Part shown: piece by piece, positions 1 through 64,000 of the stretch
Position numbering within the stretch: the first letter of the stretch is position 1
How the letters are laid out: every line of letters begins with the position of its first letter
Origin: Bilabrum cf. latius
Taxonomy: Eukaryota
Assembly (NCBI GenBank): GCA_965178125.1
Contig: OZ237765.1
Location: forward strand, 248,001-312,000
DNA length: 64,000 nucleotides
Direction of reading: 5' to 3'
The notes under the pieces: generated by a model
Seen by the model: only the letters and a program-made list of their open reading frames with translations
Databases searched by the model: none
Told to the model about the DNA's origin: nothing
Position numbers and translations under genes: made by a program

Positions 1-514
1 GTCCTGCACCTGCATCGACTGCACCGGCACGTGTCCCCCAGGGCCGTGCATGCCAAGCCCCCCCGCCCCTCCACCGTAGGCTCCGCCCGGCATCGAGCCG
101 TTCCCGCCTCCACCGTAGTACTGATCGCCAGCCGCACCCGGCATTCCCATCCCGTCCACCGGCCCCGCGCTCGCCATGGGCACACTCCCGGCCTGAGGGA
201 AAGACGACTGGTGCGTGTGGGGGTTGGCCATGTCTCCGTTCACGTCCTGCAACAAAAGGGTCAATGAAATGGCGCGACATGTACAGGGATGCAAAGCGGC
301 ACCAACGCGCGAGACATGACAGACAGACAGGCGGGTGCACGGCACTAGGGTGCGCCTCCTATCGGCGTACTGCAGCACAGTGCAGTACGCACGATCTACG
401 CGCAGCAGAGGGGAGCTGGCCAGGCGGCCCTCCGGCAGGGGGAGGTGGGGGGAGGCGGGGCATCCGTGGGGCCTCACTCGTCACACGCAACACCACCCAG
501 CTGCATTGGCCACG

Positions 515-3500
515 TCACTGAGCGGGCGCCACCTGGGATGCCCTGACGGCCTGTGCCGAGCTGTCTTGCTCCGTACCGTACACCGCGTCCGATGAAGGCG
601 TGTTACCGTACTCCGCTTCACCGGCCTGGGCGAACTCCCCTCCTGCCCCTGCCGTGGCCATGTCATTGCCATCATCGTAAAGATCACCCGTTCCACTCAC
701 CGGAGGCGCGGCCGAATACCCGTTGGTGTCGACGTTGAAGTCCTGGTCCAGCGCTGCATCGATGTCCTTGCCAGAGGCAGGGGCACTGGGCTGTCCATCC
801 ATGTCAGAAGGGACCTGCGAGATTCAAAAAAGGGAGAGGGGGCAGGAGGAAGAGGAAGAAGGGTATGGAATGCAGCAATAGCAATAGCAGCAGCAGCAGC
901 AATAGCATTAGCCATGCAAGGCAAGGTAAGGCAAGCACACGCACGAGAGAAGGCGTCTCAGCGAGAGGCAACACAATGCAGTTGTTGAAGCTCACCACGC
1001 TCGCCTAGGGATCGGGTCCGCTGGTACCACCACCACCACCACCTCCCCCGCAGCACCCCTTGTTGCTCTCGTACTCGAGGTACTTCTCGTTGTCGGCGCG
1101 CTGCAGATAGTAGGGACCCCACAGCTCGTTGGGGAACCGCTTGTACCCCAGCACCATGGAGGGCCACCCGCACACGCACACGGCGAGGCCGATCATGTAC
1201 CACGATGCAACCATCCAATACACCCCGTTCATGAGTTCGCCGCAGAAGCCGTCCAGCAGGGGCTGCACCACCTCGTCTGCCAGCTTCTGGCAGCCCAAAT
1301 CCTCGGGAAGGTCGTCGTTCAAAAGCGGCAGCACCGCTGCCGTCATGTTGTCGAAGGTACCCCGGAGAAGCCTCGCTGCGGCGGGGCCGATGGTGTCCGT
1401 GTCGTTGAGGAAATCGTCGATGAATTCGTCCATGGTCTCGTTGATCTGGCTGGAGAAGGACCTGTACACGGAGGCGATGGCATGAGCCCCCGAGCCGTCA
1501 GTGTCCACGTCACCGCACGCGCCGAAGATGCCGGCTACCATGGCAGCTGGCCTGAACCGCACCGTAGTGTCACCCTGCTCCACCTCGCACAGGCCAAAGT
1601 CGTCGGCGGTGTCGGTGACCACGGTGCCGGAGAAAACCGACTCGCACAGCTGGGGCGCCGATCCAGCGGCGTACTATACGGCGACCGCGGGCATGGCACG
1701 GCACACGTCACTGCCCACCATGACCTGGGCGAAGAAAATACCAGCAAAGAAGAGGGATGGCACCATCAGCACGCACAGACACACCTGGTTGCAAGCCGTG
1801 CAGCACGCGTGCCACGAACCGCCGCACATCACCAGTGCAGGGATCAAAGCCATCACCGCGGCGAGCAGGGGGAAGGCATAGAGCGCAAGCCACAGACCCT
1901 CATACCCCGTGCTTACGGGGACACTGCCCCCTGAGGCCGTCTCGATGCTGTCCTCAGCCGCCTCCCGGATGGTGGCCTCGATGCAAGCGTTCGTCAGGCA
2001 CAGCGCATCGTTCTCCCAATCCTGACCGGAGGCGTCCCGCTGCACCGTGCCCCCCTGCCGCGCCTGGGATGGCGGCACCAGCTCAATCCCAAGCGACTCG
2101 CCGAAGTCTGCATCCTCGGGCTCGTCATCATCGGCGCCCGAGCTAGCGCTCGTCGAGGTGTCGACGTCGGAGCCCGTGTCCTGGGTTGCCGCATCGGCCA
2201 CAGTGGCGATCCAGTAGATGCCGCCCAGCTCCAGCGTGGAGTTGCTCTCGAACGCCTCCAGCACGGGGATGGCGAGGGAGATGCTGTCCGACTCGTCCTC
2301 CTCCTTGGCGAATCGAGCGCGCTCGGCGGGCGTTCGGAGTTCAGGCCGCAGTGCAGTGAGGCTCTTGGTCAGGGACAGGTCGATGTCCAGCCCCCCGTCG
2401 CCTCCCCCATCGATGGCGGACGAGGCCGTGGATGCGGTCTCGTTGAGCGTGTTGATGACGTTGTCCAGCACGCGACTCACTGCGAGCAGCACGGCCTTGG
2501 CCCCGCCTCCGTTCTGTGCCAGCTCTGCCCTAGACAAGGAACTGGAGTCCTGAGGGAGCTCGCTCTCGAGGTAATTCTGCATCACTGCGAGTCCACTGTC
2601 CACACCTCCCAGCGTGTCCACCGCCAGGTCACGGGCATCCGCCGTCTGGTTCTTGGCCTCATCGATGGTGTCAAACACCTCCACGGTGTTGTTCCTGGCC
2701 TCACCCAGTGAGCCGATCGAGTTGGACACCTCGTCGGCCACTTCATCCACCTCGCTCGTCTGCACGCTCATCGCCTAGCCCACCACGACCACCACGCCGG
2801 CCCGCAGGCCGTAGTTGGCGTCGCCGAACGCAAGCGGGTTGGATCCCGGGCTCGTCGGATCCTCCGCCACCATCGTCTGACCAATCTCGGCCACGTTGTC
2901 GGAGAACTTGGTGACCGAGGCAGGGTCGCTCTCGTTGGCCGCGGCCGCCGCCACGTCAGCGAGCGACGTCAGCCTCGGCTGCAGCGTGGGGATGTCTGTC
3001 TCGATCGTGGTCAGCTCGGACCCATCGATCACGTCCTCATAGTCAGCGGAGGCACGTGCGAACGCCACCAGCGCCGGCACGTCCACCGAGCACCGTACGA
3101 AGTCGGAGACGGTGCCGTTGCCAGACCCACTGGGCAGACCAGCCGAGTCCGCGACGGACTGGCACAGTGGGGCGGGATCCGCCGCGGTTGCGTTGTAGAG
3201 GTCTGTGCTGCAGATGGCGGTACCAGAGGCGGGTGGCTCGCCCGTCGAGTCCACCACGCACACGGGCACGGCGCGCTCGCATGCACCACCCGCGCCGCAG
3301 TCCGCAGCGTTGGTGCACGTGTCCCCGAGGGCAGACGCCGGGGCGGTGCATCGCCGGGCATCGTTCACCATACTGCTCACGGCAGTCTGCGCGGCTACCA
3401 GCGTGGTCTTGAGTTCCGCTTGCGCGGCGCCGATGGCCTGCGCAGCGCTCACCACAGCAGCCGAGGGAGCAGTCCCAGCGATCTGCGCCTCGTCCACGAC

Positions 3501-5880
3501 CGCCTGCACGGAGTTGTTGTAGTCGACCACCAGCGAGTCGTCCTGCTCCAGCATCTTCAGCTCGTCGATTGAGGTGTATACGTCCCGCAGCGCGTCTCCA
3601 AAGGTCCTTCGGGAGGAGGCACCAGGCACGGAGGCGTTCGCCGCAAGGATTTCTCGGATCTGCAGCAGCTGATCGATGAACGAGTCGATGGACCCACCCC
3701 CTGTTCCCTGGAGCAGCCCGATGGAGTCGTCCTGTGCCGTCACCAGATCATCCGTGGCGCTGGACAGCTGTCCCACAAGGTCCCCGCTGAGGGTCCTGTT
3801 CACCTCCACGATCTGCTCGTCCACGGTCTCAGACACGCCCAGCGTGGCGATCTCTCTCTCAAAATCACGGATTCCGTCCGCAATGCTGAACATGCAGTCG
3901 ATCACACGCCCGGACTGCGCGAGGATGCGGTCCCCGATGCGGTCCACGATCCCAAAGTCAGGGAAGGCACCGGTCAGGGTCGTGTTCAGGGCAATCAGGG
4001 AGTTTGCAACTCCGACGATATCGTCCAGCACGTTCTGCACCCGGGAATCGAACAAGTCCGCCCGCACGGCTACTGTGCGGTTGAGAGCGTCGTCCACCTG
4101 GTTGATCCGATCCAGGGCCAGCCTCGCACTGTTTGCCACAGGGGACACCATCGCCGGGGTGAAGGCGTTTACGGCCGACCTCAGGTTCCCCAGCCCGCGG
4201 CCGAGCACCTCGAAGTCAACGTCATCGTCCAGTGCACCGCTCAGAGCAAGCGTCAGGACGGCGGCACTTGCCCGGGCCGTCACGGCCGCCGTCGAATCGC
4301 CGTACTCGCTTGTGGTGAGAGCCGCACCAAAAGCATCGAAGGGCGCCACGGCCTGCCCACCCAGCACGCCCACCGCGGCTCCCGCGGTCACTGCCACCGT
4401 TCCGTTGGTGAACTCTCCGTCGTCGACCTCCTGAAGAAGGTTCGCCACAGCGGCAGCACCCTCGTCCTCGTCGGTCACGTCGCTCAGGTCCTCACCGAAC
4501 GACAGCGCGGCTGTCGCGGCGCCGTAGAGCCCTGCCGGTTCCGCAGTGGCGGGGCCGAGCCCGCTGATGAGAGTGCCGTTGAATTGCCCGGATTGCTGCG
4601 ACACTGCCGTCATGCTGGCGGTCAGAGAGTTGAGCCTTGGGATAGTCCCGTTGGGGGGTGCCTGTAGATCGTCTTTGATGTCCTCGATCAGCTCCAGGAC
4701 ACCGTCCACCAGGCCGGCGATCTGGTCGAACTCCGCGTCGGTGGGAAGCATGCTGATGGTCCCGTTGATCACGCAGCTGGCATCATCCCGGAGCTCCCCG
4801 ATGTCGATCACCTCGCCTGTGAAGAGGTTCCTGAAAGACTGGAGGAAGGGCGACACGGCCTCCTCGGCGACCGATTCCATCCGGTTGTTGATGGGCACCG
4901 ACAGGCCTTGGATCACCCTCGCCGGTCCGTTGGGTGCCTGGGAGATCGCCACGGCGGAATCCGTCACGCCCTCGATGCCCTCGGTCTGGCCCAGGATGAC
5001 GTACACCACCACGAACACGGCGAACACCACCGTGCACGCGCGGACGGCCCAGCGCTCCCAGCAGGGATAGACCTGCTCCTCCATCTGCGTCATGGTGGAG
5101 GCGGCCTTGGCAGACGCGCCCCCCATGTCCATCCCAGTCCCCGTGGAGCCGCTGCTGCCGCCGTCCGCGCCGTCGCTGTCAGCTGGCACGAATCCGCAGC
5201 AGGGCCGGCACAGGATGAACTCGTCCTCGCGCGCAGTTGGCACGCTCTCGCCGCACCAGCCGTATTCGCAGCAGCCGCAGCACTTGCAGATGCAGCAGCA
5301 CATGCCGCAGCGGCACACGCACAGGAGCAGGGCGAAGAGCGGCCCCACGATCGCGAAGAGAATGCCGAATACGGTGTAGGCTCCCACCGCCTGGCCGTAG
5401 GCGACCACTGAAGTAGACTCTGGACTTCCAACATTGCCGGTATCTGGCTCAACCTGCGCCACAAAAACGATGTCAAGGGGTGATTATGTCGAGAGATAAC
5501 GAGGAATTCAAGCAAACGCAAAGCTGCACGGCTAGCACGCGAACTCGCGCCTTTTTCATGACCCGTAACACTTGTGTGCGTAGTAACATGTCTTTGCGGG
5601 GCAAACATTAGCCATTCGGACTCGTGAGGGCCCAAAGCATACCCGCAGCGGGAACGGTCGCAGACTGTTCCTGAGGCTCAGCAAGCTGTGCTCGCTGACG
5701 GGCCCAGCGAGGCATACGCGCGATAGCTTCTCACAAAACTACATGCTTCGTAATCTTGTCCAACTTGATGAGTAGGACAGTCCAAGAGATCATAGTCGAC
5801 CAAATCAGCGGAGACGCTCTGACCAGCTGCATTTCTCGGCAAGCTGGAGAGGTGCTGAGCATGCGCCTGATCCTCCGTTG
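515..5880 (-). CDS. Prominin/tweety-like multi-pass membrane glycoprotein (5' end unresolved)
   Basis: ORFs 2775..5462, 1674..2771 and 1005..1622 join in frame through TAG at 2775, 1674 and 1005. Introns at 815..995 (GTGAGC...GCAG) and 5454..5734 (GTGAGA...GCAG) keep the frame, and the stop is TGA at 515. Topology: TM1 followed by a Cys-rich loop (CVCRCGMCCCICKCC), TM2, a very large extracellular region, TM3/TM4 ending GSDVC, a second loop, and TM5 (FCGELMNGVYWMVASWY...WPSMVLGYKRF). This resembles prominin. The signal-peptide-like ORF at 6172..6354 may be the first exon. Confidence 0.65.
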
Positions 5881-6565
5881 CTGCGAGGACAGGGGCTTTC
5901 AATCTGACACATTTACCATGATAGAACCGCTGGTTATACGCAATAAGGCCAAAGATTCGCCCGTGTGCGACCCCTCTAGTAACCGTTCGAAAACGCGAGA
6001 ACAACTCATAAACTGCCGTAGAGGGCTAGTACGGCGGTTTAAGCCGGCTATATCCATTTTTCGATACGCACTCTATAAGATAGTGCTACGATACATCGTA
6101 TCAAAGCAACATGGCCCCAAGAAATGGCCAACGCCTCGGGTCACCGATCACCTCGCTGGCTTTGTGCATCGCTAGTTTAAGGAAGCCCACTCCGATATTA
6201 CATTGCGTACCATAACATTTAACACACAATTAATCTCACCTCGGCTGCATACCTCAATAGTATTGGGCCCATCGCGCACATTGAAGCACGAATGCTCTGC
6301 TGCAGATGCAAGCAAAGCTGGCGCGAAGGCAAGTGCCAGCCGCACGCTGATCATAGCTGATAGGCTTCGATTAGTTGTCTAACACTAAGAGCGCTAATTC
6401 GTCAAGGTTTCGTAGGGCTGAATCACTTCTTTCAAGCTCAGCAGCGCTCGATTTTGTATTCCTTCGCGCGGTTTCGAGTGATGCGCGGCGCCAGGTCGCA
6501 CACACTATGTTCCGTACTTGAGCCAGGTGCTTGGTCGCACGTAGCAACTTGCGCGCGACGTTCAA

Positions 6566-8266
6566 TCAAAAGCGCGATGTGTGCACCAACCCAGCCGTCA
6601 AGTCTGCCTTGGGGCCCTATGCCACTGCTCGTACGCTCATCATGTCTTTTTCGGTGCGGCGCAATCCCTTTTTCCGTCGCTCTTTCTGCTACTTTTCCGC
6701 AAGCAAGGGGGCCACAAACAAGCCGTGCACCACGGCGCCGGCGCCGCGCGGAGATCTCTTCCGTGCGGAACCGCCAACTGGACGGCGCTGCGTGAAACGG
6801 GCCCCGCGCCGCCGCCCGAACGCCGCCATTCGGTCGCCACTGTCGTTCGCTGCATCCATCAGGAGAGGCACCACTGCTGCGGCCGACCCCCGCTTCGATT
6901 CCAGAGACTGCCGCGGCGCATCTCCCGACCGAGCACGGGCGCCTGCTGCTCGAGCACTTGCTCCGAGCCATGCGTCATCGTGCTCGCTTCGGAGCCGCTG
7001 GAGCTCGTCGTACCCACGAGGCTGCGAGGTCGGGCCGGCGCCGCGCAGGCTTGCGGAGCCGGACCGCTGCAGCTGCGAAGATCCCGCCACAGCAGGCGAT
7101 CGGCCGCTGCGGCTGCCCCCCCTCACCGCGGCCTCGTCACTTGTCACACCCATGATCGCGCTCAGATCCAGGGAGGGCACCGGTCCGCGAGATGCTCGCT
7201 CGTGCGAAGCACCTGCTCGAGACACCTGCGATGCTCGCCCGGCAGCAACCGGGGAATCCCCGCCATCATTCGATTCCGAGTCGTGATCCCGGTCCCCGAA
7301 GGCCACGGACTCGCTGGCAAAACCGAAGGCGGTCTCGTCGGGCGATCGCGCTGCGCCCCGCGGCGATGATGATGCGGATGACGAAGCTCGCGCGGCGCGC
7401 CGTGTCACCGCGGGACCACCCCGACCTACAGGCATTGGGCCCAGATCGGATCCGCTCGCCCCGTATGGTGTGACGAGTGCGGACGGGGGAAGGTTCGCGA
7501 ACTCGTGCGCGCGATCGAGGGCTTCCCTCCTTGCCGCTTTGACCGCCCTCTTCCTTGTTCCCTGGACCAGGGCCGTCCGCCGGGCCTCTTTGTCCACGAC
7601 CGTGGAGATCTCCGTCCTCGTCATCCGCTTGGGGTCCTGAGACCTGGGCGGCATCGGCCGCACGAAGCGCGCGAGGGGCCCCAGGTGCGCCACCCCGCCC
7701 CACATGGCGCTCCGCGCCGCCGCGCTGGACTCGCCGTGCGCGCCCGCTGCGTGCCGAACCGCCCGCATGAGAGCTGTGGGGCGCCTGGGATTGATACCCT
7801 CTGCCGAGTAGCCGTCACCGAGCGCGGCATCCAGTGTGACGAGTGTGTCCTGGCCTGCGGCGCTGGCTGCCTTTGACTTCTGCTGCGCGGATTCCACGTT
7901 CCGCTGCCTGCGCGGAGGCAGGTCGCCCTCGACGGCTCCTTCCTCGGTGTGACGAGTGTCATCTGCACCTTCCCCACCCCACTCGTCACCCTCGCCTTCC
8001 GCTTTCCCCGCCCCATCGCTATCTCCGTCCTCCAGATCCGTGCCTTGGCCTTCATCGTCCTCCTCGTCCTCGTCCTCGTCCTCGTCCACAGCGGGGGGCA
8101 GCGCTTCATCCAGATCGGACCCGTCTGGAGCTCCAGCACCACCGTGCAATGAACCACGGGCCATCCGAGAAGCTGCGCCCCGCGCTTCCTCCGAATCCTC
8201 GGTTGCAACCACCCGGGGCTGCAGGGACATGTAGCCGATGACTCTGCTCGATGATCCACGCCGTCC

Positions 8267-8315
<49 letters not shown>

Positions 8316-11300
8316 ATGGACCCGTTTTTACCCCCCAGAGTCCCATCACCAGAGCCAGACCGACCTCCTCCCAGCGAGGATTGCACGGCCTGCCTGGCGT
8401 ACTCAGCGGCGTTCTCCTCCTCTCGATCGTCGTAGAACGCGGCTTCGCAAGCGCTCGCCACGGCGATCCCGAGGGGCACGGCATGATGCACCTACCCCTC
8501 CACGTCTTCGCCCGCATGTCCACCCGTCGCACTCATCACACTTCCACTAGCAGTGCTGATCCGCCTCATAGACATCCTGGACCGGAGCTTCTCCATCCTC
8601 GCGTTGGTCGCAAACGGGTTGTCCAGGGCAGACGACCCCCCGGCATAGACGTCCCCTGCAGCCTGCGCCTCGTGCGCCTGGCTCGCTCCACTCGTCACAC
8701 CGTTGTTCCCCGAACTGCTCCGCTGCGAGAGGTCAGCACCTAGCGCTAGATGGGTAAGTGCTCTGTGGATTGCCTAGGCCCCTGGCACCTAGCCCTGCCC
8801 CTGTCCCTGGCCTCGTTGATTGTGCTGCCTGTGCGTAGCAGACTCTGTCTTCGGACCGCGATGTGCTGGGGGTCTCGATCCTGGGGGCTGGGGGCCAGAA
8901 CCAGGCGGCTTGGGCCCTGCGATGGAGCCGTCGTGGTTCCTGCGGCCACCCGTGGGCACGGCAGTCGGGATGCGGGCCAGCTTGGAGCCGGTCGAGTCCT
9001 TCGTCAGGTCGATGGAGGAGCCGATGGCGCTACGCTGCAAAAAAGAACGCATCGGGTTTCGACCCCGCGCGAGGGTTCCGTCCACCGCGTCGTGCTGTAC
9101 CCCCGCGCTCGCTCCCTTGTGCCTGCCTCCGCGCCTGGTTCTCGAAGAGGACTTGACCTGTCTCACTGCACCGGCCTGCTCTGCGATGGCCCTGAGTGCC
9201 TCGGTTTCCTCCTGTGCAATCCTGACGAACGGCAGGCGAACCTTCCGTAGGTCGAACACGCTGGCAGAGGCAAGGGAGGATTCCTCCTCCTCCAAAGCAG
9301 CCACAACGTCCACGTCAGGGCTACCAGGATTCTACTCCACGCCACCGTCGGGGGAATCGCCGCCACCATCGATCCCAAACGAGTCTGACTTGTCGTCTTC
9401 ACCCCCATGCAGTGCAGCCTCCGTGGCCGAAGAGAGCGAGGGCGGTGCCAGCAGCCCGTGGAGCTCCAATGACGCCTGCAGCAGCTCACCAGCCCCGCCA
9501 ACACCGCCCCCATCCCCGTGCACGCCACTCCCATGGCCCCCATTCACACCCACATAATCCTCCCCAGACCCCGGCAGCACAGTCACCGCCTGAGCGTCCT
9601 CTTCGTCGAGCCCGTCCCCAACGGAAGAATCCGCCAGCGAGCCGCCCCCTCTCGGTCGTGGCGGACCCCCGAGAGCCCTGGGAATGGAGGCACTCCCGGT
9701 CCCACCCACTGAAGACATGGTGCCAGCACCAGAACGCCCGCTGCTGATCGCGCCCCCGTCGCTGTCGCTCGAGTCGTCGTCCTCGTCTGTGCTGGCGTTA
9801 AAGCTCCTTGCTCCGTCCGAGTCGTCGCTGCTGCTGTCAGACGCTTGGTCGTGCACCTTGTTTGGCTCACTGACTCGGATGGGGCCGGGCCGACCGTCCT
9901 GTCTGACCCCTTCCGCAGGTTGACTACCGGCCCCCCTGCGCCTGGCCTCACGCCGGGCCTGCTTCCGCTTCTTCCGCCGCGCCGCTTTGGCCACCCTGGC
10001 GCGCTCGTCCACGTCATAGGCAGCCACTTGTTCCCTGAGAAGCACCGACGGAAGCAGCATCTCGGGCCTATCAGAGGCGAGTGCCTCGTCGAGCTGTCTG
10101 ATCCTTGGGCTGAGCATCGTGATGTTGACGGCACGCCTCAGCTCTCTCTCCCTAGCGCTGATGCTGCCAGCACCACCGACATCGCCGGCGCCCTTGCCAG
10201 CGGCGGACCGAGATTGCAACGCACTGCGATGCTTTGGCGCCAGTGCCCCGCCCTGCTTGCTTTTGCTGCCGCCCGGCGGACCGGCATCCTCATCACTGTC
10301 GGAATCGATCCCGCGCGCCCCGCCTCCAAACCCGACGCCCTTGCCCCTTCCGAACACCCTCGCGGACAGCTCACCCTCGTTGACCTTCGCCGCAGCGCCC
10401 CTCAGCTGCCTCGCCCTCTTCTCGATCCGCTCCTGCACCCTGTCCAGCGCCTGCACCTCCTGCTGCTGCTTCTAGGCCAGGCGGCCGGTGCGCGTGTCAA
10501 CCCCGATGCCGCGGCGCCGGGCCGCGCGCGGTCCCATCGCGTTGAACGCGAGCTGCCGCCTGGACGCCGCGGCACCGAAAATGTGCTCCTGCGTCTCCAC
10601 GAGTGCCCGTCGACTGGGCTGCGCGAACGTGAGCTGCAGCAGGTGACCCATGACCCTGCCCAGCCGTGCCGCCACGCCGATCACTGCCGCGCTCTGAACA
10701 GAAGCCCTCGCTTCCGAGCACAGCAGTGCGCTGCGCTTGTTCGCTGCTTCCTGCGCCAGCCGACCCACGTCGGGAAGAGGCTGCAGCAGAGTGTCTCGCG
10801 CGTGCTGGGCAGATAGAACGGCCTGTGAGTGGCGGCGGCCGCCAGCCCCCACTCCTGCTCCCGGGGCCCCCACAACTGCGGCGGCGCGTGCCGGCATACC
10901 GCTGTGCTTGCGGGCGTGCTCCGTGAGCTTGGCAAGCCGGGGGCCGCGGAATACGTCACCGGGGGGCAGAGCCGTGGGCGCCTTGGGGCGGTGTCGAGGG
11001 GCGCCGCGCGCGCTTGCGGAACCATCTCGAGGTTTCGCCTCGACGCCGCCGCCGCGCGCCGAGGATGTCGTTGCTCGTGCGGCACGGTTTCCGCTAGCCT
11101 GGGCACTGGATGCACTGCTGCGTGCTCTGGTGCGGATGGCAGCGCCACGTTCTTCACCGGCGTGCTGTCCAGGCTGTTCCCTGGCGTGATTCCGCTGTTC
11201 CTCAGCCTCCTCCAACAACCTGCGGGCCATCTCCGCTGCGGCCATGAGGGCCTTGGTACCAAGGGGACGGGCGAGGAACCGGATGTGCTCCGACCGGAGG

Positions 11301-14300
11301 AACAAGATCTCTGCAGGCTGTGCCGCAATCGCAGCAAAGGGTCGTTTGGTGGCACGGCCGGGCAGCTCGATGCTCTGTCCCGGTTGGCTCAGGAGGGCAC
11401 GGCTGCTCCCGCGTATCGCACCGCGCATGAAGTCCACAGAGGCCCTTCGCTAACGTACTGCTCGCATGGCAGTGCTGCTTTGACCACCTTCTGTCTGACC
11501 ACCTTTATCGCCGTGCTTCGATCCGCCGCCGTATTTTTCTGCCGTCTTTGTTGCATACTTCTGAATGGCTGCTCGCTTGAGTCGAGTCCAGGGGTTGAGG
11601 TCAGAGGACACCCCGGAGTCGGGAGAGGTTCCTTGGGGGTCGGGCGCATCTGCCAGCTTCAGGATGGTGCTGCTGCCCGCTCGCTGGCGTCTCCTGCCCG
11701 CAGCTGAGGCGCCGACCTTGTCTGCCACGACGTCGAGGAGGTTCGCCGTAGATGCGAACACGCCTAGCTGGCTGCTCGTCGAGTCCCGCCGCATGTCGCG
11801 CCTACCATCCCCAGAAGAGCTAGTCTTCAGGTAGCCCACGTGGTAAGGCCCGGAACTGGTGGTCCCAGGTTCGAACCCGAAAGCCTCCTCCCCGTCTGCC
11901 CCGCGCCCCGTGTCTTGGTCTTCAAACTCGTCGTCGCTCCATGCCTCCTTTCCCACAGTCATGATGGGCTGCTCGCCGCTCCTTCCGCCCCGCCCTCTCG
12001 ACGGTGAGTGCCTGCCACTGCCACCAGCACCACTGGCACCACCAGGTGAACCGCCGGTCCCAGCACCACCGCCACCACCCTTGCCATTGCCATTCCCACT
12101 GCCACTGCTGTTGCTTTCAAGGATCGCAGCGGATGCTGGGGCCACCTCAATCCTGCCCCTCGAGTCGGCAAGCAGCGGCAGCACGCTTTCCTCGCCGAAC
12201 CAGCTGCCCGGCTCCACCCTCCGGACAGTCACCTGCGACCGTCTCGTCTGCGTCACCTCGTGCATGGCAAACTTGTCACCGCTCCGATCGGCGGGATGCC
12301 TCACCGTCACCTTGCTCTCGACGGTTGCAACCAGCTCGATGGACCCGCTCAGACAGAGGCACACGGCATCCACATCTTCTCCCGCATCGTAGATCGTCTC
12401 GTCGGGCTGGTACACCTTCAGCTCCATCCGTCTCGCGAGCGTCATGAGCCTAGGCAGCTGCCAGCCGTCGAATAGCGGCAGTCGCTGGAGGTAAAACGCA
12501 ACTTTGCGGCCCCTTCGGGCTGCATCCTCCCCAAGTGCTCGCTCGTAATCGGACATCGACAACCGCACCAGGGACACTCCGTTCTGACCGTCCGTCCGAC
12601 TGGTCCCCGCCCCTGCCTTGCCTCCCATCTGCTTGAGCCTCTTGGCCTGGAGCATCTGCTCCGCAATGTCCTCCTGCCCCTGCTTACCCGGCGGCCGCGC
12701 CACCACCGCGCCGAACCCCTCGCCCACCAGAGAGAACCTTCGACCGAGCATGCCCACCGCGCGCCGCAGGGCGGCAGGGGTGGCTCGGCTACCGGGTCTC
12801 GATCCCGGGCGGCTACCGGGTCTGGATCCCGGGCGGCCGGACCCACGGGATCCCGGAGTCTTGCTGGGGGATTTCCCCTGGTGAGCCACCCCCCCTGCTG
12901 CGGACCGCATCGGGCTGGCACGCGGGTTTTGGCTCCGAGTAGGACTGTTCCTGCCCCTCTTGGTTCGCTAGGCCGCCTTCCGCAACCTGTTCGCGATCGA
13001 GTCGATGGACTTCGTGTCACCACCACCGGGCGCCCCCTCTGCACTCGCGCCGTTCTTGAGCCTAGGTGTGCGCGGCCTGGCGCCCGCGCTGCTGCTCCTC
13101 CTCTGCCCTCCCCGCCTCAAGTTGTTCCCTGCCCCACCACGACCCCCTGCACCCCCGGCTTTGACCGCCATTTTGGCGTCCTGCAGCACTGTGCTCATCC
13201 GCCTGCCCAACCGCCTGTCTCGCTCTGCCAGCCCCGCCTCCAGGACTCGGAGCCACGGCATGGAGCCCAGCGTGTCCCCAGATTTGATCGTCTTGAAGTC
13301 CATGCCCTGGCTGTAGATCGCCTGACCGCTCAGCACAAAGTACACCGAGCCCGCCTCCGGATCCAGCCGCTCCCCCGGTACCAGGTGCACCAGCACGAGA
13401 GCTCGGGCTATGGGTCCCAATTGTGGCGCGCTCAGCATGGCAAAGTGCGGGCTGCGCTGACGCAGCCACCCTGCCAGCAGAGCTAGCTGCTTGCCGTCCC
13501 TGGCCGCAGGCACGGTCTTCAGTGCCTCCCGCACCTGAATGTCCCCAGAGTAGGCGTCCTGGTGCAGCACTTTCCAGAACTCCGGCCTCTTGACAACCCA
13601 TCCCGGCAGCCTCGTCCTCTTGTTCATGTCTGGAAGGAAAAACTCTACGTCCATCTGCCCCCCCAGCCGCCGCCCCTCACGCCTTTCCGCCGCCGCGTCA
13701 GGTCCGCCCGCACCGTGGCCCGAGGGCAGAGAAGACGACCCCGGCAGGCGGGTGCGGCTGCCGAGGTGTCCCGCCAAGCTCGTCACACTCGAAGCAGTGC
13801 CCACACCCGCTGGCGCCGCCGCCCCCCTACCCCCGCGCTCGCCCCTCGCACTCGTCACACCACCGATCAGCGATGCGGCCCTCTGCATGGCGAGCTCCTT
13901 GGCTCGAGCCGTCCGAATGGCGTCCCGCGCCCCGGCCTCTGCCGCGGCCCTGATCGCAGTGTCCTCGTCACCCCTGAGCGCCTCAACCGACTGCTTCGTG
14001 ACGGAGATCACTGCCTTGGGCATGGAATGCGCGGCGCCGGTTCCGCTGGAGACGTTGTTCCCTGGGGCCGCCTCACCCCTCGCTTTGGATAGAGCGGCCG
14101 CCAGCCGCTAAAGCCTCGTCTGCTGCTGCTGTTCCTGCTTACTGGCTCTGCCGCTCCCTGACGAACCACTGGCCCCACCTCCCTTCCCGCTGTTCCTGCT
14201 GGATCCATCTCGGTTCACACCTCGCAGCGAGGCGTTCACACTGGCCTCCTCCAGACCGGACAGGTCGGCGGCCCCCCCCTACGCCGCTGTGCGGGCGGCC

Positions 14301-15505
14301 GCAGCGGCTGCTGCGCCCTCCATGGCCGCCCTGACCTGCTTCAGCACATCTTCCCTCTGCTCCTCCACCTCCTTTTGTTCCCTGGCATGCTCTACCGCCC
14401 TATGGGCTCGCGCCCGCCGCATGAGATCCCGCTCGAACGCAACCGCAGCAGGGGAGCCTCTGGGTGCGGGCTCGCCTGCCGCGGCTACAGTGGCCTGTCC
14501 CGCCTGTTTCAATCCAAAAGGGCTCGTGGACTCCCCTGGAGTATCGCCATGCTCTTCACCACTGCCTTTGTGGAAGAAGGGACGCCTCGTGCGGGGGTCA
14601 AACCTGGGTGACTTGCCGGTGGGTCGCTGGCCGATCGTGGCTGCGGCTTCCAGCATGTGCTTAGGCGGTGGCGGCACGGTCCCCCCGAATGCAGTACGCT
14701 TTGAATTGCCGTGCCTGATGGCCGTGCGGGAGTGCAGTGCAGCTGCCCCTGCCCTACCCCTGTGTGCCTCGCTTCGGGCGAGAGGCCCTTGCCTCTGCTG
14801 GCCAAGCCGCGAGCCGTCCACCAGCACGCCAGCAGAACCCGCAAGCAGCTGCTCCTGCGACGACGTCTCCCCCATTCGAACCAGGCCTCCACTCGTCACA
14901 CCAGGGGGCAGCATGCCGGCTGCGGATGGTTGTGCGAGTGCAGAGGGGGAGCCGGGCTGCCTGGGGACCACCAGGCCGGCCGCACTGGACGCGAACGCTT
15001 TGCGGGCCGGAGCAGATTTCGATTCTGTCCCGCGCGAGCCGCGTTCCGATCGGGTGCGAGCCAGTTCCAGCTCGGCTTGCATGGCTGCTCGTCGTGCTGC
15101 CTCCTTCGGCTGCCCAGGTGCTGTTGACATTGCCAGCGTGCTTGCTCGATGAACCGCACCCTGCTTCAGTAAAAAGTCAGCTTGCCTCTCTCTTTGTAGG
15201 CGAATGAACTGCTTTGCTCTATCAAGGCAACCTGCGTCCTATCGAGTCTGCTGCACGAGCAAGGAATGCAGTGTACCGCCCCGCAGCATGGCGAACCTAC
15301 CGCCGGCTCCAAAGGTGGATAAGGCGTCTTGCGTACCCTGCGCTACCTTTTGAGATACGTTTGCTGACCGCGGGCCTCCGCTGAATGAACCGTCGTCGGC
15401 GCCGGTAATAGCCATGGACGGTCGAAGCAACTCGTCCTCTGACATCAAATCGATCCGGCTCAATTCCATATCTTTAATCGATGACTCCAATTCTGCCGCC
15501 GACAT
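6566..15505 (-). CDS. Very large (~2979 aa) low-complexity protein with two cyclic-nucleotide-binding (CNB) domains
   Basis: A single frame runs from ATG 15505 to TGA 6566 through 12 TAGs (15239, 14279, 14108, 12968, 11450, 10472, 9332, 8789, 8774, 8492, 6689, 6617). CNB-like segments: WLRQRSPHFAMLS...VYFVLSGQ...IKSGDTLG and YLQRLPLFDGW...IYDAGEDVDAVCLCLSGSIEL...VEPGSWFGEESVL. Confidence 0.8.
8265..8315. repeat. (CCTGCT)n coding hexamer microsatellite encoding an SR dipeptide tract
   Basis: Direct tandem repeat; translates as SRSRSRSR... in the minus-strand gene. Confidence 0.9.
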
Positions 15506-15763
15506 GGCTCACACAACCAAACAAATTATTGAGACCAACAGAAAAAATCTAGAAAAAGTATTTGCTTTGTCGCTATAATGCGGCATGATGGTCTACCCAA
15601 CGGAAAGCCGTTCGGGCTCCGGATCGCGACAGCTGAGCAGCGGTCGCACAGAAAAACACATTTCGCCTTCAAGTTGGTCGCTTCACATACGTACCAAACC
15701 AGATGATACTACAAAGATCCCCAATCGGACCACGCGCTTTCATTCACAAACTCACTCAATCAC

Positions 15764-17982
15764 TCACCCCAGCGCCGCCTCGGCCCGCCCCTCCACTGCC
15801 GCCCGTCGGCTCCTAAACTCGCGGAGGAAGTCGCCCATGCCGCCCTGCCTGCCCACAATGGGAGGCTACACTGCAGTTCCTCTTCCCGGCATCACCGCCG
15901 TTACTCCTGCATGGCCCAAACCACTCGTCACACCGCTCGTGCCAGAGATCACGCCGCGGTGGCGCGCAGTGGAGATACCCTCCGAGAGCGCGCGGGGCCG
16001 CACGGCTCCAAAGCCGGTCTTGCCGGCGAGATCGGCAGCGTTCCCGCTCATCCCACCCCGAGCAACTTTGCGATCCTGATCATTGTCACCACCACGCCTA
16101 TTTGTCACACCAGTTAGCCCTGTTGTGTTCCTTGCGCGCTCCATCTGCTCCCACCGGGCGAACCTCTGAAAGGGATTGTTCCCTTGCTTGCTCGCCCGTT
16201 TTGTTCCCTGGTGTGTCCCCTGGGATCGTGCCACGGACGGACGCTCCGTCGGCTGCCTGGATGCACTCGTCATCAACGCGTGCAGCGAATCCTCCGAGCC
16301 GGCTGGAGATGGCGGCAGCTGGCACTCGTCATCAACACACCGTCTCCCCAGCGAGTCGCGTGGAGAACCGGTGTGACGAGTGATGACATGCCCCCCTACG
16401 AGCGTACCCGATGACGGGCCCATTCCTGTAGCAGCAGCCGCTGCAGATGCCCCCACAGCGCCTACCCCCCGAAGCATCGCCACGTCCCCCGCAGAAGCAC
16501 CGGCGCTGAGGAGAGCCTCCGCGCCCCTAAGTGCACGCAACTCCCTCGCGATGGCATCGGCGCTCCGACCCCCGAGATCCACACCCACACCAGACCCAGA
16601 CCCAGACCCGGACCCAGCCCCTGCAGCCGACCCCAATAATCGCGGGGTCCCACGGCCGCCCGCCAGGAGGCCCCGCCCAGCCCCCAGCGCGTCCCGCACC
16701 CTGGCCCTCTGCAGCTCCTGCTCCTGCTCGTGCAGCTTGCGGAGCGCGTCCACCTCTGCTCTGTGCGCGGCATCCGCTTGTTCCCTGGCCCTGGCCCAGG
16801 CCTCCCTCTCCGCCCTGAGAGCGTGACCCGCCGCGGATGCCTTCTCCACCGCCCGCAGCCGTTCTTGTTCCCTGGACGCCGCGAGGGCTGCCAGCCTGTC
16901 TTGTTCCCTGGCCCGGAGGAGGGCTGCCATGCCCTGGCTCTGGCTCTGGGCTTGACCCTAACTCTGCGCACGGCTCTGGGCATGGCTCTGGTCCTAGTGG
17001 GTGGCGCTGCCCTGTTCCCTGGTTGTCCCCGCCAATGCACTCGTCATCATGCCGGCGCGTTCGCTCCGCTCGAGCATTCGCTCGGCTTGCTCCAGCACCT
17101 GGTCACGGGTACTGTGGGGAGACTGGGATGTTGCCAGTGGAGGGCTCGATGTGCCATTGCCCGACTGGTTCTTGCCCTGGTGCTGATCTTGATCCTGGTG
17201 CTGATCCTGCTGCGCCTGCACCGACGCGACCGTCGTGGCAGACACATTGAACAAGTCGCTCTCCGGAGGTACCTGTGACGAGTGCGCTTCTTTGCCGATT
17301 GCATCATGCCCGTGCACGTGTCCGCGCCCATGGCCGGAGGCAGCGGCAGCAGCAGCAGCAGCACGCCCAGAGCGCGTCAAAGTGGCGGGGGACCCGACCA
17401 ACACTCCCGCCCCCCTCCGCACCCTACGCCGGCGCGACCTGCTGCCGCTTCTGCTTGCACCGCCGTGCGATGCACCGGCACCGGGTGAGTTAGCCCGCTA
17501 CTGCGTGGCCATGGCCTGCTTCCTGACGGCGTCGCCCGTCAACCGTCGCACGGTTCGCGCTGCATGGCCCGCCCGCCTGGAGGAGACCCGATTTGGTTGA
17601 TCGGATCCCGGTTGCAACCTAGAATCGCGACCTCTTGAGCGAGCAAGTGCTCCGGACCGCAGTGCGGCGCGCGTAGCCGCCACTGGCCGAGGCTGCACGG
17701 GGCCCACTGATCCTGTGTGACGAGTGTACGCACCGGTGGCCGATCCGTCTTCATCCGGATCGCAGTTGGTGCCATCGTAGCCTGCTTCTTGCGGTTTCTG
17801 CCCTGTGCTGGCGTCCTTGTGCGCGCCATTCTCGTATTTTCTGAGACCAGCGGCGATATCAGGGCCATCTTCATCTTCGATTTCAGCCCCGCCCGAGCCG
17901 GTTGGATCCCAATCTTCATCCTTCGATTCGTGTACCATGTCGGCGCCTGCACCACCTGACTTCCTGATTGCCCTCCTTGCCC

Positions 17983-18019
<37 letters not shown>

Positions 18020-19444
18020 CTCCTCCTCCTGTTGCTAGAGCTCCTGCTCCAATTCCCGAGCCGCCCGCTCCGCCTCGTCCAGCAGCCCGATCCCTCGATC
18101 CGATCCTGCCCCTTGATCCGATCTTGGGAGCTGGCGATCGTGCCTCTGTCGACCCCCCTGTCCGCCAACCCGCTCCTGCCCCTGCACCTGCCTCTGTCCC
18201 TGCCCCTGATGCTGCACATGGCCGCCACCGCGCTCGCGCCCGCGGGATGGTCTTGTCCCGCGGGACCTGGCTCGCCCCCGCTTCGCGGCGGTTTCCCGGA
18301 AATGGACCCGCCTTTGCCTGGCGTCGGACGGCGGCGGGGCCGACTCTAGGCTGCGTCGCGCGCGGCGCCGCTGCGTGCTTACGGAACCAGAGTCTGTATG
18401 TTCATCGTGCCGCCCCCCCTCCGCCTTGGTGCCTGTGTCCGGACTCGTGCCGGCGGAACTTGATCCGGCGCCGCGCAGCAGCTCACCCACGTACTCTGCG
18501 GCTCGCATGCTTCTCAAAGAAACGATGTCGTCCTGCGGCGCACCACCGCGCGATGCACCTCCAGCCGCCGCTGCCTGCCAGAATGGAAGGTGTAGCGCAC
18601 TGCCGGGTTCTGGCGGTGACGCCTGCATGTCTTCCCGGTGCATCGCATTGCTGTGCCTGCGACCGAATCGACCGTCTTGTGCGTATCCCAGCGCTGAAGC
18701 GACCGGTGGTGTCGCGCGCCTAGCCAGTGGCACCGATGATGATAAGGGCTAGTGTGACGACAAGGACGCAGCTGCGCTGCCACTGCGGCTGGTCCATACG
18801 CTGCTTGGTGGCCTTCGCTGTGCCCGCCCTGCCTGCCCGACGGAGCCCTTGCCCGGTGCTCCTCCGGCACGGGGCCCCAGGTACTCCCCTTCGAGCTCGT
18901 CGAATGCCTTCCCGAGCAGGTCTTCTTCCTTTCCTGCTATTGACTGGGGATCGCCCCTCTCGCGAGCGAATGCTGCGCGTCCCTTCACCATGCGATCGCG
19001 CTTGGAGCGTGCTCGACCAGCGGCCTCGCCAGCGCGCTGGCGGGCTGCCTGCTCGATCCTAGAGTACGCGTCATCAAATGCCGAGCTACGAGCCTTTGGC
19101 CGCAAGTTTGGCGCCTCTCCACTGTGGCGAAATCGTGCTTCGAGCGCCAAATAGGATGGCAGCGTGGGTAATTGATCGGGGGGCATCCGGTCAAACGGAC
19201 GCTCCAACCTGATTCGCCTCTTTCCGCTTCTTTGCGTGGCAGAAATAGCGCTATGCAGCCTCGCCAAGAGCAAGGCGGACCATACATTGCGGTTGTGCAG
19301 CCATTCTGGTCGAGTTGCAGTGGCATCTGATGCAAGCAACTCCACCCACTTCTCGACCCTAATCGTCGTTCCCCGATCAATCTCCGTGCATAGTGACTCG
19401 ATATTTCTCAAATGATCTAAGAAAACCATGTCATAATCATTCAT
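15764..19444 (-). CDS. DUF4485 (CEP112 N-terminal-like) domain protein with a coiled-coil/low-complexity tail, ~1226 aa
   Basis: The N-terminus IRVEKWVELL...WLHNRNVWSALLLARL...LERPFDRMPPDQLPTLP fits the DUF4485 pattern. The frame continues through TAG 18749, 18035, 17498, 16994, 16958 and 15866 to TGA 15764. Confidence 0.75.
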
Positions 19445-19602
19445 TGCAAGAATTGTGGGGCCACTTGCCACAAACGGCAGAAAACCAGATTTTGCTCAAT
19501 ATACGCGCAACCTCTGAACTGCATGAACGCGGCAGCTTGGAAGGCTAATTCTGGCTGCTTGAAAAGAATCTACGAGTCTAAACGTGTATTTAAAAGCACT
19601 AC

Positions 19603-22277
19603 TCATGCAAGCTCGCCAGCATCCGTGATTGTCATGTTCGCAAATTGGCTGTAGCCGTACGAGGACACCACAGCAGCCCAGCCAGACGCGGGAGCACCTG
19701 CCCCGATGCTCCCCTGCAGCACCGACTGCCCGTTCACCGACCCAGACACCGCCCCTTTGGAATCCTGTGCCATTTCAAGGCAGTACCACCCAGACTCGGA
19801 GCTGGGTACCGATCCAACGGCAGCGGCTCCCTTCGTCGGCTGGTACCTCCAAGTGCCGTTGCGGAACACAATGAAGGTGCGCGGCGCCTGCCCGCCCACT
19901 GGGCTCCACTTGAGCACCTGCTTGACGCCGATCCCTGCGAAGCCAGCCAGCGGATGCCCCCTACTCTCGGCTGCGGGCTTCACCGCCACCCGGATTCGAA
20001 CCTGGGACCGGTTGGTGCCCCCCACCAGAGACATGGGGTGCTCCAGCTCGTCCTTGTGCCAGGGGATCACGGGGGATGGAACAACCTGTGTGATGAGTGC
20101 ACCGCTCGCACCACCAGCCCAACCGCTTGGCTTGCCTTTGTTTCCATAAAGTTGAACAGCACCAGCACCAGCACCAGCACCAGCACCAGCACCAGCACCA
20201 GCACCAGCACCAGCACCAGCACCAGCACCAGCACCAGCACCAGCACCAGCACCAGCACCAGCACCAGCACCAGCACCAGCACCAGCACCAGCACCAGCAC
20301 CAGCACCAGCACCAGCACCAGCACCAGCACCAGCACCAGCACCAGCACCAGCACCGCCCCTCATACCCTCGAGGTCACACCACGTGCCGGGCGGTGCCCC
20401 AGCAGCATCGCTCGTCACACCCTCGCTGCTGCCCTCGAATACGCCGGTGGTATCCAGCATGAAACGGCTCCTCTGCCCCTCCAGCTCAACGGACAAATCG
20501 TCCTCGTAGTGGGAGGGGAAGGGTCCGGAGGGCGGCGGCTGCGGCACATTGCGGCCTCCTCGGATGGTCGACAGAGTGTACACGCCGTTCTTCCGCATGG
20601 TGACAGCCAACACTCCGCTGCCATCCGGCTGCACGCTAACAGGGATCGTACCGTTGTACTCGAAGAACACAGATTGTTGGGGGCGATAGACGTCGTCACC
20701 AGGCGCAAAGTACGACTCCCATAGGTGTACCGAGGCGTTGGCCGGCATGGCTCGGACCACGTCAGCTGATAGCCTGATGGTGACCCGCTGCACCGGCTCT
20801 ATTTCGAAGGGCGGATGCTTGTCTTTGTAGCACTCGCTGTTGTTGTGCTCCATGGTCTGCGCCACGATCGTGAAGTCCCAGGGCCGGGGACGCATGGCCG
20901 AGCCGTCCATCCCAGGCCCAGCCATGGCGCACTCGCTGCTGGGGACGAACCCGACGAACGTTCCTCCACCGGGGAGCTTCCCGGACCCGAACCCCGGCCG
21001 CACGTACTTCCAGCAGGGCCACGCGAACTGCGAGTAGTGCGCGGTGGCGTAGATCGGTGGGTTGATCACGTAGTGTCCCGACCACGGCTCCACCGCCCAC
21101 ATGAGGCCGTGTCCGTCGTAGGCCAGGCCCCATGGGTACGTCTAGACTGCGGCACGATTTGATTTAGGAGAAAACTGTGATTTTGGGCTGTTGAGAATTT
21201 AGTATGCACTGAGGACGAGCGGGGCGGTGTGGGTGCCTGTGCTCTACAGTGGGCTGCACCCAGGGCAATCAGTCTCTCACTCAGGTTCCAGGCGATGTTG
21301 GCGGTCACATTGCCAAAGAGGTAGCCCCATGAGTTCTCCCTCGCCCAGCATCCGCCTCCATTTGAGTCGCTGTACGTGGTGTAGGACTCGCTGCCCCAGA
21401 TCTGCTTCCCTGTGGCGATCGCGTCTGCCGGCACGCTCTCGGAGTCTCTCAGCGGCTCGTGCACGCCAAGAACCTCCACTGCATCCATAGCTTCCTGGTC
21501 CTGGAGCAGCTGGTCCACGATGGTGAAGTCGTGCTGGTCTGCCACGACGATCCCCACGTCCTGCAGGCCAGCCTTGTCCATCTTGCTCCTCAGGAGCTTG
21601 ATGAACCAGCTGGGTGGATTGCCCGACTCGTTGCGGATGCCAAGGTAATCGACCAGGTATCCCATGGTTGATTTCACTCCCTTTGCCCAGCCCACAAGGT
21701 AGTCGGCGGTGGCAGAGGAGTAGAAGAGGGCAGGGTTGCCGCTTGGCGTTCCGTCGTCTGTCTCGGGTTCGAAATCGACCACGCTCTCCGAGCGGTTCTG
21801 CAAGTGACCGGGAGCGGTCCAGGCTAACCCGCAAAGTAAAATGTCGGGGTTTCGTTTCTTGGCCTCGGTGATCAGCCAATTCTCCCAGCCGCGCTCTGGG
21901 TTGAAGCTAGTATCATTTTCGCTATGTTGCCAAGAGCTCTCGGTAGTAATGGTTGAGCCACCATCACCGCCAATTTCAACTTTAAGGAAGCTTATCTATG
22001 CCAATGATCCCGGCTTAAACAATAGGTCTAGAATGTCGGAACGCTGAGGTTCTATGTAGTCTCGGAGCTGCTGGGAGCTGCTTGCACTTAGCCCCCCGAT
22101 CCCATCGAACCGCCTACCTTCATGCGATACAGGGTCGAATTGCAATGTTCCAGCGGGATCAATCTCGCTTCCAGTGGTGCGACCCAGTCCGTAGGCCATA
22201 CACAAATTCGTGGGCATGCGAGATGCCACACACAGCACGGCTGCCAGTGGCCAAGCTGAACCCCACGAGCGCCCCAT
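19603..22277 (-). CDS. GALC: Galactosylceramidase-like glycoside hydrolase family 59, secreted, ~846 aa
   Basis: Signal peptide, then GRRFDGIGGLS, DILDLLFKP...LKVEIGGDG, RGWENWLITEAKKRNPDI, GIRNE, WGSES and AWNLI..GLMWAVEPWSGHY. Intron 21147..21280. TAG at 21996 and 21142. Stop TGA at 19603. Confidence 0.9.
20157..20355. repeat. Perfect (ACCAGC)~33 hexamer array encoding (Gly-Ala)n inside the GH59 gene
   Basis: Uninterrupted tandem repeat of about 200 bp, in frame. Confidence 0.97.
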
Positions 22278-22333
22278 TACTATATTGTGATATCACCAAA
22301 GGCAATGCTTGCCTCTTGTACCCTAGGTCAGGA

Positions 22334-24517
22334 ATGCGTGCGACACGACACGGCAGCGACCAAGTGCAACCGCACGGCATGGTGGCGGAGGAACCAGATA
22401 GCTCACCCTCTAAAGCAGGGTGTACATCGATTTGCGACGCATATCAAGGTTTTGTGTGCATGGAATCTCGCTCTGTCGATGCCTCTGCATTCATAGTGTC
22501 TGCACATGACTTTGATTGGGATGGTGCAACTGCAGTGAGATTCTGCAAGAGCGTCCGCCTTAACCTGCATAAGGGCTGGCGCCGTGGGCCAAAGGCTGGT
22601 ATAGCTCGATTTACAACTGTATTTGCACACGTGGAAAACCTCACGATTTACTATCGGTGCTGCGAAGGCAGGGGCAAGCTGTTGGGAAGACTTGTGCTGG
22701 GACTGCCTAGGCTTAAGTCGCTTGCAGTCAATCAGCTCAAGATGAAAACCAAAGATTGGCGACACTTCGCATTTGCTGCAGGTAGGCACGCATCATTGCA
22801 GTCCTTTCATCTTGACGCAAGCTTCAACTACGGCACTACGCTCGACCCGAGAGCGCTGCGATCACTGTGCAACAGCCGTTCTCTGCGCGTCCTGCGCATG
22901 AAGGGCATACAGCTGGAAACTGGATGTGGAAAGCTACTGGGAGAAGCGTTGCAGCGACCAGATTGCCTGCTCGAAGAGCTCAGTCTTTATTCCAGCGCGG
23001 ACTGCTACCCGGTTTTCGATCTCGGCCTAAGATCCAACGCCTCGCTGTTAGCACTGACAGTGTAGCCCGGTTACATGAGGGGGGATATTCCCTACTAGTT
23101 ACCCCTATAGTGTGCGTCGGTAAACGAGACCCTTCTCTTCGTTAGCATGACGAGCTTGGCGCGACGCCGCCCCGCGCAAGCGCTCGCGCGAGATTCGATG
23201 GTGCTGCCCCTGCCGCTGATCGCCTGTCACGTCCCGTTCGCGGGTTGGAACGAAGACCAGGAACTAGCTGACGAATTTGCACGCAAACTAGGCATGCTTA
23301 AAGCTATCCGCTCCGAAGACTCGTGGCGCTCATCGTTCGGCTATTTCGACGCCCGCGAAGTACCGCCTGTGGTCGTGCCAGCTGCTGCATGGCTGGTCTC
23401 CCCGGAGCCACCCACTCTTGTGCGAGCGATTTCGTTGGCGCATCTGGTCGTAGAAAAACGACCGATTCCTCTATCTAGGGTAACGGAATACGCGCTCCGG
23501 GCGGTCCTGCACGACCGGGGCCAGGGAACACATCCCGTGCAGCTGGCGCGGCTCGCACGGGTCCTGTGCAGGCTGTCTGGGGCTAGGGCGGCGTGGGGCC
23601 AGGACGATGTGACGAGTATCATGGTGACCCTGCCAAAGACTAAACGCATGTGGCTGCCCGATCACTTGAAAGAGACCAGTGGCAGTACGGTTGCAAGCGG
23701 CCATGGCGGCAGCAAGGTATCCAGTGGTCCATGCATGGCGGTCCCTGCCGCTGCCTCTGTCACGGCCACTGCCACTGCCACTGCCACTGCCACTGCCACT
23801 GCCGCGAGCATGGGCATGGCGGACGCCGGGGGAGCACGCGAAGGAATTCTGCCTGATAAATTTGCGTGCACTGAATGGGAGGGGCCAGTGGAGCCGCATC
23901 AGGCGAGAAGGGCCATCTTGCAGAGCGGGCTGCTGTTTGCATTGCGGCGGCGTGTGATCGAAGAGATTGGTCATATCGAGGAGCGGACTCGCAAGCTCCG
24001 TAAAGAGGGCACGATGAAAGCACAGGAAATAGAGGGCGCGGCATCGCCTGCAAAAGCAATGGCTGCCCCCGTGGATGGTGGGGATACGGGTTTGTCTGTG
24101 TCAGGAGACGACCCCATGGCGGGGTCAGGAGCTTTAGTGCACCCAAAGGCAGCGGCTAGGCAGCACCAGGAATCTGTCGATCTCGCCTGCGACCGGCTGC
24201 AGCGCGCGATTTGGGATGCTAGGGCAGGGGTGAGCAGCCTGGTGGGGACACTTGCCGATGAGCGCGGCATTCCAATGGTGCGGTGGAGGAGGGCAGTGGA
24301 GGCCAAGAGGGACGCTAGACGGGTGTTCCAGGCTGCGAGCGAGGGCAGGCCTCTGGAGCTCGGGAAGCGGCTGAGGCTGGGCAAGTTGGCAGGGGGGCTT
24401 GTGCACGCACGCGCGATTGAGACAGATGCGGGCTAGCGGATGGCGACCCCGCTGGAGGCAGCCAGGCTGGGAGGGCATGACGAGTGCGTTAAGGTGCTCG
24501 AGGAGGCCATGGGGTGA
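22334..24517 (+). CDS. RNI-like leucine-rich-repeat protein with a C-terminal ankyrin-like motif, ~727 aa
   Basis: LRR-like segments LPRLKSLAV, LQSFHLD, SLRVLRM and LLEELSL. ORFs join through TAG 23063, 23096, 23108 and 24434, and end ..TPLEAARLGGHDECVKVLEEAMG-TGA (ankyrin-like). The start could be ATG 22379 instead. Confidence 0.6.
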
Positions 24518-24769
24518 GTCGAGTGCCATGACCCATGGGTCAGTAGTCACATGTCACGAGTAGCCAAGGTCGGGGCGGGTGCAACCAAGCATGATATCGC
24601 GTGGAACTGCACGGCTGATGGATTTCATGAGGTGATGGCGCAGCTCTCAGCTGGCTGTGGCGTGGCAGTGTGCGGAGTTCGGAAGGAGAGAGGCTGGGCG
24701 CTGCAGTTCACGCATACATAAGCTTGGTCGAAGCATGCAATGCAGTGCACACGAAGGCGCTCTCCTTGC

Positions 24770-26254
24770 TTAGTGTGCCCCCTGGGTCCTCTTGCTCTGA
24801 TCCACCGTGCAATGCACCTTGCTGCCCTGCCCACCCGCAGGCATGCCTAGCAACACAGTCACGTCGTGCAGCCCCTGCCCCATGCTGTTGGCCTGTTCCC
24901 TGGTGCTGGGCAGAGGGGCCACGCTGTAGGGAACAGGGGTGCTCGACACTAGCGTGCAATGCACCTCCCGGATGGGCACATCAGGGAACAACAAATCCTT
25001 GGAGAAATCGATCGTCACGTTGGTAGCGCCCTCTCGCACGGCCGCCGACTCAGTTGCCCTGGTGCCTTTGGCCACGAAGACAGTGTCGATGCTGTTGGAC
25101 TCAATCGTCACACCAGAAACGTCGGTAAAGGTGCCGTCCAGGACGATGGTGTCGTTCTTGTAGCTGCGGTTGCCCTCGGCCCACCACCGGTTGTTGGCAA
25201 CCACCAGGCCCTCCACCGTGCTGCTGCGGTTAGCGCGGAGCACCAGATTGCCCCTGGCGAGGAACAGATTACCGGTTGCAACCATCGATTTGCAGTCCGT
25301 GATGACGAGTGGGGTGAAGTCCAGGTACGAATCTTTCACGGAGCCCAACCCGTTTTCGATCTCTATCCCGCGGCCGCCCTCCGTGGTCATCAGGTTCCAG
25401 GTGTGCACGCCCTCTATCTTGTTCGCGCCGTTTTGGCTCTTGATACCCACCAGGCCGCTCCAGATGATCACGTCTTGCACGTAACAGTCGTGCTGATCGC
25501 CTTCCAGCGAGATGCACGTGGCGGTCAGGTTGCTGCTCGGAGCACTTGCTCCGGTGCTCGCCTACCGCGCGTGCGCGCTGGGAAGGTACGGCGGCTCCTG
25601 GCCCAGCCAGGAATGGTGGATGTATCCGGCCCCGGTGCCAGTCATGCGGATGCCATACTCTGTGAAGCCGTACACCATGAGAGCCGGGCCCATGTTCACG
25701 TTCTGGCCGTTCCACATCGCCACTGCTGTGCTTGCCAGGCCCTGACCGTTGATCGTTAGGCGCTCCAAGTTGATGTTTTTGGCAGAATCGCCCCTGTCGT
25801 CCGTTTCCTCTCCGATTTGCAACAGGGTTGCGCCCACTGGAAACGAGCCGAGCAGCGCTGAGATCGTGCCGCCTCGTATGTTGTAGTTTGTGTACCCACT
25901 CGGAAATTTCACGGTGCCACCGACGGCCCAGTTGCCACCAGAGAGGTCTAGCGTAGCAGAATTGAGGTTGCAGAAGCTGTCCTTAGCTGGCGCGCACCCC
26001 GCTGCACCAGTCATCGCGCTGATCGCCTTGCTCACGGCGCCAAGGCTATCAGTTTCACCGGTCGGATCCCCACCAAACTACACAGGAGAAAAAATTGCTG
26101 CTTCAGTCGCTTGTGCAGAGTGTGGCGGCACGTAGGCCTGGCCGAGGACCGAACGAATGGCGGCGTGTCGGTGGCCTGGGAAGGACTCGAGGTGTGGGAT
26201 CGAGGAGCTCGCTGCCAAAGTAAGACCAGCCAAAACGGTTAATGCATGTATCAT
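24770..26254 (-). CDS. Secreted pectin-lyase-fold beta-helix protein (QRT3 polygalacturonase-like), ~494 aa
   Basis: Signal peptide MIHALTVLAGLTLAA, then FGGDPTGETDS, LDLSGGNW, SWLGQ, ISLEGDQHDCYVQDVIIWSG..GANKIEGVHTWN and a C-terminal TVDQS. TAG at 26078 and 25562. Stop is TAA at 24770. Confidence 0.75.
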
Positions 26255-26393
26255 GTCGTCTTCGAACTATTGAGTTTGCTGGTTGTGGTGGGCCACCACA
26301 TGCTGCAGTTGCAGTTGCAGAATTTTTTGGTTCCGCTGCAACTTTGAAGATCCTGTCACGGCGCATCATCCGGCACATACCGTATCAATCAGC

Positions 26394-27413
26394 ATGGCTG
26401 GAGCCGCAAGCTCTGGATTTTCAAAACTGTCTGCTGAATAGGTCAAGTTCTGGGATGAGAACGGCTATCTTATCGTAGATAGTGTGTTTGATGCGTCCGA
26501 AGTATCGGAGCTACGATAGGCATACGATGAAGTATTGCGAGTTTGCGGCCGTGACGATATACCAGATCGGTATGCAGGCGAGAATCTAGAGCTTTGGATC
26601 GATGTCAGGCCGCCTGAAGGCACACCTGCAGGCCTGGAAAGAGCGAAACACGTCCGTAAGGTGGAGTGGCCCAACCTGCTACACGCCGGATTTGAGAAAT
26701 ACAGGACGTCAGATAAGCTACGAAAGCTGGCATGGCCATTGATGCATGGCGGATCGCTTCGTACGGCTTCCACCACACCAGAGGACTGCGTTGCATCGAC
26801 TGCGCCCATTGATTACGAAAAAGCTGCCGCCTCCCTAGATACCTCCAGCGGCACACCCGCCGGAGACATCAAGAGCTACAAGTGCTAGATAAACTTTAAG
26901 ATGCCCGGTGGAGCCGTGGATTTCCCTTGGCACCAGGATATCCGCCCGGTTCCGGCGTTTGTGGATTAGGGCAGAAACTATGTCCAGACAATCATCGCAG
27001 TCGACGACCACACGAAAGAGAACGGCTGCCTGTGGCTGTGCCCAGGCACGCACACGCTAGGCGACCTGAAGGTGAAGCGGTACGAGAAAGGAGCCATCGA
27101 GAAGAGCGTGGACATCAGCAAGGCCGTGCCCTGCGAGGCCACGGCAGGGAGCGTGATCATGTTCAAGTCGTTCTTGGTGCACGGCTCCAAGCCCAACACG
27201 ACGGACAAGCCGCGCAGAGCATTTATCAATGGGTTGGTGCACGGCATGTCCACTACCATGGGCAGGTGGACCTGGCGAGGCGGCCATCCGGTGCCCATCA
27301 CTTCGGACCACGATTACTCGGCTCTCAGGGCCCAAATGGGACTAACGACGGACCCGCACGCGCTACAGTGGACAGAAACGGGATGGAAAGGAAAGTCCAG
27401 TGATGAAAAGTGA
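26394..27413 (+). CDS. Phytanoyl-CoA dioxygenase (PhyH) family Fe(II)/2OG dioxygenase, 339 aa
   Basis: LSAE*VKFWDENGY, FKMPGGAVDFPWHQD, IAVDDHTKENGCLWLCPGTH, AGSVIMF..LVHGSKPNTTDKPRRA. TAG at 26439, 26517, 26886 and 26967. Stop TGA. Confidence 0.92.
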
Positions 27414-27774
27414 TGGTTTTGGCTGCAGGACGAGTACGTGGCAGGTGAGGCTGCTGGCCGCCTGTCGATGCTGCCGTGCAGCAGGCAAGTGCTTCGCTCC
27501 GATCGTCTCGGGTCGGCTTTTCTCAGCCCACCCAGGACATAGCATGGTGGCGCGGCTGCTCACTTCTAATTGTTTATTTGCGTTGCACGGCCTTAGCTGC
27601 TCCAGACCCTGCTCCTGATCTTGCGTGCTCCAGACTAGACAATCAAGCGGCGTGCAATCCTGATTAGATTAGCAATGACAGACAGAGTGTAAACAGCGTA
27701 CAAGGCAGGCAAAGCTAAATTTACTAGCTAAGCTCCAGCAGCGAGCATCCGGATAGCTTCGGGCCAACAACGCC

Positions 27775-30684
27775 TCACATGACGCTTCGCCGGAACCTGT
27801 AGGTGAAGAGCTTCCCGATGGAGTCCACCGCGGCGTTAATCGTGTCAACCCAGTGGCTGGCCTCCCCCACGATGCTCACACCCTCCTGCTGCAAGACCGG
27901 TCGCAAGTAGTAGGTCCGTCGCCTGGGATGCGCCACCTCGAACGCCTCTGGGTACTTGGCGCGCATCCCGTCCGCCTGGGAGGGCCCCGCCAGTGTCCCC
28001 GTGAGGTCGATGCTCGCCTTCGCCTCGGAGGGAGCAGCGTCCGTGTCGTAGTAGTACAGCCACACGGCGGTAATCACCTCGTCCAGGAGGATACCTTTGC
28101 CCACCTCGGTCGGCTGCCAGCCCACGGTGTCGGGCCCAACCACCCGCACCTCCGTGTGGACCACAACCCGGAAGAACCGCTGGCTCCAAGACCGGAACAT
28201 GCCCTTGGAGGCCTTCTTCCACAGCCAGCCCTTGAGCACGCATCGCCTGAGAGTCTGCCCCTCCGCGAGCTCTAGCACCTGCCTCCCCTGGCGAACCCTC
28301 GCGCGGAACTTTCGTCGGTGCTCCAGGGGCGGGAGGGCGGCCAGGGCACGCCTCGCACTCTCCTTGATGTTCTCCACGTACTCGTCCTCGGACATGTCTC
28401 CGCGGCCGCCAGAGGCACTGCCTCCATCGCCCACCCCCTCTCCGTCCTCCTCGATGCTCCCACTTGCTCGCGGGCCCCCGCCTAGGCTGCCACGCGACTC
28501 GCCAGACCCGCGGCTGCGGCCGTAGCTCCCCCCACGGCCACCGCTTCCAGCCTCTCGACCATACCCCGCCATCGATCCTGCTGCCGCGCCACTGCCCACG
28601 CCCATACCACCGGCCATTCGGTGGTCAAACTCGTCCCCTCTGTCAACACCCATGCGGCCACTGCCGCCAGCCCCGCCGTAGCTCTAGCTGCTCTCCTCGT
28701 CATACCCAGCCCCTGATCCGATCCCGGCTCCTGATCCGATCCCACGGCCCCCCATCCTGATCCTCCTCTCGCCCAGCTCAGCGTCGCGCTCGTCCTCCTC
28801 CTCGCCATCGCCGTACGCAGGCTCCATCTCGCGACCCATGTTCCGGTGCCCGCGTCCCATCCCCGCCCCACTCGTCACGCGCCCCGCAGAGCCTCGCCCC
28901 ATCCTACTCGTCACACCGGCAGAACCCTCCGTCCCGTCCCTGCTGCCACTGCCCCGGCTCGCAATGCTGCTTAGCTCACCGTCCCAGGCCCCTCCCCCCC
29001 GGGTTACGCCCCCCCCGAGGGCCTCCCTCTCCTCGGGTGTCCACGCCTCACTCGTCACATCGGCACCCGCCCTTGTTCCCCGGTGCGACGCTGCGAGGCT
29101 GGGGTCGGCGGGGATGCGCGCGCTCACGCCGGCGAAGGCCTGCTGCCCCTGCCCATACTCCATGCTGCCACCGGGGGACGAGTCGGAGCGGGCCGCGACT
29201 GCGGCTTCGTCGCCTCTGGAGCGACGCAGCCCGTCAGATTCTCGATCCCAGCGCTTCTGGTCCGACTACTCCTGCTGCTGCTGCTGCTGGATCCGGCCCA
29301 GGCCCAGCCCCCTCCCCGGCATGACCTGGGCGTCGTCATCGTGTCCCCCCTGGCCGGGACCCACCCTGCTGGCCAGAGGGGCCGCACCGGACGACGGCGA
29401 TATTCGGTGTGACGAGTGACCCCCCTGTTGGGAGGCCATTTCCTGCGCGCTCCTCAGGGGCCCCTCGGCGTCCAGGGCCAGGTCCGTCCCCATTGCGGGG
29501 ACACCCCCGTCGTTCGAGGCGGCGAAGCTCCCGGCCTCCCCGGACCCGTTCCTGCTGCCGGTCCTGCCCCCCGTTTGGCTGCTCTCGTCGCTCTCGAAGC
29601 TCTTGCCCAGCGCACCGTACTGGTTCCCTCCCTTCCCGGCACCTGGAGAGTGCTCGATCCCCACCCCTCCGGAGGCGTCCGAGCTGCTGAAGGCTGGGCC
29701 CTGCTGGCCGAGCGCCTGGGCCGCAGTGCCGGTCACCAAGGCCTGGTCCCTGGGAGAAGAGTTTCTGCGGACGAGTGCGCGGTGGGAAGCTCCCGCGTCC
29801 GGGGAATTCGCCCCGCCCCCCACCTCACCGTGTGCTCCTTCCAAAGGACCGTCCTCGTCTAGAGAGCTGCCTCCCGCCGCGTGACTGGTTTGCCTGCCCG
29901 ATGATGATTGCAATGCATCCGTTACGATTGGATTCGTGGATCCTGCTCGGCTGCTGCCGCCACTCGCAGCTTCCCTGTTGGTGCTCCCGGCACGAGAATC
30001 ACTGTCACCGCCGCCGCCGCGGCCTCTGCCAGGGCGAGCCAGGCCGTTGCCGGCGTCGCTCTTTTCTTCATTCCCTGTTGCAGATGCTGCTGCTTTCGAT
30101 TCACCAGCTGCTGGCAGTCGCGCTGAGCTGCTCTGTTCTGATGCGCCTGCACCGAACTAACCCGATGCTTGGGAGCTCGACCCTAGGCGCAGTAGGCTCC
30201 TCCCGACGCTTGCTCCGCTAGATGGTGGAGTAGTTTCGCTGCCTGGCTCACCTGTCCCGTGCTCGCTCGGTGACCTAGATGTCGATGGAGTTGGATTCAG
30301 CGACGACGCCGCAGATTTCTTGCCTGTCTTTCCTTTCAGGCTCAGAAGGCTCCTACCGCTAGACCCAGCCTTCAATGTTAGCTTACTGCGCGCAGCTGAG
30401 CCAGTAAGAGATGCAGTGCTCTCCGTATCCGTGCGCTACGAGGATGGAATTCTAAGCCTGCTTGAGCTAGCGCCGTGTTGTGCAACTTGAAGTGTGGACG
30501 GCTAGGCTCCTTGTCCTCGGGACCCCAATTTGAGCAAGCTTCTCCCAGCTGATGGCCCACCGCCGGCTTTGGCTAGAAGCATTCTCCCACCCGACGGACG
30601 CGGCCCCTGCGGTCCCTGCGGTCGACTGGGAACGCTGCCGCCCGCTTTATCCCCTGCCCTTGTTCCAGGACTAGTTGCCGACAT
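27775..30684 (-). CDS. Low-complexity protein with a C-terminal pleckstrin-homology (PH) domain, ~969 aa
   Basis: PH signature VLKGWLWKKASKGMFRSWSQRFF...LYYYD...IDL...FEV..PRRTYYL...WVDTINAA. Frame runs through TAG 30502, 30436, 30157, 29266 and 28684. Stop TGA at 27775. Confidence 0.85.
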
Positions 30685-30921
30685 ACTGCGTTCAAACACG
30701 TGCTTTCAGCACTCCAAAGCTTTGTTTGAACTAATCTAAAACGCGAAGTATGCAGCTTGCAACTGGCTAGGGCGGCGTGTCGATGCCGCGTTCATGTCCG
30801 TCGCAAATCGACATCCACACATCCACACGTTGCAACCGCCGCCGGCGGCGGCTGATGACCAAGATTCGTTCGTTCGTTCGCTGGCCAATCACAGTCTTAC
30901 TTCCATCAGGCTAGCCGACCT

Positions 30922-32534
30922 ATGTCAAGCTCAACCGAGGTAGGGGTTGCATTTGCTTTGGTCATTGGTTCAGGGCTGGCAACGGGATTGGGAGCCGCTC
31001 TAGTGTTCTGGAATAGCTGCATCGCGCTGGCAAATCGCAAGGTTCTAGCAGGATGTCTAGCAGTCTCAGCAGGCGTGATGCTTTACGTTTCGTTTATTGA
31101 GATTTTTATCAAATCGCTTGATGGTTTCAGCGAGTCTGGCCTGTCTGAGTCCGCAGCGTACGCGGTTACTACTACTAGTTTTTTTTCGGGCATGCTGATC
31201 ATTGTGCTGCTTGACGTCCTGGTTCGATTCATTGACCCTACTGCCGCCGAAATAACGCATGCTGACGAAGTAGATCTTCCCTCGGGCCAGCGTCTCTAGC
31301 ATGATCTGTCCCTGCCGGACCACGAGCCCGAATACAGCGAGTTCCAATCCGGTAAAGTCAGCCCCCCAGGCCGCCTGTCAAAGAACGCGTCTGCCCCAAG
31401 CTACGGCTCAAAAGAGTCATCAGAGGCCGAAAGCAGACATCTCGAAAGCGTTGCCTCTCCGCAAGCAGTTGAACTGGGCTCAAGACCCAGAATGGACGAA
31501 TCGGCAGGAGCGAGCAACGCCTCCGGGGCCTGCAAGGCGAGCACAGGGAATGCAGCAGCTGCTTCGGTTGGTCAGGGCGCAGACGAATCCCCGACGGAAA
31601 TGGCTGCTGATTTGGAGAGCGGTCTTGGTCGCGGGTCCTAGCCCGAGGAGTCGGAAGAGCAGCACGCCGAGCGAGCCGCTAGCCAACCAGAGGACGCAGC
31701 CAAAGCGGCGGGGGCCTCCGGTTGTAGCGATGCGGCCACTACTAGCAGCGGGACGGCGGTCCAAGTCGGTCGCAAGCGCACCTAGCCGGCCCAACAGCTG
31801 TAGTAGCGGGTCTCAGACGACTCGGAATCACAAAATGCCGCCCCCCCAGCCGATCCGAGGCTGATGCGCATGGGGCTGATGACGGCCATCGCGCTGGGTC
31901 TTCACAATCTTCCGGAGGGGCTGGCTACACTGGTGGGTGAGTAGAATGCGAAATGCAACGGGGTTACATTTCGCTGACCCCCCCTCGCTTCCACTGGGCT
32001 AGGGAGGGCAGCACCTGCACCCCTTAATGCTCGCATGCCGAGTCCCTGACTATCATCATACCTGCCCCATTCTCGATCCCATGTGTCGCATTCGGATCAT
32101 CGCATGTTTTCGCGCCCTGTCATATCACTCATCACACCTACGCAGGAGCACTGGATGACCCCAGGGTGGGGGCGGGGTTGGCAGTGGCGATTGGACTCCA
32201 CAACATCCCCGAGGGAATCAGCGTGGCACTTCCGGTTTACTACGCTACGGGGTCGAGGTGGAGGGCCTTCGGGTACGCGTTGTTGTCCGGGGTGGCCGAG
32301 CCAATTGGGGCACTCATCGGGTGGCTGGCCCTCCGGTCCACCGCAGACGGGGACATTTCGCCGATGGCTTACGGAGTCGTGTTCGGGCTGGTGGGCGGGA
32401 TGATGACGTACCTGTGTTTCCACGAGTTGATTCCAACGGCGCTGCGGTACGATCCCAAGAATGAAGTCACGACCAGGTGCATCGTAGGGGGCATGGCTGT
32501 GATGGCGCTTTCGCTGGTGCTGTTCTAGCTGTAA
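30922..32534 (+). CDS. zupT: ZIP (ZupT/GufA-type) zinc transporter, ~467 aa
   Basis: SAGVMLYVSFIEI, ALGLHNLPEGLA, AIGLHNIPEGISVALP, SGVAEPIGA, GMMTYLCFHELIP. Intron 31937..32145. TAG at 31297, 31639, 31783, 31801, 31804 and 32526. Stop TAA at 32532. Confidence 0.92.
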
Positions 32535-32974
32535 GGGGTGAAAGGTGAGGGGTGGGGGCGGGATGGGATGGGAGGGAGAGAAATTTGATCGCTCTTAGCA
32601 GGCTGTGTATTTGATCGCAATGGCCCCTGGTGCAGATCTGCCGGTGGTGCGCCCACGAGCTGCTCAAGGTGATTTAAAGCCACAGCGCCACGTGTGGCTC
32701 CATAGTATACTTTTATATGGAACATGCATTATATGACTTGGCCCGGACCTCTCACTGGCGGGGGCTTGGTGTAGGTGGCATGATTGCCTCCGCTCGCGTA
32801 AAGTGCACTGCACGGTTGTGTTTTCCATGGATGGGCGCGAGGCGCGGCGGTAGAACTACCACAAGCATCCCATCGCTTCCTAGATCGCTTCAAGGGCTTG
32901 AAGCTTGCGGCAGAGGCGGGTCTGCATCGGATTGGGACTACGTTAGCAGTCGTTTGCGGCTGTCTTCGTCTAAT

Positions 32975-35900
32975 ATGAATTTCTGGCGCCATCTGGGCCT
33001 TGCGCTGTGGAAGACATGGTTGTGAGATTCAGAAATAATCGCTAGAGACAGTATTTCACAACCACTAAACGCATGATAGCATGTATATATATTCTTTATG
33101 GCCAACTGATTGCAGAACCAAGGTGCGGAACACATGTTCCTGCCTGTGCGAGTTTTTCCTTCCGGTGATCTTCGTTGGGCTCATGGTCGCGCTTTACGGC
33201 AGTTCCCATCCACAAGACGTCCCAGACACGACGTATGAATGCAGCAGTACTGCAATGACTGGCTGTGAGACGCTGTGGAGGCCTGCGAGCTCTTTGCTGG
33301 TCTAGTTGTGATTTCATGCGCGATCGTGGTTTGCCTGCGCTCTTTCGTTATCCGCAGCCCGGTTCGACTTTGCGCTGCTGCCATACGCTTTGAATATAAC
33401 GAATCAACGGCTTGCTATCGTTGGCGATGATACTGCGAGGTCCAATTTCCTGGACCATCTGGCGGACTGGTACCCTGGCCTGGATCCCGTCACCGCCGAC
33501 AAGCTGAAGTGCGAGGCCCTTGAGGTGACGCCCCTGGCCGTGCCCCCGTACGCCACTCGCGGCGGAGAAGGGGAAGAAGCCCGCGCTGCGGGTAAGCACG
33601 AAAACCTCTTCGGCGAGCCCGTGGTGGACGACGGCGCTACCGTCGCGACCGCCAACCCCGGCGTCGTGCTGGAATTCGACTCCGAATCCTCCATGGAGTC
33701 GTACGCGACTTCCTCGTCCTACGGCCGCGGCGACCACCCGTCCATTTACGCCGCCGTCGTGCTGTCCTCGGAGGGCCCCGACTGGTCCTACACCATCCGA
33801 GGCAACTCGAGCTTCCTGCCCCCCCTGCAGCCCAGCGTCAACCCCTACCAGCGGGACGTGACCCAGGGAACAATCGACAAGTACCTCTTCGCCGACTGGT
33901 TCAGCCCAGCCAGCGCCATGCCGGGAGCCAGCCACGATCTCCTCACCGCGCCCGCCTCGTTCTCCAGCATCCAGCTTGCTGTTGACAGGTACATCCTCGG
34001 GACGGCGGCACCGAGTAACGACTCCGGGTCCTCCGCGGCCTCTCTCGGCCTCGTGGCTGCGACGCTGCTGGAATTCAACTGCTCGGGAGCCCTGGATGAT
34101 CCGATCCTGGTGGGCAAGGTGGCGGATTTGCTCCGGTCTACGACCCTGTCCCCGCAGCGGGTGCAGGTGACCCCGTTTCCCATCACCGCTTTCAAGGGCA
34201 ACCAGTTCTTCAGCGCGGTGTCTCAGGTGTTCGGGCTCTTCCTGGTGCTGGGGTACTTTTATCCCGTGTCTCAGGTGATCGGATCGATCGTCAGCGAGAA
34301 GGAGACCAAAATTAGGGAGGGCATGCAGATGATGGGCATGGCGCCTGGGGCACTCGGGGGCGCGTGGCTCATCTACTTCTTCACGCAGTTCGGCGTGATT
34401 GCCATCATCAGCGCGACTCTGTTGAACTCGACTATGCTCAAGCATTCGAGCGGGGGGCTGCTGCTCCTGCAGTTCTGGCTGTTTGGGCTCAGCTGCACGG
34501 CCCTAGGCTACCTGCTGTCCACGTTCTTCAGTCGGTCCAAAATCGCTGCAGTCGTGGGCACCATCGTCTACGTGGCCGCGTTCTTCCCCTACTTTGCCGT
34601 GGACAACCCCGAGAAGGGCCACGGGGGCAAGATCGCTGCCTCTATCCTCTCACCCGTGGCCTTTGGCATCGGGCTGCAGGTCGTCTCGGACGTGGAGGCC
34701 AACGGGGTGGGTCTGACGATGGCCAACGTTAACATCCCCGTGGACAACGTGACCTTCGCGGAGACGCTGCTCATGCTGGCCGTGGACACGGTGCTCTACC
34801 TCGCCCTGGGATGGTACTTTGACAACGTAATCCCCCAGGAATTCGGAGTGGCCAAGCCCTGGTACTTCCCCGTGTCTCCGGACTACTGGTGCGGGGAGGG
34901 CGGGATGTGCCCCTTGAGGACGCAGCCCCCCGCGGACTACGACAATGACGGCCGCCAGCGGGTCTCCAGCGGGACCAGCAGTGTGACGAGTGCGGGAATG
35001 GAGGACGAGTCGGATCGCGGCGTGGAGCTCCGCGGGAAGAAGCCCCTCCTGGCTGCATCCGATGGCGCGGGCGAAGGCCTCTCGCCTGTGGGCACTGCCA
35101 AGGAGGGCAGGCGGGGCGCGGTGATCGAGGGGGTCGGAAGCCACCTCAAGCAGCTGGCCAACTAGGGCAGGAACATCAAGGTCAGGGGCCTGCGGAAGGA
35201 GTTCGACACGCCGGATGGAATCAAGGTGGCGGTGGACGACCTGGACATCGACATGTACGAGGGCCAGGTGTTCGCCCTCCTGGGACTCAACGGGGCGGGC
35301 AAGAGCACCACCATCAGCATGCTCACGGGCCTGATCGGCCCCAGCAAGGGCTACGCCAGCATCAAGGGGATGGACATCACCACCGGCATGGACAAGATCA
35401 GGCAGTCCATGGGGGTGTGTCCCCAGCACGACGTGCTCTGGGGAGAACTCACCGTCAAGGAGCACCTTCAGTTCTTCGCGGCCCTCAAGGGCGTCCCCGC
35501 TGACGAGGTGGACAAAGAGGTCGCGCAGAAGATCCGGGAGGTGGGTCTCACGGAGAAGGTCGAGGCGCCCTCGGCCTCCCTCTCCGGTGGCATGAAGCGC
35601 AAGCTGAGCGTGGCGATCGCGCTGATCGGAGGAAGCAAAGTCGTGTTCCTAGACGAGTGCACGAGCGGGATGGACCCGTGGTCCAGGCGAAGCACATGGG
35701 AGGTCATTTAGAACAACAAGGACGGCAGGATCATCGTCATGACGACACACTTCATGGACGAGGCCGACATTTTGGGAGACAGGATCGGGATCATGGCCGA
35801 CGGGAGGGTGCGTTGCTGCGGCAGCAGCATGTTCCTCAAGCAGCACTTCGGAGTCGGCTACAACCTGACCATGGTCAAGGAGCAGGACTGCACGGAGCAG

Positions 35901-38900
35901 AACGAGCTGGCCATCCAGGAAGCTGTCGAGAGGGCCGTGCCCGAGCAGGAACTCCTCTCCAACGTGGGTCTGGAGATCTCCTTTTAGATCCCCATGGGCG
36001 CCTCCAAGCACTTTCCCGGACTGTTCCGGGAACTAGAGCGGAGGAAGGACGAGCTCCGGATCGACAACTACGGGATCGGAGTCACCACCCTAGAGGAGGT
36101 GTTCCTCAAGGTCGCGGAGGAGTCCGAGGAGGAGGCCGCGCGCCTGCAGGAGCAGAAGCTGCATCAGGAGAGCAGAAACCTCGCGGCCGCCTCCCTCAAC
36201 GCCGGCGGGGCCGGGGCTCTGGGAGCCTTGGAGGGCGGGTTCGGGTCCGGGGGTGCTGCCGGCATCATGAGCAGCAAGAGGGACGACGACGAGATCTCGA
36301 TCAACGGCGGCGCGGTGCACTCTGACGGGTACGCCCCGCCCTCAAACGTGTCGGATGCGCTTCTTTCGGGCGGTGGCGGCAGTGAGAGCGGCAAGGTCGG
36401 GTCTTCGTCCTCCCGGGCGCACGGCGGGAGGAAGAAGCACCGGGTCATCGACACGTACGAGCGAGCCAAGCAGCAGCCCGAGGGATGCGACATATTCGTC
36501 ACACACTTCGTGGTGCTCCTCTGGAAGCGGTTCCGCTACGCCGCGCGCGACACGAGGGCACTCCTGTGCCAGCTGCTCATCCCTGTGGTGGTGCTGTCCC
36601 TGGGCCTCGCCCTGCTCAAGGCAGCCACTGCCCCGCCCCAGCAGCCCGTCATAATGAGCACCAGCCAGTTCAACGCGGCGCTCGGAGCCCCCGAGGGGGC
36701 AGAGTCTCCCAACCTGCTGCCATTCGGGTACGGCGGGGGCAACCGCACCGCCAAGCAGGACCCGCACCTCGCGTCCAACGCCAAGTCCTGGGCCGCCATG
36801 ATCCCCAGCAGCGATTCCCAGGTGTACGACGCAACCTCCAGCGTACCGCAGTACGCAAACGCCGCCAACTACACTGAGCCCGCGGGCTGCAACATATCCT
36901 TCAACCCCCTCGTGGGCGTCCCAAGCACCTACTTCTTCGGGTTCGACCCCGAGTACTCGAACGCCCGCACCTGGGCCATGTCCGAGTGGCTGCTGCACAC
37001 CAAGAAGCAGCCGGAGGGCGGGGCCTCGCGGTTCGGGGCCGTGTGGCTGGAGCGGCTGGACAAGCAGGGGCAATTCGGCAGCGAGACCACAGAGGCGGAA
37101 GAGGGCGCGGCTGATATGTACGGGCGCCTGTACGAAGAGTCTGCCGTCGACGGGTCGTTCACGGGGCTGCCCAGCTCGTGGGTGGAAGCGGCTGACGTGG
37201 GCGAGCTGGAGTGGGCCATGGGGGAGGAAGCGGCCCGCTATGCACGCGCTGCCGGTGTGCTCCTGCGACCCGACGGAAGCGTCGCGTCCTTGCGCGACTT
37301 GCTTCGCAGCCACGCCAGCCAGCAGCGACCGGTCGTCGGGGGTGTCCCCAAGGCGGCTCGGGAGGGCGTGGCTCACCTGACTTTGTTCGCCAACACCACG
37401 GCCCCCGCCAGCGTGCCCACTTTCCTGAGCCTCGCCAACGACGCGCTGCTGCGGTTCTTCTCGGGGGCGGCACCGGGCTCCAGCTCGCCCTCGATCACGC
37501 TGTCCAGCAAGCCGCTGCCGCTCACCAAGGCTGAGAACTCGAGGAACACGAGCATCGGCAGCTTCGTGGCCGTACTGTTCTTCACGATCGCCTTCTCTTT
37601 CATCCCTGCCCAGTACGCCGTGTTTGTGGTCAAGGAGCGCGAGATCAACGCAAAGCACCAGCAGCTCATCTCGGGGGTCAGCATCCCAGCCTACTGGCTG
37701 TCTACCTTCGCGTTCGACGCGATGACGTACATCATCCCGGGAGGGCTGTCCATCGTCCTGGTGGTGGCGTTTGGGATCCACGACCTGACAGACGGGGCCT
37801 CCATGGGAGCAACCATCGTGCTCATCATGATGTACGGTGTCTCCGTGGCCGCATTCACATACTGCGTATCGTACGCCTTTGGGTCCCACAGCACGGCCCA
37901 GATCGCCGTCCTGGTGCTCAACCTGTGCTGCATGCTGCTGCTGATCGCCTCGTTCGTCATGCAGCAGATCGAGAGCACCTGCAAGGCAGACAGGGCCCTG
38001 AGGTACGTGTACAGGATCCTCCCGGGATACTCAATGGGCAACGGGCTCATGCAGCTGTCCCTGCTCAAGAGCCTCAACTTCTTCGACACCAACTGCGGGG
38101 AGCTGACTCCGGAGCAGATGCTCAACCGCCATTTCACGGCGTGGTCGATGGAGGTGGCGGGCTGGCCCGTGCTGTACATGTGCATCGAGACGGTCGTGTA
38201 CTTTTTGGTCGCGATCGGCATCGACATCCTCCTGTCGTACCCCTCGCTCAAGGCAGCCGTGCTCCCCGACAAGGACATCCCCATGGACGACGACGATGCG
38301 GACGAGGACGTGCGGGAGGAGGCCTCGAGGGTGGAGCGAGGAGGGGCCAAGGAGGACCTGCTCGTGCTGAAGGGCCTCAGGAAGATCTACGGAGGAGCCA
38401 AGGCCGCGGTCCGCAGGCTCCAGTTCGGGGTGCCCCGGGGGCAGGTGTTCGGTCTCCTCGGGATCAACGGGGCCGGCAAGACGACCGCGTTCAAGATGCT
38501 GTCCGGTGACATCGTGCCTACCTCGGGCACGGCCACCATCTCGGGCCACGACGTGCTCAGGGAACAGATCGAGTGCAGGCGGCTCATCGGCTACTGCCCC
38601 CAGTTCGACGCCATCCTGGACCTGCTGAGCGTGAGGGAGCACCTCGAGATGTACGCGCGGATCAAGGGGGTGCCAAGCGATCAGCTGGAGCAGGTGGTGC
38701 AGGCCAAGATGCAGCAGATGGACCTGCCAAAGTTCGAGCACAAGCTCGCAGGCTCCCTGTCCGGAGGCAACAAGCGCAAGCTGAGCGTGGGCATCGCGCT
38801 GATCGGCAACCCGAGCCTCGTCATGTTGGACGAGCCCTCGACGGGCGTGGACCCAGTGGCCCGCCGCAAGATGTGGGACATTATCACCTAGGTGGCTACG

Positions 38901-40367
38901 GAGCGGAAGACCTGCAGCGTGGTGCTGACCACCCATTCGATGGAGGAATGCCAGGCGCTCGCGTAGAGGGTCGGCATCCAGGTGGGGGGACGGCTCAGGT
39001 GCCTCGGCAGCATCCAGCACCTCAAGCACAGGTTTGGGAGGGGCTACACGGCCGAGATCAAGCTGGATCCCGCCGAGGCAGACCACATCGCGCGGGTGAA
39101 GACGTTCATGTCCGGCTACATCTCGATCGTGGAGGGCGCGAGCGTGGTGCAAGCCGCCGCCGTGCAGCCCCTGTGCGAGCATCTGGGGGACGACTCTCGG
39201 TACAGGATGATCCACCCATCGGGGAGCGGCTGGGCCATCGCAAGCGAGCTGCAGAACCAGGGCAAGTGCGACGCTCACGTGTTTGCGGAGTGGTGGGCCT
39301 TTGAGTCGCTGGGGGCGGCGCTGCACCAGTTCATCACGGACAACTTCCAGGGCGCCTCGCTGGTGGAGAGGCACGGGGAACACTTCCGGTACTCGCTGCC
39401 GGAGTAGTCCGACATGCCCCTGTCCGAGATTTTCGCTCGGGTGGAGGGGGGCAAGCAGCGGCTCCGGATCTCGACGTACAGCCTGAGCCAGACCACGCTC
39501 GAGCAGATCTTCAACCTCTTCGCCTCCCAGCAGGAGGAGGAGAAGGGGTCCGCCCGTGGGATGCAGTCCGCCGTCGCCAGACGAGGCTCGCTGGACGACA
39601 GCGACGAAGAGACTGGTCGGGGCCCGGGGAAGAAGGGCGGTGCGGGAGGGGGCGCAGCGGGGTCTGGCGCCGCGGTGGTCCTCGGAGCGAGTCGGAGCAG
39701 TGGTGGTGCCGTGGCCCGCGCGGCGGACCAGGCGGTTGCAACCACTCTCAGGGAACAGCAGGCAGCCAGTGCGCGCGGGACAGACGGCCGCGGGGGCTCG
39801 GTCGCGGACACCGGCAGTGTGACGAGTGAAGGGCAGGAGGCGTGGTGGCACGCGGCGCGCAAGGAGCTCCCGGTGAACGAGGACGCGCTGAGGAGCGGCA
39901 GCATCACCACGGACGACGGCGAATCGATCGCGAGCGGGTCTGCCAGCGAGGGCGAGGGGCATGGCGACCAGGGAACAAGAGGTGTGGCCATCGGGCAGAG
40001 CGCGAGGAGGGGCGGAGGGGGAGCCCCCAACGGTGGCATGGGGGGCAGGCAGCAGTCGCTTGTGGCTGCAGCCAGGGACGAGATGGGCGGATCGCAGGCC
40101 GCGAGGGCCGTGGGGCTGATCCCTCCGCGCTCGTCACATCAAGGGGGCTCCAGTGGTGCGCATCAGACGGCTGGCGCGCAGGGGGCGAGCGCGATGGTGA
40201 TGCCTGCGGCGTCCAGGGGCGGATCCATGTCGTCCGGCACGGGGACAGATGGGGAATTCGAAGCTGGTCGCGTGGTCGGTGGCTCGATGGATTCCGGGAC
40301 GGAGTCGGGCAGGGACGCGGCGGCTTCCTTTGTGGATCAGGGGAATTGGTGGGAGCAGGGCAGGTGA
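32975..40367 (+). CDS. ABCA: Full-length ABCA-subfamily lipid transporter (2 TMD + 2 NBD), ~2401 aa
   Basis: Walker [10 protein letters not shown] and GINGAGKTT, signatures LSGGMKRKL and [21 protein letters not shown] and [20 protein letters not shown] and TTHSMEEC, and TTLEEVF. Introns 33022..33115 and 33265..33357. TAG at 35163, 35709, 35985, 38889, 38964 and 39405. Stop TGA. Confidence 0.95.
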
Positions 40368-40788
40368 GCAGGCAAGCGCGCTCGCTCGGCCGAGCAGTGT
40401 TGGCAGGGAGGCAGGCAATCCCCGGAGACTGTTCGGCGAGATTCGATCCGGCGCACCATGGCGCTTGTGATGCGTACCCATTGGTGAGCATGTAGCTATC
40501 TCTACCCATCGTGGGCTGGGATGTAGGCACATGCTGCATCGATTCGGGTGCCCATGCAGGTGTGGCTGTTGTGACCGCCCGTTCGAGAGGCTGTGCGCTT
40601 GTCGGCCGCTTGCTCCGTTGAAAGTTAAGTTTCTAGCAAGATCTGCTAGATTGCTTTTGCAGATTATAGGTACCACAATACCAAATTCGAGTGTTTGTAG
40701 CTCAGTGCTAAGCTCACTATCAAGTGCGACGAACCTTCCGAAGCAGCTACTTAGCGCAGCGATACTAGGAAGCGATTAGGCACTACCA

Positions 40789-42259
40789 ATGCCTACGATG
40801 CAACGTATAGCGTGTGCATCTTTTCTTTTAGTAGGTTTGGCGTATGTAGCTGCGGATGGCTTTGACAGTACCGAAGATAGCACGAACCCGACGGCAACGA
40901 GCGTTGCAATTGGCACAACGCACGCGTGTGTCATCTAGTCGTCAAATGAAGCAGTCATTGGAGGCAAATTATTGTGTTGGGGCAGTTAGTGCTACCAAGG
41001 AGCCTGTGATCCTCCGCATGTGAGCTGAATGTGGGATTATGCTTGTAGTGCTTACTGGTATTGCCGCTCCACCCTATCAGCGCCTTCAAATGACGAATAG
41101 CTTACGTGCGTTCTTGCAGAATACGTTTGTTCAGATAGTCGTTGGGAGAACATTCTCATGCGGGATCACAGAGACAGACAGCTTGCTGTGCTGGGGTGAT
41201 GCAACTGTAGCGGGCCGTGCCCCAAAGGATGGCCAGCTTGTTCAGATAGCTGCAGGCAAGCGGTCCGTGTGCGTATTGACGCAGTCTGGCAAAGTGTCGT
41301 GCGGTGGCAAGGGATCAGTGGTCAACCAGCTGTCTTCGGCCGAGCTGCACGGAGAGCAAGTGCTCCAGCTCGCCTCCACAATGGAGGCAGCATGCGCTTT
41401 GCTGTCTAATGGGCATGTACGCTGCTGGGGACAAAGTCTTCACGGCGTACATCACCCACCAGCTGACTCAACGTTCTCTGGCATCGTCGGCAGCTCTGCC
41501 GGCGACACTATGTGCGGAATTACCCGAAGCACTGCTGATCTCGTGTGCTGGGGCGCTGCGGCCGCATCGCGGTAGCAACCAAAGTCCGCATCAAGCAAGC
41601 ATACCATTGCCACCCTAAATATAGAAGGCCCGTTCGTGAGCGCCACCGTGGGATACGACCATGCGTGCGGGATCAGGGGATCGGGGGCCCTCTTGTGCTC
41701 GGGCAACCATCCTCGCATCGCGGGACGGATCGAGGAGATTTCCTCGAACATTCTGAGAAACCAGACCGAAATTGCCGCAGACGGCTCCATAGCCGCCCTC
41801 GGAAGCCCCCAGGGCGACGCGGGCACTGTCGGTGGTGCTGCAAACGATGAAGATGAAGACGAAAAATTCAGTGAGGAGGAGGAGTCCTACCTCAGTGGCA
41901 TGGGCCTGGGACTGCCTGACGACGGAGCCGGAGCCATCTCCAGTTCAGATGGTGGCGTGGAGGAAGACGTCACAGACCGGAAGAAGCCCAGTCCCGGCCT
42001 GCTGTTGGCCAGGGAACACATGGTGGAGCAGTACCGGAAGGAGATCGAAGACAGGCGGCTCCGGAGGCTCGCGCTGATGGAGCCGACGCCGCCGCCACCC
42101 ATGCTCTTCGGGTGGCTCGAGGCGAGCATGAACGAGCACGTGATATGCGGGGTTAAGGACTCGGAGCCGTATGAGGTGCAGTGCTGGTGCTACGCCGGTT
42201 CGGGGGAGGATTGCAGCCTCGCGAGCGAGATGCCCCGGGGACTCGCGGCTGCCACGTGA
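40789..42259 (+). CDS. Secreted RCC1/BLIP-II-like beta-propeller repeat protein, ~456 aa
   Basis: Signal peptide and repeated units such as VAIGTTHACVI...LLCWG, IVVGRTFSCGI...LLCWG and ACALLSNGHVRCWG. Intron 41020..41119. TAG at 40936, 40987 and 41573. Stop TGA. Confidence 0.78.
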
Positions 42260-42433
42260 GGATAGTGGCGCGTCACGATGGCCATGGCCGTACAGGACTC
42301 GGGATAGTCTCGCATGTGTGTTAATTGGTTGTACAGAATCCTGCGCCGGACGTGTTTAATCTTCATCTTGAATTTAGGTTGCAACCGATTTTTTCCACGT
42401 CATGGAGGCCATTGAATTGCGTACTAAGACGCA

Positions 42434-43651
42434 ATGTTGAGAGCAACAACACGGAGATTCAGACATTTGCATGCATTTTCCGTGGTACGACTGCCTGGGC
42501 CTAGTTCGCTCACGCAGAGCAGCCACGGACACACCTGCGGGGGTCGCAGCCTTCAATCATCTGCTCGTCTTGGCCAACAGTTTGGGAGAGGACAGCTCGG
42601 TGACATGGAAGCCATTCGTCGAAGACGGCAGGCCAAAAAAGCGATCGAGCGAGTGAGCAAAAAGGTTGCGGTCGAGTCATCCAATGACCTCACTGGGAAG
42701 CTGGGCAAGGGCACCAGCGAAGCTGCTCTTGATGCAAGCTAGGAAGCAACAATCATGGGAACCTCCAAGACGGCGTTCGTTGGTGATCCGCGGTATGCAT
42801 CGGTGCACATGCGAGGCAGCGTGGTTGAAAGTGTTTGGTTCGGTAAGGGCGCCGATCAGCAGGATGTCACGGCAGAGGCCCACGAGTAGCTGATTGCCGG
42901 AAATGACGTCGAAAGCGACGCTGGCTTCAAGCCGCAGGAACAAATACCAACTGAATCTCTAGAAAGGCCTTCGCCAGACGCAGAACTCCTGTACTTCCGG
43001 TGGACGCAGCCCTTCATGCTGAGAGCCTCGCTGCTGCCCGTGGCCAGCTGCGGCCTGCTCGGCCTCGGCGCCCTGGTCGCAAAATTCATCGCCCCCGCTG
43101 CCATGCAGCCCGCCCCGATCGTCCCGGGGATGCTTCTGGCAACCGCTGCGACGGTCTTCTGGCTGTGCCGGAGGGTCGCCCTGGCCACGCCGAAGGACCT
43201 GTGGCTCGCAGATGGAGGGCACACACTCGTGTGGCGCTCGCAAGAGTACCCCATGGAGGGGGCGGGGTCGCAGGTCACGCACAACGTGCCCGTGCAGAGC
43301 CTGTACACCGCCGGCGCGGGCCCAGGGAACAAATCACTCGTCAGCGCCCCCGAAGACGCCGACTCTGTGAGGGTGCTGGTGAGAGGCCTCGAGCGGCTGC
43401 CTCCCCTGGAGCTCTTCCTGCCTGGGGGCCTTCCCGCCGCCAAGGTGAACAGCCCCGCCATCCTGTCCCAGCAAGCAGACGAGTAGGCAGGCGAGTAGGC
43501 AGGCGAGTAGGCTGCGGAGCATGCTCGGCGCCGCAAGCGGCACGCGGCCGGCGTGTTCGTGGCTGACGGGGCCGTCCTGGCAGGCGTGACGAGTGGAGAC
43601 ACCAGCACTGCAATGGAGTGGCACGCCGAGTAGCGGCAGCGGCAGGTGTGA
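42434..43651 (+). CDS. Hypothetical 2-TM protein with a mitochondrial-presequence-like N-terminus, ~405 aa
   Basis: Arg-rich, acid-free N-terminus MLRATTRRFRHLHAFS and two hydrophobic segments near 43020-43170. Frame runs through TAG 42740, 42887, 43484, 43496, 43508 and 43631 to TGA 43649. Confidence 0.6.
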
Positions 43652-43707
43652 CGAGTGGAGACATCAGCACTGCAATGGAGTGGCACGCCGAGTAGCGGCA
43701 GCGGCAA
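43579..43707. repeat. 62-bp tandem duplication at the 3' end of the 42434 gene
   Basis: GTGACGAGTGGAGACA(C/T)CAGCACTGCAATGGAGTGGCACGCCGAGTAGCGGCAGCGGCA occurs at 43586 and again at 43648. Confidence 0.95.
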
Positions 43708-44588
43708 GTGGACAGTGTATCATGGTCCTGACTGAGCCCGGGCTCACATTTGGCTCGCTGGCTATGCCGACCCGTGGGCTGGCCATCTATCTAACTCGAG
43801 CGTGGTATGCTTGAAGGGCAGAGGTCATGCTATTGATAGGCACAGATACGATGGAATCGATGCATCCTAGGCTACAAAGCGTGTAAGGGCAGCGATGCAG
43901 AGATCAGCTACATGTGTGCATGCCCCGCGCTAGCTGGGCCGAATGCTCCGTTCAGCTTGAGCGCTCTGCTCGGCTTGTAGCGAAGGTTCGTTAAGAATCC
44001 AAGTGCTGTGGGACTCAAATTTTGGCTGCTTTGCGGTCTACCTGTGCAAGCGTACAGGCAGTTTAGGGAGCACAGGGTGGGGTGTAGCCTATGCAGCGAG
44101 TCGCCTGCTGGATGTTCAGCTGTGTGCAGACCTGTGTGCGTGGATCCGGGGACTCCGGCGGGGAGCCTCCCTCTATCCGCTGAGGGTGGGCTCGATCCGG
44201 ATAAAGTGGGCTTGATGAGGTGAGGTTTCGGCGCATTTGCGTTACCTTAGGTAGTTGATGCGTGCCATCAGCAAGGCAACAGGACATTTTTTAGGTCTAG
44301 TCAAGACCAGAGGTCCTCATGTCGTCAGACGGGGTAGGTTATGAACACCTTGCCACACTAGTGTGCTGGTGCAACCGGTTCTTGGGTGGCGTGCGCGCAT
44401 GCCCCCGTCCATTCTTGAACTTATATACAGTTCAGCGTGCAATTTGATTGTGCAACACGCAGCGAGCGTGCTTGCTGCGTACATGCATGCACCTTGCCTC
44501 GTGGCACGCAATCGTCAGGCTGGCGCTGACCAGAGCGATGGGATTGCGGCCACCTGTCCAAGGGTCGCACCGCTTGTTTATCTACACA

Positions 44589-45608
44589 ATGGCCGAGGTA
44601 GAAAAATTCGATGGTTTCTTGCTAGCTATGGCTCAACAACACAGGGGTATCGAGCCTCTCCTAGCATCTCTGTTTGGGTTTCTACGAAGGAAGACAGACT
44701 TTTTGACTGGGGCATCCACTGAAACTGTCGAGGCAACCGTACTGAAGGTCCTCAGAGAGCAACAGAAAATTGCCATTCGGGATAAGAAAAGTAAGGAGGA
44801 CGCAGCAAAGGCCCGCAAAGCTGCTGCAGAGAAAAAACGAGCTAGCAAGGGAGCGCATTCCTCACAGCCCGCGGGTGTCACAGAAATACTGAGAACTGAT
44901 GTGCCAAAGGTATCCGAAGTAGATGCCAGTGGTCTATCACCCGCTAGCGGCCCTTCTTCGGCGGCTGCAGCTGATTTGGAGCCGATCAAGGCAGCGTCGT
45001 CGGGCGCCGGCGAGAGCGACGGCGGAGCAGCTGCCGGTGGGTCCGGAGAGGCGGCAGACAGCAAGAAGGGGCTGATGGAGCCGAACAGCGGAAACGGCCT
45101 AGACCTCGAAACGTACCAGTGGACACAAACTTTGCGTGACCTCACCGTGGCTGTGCCCGTGCGAGCAGGAATTCGTGCCAAGGACGTGCAGGTGAGCTGG
45201 GAGGACGGGGAGCTGTCGATCGGGCTCAAGGGGGAGGAGCCAGTACTCCAGGGAACAATGCCTCACGAGGTGGAGGATGACGACTGCATGTGGACGCTGG
45301 AGGACGCGGAGGAGGGAGGGGGCAGGCTGGTCACGGTGCACCTGGCCAAGGTGAACACCCTAGAGTGGTGGGGCAACCCCGTGGAGGGTGAGCCCGTGGT
45401 GGACATGCAGAAGATCGAGCCAGAGAACAGCAGGCTGGAGGACCTGGACCCCGACACGGCCGCCACCGTTCGGAAGATGCAGTTCGACATGCGGGCCAAG
45501 GCCACGGGGGGTATGACGAGTGACCAGCTGGAGCGGCAGGCAGCCTTGGAGCGGTTCAAGCAGATGCGGCCGGACCTCGATTTCAGCAACGCAAAGATCA
45601 ACTTGTGA
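44589..45608 (+). CDS. NUDC: Nuclear migration protein NudC (CS/p23 domain), 339 aa
   Basis: EKFDGFLLAMAQQH..FGFLRRKTDF, PNSGNGLDLETYQWTQTL, and PENSRLEDLDPDTAATVRKMQFD..HP-like RPDLDFSNAKI. No internal TAG. Stop TGA. Confidence 0.95.
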   Translation: MAEVEKFDGFLLAMAQQHRGIEPLLASLFGFLRRKTDFLTGASTETVEATVLKVLREQQKIAIRDKKSKEDAAKARKAAAEKKRASKGAHSSQPAGVTEILRTDVPKVSEVDASGLSPASGPSSAAAADLEPIKAASSGAGESDGGAAAGGSGEAADSKKGLMEPNSGNGLDLETYQWTQTLRDLTVAVPVRAGIRAKDVQVSWEDGELSIGLKGEEPVLQGTMPHEVEDDDCMWTLEDAEEGGGRLVTVHLAKVNTLEWWGNPVEGEPVVDMQKIEPENSRLEDLDPDTAATVRKMQFDMRAKATGGMTSDQLERQAALERFKQMRPDLDFSNAKINL

Positions 45609-45958
45609 ATTGCGCGAACATGATAGCACTGTGACAAGTCCATGCGCTCTCCAGCATGCGCCAATGGCCAAGCCACTCACGCAGCATGCACGCCAGGCTT
45701 TGGAGGCAGGCACACGTATCCCACCCACGCAGCACCAGCGCCTGCCTGTGTAGTGCATTGCAGTGCAGTGCATGAAACATGCGTGGTAAGGGCCAATTAA
45801 AGGTCCGTCAAATCGTGTTTGTTCAATCGCCAGAGACTGCCACGCAGGAGCAGCGCAACCAGAGCCACACTCTCAGCTCCAGCCTGCGCCGCCCACTCCC
45901 CAAACGCCCCTGCCGCATCCACGGCGACGCACCCGGATTCTCTCCCTCGGAAGCACGC

Positions 45959-46828
45959 TCACAGCATGTCATCGAAGGGCAGGGGCGCGATGGCGGCGGG
46001 CGCCTTGCCGGTGCTAGAGGTGACGCCAACAAAGTAGCCGGCGCGGGGCTGGCCGGGCAGACGCTTCAGGTCCTCCATGGGCAGGCGGGTGCCCGACTTC
46101 TTGGCGTCACGCTTCTTGGTGTCCACGTCCTGGACACGCCTCAGGAAATCCTCGCGGCACCTCGACTTGCGCGCGTGCTCGATCCTGATGTGGATGCGCT
46201 TCTTGATGATGCGGTTGCGCACCTGCTTGTTGACCTCCACGCCGATGGAGCGGCGGGTCACATCAAACACCACGCCGGTCCGGCCGTGGTAGAAACGATG
46301 GGGCATACCCTTGTGCACAGCGGCATTAGCCTTGATGTCCACGTAGTCGCCAACCTTCAACACCTCCAGCATGTGAGAGAGGGGGAAGTTGTTACCGGTC
46401 TTTCGGAACGACTGCGAGTACATGTCGCGCGTACGCGCGCGGTACCCGAAGCTGCAGTAAGAAGTAATATCAGATAGGCGATATCAATTGGTGCAAAACC
46501 AAAATAAGACCCATGCATAGCAAAAAAGACCCCAGTCAATATGATCGTTGGTACCAAACGCCGGGCCACATCCCTCAACCACCTTAGATGGGCACCGTGG
46601 TCTGTACTACTGGTGGTATCACCTCAGTGAATACCAATACGAGCATGCTTGGCTCTCAGCACTCCCACAAAGCCTCAGGAACTGCTGCAGCTGGCAGCCG
46701 ATCTCAGATGGCGGTACCCTCTGTACCTTGTACACACATACTGACGCTCATCGAGCATGAATCATAATTAAAAGCATGTACTGTTTCATACAACAGGACG
46801 ATAGGCCGTGTACTCACCTGTGCGGCAT
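45959..46828 (-). CDS. RPL21: 60S ribosomal protein eL21 (L21e), 167 aa
   Basis: Exon 1 (46818..46828, ATG CCG CAC AG), intron 46452..46817 and exon 2 give MPHSFGYRARTRDMYS...KVGDYVDIKANAAVHKGMPHRFYHGRTG. No TAG. Stop TGA. Confidence 0.96.
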
Positions 46829-46976
46829 CTTGGCTAGGGTTTTCGATAATAGGCGCAGCTCTGGTTGCATTGATCGGATCATCTTGAATAGTACCGTACA
46901 ATAATACAAAGTCAGATTTCTAGATTAAAACCATCGGGCTGAAAAAGCAGGACTATAAAGAATATAATTCCTAGAT

Positions 46977-49703
46977 TCAATCTACTGGTAAATCATCATC
47001 AAAACTATCATCAAATTCTCGATCGTCACGGCCGGCCCTCGGTCTGCCGACAGGAACGACCCTTGCACCCCCAGCCCGGTCGAGCCTGCGCATCGCGTTC
47101 ATCTGCGCAGTCACGCCGTGCTGCACTGCCGCCCCGAGCCCGCCCGGCATGCTTCCTCTACCTTGTCTTCGTTGTGCCGCTGAACGCTCAACCGTGGCGC
47201 CCACTCCCTCCACAGGATCCAAAATCTGAGCGAGGCGCTCCTCCGCCTCTTCTTCGTCCAGCTGCTTGGGCGGCTCCTGGCCGCGCGCTCGCCCGCGAGC
47301 AGGCGCGCCAATGCCAAGAGCCCCTTCCTGATCCGCGCCTCCGCCCATTGCGGATCGAATCGCGCTGTGCCCGCGGGGGCCCTGCGCGCCCGCCTGCGTC
47401 TCCGTGTTGAGGGGATGGAACGGGTTGGCTCGCACTTCGTCGTCGAAGCGACGGCCCCCGCCACCCTCCGGCCGAGCATCGCTCCTCATCCTCCTAGCGG
47501 CCTGCAGCCCCGTCGGGTCGGCGCGCGTGGCCTCCTTGGCCGCCAGACCGGAAATGCCCACCTGCTTGCCGTCCACCTCGCCCATCACACGCACCTCCCG
47601 CTGACCCCTCGCCCGCCCGCCCCCGGGCAGCGGCACGGCACCGATCTCATACACCTCAACGGCACCACGCCGATGCAGCAGCTGCGCAGGACCGGAGGAG
47701 CCCGTCTGCCCCTCCTCTGCCTGGGTTGCATCCCTGGCCGCCTTCTTGTTCTTCTTGGCCTGCTTGGCGTCTCGCTTGGCGGCTTTCCTCTCGGCCTTAA
47801 GCTGCTCCCGCATGGCCTTGGCCTCCTTGGCCTCCACCTCTGCCAGTGCGGCTGCCTGCGCCCTCTGGGCCGCCTCATCCGCCTTGAGCTGTGCCTCCGC
47901 CTTGGCCTTGGCTTCCTCCGCCGCCTTGGCGTTCTTGGCTATCGATTCCGGGTCCCCGTAGGCCGCCAGGCCGAACTCCCGGTCCCACTGTGAGCGGGCG
48001 AGCGCTTTCTTGCGCTGCTCCCTCTCCCACGCCCGCCTCTGCCTCTTCTCCCTGCGGCGGGCCCGCACGGCCGGGTCCAGGGTCTCGTCATCTGTGTCGT
48101 CGATGTCGCTATCTGCGGTCGGGTCCGGCTGCCCGGCAGCGGCGGCTGCGGCCCTCTCCCTCTCCCTTCTGGCCTTTTCCTTAGCCTCCTTTTTCTTTTT
48201 CTTCTTGCGGTTCATCTTGCTCTCCACCTGCCCCAGCTCGTCGTCGCTCGAGTCACTCCCAAGGTCACCCACCTCATCGAATGCCTCCTTGGACTCCCCT
48301 TGGATGTCGGACTAGGCCGTTTCTGGCTGCCAATAGTCGGCATTGCGGCCGCCCATCTGAAGAGCGCGCAGCCTGCGCCTGGTCTTGTGACGCTCCGGGG
48401 ACCGCAGCACCATCACGTCTATGAGCAGGATCACAACCATGATCAGACCCGCCGCGCATACCCCGATCACGCCCCAGTCAATCAGAGGTAGGGTGACGGC
48501 CTGGTCCCGGCCTGCTTCCAGCCGAACCGTGACTGCAAGCGGCGGTATGAACAACACGAATGAGGGGAATATCTGCAGCACGTCCAGCCTCCAGCTGGCG
48601 TGGGGAGGGATTGGGCTGTCCAAGTCGAACGACTCGGCCGGGCGACCACTCGCATCCAATAGATCCACTCCTGCTGACGCGCCCGCCGTCCCGCCCGCTG
48701 CGGCCGCTGCTGCGGTGGCCTGCGGGCCCATCCCCCCAGGGGCAGGGGCTACCTGGTTCCCAGATGCGCCGGCGAATCCCCCAGCTGCCGCACCCGCCTC
48801 TGCCCGCTGCCCCATCGGCACGTACCCGGGGGGCGATTTGAAGTCGGGCGAGCACGCGTATATCTTGCACACTCTAGAGTACATGACTTTGTAACAGCCC
48901 GGTCCCGTCAGGCACGCACAGCAGCCAAGAATCCAGGTGCAGCAGCGGAACTTGTCCCCCCAGCGCCTGAACTTGAAGTCGGCCCTGCGCTGGGCCGATA
49001 GGTCGAACATCCAGAAGAAGAAGCCCGATCCCAGGCACAGCAGCACGTACAAGAAAACGGTCAGCCCCACCGTGGTCTGGAGGGGTTCGTTGTCCACGCG
49101 GTTGTAGTCGACGCCGGCCGTGCAAATATATGCTGCTGCCAGCGACGGGTACAAGGCAATCACCATCGCTGGAGTTGAAAACGCCGCTCCTCCAGACAGG
49201 CAGTACGATGTGCAAATTCCCGAGACTACTATAGCCGCCAATATGATCAACAGAAGCGCTGTACCCGAGTAAAAATAGCCCGGAAACCTACGTGCGTCTA
49301 GTGAAACAGCCGTAGTATTCGATCGAGGGTTCGATATTCCTTGTGTAGCGGCAGATACACACACTACTGCAACTAACTCGGTATCATCAAATAATAGGGG
49401 TAAGTTTGCTGTTCGACCGACCACAAATTCTTCGTTCTGGCTGATCGAGCAGGTAGGCTAAAAGTCGGCGTGCCTGTATGAATAGACGATTCGAACGTCA
49501 CCAAATTGAACCCCCCTTGCAACTAAATCATCTTCGTCCACCTTAATTTCTGCCCTTATCGGCAGGTAGGAACCATCGTTCCAGGTGATTGTCGGAGAAA
49601 GCGGCGCTGTCTGCCCGCCGAATTGCCCGTTGGCGACGTCGACAGATAAGGCTGCAAGCAGGACAGCCACTCTTAATCTGACCCCATACTGCCTGAACGC
49701 CAT
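46977..49703 (-). CDS. Uncharacterised signal-peptide multi-TM protein with a charged cytoplasmic tail (paralogue A), ~908 aa
   Basis: ORFs 49458..49805, 48312..49424 and 46977..48272 join via TAG 49458 and 48312. Collinear with the neighbouring paralogue. Stop TGA. Confidence 0.8.
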
Positions 49704-49888
49704 GTAGCTAACCAATTGTAAACACGGATCTGATCGGAAAAGGCTCCAAAGCCCGTCGCGAGAGTGGAACGCCTCAACGCCAACAAGAGCGACTTGCGGT
49801 CGCAACCGGCGGTCGCAGGTTGGGTGTTCACCTTGCTCCTCGGCATACTGCCCTCTTACAGTTTAAAATAATGCGCATAATCGTATAA

Positions 49889-52447
49889 TCACGTCTCAAG
49901 CTCAGCTAGATCGTCATCCAGGCTGTCAAGCTCCCACTGCTCATCATCAATGCCGCTCGACTGGCCTGACGGCACGATGGCCGCTCCACCCTGCCTCGCA
50001 AGGCTCCGCATCGCGCTAGTCTGCATGTTGACACCCTACCGCACGGCAGCCTCAAGGGTCATATTGGAGCCTCGCCCGCTTTCTCGTCTTCGGGAGGCCC
50101 ATTTCCCCACAGTGGCCCCCACCCCCTCCATGGGGTCCAAGATGTGCGCCAGTCGGTCCTCCATGTCCTGGGCCACGGACGGGTCGTGCTCCGATCGAGC
50201 GGTCCAAGCCGCTCGGGGCGCGGCGGGTGGTTTACCTCGAGAACTTACCTGCTTGCTTCCTCTGGCCTGCCGCTGCCGCCGGTGCCCTCGCATGGCCGTG
50301 GTCGTGCTCGGGCCGGGGGACCTGGGAGTGCCCATGAAAGTGCCCCTGCCCTTGCTCCTGCCTCTGCCGCTGCCTCTCGAGTATTCGCTCAATAAATCAA
50401 GTTGACTGCCGGGTTTTCCTCCGCTGAAACTGTGTGCCGAGGAACTGCTGCCCCCGCTCACGAAGACGCTGCTGGCATCCCGTGGCGTGCCATCTGCTGT
50501 GCTCGCTCCAGCCGAACCGCCCGCCAACGGTAGGTGCAGCGGATTCTCCCCAGCAGAGTTGTGCGGATATTTGGCGCTTGCAGCCTCAGTACCGCTGGAT
50601 GCGGACGCTGCCTCGGTATGCTTGCCACCGTTCGACTCTTTACCAGAAGTCTGGCTCTGCTCAGCGGCGAGCACCTGCGAGAATACGTTGGTCGCCGCCT
50701 GCCTCCTGTCTTGCACGTCTTGCTGCCACTCGATCGCCTTGGCTTGCCCTAACTAAAGCCTCTTTAGGGTCTCAGATTTTGTCTCTGGTGCGCCGTATCC
50801 TCCAAGCCCGTACTTGCGGTCCCATTGCTTCCGAGCAAGTGCTTTGCTCCGCTGCTCCTTGATCCATTGTCGCCTCTCGCGCTTCTCCTTCCGGCGGGCG
50901 ACCAGAGCAGGATCGATGTCTTCATCTATTGTGCTGTCAGTGCTCAGCGATCCTTCCTGGTCGGGCTGAAGCCTCTTTTTCTCCTTTTCTAGGAACTTTT
51001 TCCACGCCCTCTCGCGATCGCCGGCGGTCTTCTTCTTCTTCTTTTTCATCTTGTTCCGGTTTTCTCTCATCTTGCTCTCCACCTGCCCGAGCTCGTCTTC
51101 CGAGGACTCCGATTCTGTCGAGTCCGTGTCTTCCTCCTGCTTCTTGTTTGACTGCCAGTAGTCGACCTCCCTGCCTCCCACCTCCAGGGCACGAAACCGC
51201 ATGCGGCCCTTGTGCCTGTCGTGGGAGGGCAACACAAGCACGTCGATCAGCAAGATAGTGACCATCACCATGCCCACCGCACACACCCCAATCACACCCC
51301 AGTCCGCCATCGGCATTGTCACTGCCCAGTCCCTCCCCGCCTCGATCCGAATGGCCATGATGAGAGGGGGCACAAACAGCACCATAGAGGGAAGCACCTG
51401 CAGCACGTCCAGCCTCCAGCTCGCGTGGGGAGGGATGGGGCTGTCCAGGTAGAACTGCTGGCGCAGGTCTATGGTCACTGTCCCCGTGACTGGTGCGGCG
51501 GTGGTGGTCCCCACGGCGGGGGCTGGGGCCACGGCGGGAGCAGCCGCTCCAGTTGCACCGCTGGCTGAGCCGGTAGTTGCTATGATCTTTGGGATGTATC
51601 CCGGCGGTGCTTTGTAGTCGGGAGACAGGCAAGGTATCAAGCATACCCTAGAGTACATGATTTTGTAGCAGCCAGGTCCCGTTAGGCAGGCGCAGCAGCC
51701 GATGACCGTCGTGAACGTACGGTACATGTTGTCCCACTCGTGGAAGCGGTAGTCAGCGCGCCGCTGGGCGGGAAGGTCGACCAACCAGAAAAACAAACCG
51801 GAAAGTATGCATAATACGACGTATGCAAACACTGAAAGAGCGACCGTGTTCAGCATTGGCTCATTTCCCGCTAGTTCAAAGTCCAACCCAGTAGCGCAAA
51901 GGTAGGCGGCCGAAATTGAAGGATACACAGCAATCATAAAGGACGGCGTCGAGAAAATTGCACCTCCTGGAAAGTTATACGATGTGCATAATCCAGCGAT
52001 CACCACCGCTCCGAGGGCGATGACCAGCAGCGCCGTCCCCGGAATGAACAGACCAAAGAAACGGCGAGGCCGGATGGTTGCTGTCGTGGTGTTTGACCTC
52101 GGACTCATAAAACCTTCCGCAACAGATGAGACGCAAACAACGGCTGCAAGCTCGGATGCATCAAATAGCAAAGGCAGCTGTGCGGTCTTGCCTAACGCGA
52201 ACTCCTCGCTCTGACTGATTGAGCAGGTAGGCTGGAATCCCGCGTGTTTGAATGAGTAGACGATTCGAACGTCACCTTCCTGTAGGCTGCTGGTTAACAT
52301 GTCATCCGGATGAACACGAATGCTTGCACGGACGGGCACGAACGAGCCCTCATTCCAGGAAATCACGGGCGGAAGTGGGCTTCCATCCACAATACTCGCC
52401 AACCAAGTCAGTACGATCGATAACAATGCCCCCAGGGGCAATGCCAT
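49889..52447 (-). CDS. Uncharacterised signal-peptide multi-TM protein (paralogue B), ~852 aa
   Basis: Shares GDVRIVYS, LPLLFD..EL.AVVCVS, GCCACLTGPGCYK.MYSRVC, LDSPIPPHASWRLDVLQ, DELGQVESKM and ERLA.ILDP.EGVGATV with paralogue A. TAG at 50753 and 50036. Stop TGA at 49889. Confidence 0.8.
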
Positions 52448-53018
52448 CCGTTTTAATCGTTTTGGAATTTGGACTACCCAACCCCAGTTCACAATGAGGT
52501 CGTTGAGTGGCTGATCCGCTGCAGGCTGCAGCAGCGTGACGTGACGGCCTACAGTGCGTTGCATATTGCACAGTGGCGCGTCGTCTCGCGCTGCGATGGC
52601 TCGCACCTGCAGCTGCCGTTGTCCATGGGCAATCCCTCAGTACTCGGCTGCTTGGTCACGACATCTACACTCTTGGCTTAGAGTAAGCTCTTGATACAAG
52701 CTGCACGTGGTGCCCATTGGACCCGCTGGACCACCTTGTCCACCATTACATTCCACGAGTACGGGGAGTGTCCATGAGCTGGTAGGTCAGACGTAGATCT
52801 CTTATATTTTGCAACGATAAGAAAGCTGCTTTCCAACTCGGCCTCGAGCACCCTGAACATCGCTGGATGGATGGTCGCCATGGGCCTACCCCACATGATG
52901 CGATTCGTAATAATTGGTCGCAAGACACGCACCCGGCAGACCCGCCGGTCAATACACGATGTAGGCGACCTAGCTTACTTCTACGACTGTGCAGCCGAAC
53001 AAAGTAGTAGGCCGTTTT

Positions 53019-55784
53019 ATGTCACGCCTCTTGCTAGTTGTAGCTATGAGCGTTCCAGTCGTGGCGGCGACGGTTTCAATCGGATCTAGCAGAGTGTCAA
53101 GGATTGAGATTGATAGAAATCGTCAGTACCGGATAAAGCAGTATCAATTTAAAAGTGGCATAGATGGTGTACGGCAAAGCACGAGCGTAGCTTGGGAGCC
53201 GCGTGATCTCGAGGTGAGCTTCATGCTGGCTGGCACCAGCCAGTTGACGATCCCGTTCGGGCGGGATGCACGGGGTTAGCGGGTATCGGACTCAATAAGC
53301 ATATTTTTAGATGGGATTCCTATCATTGGGCGGGATAAAGCCACCAGTTGCGTAGCAGAAAGGGGCCGTACCAGATGTAGCACCACGGTCCCATGGCAGA
53401 CAATGCGTCCGGGGGAGCACGTTGTGGCGGTGTATGCAGTACTTGACGAAACGAGATCAGGACAGCCAACATTGCACGCATCTCCAGCACATCGAATCCG
53501 GGTCGTCCCCCCTCCCGAACCCGACCAGGCACTCGGGCAGTACAGGAGCATGTGGCCAGCCGTCCCCCCTGCCCAGCCTTCCAGCCCATCCCATGGCGAT
53601 ACAATGGAAGTCACGGACGGGCTGCAACAGTATCGGCTGTACCCGATCGACATGCTCCCTCGATCTGCCGCATTCAACACGTCCCTGTTCCGGGCAGGCA
53701 CCTACGTCACTCTCAACGACGTGATCGCCGCCCAGGCCATGCAAAACATCTCCAAGGCTGCAGGCGAGCACGCCGTGCACACGGTGGAGCAGGTGCTCCG
53801 CTCCGACTCGCTCACCGTTGAAAACGCCACCAAGAAATACGTCCTCAACGACACGATCGTGTACCCCGACCTCCAGTACATGGTGCACAGCAGCTTTTAC
53901 CAGCACCAGCCAGTCCTCGGGTACCCCTGCTTCTACACGGCTAGACAGGGGCAGCCCGGGTACATCCCCGACTGCCCGGGGGTTGCAGCCGCCGCAGCTC
54001 GCAAGGCCGAGTGGATGGTCCAGTCGGGCCTGCAGTTTGCGCTGTCGGATGGAACCAACCGGGGCTCCTGGCCATCGAGTGCTAGCGATGTGCTCCAAAT
54101 GAGACCGGCCGAGGTGTTCGCAGCGCAGTGGGCTGCACTCAGGGAGCAAGGGACCGCCACTCCCGATTTTGGCGTGTGGGCCGCCATCAACGGCAACTGG
54201 ACGCTGTACCAGCAGTACCTGGATCGGATCTACAACGACCCCAAGCTGGGGTCTCTGGTCCCCCGCGCCAGGGATGGTCGCAAGGCGTTCTGGACCGTCA
54301 ACACAATCCGGCCGTGGGAGCGCCTGTCTATCTTCCACCCACCAACAACACAAGAGACGCAGCCGCACGCTCCTTTAGGGATCGGATCAGAAGATCGGAT
54401 CGGGATCGGATCAAAGGGCGCGGGCAGGGTATACCTGGACATCAACCGCACGTCCGCCGAGCACCTTGCCTCAAACGGCGGACGCAACGACGTGCTGGTG
54501 CAGTTCACCTGGCACGCCGAGAACGTGCCCGCCTGGTGGAACGCGAGTCTCAAGGAGAGGCAGGCCTGGACCTACCTGGGCGCCTGCTAGGACACCCAGG
54601 TGGCCCCCGGGGTGCCTTGCGACACTCCCGTGCAGAACGCCACGGCCCTGGGCAAGGTCATGACGGTCAGCGCCAACACCGTTCTAGACTCTGTTCCCTT
54701 TGCGTCTCCTGGGAAGCGCCACGGGCTCGCCCTAAAGTCCCAGTTCCTCTCCGTCTTCCGGCAGCTGGCGACTCCCAGGGAACAAGGAGGCGGCCTGGAT
54801 TTCCTCTTCCTGCCCTCGTGGAACGAATTCAGCGTGATCGCGCAGACGAACCCGTGGAACGTTCCGAACCCCTACTTTTAGGCCATGGGTCTGAAACAGT
54901 TCGATGCGCGCAAGAACGTCATGTTCGTGGACGGGTACGCAGAGGCGAAGAGCAGGACGATTGAGCCCTCGGTGGACGACGGCGGTCGCATCATGGAGGT
55001 GCTCGCCTCCTGCCTCAGGGTCGCAAGAGCGGTGGAGCTGGGGGGCATCGTCGCGCAGGCCGCCATGGGTACCGGCGGTGTGACGAGTGCTGCCGGTTGC
55101 AACGTTGCAGGGGAACCCTGCTGCGAGCACGGCCCTCTGGAGCTGCTCACCGGGGTGTGGTCCTTCGAGCGCTGGGTCAACGGCACCGATGGTGTGACGA
55201 GTGCACACGGTGCGAAGAGCGGGACGCTGCTGGGGGCGGCTCTGACCTCGGAGCCGCGGGAGGCAGGGGCGATCAACGGCACGGAGGGCTGGTCGGAGGT
55301 ATGCGCGTGGTACGGCAGCTTCGGGCAGTTCTGCCGGGACGAAGGGTACATGAGGGAGCAGCCCTATGATCGGATCAAGCGGGGGCCGCTCATGCTCCTG
55401 CCAAACTCAACGGACACTTCGCAAGTCCCATTCCCGACGGTGGCGCTGGTGCGTTGCAAAGGAGCTGCTGCGATGGGCGGAGGTGAGCGCGGAGCAAGTG
55501 CTCCGGCATCGAATATCCCGAGCACGGGCTTCGATTTCGGCCTATAGGGGAATCCCTGGCCACTGGGATGCCGCGGGGGGCAGGAGGACGAGGACTATGT
55601 GCTGGGGATTGCTGCGGCGGACCGGTCTGCGGGCTCTGCATTTCCGAGGCCCTTGCGCAAGTGCGTGCGTAATTCCGTACCGGGGCTGAGTATTGATGGT
55701 CCCGTGGCAGTAACCTATCACGTCATTGACGGCACATGCCTTGGCGGCGACCAGGAAGCTGGCTTGCTTGGGTTCGTGTTTTGA
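53019..55784 (+). CDS. Secreted protein with a putative glycoside-hydrolase-like (GH99/GH71-type) barrel, ~921 aa
   Basis: Signal peptide MSRLLLVVAMSVPVVAA. Five ORFs join via TAG 53277, 54588, 54879 and 55545. FLPSWNEF...TIEPSVDDGG recalls the WNE...IEP motif of GH99-like enzymes (weak family call). Stop TGA. Confidence 0.6.
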
Positions 55785-55985
55785 GTCGAATGAGCGATCC
55801 ATTGCGGCATCACACAAGCTGTACATTCTTCCTGGTAAATTAGTAAGATGTACATCAGGCGAAATCTATGCTCGAAATGGATGCACCGTGAGTGCTAAGA
55901 TTCGTCTCGACCGCTGGTACCGTAAACCGGAATAACAATCGGCCACGGGCGCGTGCATGGAGTGCTTCAGTTTGCTCCAAAAAGC

Positions 55986-57761
55986 ATGCCGCTTCGAGTA
56001 CCTCTCAACAATGTGTAGCTGGAAAGCCTTGCCGAATAGTATGGTACGCCATTCCAGCTGTACGACGAAGTGGGGATCAGGGCGAACGTGCGCAAGCTCC
56101 TGAGCTCCTTCCGAGAGAAGTTTCCCAGGTTTGAGCAGTTCTTCGCGGTAAAGGCACTGCCGAACCCAGCGATCTGCAAGCTTCTTATTGATGAGGGCTG
56201 TGGCCTCGATTGCTCGTCCACATCGGAGCTCTGGCTAGCTCGCAAGCTGGGGGTGCCGGGAAACAAAGTCATGTACACCAGCAACTACACATCGGCCAAG
56301 GACCTGCAGTTCGCCGCCGAGTACGGCGTGATCATCAACCTAGATGACGCTACTCTGGTTGACACCCTGGCTGGCGTGTCCAGCCCGTTCCCAGAGACGA
56401 TTTGCTTCCGCGTGAACCCCGGCCTCGGCCGCACGGACAGCAGCACCAAGTCCAACGTGCTCGGAGGGCCCGACGCGAAGTTTGGCGTTCCCGTGGAGCA
56501 GGTCGTCGACGCCTACCGCAACGCCAAGGCCAAAGGCGCCAAGCGGTTCGGCATCCACATGATGACGGGCTCGTGCGTGCTCAAGGACGAGTACTGGAGC
56601 GAGACGGTCACGAGGCTCTTCCAGGTCATGCAGGAGGCCAGGGAGCAGCTCGGGATCGAGTTCGATTTCGTCAACATCGGGGGCGGGCTTGGCATCCCCT
56701 ACAAGCCCGAGGACGCCACCAAGACGGTGGACCTCGAAGGCCTCTCCGCCAGAATCAGGGCGACGGTGGACGCGGCGCTCGAGGCATCCGGAGCCGGAAA
56801 GGCGGCCGCGGCCGGTTCCGCTGCGGCACCGCGGACACTCCCGGCGCTGTACATGGAGAATGGGCGGTTCATCACGGGCCCGTACGGCTGGCTGGTCACC
56901 CGCTGCAACGCGACCAAGGAGGCCTTCGGGCAGCGGTACTGCGGGGTGGACGCGTGCATGGCTCATCTGATGCGGCCGGGCATGTACGGTTCCTACCACC
57001 ACATCACCGTGCCCGGTAGGGAGGGCAGGGTCACTGTGGCGAAGCTTCCCTCCGGCCCGGGGAGGGAGGCCGACGGCGGTGGTGACGCTGACGGGTGTGA
57101 CGAGTGCGAGCGTGCCCCCCTGAACGTGGTGGGTACCCTCTGCGAGAACAACGACTGGTTCGCCAAGGAGAGGAGCCTCCCGACCGCTGCCGGCAGGGGG
57201 GACCTCTTTGTGATTCACGACACGGGGGCGCACGCGCACTCCATGGGCTTCCAGTACAACGGCAAGCTGAGGGCGCCCGAGCTGCTGATCCGATCCGGTT
57301 CCGCAGGCGAGGCGCCGCGCGTGGAGCAGATCCGCTCCCGCGAAAAGGTAGAGGTGCTGTTCGCGGACACGAGCATTCCGAGCGACATGGGGGAGCAGCC
57401 CGACTTCGGCAGGCCCGTGGCACCCGCAGTCTCCAGCGTGCTGGAAGGCCTCAACATGACGCTGGGTGCGCGGCCGCTCGGCGCGGCCGCGGGGGCCTAG
57501 GGTCCATTGGATGCGAGTGACCCGTTTTGGTGCGCACCCGCGAAAGCCAGTGAGGGCTGGGGTGGTTTCTCGTGGGCCGTCCCCGCGGTGGTGAGCGTGG
57601 CGCTTGGCGTGGGCCTAGTGGCTGGCCTGGCCCTGTCGAGCCCGTCGGGGACCAAGGCGAGCCTCGCTCGGGCGGTGTCCGGGGAGGGAAGACAGGCGGG
57701 TGCCGCTGGGAGCACCTCGGCAGCGCTGCACCGGTTCGGCAAGGGAATGAAGAGGCAGTGA
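55986..57761 (+). CDS. lysA: Diaminopimelate decarboxylase with a C-terminal hydrophobic extension, ~591 aa
   Basis: LAE*YGTPFQLYDE, FFAVKA (PLP Lys), KFG, HMMTGS, NIGGGLG, ENGRFI, VVGTLCENND, DTGAH..SMGFQYNG. TAG at 56016, 56037 and 57498. Stop TGA. Confidence 0.93.
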
Positions 57762-58324
57762 GCGGACGGGAAGGCGGGCGGAGTCTGGCTCGGTCATGAG
57801 CAAGGTGTACGCGATTGCAGTAGTTCATTTCTTGTACTTTTGAAGTAGATACGGAATCCGGATTCCGGGTGTAAACGTAACAAGCACGTTGGCTAACAAA
57901 TAAAATTTACCAGTATCGTTGGTGAGGCTGGGTGTCTGAGATCCGGGATTGCGGTCGCGCGGCAGGCGCAGCACCCGCTTGGGATGCTGGATGAAGTGCG
58001 ATGCAGCGAAGCGCTAGAGAGAGCAGTCGAGAAAGCCAGTCCAGTGAGGTACGAGCAGGAGCGGCAGCTAGGGGCTAAATAGGGGAGATCCGGATGAGGG
58101 TGGAGTAGGGAGAGGTGACGGTTCACCAAGTGGGTGAGGGATTGGTCTATCAGGGGAGCCACCATCTTGCCTATCTGCTTGTAATCCCCGGCCTCACTTT
58201 CGCCACTGCTCCACCTCCGCCAGCCGCTCGCCGAACGACTGCCCTCCACCTCGAAGCCCACTTTCCCCACCTGCGTCCTAGTGTACCGTGGGCGCAGCAA
58301 CAGACGTGCGAACAAATTGTAATC

Positions 58325-60130
58325 ATCCGTGACCCCACAGATCTTGTCGTGTAGTAAGTGTGACGAGCACGCCCACACATCTTGGCGTGTTTGGCACAAA
58401 CTCCTATTTTACGCGAGATTTAATGAGTATTCTTTGGGAAGTCTTTGCTTCAAGCATTTATATATATCGTAATCGTAGTATGGTCAGGAGTAAACCTCGA
58501 AGTAGGCTTCATGCACTGTACTAGGGCTGTGTACCGTACGTGTTGGATCATCTTTACTATTGATACTTGGATGCGGGCCGATTTGTATGAAACGTAAACT
58601 ACGACTCTCCCAACTAAGCCACATATAGCATGTACATGTGTGATTGGCTCTATTTTATGCTTTGCGTCACTTTTGTGCACTGAGTTGAAGCCGGAGGTTG
58701 GATCGATTGGGCATCATAACTACGTGCACTTTGCATGATGCATGCAGACCAAACTGATTCGATTTTTGCGTTGTTTTGGTTTATACTATTATAGGCCTCA
58801 TCATTCTTGGAGTTTTACCGCTCCATAATCATACATTACTGAGGTCGTTGCCCGTGGCCAGATTCGCTGGCTGGTACACATGAGACAGAGTCGCCCGACT
58901 TGGGCGTCCATGAGAAAGCTAGAGACTGAAAACGCACTCTTGGTAAAATTAGGACTTCATTGAACCATTGGTATGAGTGAATCTACTGTTGATGCATTAT
59001 TGAAGGAGCATAAACGGTAGTTGTTCGTGTCGCTGGCTGACCTAGCACCTCGTGTCACTGAACCAGGTCCCAGGCCATTATTCAGGGTGGTAGATAACTC
59101 CGACCTAGCCGGTTGGATAGAATACCAATGTATGGCATGATTTCAGGTACAGGAAATTGCAGAACAGCAAACGACTTGGGCACAGGATACATGCTTCGCG
59201 CACCTCTACCGATTGACCGACGGCAGGACTGCGTGGGCCATGCTCGCCAATATTCAATCAATACGCATATCATCGCATGAATAGAATCCTCACTAATATT
59301 TAATGCATAAATTCTGGCTTAGATGGCTGTATGCCTCATTAAAGAGCGAGGATCGGTGGATTCGCCCGTGATGCAAGATCCGCATACTGGTGTAGAGACC
59401 TGCCGTTACAGACGGGCTCTGCAACATGTGCAAGTTAAGCTTTGGACTATATCGTCTACTTCCATATAAAGATTGCATTGATACGATCCTGCGTGTAGTA
59501 TGCTGCGCTCATCTCGCATTGGTGTTGCCAGGTTCTGACTTGATCTGCACAAACGCATGTTTAGTCGACAAAACGGGCCCATCGGAAACAACTATCGGAA
59601 TTCCATGCTACGCATTTGTTTTTGAAAGCGCTCATATTGGAAATGTTGCCTACAGTTTGCGCTGCAAGCCGATACTGTAGAATACAGAGATGAAAGAAAG
59701 CAAATTTAGTGGCAGTCCAAAGAGGCCTGGTTCAACGAGCTACAGCGTGCCTAAATTTGAATAAGCACCAAAATTGTTTGGCTGTATCGATAGTTTTAAT
59801 AGTCATGTTCTGCATGTACTGATACGACATCAATGGGTTTGCTTAGAGTACAATGATTTTGGAGATACAAACTACCTGTCAAGATGTGTGGGGACACTCG
59901 TCACGATATTGAGCCCAGCTGAAGCCCAAATCCACGGTTTTTGATCGCGCATATCTCTTGCAGTATACAAGATATCAAAAATCTTCTTTTTGATCTAAAA
60001 ACTAGAAACTAACGACTTCACACGGAGATATAATTCAGTTGCATTATGCCGTGTTAATGAACGTTCCTGAGTGCTTCCTTTTTTAAATATTCCGAGTCAA
60101 CTACACGACAAGATCTGTGGGGTCACGGAT
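58325..60130. mobile_element. AT-rich 1.8-kb terminal-inverted-repeat element (degenerate or non-autonomous DNA transposon)
   Basis: A perfect 31-bp inverted repeat ATCCGTGACCCCACAGATCTTGTCGTGTAGT lies at 58325..58355 and 60100..60130. A second imperfect inverted pair lies at ~58360..58384 and ~59880..59904. The interior is much more AT-rich than the genes and has no intact long ORF. Confidence 0.8.
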
Positions 60131-60310
60131 TGTACTGTCGGTCAGTTTGCCAAAGCACAGCGTGGGTGGCCCAGCAACGGCTTAGGCGCCTGGCACCACA
60201 AGATTTAGGTTCGGTTGCAGATCGAAGGATATCAGGAATTCAATGGTCGCTTCCAAATTCTTTGTTGGAGCAGTGAATGTTAGTGAAAGACACGCCGCAG
60301 GCAAGCTGCC

Positions 60311-63300
60311 TCAGGGCACGACAAGCCCACCCTCCGCGAACAGGAACGCGTTGTCACCGCAAGGACCCGACTGCACGGTGTAGTTCCCGGGCATGACCCT
60401 GAAAACCGCGTCATCATCCACCATGGCTAAGTCGCTCGCGACGATGGGCACCTGCACCTCCTTGCTCTCACCGCCGGACAAACGCACTTTGGTGAAACCC
60501 CCGAGGCGCATCCAGAAACGGGCGGTGAGCGTGACCCCCGGGGGGTCATTCAGGAAGACCTGCACCGTCTCCGCTTGGTCCTACCCCACACCGTCCTGCT
60601 CCCGGGTCACGGTAACGGTCGCAACCGCCATGACGTCATCGTGGTGGTCCTCCCAGTCCTGGGGTGTGACCCACGACGATGCCTGGGCTAGCGCGCTGCG
60701 GTTCGGCTGGATCCGGATGGACTCGTAGGTCACGCTCGAGTAGCCCACGCCGTGCCCGAAGGGGACAAGGGGTGTGCCCGTCCCCACTCGGTTGACGTAC
60801 TCTGCGTACGCCCTGCCTCCTGGAGGGTTGATCACCTTGCTCCTGTGCCCCTCCGCAACAAAGTCGCCCACGATCCGGCTGAGCCACGGCGCCGCGCTGG
60901 AGTGCACTGCACCCACGGTAGAGGGCCAGGCGGCCGGCTCCCTCCCAGAGGGGCTGAACGCGCCCACAAGAGCCTCCGCCGCAGCCACGGCCCCGCGCTC
61001 ACCGGGCCTCCACAGGTCGAGCACAGCCCCGACGGGAGACTTGTCGCTGTCCCAGAACAGGGTGTTGTTCGAGGTTTCCGCCCCAAAGGTCAGCGGCCGG
61101 CCGTGTACCAGCACCATGGCGACCGGGGTGGTGAACGCGGCCAAAGCGTCGGCCGGCAGGTCCGCGGCCTGCTCAACGGACATATCGAGGCTGTCAGCAG
61201 CCCTCTGCACCCCTTGCTTGGTGATGTTCCCTGCGATTGCCTCCAGGAGCTGCAGCTGTCCCCCGGGAAGGTCCAGCGTGGTCACGTCCTGGTTCTCGTC
61301 GCACGTCTGTAAAGTGTCGCCCAGCACCAGCACCACGGCATCAGAGGACAGGGCGGACTGCACCGCGGCAGGGATCAGGTCCAGGCCGAGACCCTTGTGC
61401 ACGTCGATGTGGCACCCCTACTGCACCGAAAGCGCGGCGCCAGTTCCGTTCAGAGCGCCCTCCATGGCCTCGTCGAAGAGGGGCACGTGCCTGCGGTCGC
61501 TGTCGAGGGAGTACGGCCCCAGCAGCGCGGCTCGCTGGAGGCACCAGTCCGGAGTGGGGTCGCCGAGCTTGTTGCCTGGGTCATGATTTGGCTCCGAGTC
61601 GCCGTCGTCGGTGAAGCAGGAGGCCAGAGGGCCGATGAGTGCGACCGATTGCGCCCCAATTCGAGCAGCGGAGAGGGAGCTGCCTGCGATGGGCACTGGC
61701 CGCTGTGCCCCTACCTGCCCGGGTGCCTGCTGCTGGTGCTCATACTGTTCCTGTGTCTTCGTCTGATGGGCGAGGTGTAGGAGCTGCTGCTTGCGAGCGG
61801 CCCAAGGGGGCAGGTGACCAGCGTCTGCGTCCACCGGCGCATCAGGACTCAGCCGAAGAGTGCCCGCCCGAAGCGCGCTCTGGTGCTGCGCGTGACCCGC
61901 GCTGTCCAAGGCGCCCCCAGCGGCGGGGACGATGGGGAGGGTGTGACGAGTATTCCGGATCATGGTGACGGCCTGACGCGCCGCCTCCGCGTTGATGGCG
62001 TCGTGCTCGGGGCTCCCAATGTCCTTGAGCCTCGCTGGATCCGCCATGGGGTGGTCAAAGAGGCCCGTGGCGAACTTGAGGGAGAGCACACGGCAGACGG
62101 ACAGGTTGATCTGCTCCATGGTGACCAGCCCAGCGTCCAGCGCGGGCTGCAGGTAGGCGTACCCCTGGTACTCCCAGGGGGCACCACCTCCCTGTAGGTC
62201 CTGATCCACGCCAGCCCGCAGCGCGGCTGCCGCAGCGTGGGCCATGTCGGGTACAACTCGGAATGGTACGAGGTTGTCGATGTTGCGCTCGTCTGTGATG
62301 ACCATGCCCAAGCCGGAACTGCCGCCCAGCCGCAGCTGGCCGCGCAGCTGATCCGTCAGCATCTTGCGGTTTGCGTGCATTGGGATCCCGTTGGTGGTCT
62401 GGTGGCTGGCCATGACGGCCCTTCCCCCCGCCCAAGCGAACCTTCGCCAGGGCTTCAGGAACACCTCCTGCACCGTCTGGTTGGTCGTCTCGGCAGCAGC
62501 AGCATTCAGGCCCCCGGCAGCGTCACCGTACCCCGCGAAGTGCTTGCCCAGCGCGGCGATGGTGCTGTTGACGCTCGGGAGGTACCCCTATGCCCCCAGG
62601 GGAGTGTTGGGGCCCTGCAGCCCCTCCACCACTGCGGTTGCAACGTGCGCTGACAGGGTTGGGTTGGGGCTGTACCCCTCGCTGAAGCGGCCCATGCGGG
62701 CGTCCATGAAGAGGTTGATTACAGGGGCGTACCCAGTGTCTGCAAGCGAGCGAGCGAGCGAGTGTGTGAATCGGGGGAGAGAGGACTGGGGCTCAGATAT
62801 CGTGCATACGTGAAGACGTTAATGAGGAAAACATAGATGCTTACCGGCCCCGATGGCTCTTGCTTCCGTGGCAATGGCCTGCGCGATGCTCTTCCACAGC
62901 GTCCGGTTCCAGCTCGAGGCCTGGCCTGTGGGTGCGGGAAACACGACACCTCCCCAGGTGCCCGAGTGCAACGTCTCTGACTGAAATGAAACGGGGATTT
63001 TAAGCCTAGCCGACTTCAGTACGGCCTCCTGCACGCGATTGCGCTGGTACTGAATCTGCTCGATGGTGGCATTCACCTTCCACTGGCCAGTCATCCAATG
63101 CATTGACGCAGCCCCGACCGACGTGTTGCTGAACTTGTCAATAATTTCTTGGGCTGGAAGCGTGTAAACACTCCAAAGCTGTTTAATTTTCTCCTCTGTT
63201 GTCATCCCCTCCATCAAATCTGCTACGCGCTCTTGAATAGGCCTTGACGCATCCATATAAGCCGGATTGACACTTGCAGCGGCATCTGCCATCGCTACTG

Positions 63301-63343
63301 AACACCCAAAGAAGGCTAAGCATGCGCCCGCATGCAGAGTCAT
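60311..63343 (-). CDS. Glycoside hydrolase family 3 beta-glucosidase/xylosidase, secreted, ~975 aa
   Basis: RVADLMEGMTTEEKI, RLKIP..SETLHS, FPAPTGQASSWN, DARMGRFSEGY, KHFAGYG, VITDE (nucleophile Asp), PFGHGVGYS, and a C-terminal Fn3-like ETVQVF..LGGFTKV. Intron 62740..62844. TAG at 62588, 61418 and 60581. Stop TGA. Confidence 0.93.
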
Positions 63344-63798
63344 CGTTGATCACGGTGTAATGTGCAGGATCCGTGTCGAAGATCGACGCGCCAGCCGCGC
63401 TGTCGCCCGGTTCCGCAAAGAAACCCAAATATACCAGGGAAGGCCTGGGCAGGATGTCAGCATGGGCACAGCTTGAAAATACTTTATTCAACGTAGCGGC
63501 TGCACTGTTGGTTTGAACAGACACCTGTGCAGGTATCCAAACAAGATCCTGTGACTTAAGTCGCACCAACGGCAACTACCGTATTCTAGGTTGCACCAAG
63601 GAATACAGCCATCTCCAAAAGCGCCATAATCATTTCCTATAATGAGGTTGGTAGCGATACCTCGCAAATGGAGCCATTGGACTGTACGGTTGTAGTGGAA
63701 GCTCAACACGAGCTCCGGCACTTTGACAACAATAGCATATACATTTCAACACAACATGATGCCCCTATCGCGCACCAATCCGTACTGACTCTATTAAA

Positions 63799-63911
63799 TC
63801 ATCGCCTGGACCTCTTCACCGAGGTGTGGCCGGTGTAGTCGTTGATCATTGCCCGGATTGACGGCACGCCCTTGATCACAGCTTCGGGGAAGAGCAGCAG
63901 CGTCGCCCGGA
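63799..63911 (-). CDS. Probable terminal exon of a gene extending beyond the window
   Basis: A pyrimidine-rich ...CTCTCGCAG acceptor at 63912 is followed by a GC3-rich frame RATLLLFPEAVIKGVPSIRAMINDYTGHTSVKRSRR-TGA. Confidence 0.35.
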
Positions 63912-64000
63912 CTGCGAGAGAGGGGCAATAGGGATTAAAAGCGGTAGGATTGCATGTCTCAAGCTCGATCAGACACAGCCTAACTAGCGCCGCGCAATGG

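What the first reader, a model, noticed from the sequence alone, without database searches (positions are those of the whole stretch)
515..63343. Non-standard nuclear genetic code: UAG is read as glutamine throughout the window
Seen in sequence: about 70 in-frame TAG codons in 17 of the 19 main genes. Each time the frame continues into the next part of the same protein, with no shared flanking context, including a tandem TAG-TAG at 31801. Positions matching Gln in family patterns I recall: PhyH LSAE*VKF..GY (26439), LysA LAE*YGTP (56037), [21 protein letters not shown] (35709) and EISF*IP (35985). TAG also continues Gln-containing repeats: GQGQGQG* (8789), AQS*GQAQSQSQ (16958), QQQQQQE* (29266) and QADE*AGE*AGE* (43484-43508). 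Inference: genome-wide UAG->Gln reassignment rather than pseudogenisation or programmed readthrough. The intron style and gene content suggest a heterotrophic protist (GC-rich and unlike ciliates), and the lineage cannot be identified by eye.
Basis: partly seen in the sequence, partly recalled or inferred. Interest (0 to 1): 0.95.

Follow-up and report, generated by a model that had tools for sequence, protein, structure and literature searches.

The report
Stop codon UAG encodes glutamine here
In this GC-rich piece of a protist nuclear genome the usual stop codon UAG sits inside almost every gene and is read as glutamine, a rare kind of genetic-code change seen here in a lineage where I found no report of it.

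Summary
The genes are real and expressed. Spliced, RNA-like contigs from two other studies cover 20 of the 28 TAGs in the stretch I laid, with no base differences. One 7.6-kb ABCA transcript carries all six of its TAGs.

TAG means Gln. At 12 alignable TAG columns of ABCA, PhyH and GH3, Gln is the best amino acid. The columns behave like CAG columns, and 0 of 20,000 random non-Gln column sets match them. In an orthologous metagenome contig (~70% identity), 7 of 11 TAG sites pair with CAG or CAA.

TAA is never in frame, against about 16 expected here and about 13 in the relative. 18 genes end in TGA and one in TAA. So this is a table-15-like code: UAG=Gln, with UAA and UGA as stops.

The organism is not Amoeboaphelidium (40% GC against 62%), and its lineage stays unresolved. 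No tRNA-Gln(CUA) or eRF1 could be examined, because no genome is held. My ten literature searches found no report of this code in such a lineage. I file it as a new member of a known kind.

The parts
807..5483 (-). 1559-codon ORF of unknown family, ends TGA. TAG at 2775, 1674 and 1005.
   Evidence: GC3 0.81
6569..15508 (-). 2980-codon ORF with a weak cNMP-binding match, ends TGA. 12 TAG: 15239, 14279, 14108, 12968, 11450, 10472, 9332, 8789, 8774, 8492, 6689, 6617.
   Evidence: TAG 10472 pairs with Q in the relative P0351, 88% identity. TAG 8789 fills the Q slot of a (Gly-Gln)n repeat.
15767..19495 (-). 1243-codon ORF, low-complexity protein, ends TGA. 6 TAG: 18749, 18035, 17498, 16994, 16958, 15866.
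19606..22292 (-). GH59 (galactocerebrosidase-like) gene in two overlapping ORFs. TAG at 21996 and 21142, both inside the Pfam matches.
22019..24514 (+). 832-codon ORF of unknown family, ends TGA. TAG at 23063, 23096, 23108 and 24434.
24770..26365 (-). 531-codon ORF of unknown family. It is the only gene ending in TAA (24770-24772). TAG at 26267 (possibly 5' leader), 26078 and 25562.
   Evidence: (GC3 falls from 0.73 to 0.54 after the TAA)
26274..27413 (+). PhyH-family dioxygenase, first ATG near 26394, ends TGA. TAG at 26439, 26517, 26886 and 26967.
   Evidence: Q in 74 of 76 and 73 of 76 homologues at 26886 and 26967. An RNA-like contig covers 26378-27638 with 0 differences.
27775..30705 (-). 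976-codon ORF, ends TGA. TAG at 30502, 30436, 30157, 29266 and 28684.
30859..32540 (+). ZIP transporter gene with a GT..AG intron at 31936-32144. TAG at 31297, 31639, 31783 and tandem 31801/31804.
   Evidence: (the joint is seen in X5 and X7)
32871..40666 (+). ABCA-type full transporter mRNA with introns at 33022-33115 and 33265-33357 and stop TGA at 40365-40367. TAG at 35163, 35709, 35985, 38889, 38964 and 39405.
   Evidence: X5 record 13, 7609 nt, 0 differences
41024..42256 (+). RCC1-repeat protein ORF, with an intron joint 41019>41120 at its start. TAG at 41573.
42428..43648 (+). 407-codon ORF. TAG at 42740, 42887, 43484, 43496, 43508 and 43631. Three of them lie in a 12-nt tandem unit GCA GGC GAG TAG.
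44448..45608 (+). NudC homologue, no TAG, ends TGA.
45959..46483 (-). Ribosomal protein eL21, last exon. No TAG, stop TGA at 45959-45961, poly(A)-like loose end at 45797. Its bin has the highest depth of the laid stretch in run X5.
46980..52636 (-). Two tandem paralogues, 46980-49862 and 49892-52636. TAG at 49458, 48312, 50753 and 50036.
   Evidence: TAG 49458 aligns with Q of the paralogue in a conserved block, and TAG 50036 aligns with H
52914..55781 (+). 956-codon ORF of unknown family. TAG at 52962 and 52971 (possibly leader), 53277, 54588, 54879 and 55545.
55926..57761 (+). Diaminopimelate decarboxylase (LysA) with a C-terminal hydrophobic tail. TAG at 56016, 56037 and 57498.
60314..63349 (-). 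GH3 beta-glucosidase-like gene in two exons. The intron holds an in-frame TAA. TAG at 62588, 61418 and 60581.

Best explanation
This organism's nuclear genes use UAG as an ordinary glutamine codon, about 9% of Gln codons here. UGA, and probably UAA, terminate translation. That matches NCBI translation table 15 and the code described for Iotanema spirale. Shown here: TAG is in frame in bona fide, transcribed, spliced genes; it sits where homologues have Gln; TAA is absent from coding frames; and a divergent relative does the same. Inferred, not shown: decoding is by a cognate tRNA-Gln with anticodon CUA, derived from tRNA-Gln(CUG), together with an eRF1 whose N-domain no longer recognises UAG but keeps UAA and UGA. 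Decoding must be efficient, because one gene has 12 TAGs and most genes have several.
For: (1) Real genes. Pfam domains span or follow TAGs: the ABCA NBDs and R1 domain, PhyH, GH59, and the GH3 Fn3-like domain after the last TAG. The tail after the last TAG keeps coding-type GC3 of 0.65-0.85 in the 16 ORFs whose tail is at least 16 codons long; the one shorter tail, 5 codons, reads 1.0.
(2) RNA. Contigs of runs X5 and X7, from two studies other than the best DNA holder, lack three or four GT..AG introns and show a poly-T loose end. Their listed pieces cover 20 of 28 (X5) and 15 of 28 (X7) TAGs in 26200-46199 with 0 other letters. DNA-like runs X1 and X8 also show no differences.
(3) Amino acid. 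Profiles were built from homologues only. With --enone, Gln is best over 12 TAG columns by 23.2 nats over Arg and 29.7 over Glu; with default hmmbuild the margin is 2.2 nats over Lys. As a positive control the same procedure decodes 58 of 61 (--enone) and 53 of 61 (default) sense codons correctly. Mean P(Q) is 0.311 at TAG columns, 0.269 at CAG columns and 0.051 at GAG columns. 0 of 20,000 random non-Gln column sets reach the TAG margin, and CAG column samples have a median margin of 22.2. PhyH columns 26886 and 26967 are Q in 74 of 76 and 73 of 76 homologues. ABCA 35985 is Q in 96 of 120, and 35709 is Q in 11 of the 13 homologues most identical to the query.
(4) Relatives. In orthologue L001, 6 of 9 TAGs pair with the window's CAG, and 1 of the 2 window TAGs pairs with CAA. 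Relative P0351 has Q at TAG 10472. The paralogue has Q at TAG 49458.
(5) TAA. There are 0 in-frame TAA against 16.2 expected in the window and 12.8 expected in L001 if TAA:TAG followed CAA:CAG. Extensions across boundary TAAs are short, low in GC3, or intronic.
Against: At window TAG 62588, two close relatives (P0348 and the L001/P0219 contig) have Glu (GAG). One paralogue pair gives His. ABCA columns 38889, 38964 and 39405 are R, T/S and L in the nearest orthologues. Only 12 columns from 3 genes could be scored, and with default HMM priors the margin is small (2.2 nats). The tool labels X5 'RNA? (probably DNA)' and X7 'RNA?', so their RNA nature is my inference from excised introns and a poly-T end. 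Only one gene ends in TAA, so its role as a terminator is weakly shown. No tRNA gene lies in the window, and no genome is held, so the mechanism is untested. Only 64 kb was seen.
Confidence: 0.9

Rival explanations
1. UAG has a dual meaning: Gln inside genes but also a terminator in some contexts, as in Condylostoma, karyorelict or Blastocrithidia-type ambiguous codes.
For: Some TAGs lie close to the ORF end: 5, 16, 26 and 33 codons before TGA in four genes. The last TAG of LysA (57498) lies beyond the region homologous to solved structures. In these cases termination at TAG cannot be excluded.
Against: No gene in the window needs TAG as its terminator; all 19 reach TGA (18) or TAA (1). GC3 stays coding-like after the last TAG. 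Conserved sequence follows late TAGs in GH3 (Fn3-like domain), in ABCA (R1 domain) and in paralogue 49892-52636.
Confidence: 0.07
2. Both UAA and UAG are reassigned to Gln (table 6, as in many ciliates, Hexamita, ulvophytes and Amoeboaphelidium), and TAA is merely rare because the genome is GC-rich.
For: TAA is rare everywhere in the window: 51-82 per frame against 132-162 TAG. 8 of 19 ORFs are bounded upstream by TAA.
Against: There are 0 in-frame TAA against 16.2 expected in the window. In the less GC-biased relative, 0 against 12.8 expected, with CAA 17 and CAG 12. Extensions upstream of boundary TAAs are 4-44 codons long with GC3 0.25-0.69. The one long extension (GH3) crosses an intron. 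One gene ends at TAA with a fall in GC3.
Confidence: 0.03
3. UAG is a sense codon for another amino acid, such as Glu (as in peritrichs) or Leu (as in the rhizarian exLh).
For: Glu stands at TAG 62588 in two relatives. Glu or Asp is commonest at PhyH 26439 and 26517. Leu stands at ABCA 39405 in the closest orthologues.
Against: Glu is 29.7 nats worse than Gln with --enone and 2.35 nats worse with default priors. Leu is not among the best eight. The near-invariant Gln columns give Glu a probability of 0.001 or less. Mean P(E) at TAG columns is 0.079, like CAG columns (0.086) and unlike GAG columns (0.398).
Confidence: 0.02
4. The TAGs are not translated at all: pseudogenes, assembly or base-calling errors, RNA editing of UAG to CAG, or small introns that remove them.
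For: None found. Long open frames can arise by chance in GC-rich DNA.
Against: Four runs from four studies show no base differences over the stretch, and RNA-like contigs keep the TAGs while removing only the GT..AG introns. An independent 99%-identical ORF (P0212) ends exactly at TAG 60581. The orthologue carries TAGs at other positions. 17 of 19 genes would have to be dead, yet codon bias and domain integrity are intact.
Confidence: 0.01

Closest known systems
Iotanema spirale (Fornicata) nuclear code: UAG=Gln, with UAA and UGA as stops (Panek et al. 2017, PMC5304391; abstract and passages read)
   Same: Only UAG is reassigned, and to glutamine. UAA stays out of coding frames.
   Different: Iotanema is an anaerobic metamonad known from a transcriptome, and UAA is its main terminator. 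Here the genome is 62% GC, TGA ends 18 of 19 genes, and the best hits are not metamonad. The eRF1 T32G change reported for Iotanema could not be looked for here.
UAG-only reassignment to Gln in Protocruzia tuzeti and two phyllopharyngean ciliate lineages (McGowan et al. 2024, PMC11687900; Discussion passages read)
   Same: The codon reassignment is the same, and it is decoupled from UAA.
   Different: Those are ciliates. Nothing here looks ciliate-like: the genome is GC-rich, the genes are long with conventional GT..AG introns of 93-209 nt, and homologue hits are mixed across stramenopile, dinoflagellate and holozoan sequences.
UAR=Gln codes (NCBI table 6): many ciliates, Hexamita, Streblomastix, ulvophytes, Amoeboaphelidium protococcarum
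   Same: A stop codon is reassigned to Gln, presumably through a mutated tRNA-Gln.
   Different: TAA is not a sense codon here. Amoeboaphelidium genomes are 40.5% and 39.9% GC (PMC10608142, Table 1, read) against 62% here, and the window encodes a DAP-pathway LysA.
Genetic code 15 in crAss-like and other phages (TAG=Gln; PMC9523058, abstract seen in a search listing)
   Same: The codon table is the same.
   Different: Those are phage genomes with suppressor tRNAs in a bacterial host. This is eukaryotic nuclear DNA with spliceosomal introns and polyadenylated transcripts.

Membership tests
Table-15-type nuclear code (UAG=Gln; UAA and UGA stop) | UAG occurs in frame inside genuine, expressed protein-coding genes | tested here: met
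   73 TAG in 17 of 19 genes. Spliced RNA-like contigs carry 20 of the 28 TAGs in the laid stretch unchanged. Pfam domains span TAGs.
Table-15-type nuclear code (UAG=Gln; UAA and UGA stop) | UAG positions correspond to glutamine in homologues | tested here: met
   Gln is best over 12 columns: 23.2 nats with --enone, 2.2 nats with default priors. 0 of 20,000 random column sets match. 7 of 11 TAG sites pair with CAG or CAA in orthologue L001.
Table-15-type nuclear code (UAG=Gln; UAA and UGA stop) | UAA is not a sense codon | tested here: met
   0 in-frame TAA against 16.2 expected in the window and 12.8 expected in L001. The sample is small: about 17.8k and 0.7k codons.
Table-15-type nuclear code (UAG=Gln; UAA and UGA stop) | UAA and UGA serve as terminators | tested here: inconclusive
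   UGA ends 18 of 19 genes. For ABCA, PhyH and eL21, the ends of RNA-like contigs or a poly(A)-like end lie 160-300 nt downstream. UAA ends only one gene.
Table-15-type nuclear code (UAG=Gln; UAA and UGA stop) | A cognate tRNA-Gln(CUA) is encoded | not testable with these tools
   There is no tRNA in the window and no genome is held.
Table-15-type nuclear code (UAG=Gln; UAA and UGA stop) | eRF1 N-domain altered so that UAG is no longer recognised | not testable with these tools
Table 6 code (UAA and UAG both Gln) | In-frame UAA at Gln positions | tested here: not met
Ambiguous stop/sense codes (Condylostoma, Blastocrithidia type) | The reassigned codon also terminates genes near their 3' ends | tested here: inconclusive
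   No gene requires TAG as its stop. Four genes have a TAG 5-33 codons before TGA.
Amoeboaphelidium (known UAR=Gln algal parasite) as the source organism | Genome composition of about 40% GC | tested here: not met
   The window is 56-66% GC in 4-kb windows, against 40.5% and 39.9% (PMC10608142, Table 1).
Pyrrolysine-type UAG decoding | UAG at Lys/Pyl-type positions of a few specialised enzymes | tested here: not met
   TAG is spread over 17 of 19 unrelated genes, and Lys is 30.9 nats worse than Gln with --enone.

The most novel reading that the evidence does not exclude
This is an independent, so far unreported origin of a UAG-only reassignment to Gln in a GC-rich, non-ciliate, non-metamonad eukaryote clade. 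The clade holds at least two species about 30% apart in protein sequence. TGA is the main terminator and UAA is kept as a stop. That would give a natural case of eRF1 discriminating UAG from UAA in a high-GC genome, where a simple AT-pressure or codon-disappearance route to reassignment is hard to invoke.
Probability: 0.45. Interest if true: 0.8.

Novelty: new member of a known kind. Interest (0 to 1): 0.7.

Why it matters
Nuclear genetic-code changes are known from only a few dozen lineages. Cases where UAG and UAA have different meanings are rarer still: Iotanema, a rhizarian, Scotinosphaera and a few ciliates (PMC11687900, Discussion passages).

A further lineage, GC-rich and apparently present in DNA and RNA data sets of several studies, would add an independent data point on two questions. 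One is how eRF1 loses UAG recognition but keeps UAA. The other is whether GC content constrains which stop codon is captured.

Practically, any annotation of this genome or its relatives under the standard code will be badly wrong. 17 of 19 genes here would be truncated or split. Public protein sets already hold such fragments: P0212 ends at a TAG, and the relative's GH3 is split into P0219 and P0245 at a TAG.

Tried and rejected
Tools and data that were unavailable or gave nothing:
- Whole genome: not held. No genome-wide Codetta, tRNA, eRF1 or 18S search was possible.
- tRNA scan and Rfam scan of the window: 0 hits each.
- No listed holder is on record as RNA. I inferred the RNA nature of X5 and X7 from joints only.
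- The 8 TAGs of the laid stretch outside the listed X5 and X7 pieces (RCC1, the 407-codon ORF, and 26267) have no listed cover. 136 pieces were not shown, so this is no evidence either way.

Tests that proved weak:
- ORF length as evidence: weak, because a TGA-sense control also gives long ORFs.
- A 'shorter' protein search with the 2980-aa protein gave only 1 hit among 8000 candidates.
- LysA TAG columns are variable in three solved structures.
- GH3 TAG 60581 falls in an insert state and was not scored.

Attempts to name the lineage:
- Cluster look-ups gave few names.
- The ABCA FastTree nests the window in a clade with a bicosoecid, a Symbiodinium-labelled protein and eukprot transcriptomes, with oomycetes outside. 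The mixture-model run timed out.
- The best named GH3 relatives are a choanoflagellate and a sponge.
- eL21 scores best against the 164-aa eL21 chains, two of them with Arabidopsis-style names; which organisms the entries come from I take from memory.
- A NudC atlas look-up was uninformative.
- Together these conflict, so I name no lineage.
- The Amoeboaphelidium idea was rejected on GC content.

Literature:
- Searches for the transcriptome accession prefixes found nothing.
- The aphelid genome paper (Curr Biol 2022) is not held.
- Supplements were not consulted.
- My ten literature searches found no report of UAG=Gln in a stramenopile or any comparable GC-rich protist. Subscription journals are mostly outside that library.

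Full report
What is there. The window is 56-66% GC and carries 19 recognisable genes on both strands. Read with TAA and TGA as the only stops, the coding frames are 372-2980 codons long and show GC3 of 0.58-0.87. The genes are:
- an ABCA-type full ABC transporter, a diaminopimelate decarboxylase, a PhyH-family dioxygenase and a GH59 glycosidase;
- a ZIP transporter and an RCC1-repeat protein;
- NudC and a GH3 glycosidase, and ribosomal protein eL21;
- several long low-complexity proteins.
The introns mapped by contig joints are conventional GT..AG introns of 93-209 nt. This is eukaryotic nuclear DNA.

Check of the observation. I count 73 in-frame TAGs in 17 of 19 genes, and only NudC and eL21 lack them. 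The two off-frames of the same ORFs hold 313 and 274 TGA and 41 and 45 TAA, while the coding frame holds none of either and 74 TAG. One caution: open-frame length alone is weak evidence in DNA this GC-rich. Reading TGA as sense also gives frames up to 1920 codons, mostly antisense to real genes. So I rested the case on other evidence.

The TAGs are in the mRNA. Eight public runs hold at least half of the searched stretch's sampled words, and a ninth holds a small share. I laid four of them, from four studies, on 26200-46199. Contigs of X5 and X7 lack the introns 31936-32144, 33022-33115, 33265-33357 and 41020-41119. Their pieces begin and end at gene borders, and one has a poly-T loose end at 45797. 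I therefore take them to be cDNA, although the tool only guesses 'RNA?' and adds 'probably DNA' for X5. One X5 contig of 7609 nt covers the ABCA message from 32871 to 40666 with no differing letter, and so carries all six TAGs. The listed X5 pieces cover 20 of the 28 TAGs in the stretch, and the X7 pieces cover 15. No run showed any other letter, insertion or deletion. Editing, splicing-out and assembly error are thereby excluded for these sites.

Which amino acid. I translated TAG as X and collected 120 ABCA, 76 PhyH and 150 GH3 homologues.
- Four columns are clear. PhyH 26886 is Q in 74 of 76 and PhyH 26967 in 73 of 76. ABCA 35985 is Q in 96 of 120, and ABCA 35709 is Q in 11 of the 13 homologues most identical to the query, with L or Q overall.
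- The other eight scored columns are variable. They include R, T/S and L in the nearest ABCA orthologues and D/E/Q in PhyH.
- With profiles built from the homologues alone, Gln is the best reading of the 12 scorable columns. The margin is 23.2 nats over Arg and 29.7 over Glu without entropy weighting, and 2.2 nats over Lys with default priors.
- The same procedure decodes 58 of 61 (or 53 of 61) ordinary sense codons correctly.
- TAG columns resemble CAG columns. Mean P(Q) is 0.311 against 0.269, compared with 0.051 at GAG columns.
- None of 20,000 random sets of non-Gln columns reached the observed margin, which lies at the median of CAG-column samples.
- TAG also fills the Q slot of (Gly-Gln)n and Gln-Ser repeats at the nucleotide level.
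- TAG aligns with Q in a conserved block of the tandem paralogue.

Relatives.
- A 2444-nt metagenome contig (L001) holds the GH3 orthologue at about 70% identity, with the intron at the corresponding place.
- It has nine in-frame TAGs of its own. Six pair with CAG in the window, and the others pair with GAG, CAC and GAC.
- Of the two window TAGs in the aligned part, one pairs with CAA and one with GAG. That makes 7 of 11 Gln pairings, the same rate at which the window's CAG codons pair with a Gln codon (23 of 35).
- A closer relative (P0351, 88% identity) has Q at TAG 10472.
- Against this, P0348 (in P0219's 90%-identity cluster; about 95% identical to the window by my reading) and L001 both have Glu at TAG 62588. 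This is compatible with a Glu-to-Gln change but is not positive evidence.
- Public ORF calls made under the standard code break at these codons. P0212 ends at TAG 60581. P0219 ends where L001 has TAG and the window has CAG.
- The reassignment is therefore shared by a clade, not by one strain.

TAA and TGA.
- No TAA lies in a coding frame. If TAA were Gln in the CAA:CAG proportion, 16.2 would be expected in the window. In L001, 12.8 would be expected, because CAA (17) outnumbers CAG (12) there.
- Frames do not continue as coding sequence across boundary TAAs. The one long apparent extension, in GH3, crosses an intron.
- TGA ends 18 genes.
- TAA ends one gene, with a fall in GC3 behind it.
- The code is thus UAG=Gln with UGA, and probably UAA, as stops.
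- Whether UAG can also terminate in some contexts cannot be excluded for four genes with a TAG 5-33 codons before TGA. Conserved sequence follows late TAGs in GH3, ABCA and one paralogue.

Who is it.
- It is not Amoeboaphelidium, the algal parasite with a UAR=Gln code. Its genomes are about 40% GC (PMC10608142, Table 1), and the window encodes a DAP-pathway LysA.
- In an ABCA FastTree the window sits in a clade with a bicosoecid, a Symbiodinium-labelled protein and unnamed marine sequences, with oomycetes outside.
- The best named GH3 relatives are a choanoflagellate and a sponge.
- eL21 scores highest against plant-type entries (the organism assignments there are partly from memory).
- These signals conflict, so I leave the lineage open.

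Mechanism (inferred). By analogy with Tetrahymena tRNA-Gln(CUA), which reads UAG but not UAA, and with the eRF1 changes proposed for Iotanema and the rhizarian exLh (PMC5304391, passages read), I expect two components. One is a tRNA-Gln(CUA) derived from tRNA-Gln(CUG). The other is an eRF1 that has lost UAG recognition. With up to 12 TAGs per gene, decoding must be near-complete.

Known or new. UAG-only reassignment to Gln is an established code variant (Iotanema, Protocruzia, two phyllopharyngean lineages; PMC11687900). My ten full-text searches found no report of it in a stramenopile or any comparable GC-rich non-ciliate protist. That library lacks most subscription journals, supplements were closed, and the data sets date from 2025. 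I therefore file it as a new member of a known kind.

Noticed in passing
window 58325-58355 and 60100-60130: A perfect 31-nt inverted repeat, with a second 25-nt pair at 84%, flanks a 1.7-kb AT-richer stretch that has no convincing ORF. It lies in the gene-free gap between LysA and GH3 and could be a non-autonomous DNA transposon with terminal inverted repeats.
   Followed up: partly
window 46980-49862 and 49892-52636 (- strand): Two tandem paralogous genes (961 and 915 codons) encode proteins with a conserved N-terminal domain, several predicted hydrophobic segments, a Lys/Glu-rich middle and a conserved C-terminus. Neither has a Pfam match.
   Followed up: partly
window about 20150-20400 (- strand), inside the GH59 gene: A run of about 37 Gly-Ala dipeptides, from a GC-rich microsatellite, interrupts the second GH59 ORF. 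The two GH59 ORFs overlap in different frames at 21069-21198, so an unmapped intron or frame change lies there.
   Followed up: no
window 26274-27413: The nearest homologues of the PhyH-family gene are 41-48% identical proteins. The few that carry names are from Gemmatimonadota and Planctomycetota metagenome bins, so the gene may have come from bacteria.
   Followed up: no
window 55926-57761: The diaminopimelate decarboxylase has no N-terminal extension but carries a tail of about 130 residues with a hydrophobic segment. This suggests a non-plastid, possibly membrane-anchored enzyme.
   Followed up: no
L001 1-2444: The relative's GH3 gene uses TAG for 9 of its 38 Gln codons (24%), against about 9% in the window. 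Its contig is 57% GC. TAG usage thus differs widely within the clade.
   Followed up: yes
window 45797-46483 (- strand): The eL21 gene's bin has by far the highest contig depth in run X5 (1248, against 28-238 for the other bins). It contains no TAG, and neither does NudC. This fits avoidance of the reassigned codon in highly expressed genes, but with two genes it is only a hint.
   Followed up: no

Follow-up and report, generated by a model that had tools for sequence, protein, structure and literature searches.

UAG encodes glutamine and UAA terminates translation in a GC-rich eukaryotic DNA window

The window (the whole 64-kb stretch of DNA analysed here) contains at least 19 genes, and the 19 gene models described below comprise 17,637 codons. 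On the plus strand lie a PhyH-family gene recognised by its Pfam domain (26274..27413, with four in-frame TAG and a terminal TGA), a ZIP transporter gene in two exons (30922-32534) and the main exon of an ABCA transporter (33358..40367, ending in TGA), the latter delineated from its translation and from Pfam and PDB alignments. The minus strand encodes a QRT3-like protein (24770..26254; 494 codons plus stop, with two in-frame TAG, delineated by translation and homologues), ribosomal protein eL21 (exon 45959..46483, devoid of TAG and ending in TGA), a tandem pair of paralogues (46977-49862 and 49889-52636) that contain two in-frame TAG each and both end in TGA, and a GH3 gene. TGA terminates 17 of the 19 genes and TAA the other two, and at least one in-frame TAG is present in 17 of the 19 gene models. 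Altogether, there are 72 in-frame TAG and not a single in-frame TAA or TGA, which matches the tally of the initial annotation, where 17 genes ended in TGA and no internal TAA or TGA was needed.

When only TAA and TGA are treated as stops, reading frames in the window remain open to 2980, 2351, 1559, 1243 amino acids and so on; under the standard code, these long frames fall apart into abutting ORFs in the same frame. A coding-potential test detected coding-like sequence on either side of 22 of 844 TAG triplets, compared with none of 1575 TGA and none of 407 TAA. That the in-frame TAGs are artefacts, be it of pseudogenes, assembly errors, unrecognised introns or UAG-to-CAG RNA editing, is a proposition for which we found no supporting point and to which we assign a negligible probability. 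Over positions 22001-42000, the window was compared with RNA-like contigs, that is, the X5, X7 and X8 contigs with spliced GT..AG joints, none of the runs being recorded as RNA. These contigs (three runs, two studies) splice GT..AG introns and cross the TAGs without base differences, and such colinearity rules out introns and editing at the TAGs and refutes the artefact explanation. In particular, a single RNA-like contig is colinear with the window over 33358-40666, with no other letters, and thus covers the ABCA exon with its six in-frame TAG (first bases at 35163, 35709, 35985, 38889, 38964 and 39405). Furthermore, the same letters are found in contigs of runs from four studies, and the genes retain their Pfam domains and are conserved with those of L001, a syntenic metagenome contig that itself contains in-frame TAGs and in which TAG is likewise sense.

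TAG is a translated glutamine codon in the window. Among the 21 aligned sites where the TAG of one orthologue or paralogue is opposite a different codon in the other, glutamine is the commonest partner (7), with serine at two sites and leucine at none. Where at least 8 of the 12 flanking columns are identical (seven sites), the partner is CAG at six sites and GCT at one, and never a Leu, Ser or Glu codon. The best source of such TAG/CAG comparisons is the PhyH-family gene, with its L001 orthologue at 77% identity: three TAG of the window are opposite CAG and one TAG of L001 is opposite a CAG of the window, the mismatches being one window TAG opposite GCT and one L001 TAG opposite GTT. The tandem paralogues, which are 51% identical, contribute one TAG opposite CAG, where nine of the 12 flanking columns are identical, and a second opposite CAC, at a distance of 49 codons from the stop, where seven are identical. 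One TAG of the QRT3-like gene is kept as TAG in both orthologues, and other homologues contain D, A or S at this position, not Q. Two other assignments were considered and rejected: serine, as in Scotinosphaera, was raised by two sites facing S and is ruled out by CAG at six of the seven sites with conserved flanks, and leucine, raised by one ABCA1 alignment showing L, is ruled out because none of the 21 partners is a Leu codon.

TAA, in turn, is a real terminator in the window, because both genes that end in TAA stop where their protein families stop and TAA is never in frame. The QRT3-like protein ends ...HCTVDQSKRTQGAH, and the TAA (24770..24772, minus strand) directly follows the invariant C-terminal His. 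The C-terminus falls in the same alignment column in all 19 of 19 QRT3-like homologues, and a stop codon comes right after the invariant His in 12 of 12 metagenome loci with a match that reaches this residue (TGA in nine and TAA in three). The coding score falls beyond this TAA, and an RNA-like contig that spans the gene (24452-26352) agrees with the window at every base. At 24452, where contigs break in common, the DNA-like X6 contig has a 136-nt skip, and this break is not readable as a transcript end.

The second TAA closes the ZIP transporter gene. Exon 1 (30922..31936) matches positions 6-196 of the Pfam Zip profile, with its end set by spliced RNA-like contigs from three runs, and exon 2 (32146..32534) matches positions 198-321 of 323; the GT..AG intron between them (31937..32145, 209 nt) corresponds to a joint at 31935/32145 (cut +1) in X5, X7 and X8. 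The gene ends ...LSLVLF, followed by TAG (32526-32528, Gln), CTG (Leu) and TAA (32532-32534, stop). In the initial annotation, this end was ambiguous. The homologues settle it as Gln-Leu-stop: 23 of 30 stop exactly two residues past ...LVLF, seven are longer, and an end at F occurs in none. In the two closest relatives (97% and 83% identical), the last residues are FQL, with Q opposite the TAG (the Q in P0152 and P0153 being taken as encoded by a standard codon, from database gene-calling practice). When re-read, the coordinates given in the initial annotation for both TAA ends, 24770-24772 on the minus strand and 32526-32534 on the plus strand, proved correct.

Given that the gene models were delimited by TAA and TGA, the absence of TAA from their frames is in part a circular result, and a scan of all TAA triplets served as the control. 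Among the 410 TAA on both strands, 39 are flanked on either side by 60 or more open codons, and four of the 39 have positive coding scores on either side. Three of these four are antisense to the ABCA gene or to the 961-aa gene. The fourth (62819-62821, minus strand), the sole TAA in frame between two coding ORFs, separates two in-frame GH3 ORFs and lies inside a candidate intron of 105 nt (62740..62844, minus strand; GTAAGC...TTGCAG), recognised by the letters at its splice sites and by the continuity of the Pfam match. Across this segment, the GH3 profile is unbroken, resuming at position 116 where it left off, and four RNA-verified introns, of 93, 94, 100 and 209 nt, resemble it in their ends. 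Judging from these sequence features, the GH3 TAA, located outside the 22001-42000 range of the RNA-like contigs, is probably intronic.

These counts bear on the proposition that both UAR codons encode glutamine, as in table 6 (the code of ciliates, dasycladaleans and hexamitins), and that TAA is simply too scarce to turn up when the GC content is high. TAA is indeed the rarest of the three triplets on both strands of the window (410, against 851 TAG and 1577 TGA), codons ending in A are disfavoured (116 CAA against 583 CAG among the Gln codons of the 19 gene models), and one TAA is in frame between the two GH3 ORFs. However, even if TAA:TAG tracked CAA:CAG, about 14.3 in-frame TAA would be expected, whereas none is seen (the probability of zero being about 6e-7), and 88 TAA occur when these coding sequences are read in frames +1 and +2. 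The GH3 TAA lies within a GT..AG segment that is skipped by the Pfam profile, and the two terminal TAA stand at C-termini common to 19/19 and 23/30 homologues and, for the QRT3-like family, to 12/12 loci. Joint reassignment of UAA and UAG is therefore very improbable. The case for TAA as a stop comes from two terminators in one 64-kb window, with none contributed by L001.

Another possibility is that TAG is ambiguous, being read as Gln inside genes and as a stop near some 3' ends; Condylostoma and karyorelict ciliates have context-dependent codes of this kind. In three of the 19 genes, the last TAG is at most 17 codons from the stop (two codons in ZIP, six in the 405-codon gene at 42428-43651, and 17 in the gene for the 2980-aa protein at 6566-15508), compared with about 1.3 genes expected at 72 TAG per 17,637 codons, with distances taken from the unsplit genes and ZIP. 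The latter two genes end in TGA, and there is no homologue that settles their ends. A weak hint in the same direction comes from the ZIP RNA-like contigs (three runs, two studies), which end at 32532-32540, right at TAG-CTG-TAA, although contig ends are not readable as transcript ends. Against this, the ZIP TAG is read through, given that all 30 homologues extend beyond F, the closest two finishing FQL; in the 915-aa paralogue, the TAG that precedes the stop by 49 codons is followed by sequence shared with the partner paralogue; and the C-termini that are fixed by homologues (the QRT3-like gene, ZIP, the PH-like gene compared with L001, and eL21) coincide with TGA or TAA, never with TAG. Nor are the 3' UTRs uniformly short, as the ABCA contig continues for about 300 nt past the TGA. 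Such ambiguity of TAG appears unlikely. The pentamer TGTAA (the green-algal poly(A) signal) has 19 matches in the window, whereas chance alone would yield about 36, and no match lies close to the end of the ABCA contig.

With a probability of roughly 0.88, the window represents nuclear DNA of a eukaryote with few introns and a high GC content (about 62%), in whose cytoplasmic translation UAG is read as glutamine and UAA and UGA are terminators, UGA being the main one. In-frame UAG occurs in expressed, conserved genes and at positions occupied by Gln in relatives, UAA terminates genes and is absent from the reading frames, and UGA is kept as a terminator. The code in the window is the one listed as genetic code 15. 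The family C-termini, the lack of in-frame TAA and the TAG codons facing CAG hence support the original proposal that UAA is a stop and UAG is sense.

According to the parts of PMC11687900 and PMC5304391 concerned with such reassignments, most stop-to-Gln codes reassign UAA and UAG together, and UAG alone has moved in Iotanema and some phyllopharyngean ciliates, in agreement with the literature framing of the initial annotation. The fornicate Iotanema spirale, as described in PMC5304391, resembles the window in that UAG alone became Gln while UAA and UGA are stops, and in the machinery inferred, namely, tRNA-Gln(CUA) and an altered eRF1. However, UAA is the primary terminator of Iotanema, according to the abstract of the same paper, whereas that of the window is TGA, in 17 of 19 genes. 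Moreover, Iotanema is an anaerobic metamonad known from its transcriptome, whereas the window is 62% GC genomic DNA with GT..AG introns of about 100 nt and a PhyH-family gene. The same codon table as in the window, with UAG = Gln, is given for some phyllopharyngean ciliates and Protocruzia tuzeti in PMC11687900. The table 6 code, in which UAR = Gln, is ascribed in the relevant parts of PMC5304391, PMC6299283 and PMC11687900 to many ciliates, Dasycladales and relatives, hexamitin diplomonads and Amoeboaphelidium protococcarum; in the latter, both TAG and TAA are read as Gln, according to the literature. The window shares with table 6 UAG = Gln and the TGA stop but differs in that TAA is not sense (none in 17,637 codons and two validated terminators). 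Other codes split UAG from UAA likewise but with amino acids different from the Gln of the window: UAG is Leu in the rhizarian exLh (in the pertinent passage of PMC5304391) and Ser, with TAA as a stop, in Scotinosphaera (PMC8271138), and in the ciliate PL0344, UAA is Lys and UAG is Glu (in the pertinent passage of PMC10553269). The UAR split is rare and has been reported so far from only a handful of protist lineages. UAG and UAA nearly always shift their meaning jointly, and each independent lineage in which UAG and UAA are split tests whether their coupling is mechanistic or historical.

As to the mechanism, UAG would be decoded by a tRNA-Gln with the anticodon CUA, which differs by a single base from the CUG reader of the dominant Gln codon CAG. 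Because a C in the first position of the anticodon is unable to pair with the final A of UAA, UAA would stay free for release, and eRF1 would have lost or weakened recognition of UAG and kept that of UAA and UGA. With CAG outnumbering CAA 5 to 1 and TGA as the usual stop, a CUG-to-CUA mutation of the tRNA could be the easiest route, yielding a UAG-only change. The CUA-anticodon tRNA and the UAG-blind eRF1 follow the reasoning in section 9 of PMC5304391. This would be a different route to the same code, starting from a GC-rich genome with TGA as the dominant stop and CAG as the dominant Gln codon, compared with Iotanema, where the primary stop is UAA. The original Iotanema and exLh cases come from transcriptomes only (PMC5304391), and that paper explicitly looks ahead to genomes in which to find tRNA(CUA). 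For the lineage of the window, genomic DNA exists, so that the changes in tRNA and eRF1 that presumably underlie the decoupling could be read directly. No tRNA gene was detected by tRNA and Rfam scans of the window and eight related loci, and the window contains no eRF1 gene.

The window differs from the phyllopharyngeans and Protocruzia as a 64-kb contig that carries no fewer than 19 genes, has a GC content of 62% and contains introns of between 93 and 209 nt. The macronuclear DNA of ciliates, in comparison, is rich in AT, and its introns are very short; the lineage is unlike ciliates. In the PDB list, the window eL21 scores highest against 164-residue chains (157 bits at best), which we take to be plant entries, another difference from Iotanema, and reaches 102 bits against chain 4v8p, presumably that of Tetrahymena. 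Outside the organism's own clade, the closest eL21 shares 60% identity; the named sequences are one labelled MMETSP0472 (59%) and that of Cafeteria (55%), identities that place nothing. NudC in the protein atlas provided no usable taxonomy for the lineage, and for an aphelid origin (Amoeboaphelidium), we found evidence neither for nor against. The PhyH-family gene, being oxygen-dependent, would point to aerobic life.

In the four main ORFs of L001, 1808 codons include 13 TAG, 17 CAA, 39 CAG and no TAA, with about 5.7 TAA expected, a count that left out three exon rows of one extra gene; all four complete gene ends are TGA. One TAG is shared with L001 at an orthologous site, so that the code change would predate the split between the two. 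Tentatively, and at somewhat less than even odds, the window may come from a lineage with a UAG-only-to-Gln code unreported until now, with at least one divergent environmental relative (L001) that is also TAG-sense and a change older than their split; no earlier case of such a code would then be known from a GC-rich, multi-gene nuclear genome whose genes end mainly in TGA. Gene calling with the standard code splits 17 of the 19 genes in the window, and database proteins of its relatives are visibly truncated, for example P0003, a fragment whose 375 aa begin downstream of a TAG that is in frame in L001.

The 19 gene models of the window comprise 17,637 codons, with 72 TAG, no TAA and no TGA in frame; 17 of the models terminate at TGA and the other two at TAA, in both cases at a family C-terminus. 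When TAA and TGA alone are taken as stops, open frames run to 2980, 2351, 1559, 1243, 976, 961, 956 and 915 amino acids, and under the standard code the same long frames are broken into abutting same-frame ORFs with single TAG codons between them. From the CAA:CAG ratio (116:583), 14.3 in-frame TAA codons are expected (probability of zero, ~6e-7), and the GAA:GAG or AAA:AAG ratios give 21-23. Out of frame, TAA does occur in these coding sequences, with 88 triplets in the +1 and +2 frames, so that its absence in frame is not a lack of TAA in the DNA. The initial annotation, according to which UAG is sense while UAA remains a stop, no gene model contains an internal TAA or TGA, and all genes except for the QRT3-like and ZIP genes end in TGA, is borne out by these counts.

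Given that the gene models were themselves delimited by TAA and TGA, all 410 TAA triplets were scanned as a control. At least 60 open codons lie on either side of 39 of the 410; positive coding scores on both sides were obtained for four of these 39, three of which are antisense to the ABCA gene or the 961-aa gene. The remaining TAA (62819-62821, minus strand) is located between two GH3 ORFs of one frame, within a 105-nt segment (62740-62844) that starts with GTAAGC and ends with TTGCAG, and the Pfam GH3 profile breaks off at 116 just before this segment and picks up at 116 just after it. We read the segment as a candidate intron whose length is by chance a multiple of three.

The metagenome contig L001, from an environmental relative (9.8 kb, 1-9802, 56% GC), is syntenic with 15764-30705 of the window in reversed order, with orthologues of the PH-like, PhyH, QRT3-like and DUF4485 genes, and carries its own in-frame TAGs. 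Its four main ORFs (1808 codons) contain 13 TAG, 0 TAA, 17 CAA and 39 CAG; by our own arithmetic, ~5.7 in-frame TAA would be expected. L001 is without the GH59 gene and the 22019-24517 gene of the window, and has a different multi-exon gene at its positions 2386-4257.

The QRT3-like protein ends in ...CTVDQSKRTQGAH, followed by TAA at 24770-24772, beyond which coding potential drops. All 19 homologues in the alignment stop at one column, with an invariant His as the last residue, and a stop codon comes straight after this His in 12 of the 12 metagenome loci with a match reaching it (9 TGA, 3 TAA). A sense TAA would not be expected at precisely the family C-terminal column, and the gene end first proposed stands. 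The end of the ZIP gene, TAG-CTG-TAA (32526-32534), had been left ambiguous. Among 30 homologues compared with ZIP exon 2, 23 end two residues past ...LVLF, seven are longer and none stops at the F; the two closest (97% and 83% identical) have ...LVLFQL as the C-terminus. Thus, TAG-CTG-TAA is to be read as Gln-Leu-stop, with a standard codon assumed for the Q of the relatives because database gene calling treats TAG as a stop; on this assumption, the comparison shows that the TAG two codons before the gene end is read through. The public gene calls of the relatives are fragments, which fits gene calling under a bacterial-type standard-stop code: the L001 QRT3-like gene is represented in the database by a fragment only (P0003, 375 aa), which starts downstream of the in-frame TAG, and P0152, one of the two closest ZIP homologues, has an initial M in place of the L of the window.

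TAG could also have a dual use, as a sense codon that nonetheless terminates some genes. Two genes that lack a deciding homologue have a TAG 17 and 6 codons ahead of TGA, and these late TAGs, together with that of ZIP, make three against ~1.3 expected (72 TAG in 17,637 codons), a weak excess; however, none of the genes with a homologue-fixed C-terminus ends at TAG, and we consider such dual use very improbable.

Alignment of four window/L001 orthologue pairs and of a tandem paralogue pair of the window yielded 22 sites with TAG, one of which has TAG in both sequences. The partners at the other 21 are Gln (7), Val, Ser, Ala, Arg and Glu (2 each), and Asp, Gly, Pro and His (1 each). At the seven sites with conserved flanks (identity in eight or more of the 12 flanking columns), the partner is CAG in six and GCT in one. 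These partners support the assignment of TAG as a Gln codon in the window genes, and alignments of ABCA and the decarboxylase with PDB entries agree with it without being decisive. Neither Leu, as reported for the rhizarian exLh, nor Ser, as reported for Scotinosphaera, is supported as the meaning of TAG. In the QRT3-like orthologues (57% identical), TAG occupies one common column (window ~26078-26080, minus strand; L001 6961-6963), in the context FSPV-TAG-FGGD in the window vs FSPA-TAG-FGGD in L001; the residue in this column is D, A or S in the remaining homologues. This suggests that the shared TAG was inherited and that the code change predates the split of the two lineages.

Contigs of three sequencing runs from two studies were compared with the window over 22001-42000. 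Spliced joints in RNA-like contigs reveal GT..AG introns in ZIP (31937-32145), the ABCA 5' exons (33022-33115 and 33265-33357) and RCC1 (41020-41119), and 5' GTGAG and 3' GCAG are common to the RNA-verified introns. Besides these joints, the RNA-like contigs and the DNA differ in zero letters, and a single contig, colinear over 33358-40666, spans all six ABCA TAG codons; therefore, in-frame TAGs as introns, editing sites or assembly errors are ruled out. At the ZIP end, RNA-like contigs of three runs (two studies) stop at 32532, 32539 and 32540, 0-6 nt past the TAA, which itself falls inside a TGTAA pentamer (32530-32534); the ZIP 3' UTR may be very short, although true transcript ends cannot be read from contigs. 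In run X6, one DNA-like contig omits 136 nt (24317-24452), and contigs of two runs start at 24452; the probable cause is a polymorphism, an indel or a repeat, towards the 3' end of the 22019-24517 gene.

Nuclear codes with decoupled UAG and UAA, as listed in PMC11687900, include those of the rhizarian exLh (Leu), Iotanema (Gln), Scotinosphaera (Ser), the ciliate PL0344 (UAA Lys, UAG Glu), phyllopharyngean ciliates (Leu and Gln) and Protocruzia (Gln), in agreement with the earlier statement that UAG-only reassignment is known from few lineages, such as Iotanema and some phyllopharyngean ciliates. The abstract of PMC9523058 names TAG-to-Gln “genetic code 15”. The codon table of Iotanema is identical to that of the window, but the window differs from the listed Gln cases (Iotanema, phyllopharyngeans, Protocruzia) in being part of a many-gene, GC-rich contig with introns of ~100 nt, and the organism appears to resemble none of them. 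The literature searched, which leaves out most subscription journals, yielded no description of this kind of code for any GC-rich or stramenopile-like lineage. The code of the window adds a member to a class of genetic codes that is known but rare, and its value lies in a lineage with a UAG-only Gln code for which genomic DNA is available.

UAG-only reassignment, as argued in section 9 of PMC5304391, requires a tRNA with anticodon CUA, unable to pair with UAA, and most likely also an eRF1 with weakened UAG recognition. By the same reasoning, UAG would be decoded here by a CUA-anticodon tRNA, and recognition of UAG by eRF1 would most likely be weakened. A CUG-to-CUA tRNA mutation and the UAG-only outcome may have been favoured by the 5:1 excess of CAG over CAA and by the use of TGA as the main stop.

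The window (GC ~62%) has Pfam matches to an ABCA transporter, GH3 and GH59 glycosidases, an Orn/DAP/Arg-type decarboxylase, NudC, an RCC1-repeat protein, a PhyH dioxygenase, a ZIP transporter and a DUF4485 protein; a scan of the 64 kb for tRNA genes and Rfam families gave zero matches. A ribosomal protein eL21 exon is located at 45959-46483 (minus strand). Its best PDB matches are 164-residue eL21 chains (154-158 bits), which we take to be plant entries; a lower-scoring eL21 chain, presumably from Tetrahymena, gives 102 bits, and the nearest eL21 outside the organism's own clade in a large protein database is 60% identical, matches that do not give a lineage placement. The tandem paralogues (46977-49862 and 49889-52636, minus strand) are multi-pass membrane proteins with Lys/Glu-rich tails, 51% identical over ~600 residues and without any Pfam family match. 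The GH59-like gene (19603-21198, minus strand) contains a run of ~45 Gly-Ala dipeptides in the reading frame. A perfect 31-nt inverted repeat (58325-58355 and 60100-60130) bounds an AT-richer 1.74-kb segment (GC 0.38-0.48 vs ~0.62 around it) without a long ORF; the segment resembles a non-autonomous DNA transposon or an insert of a similar kind.
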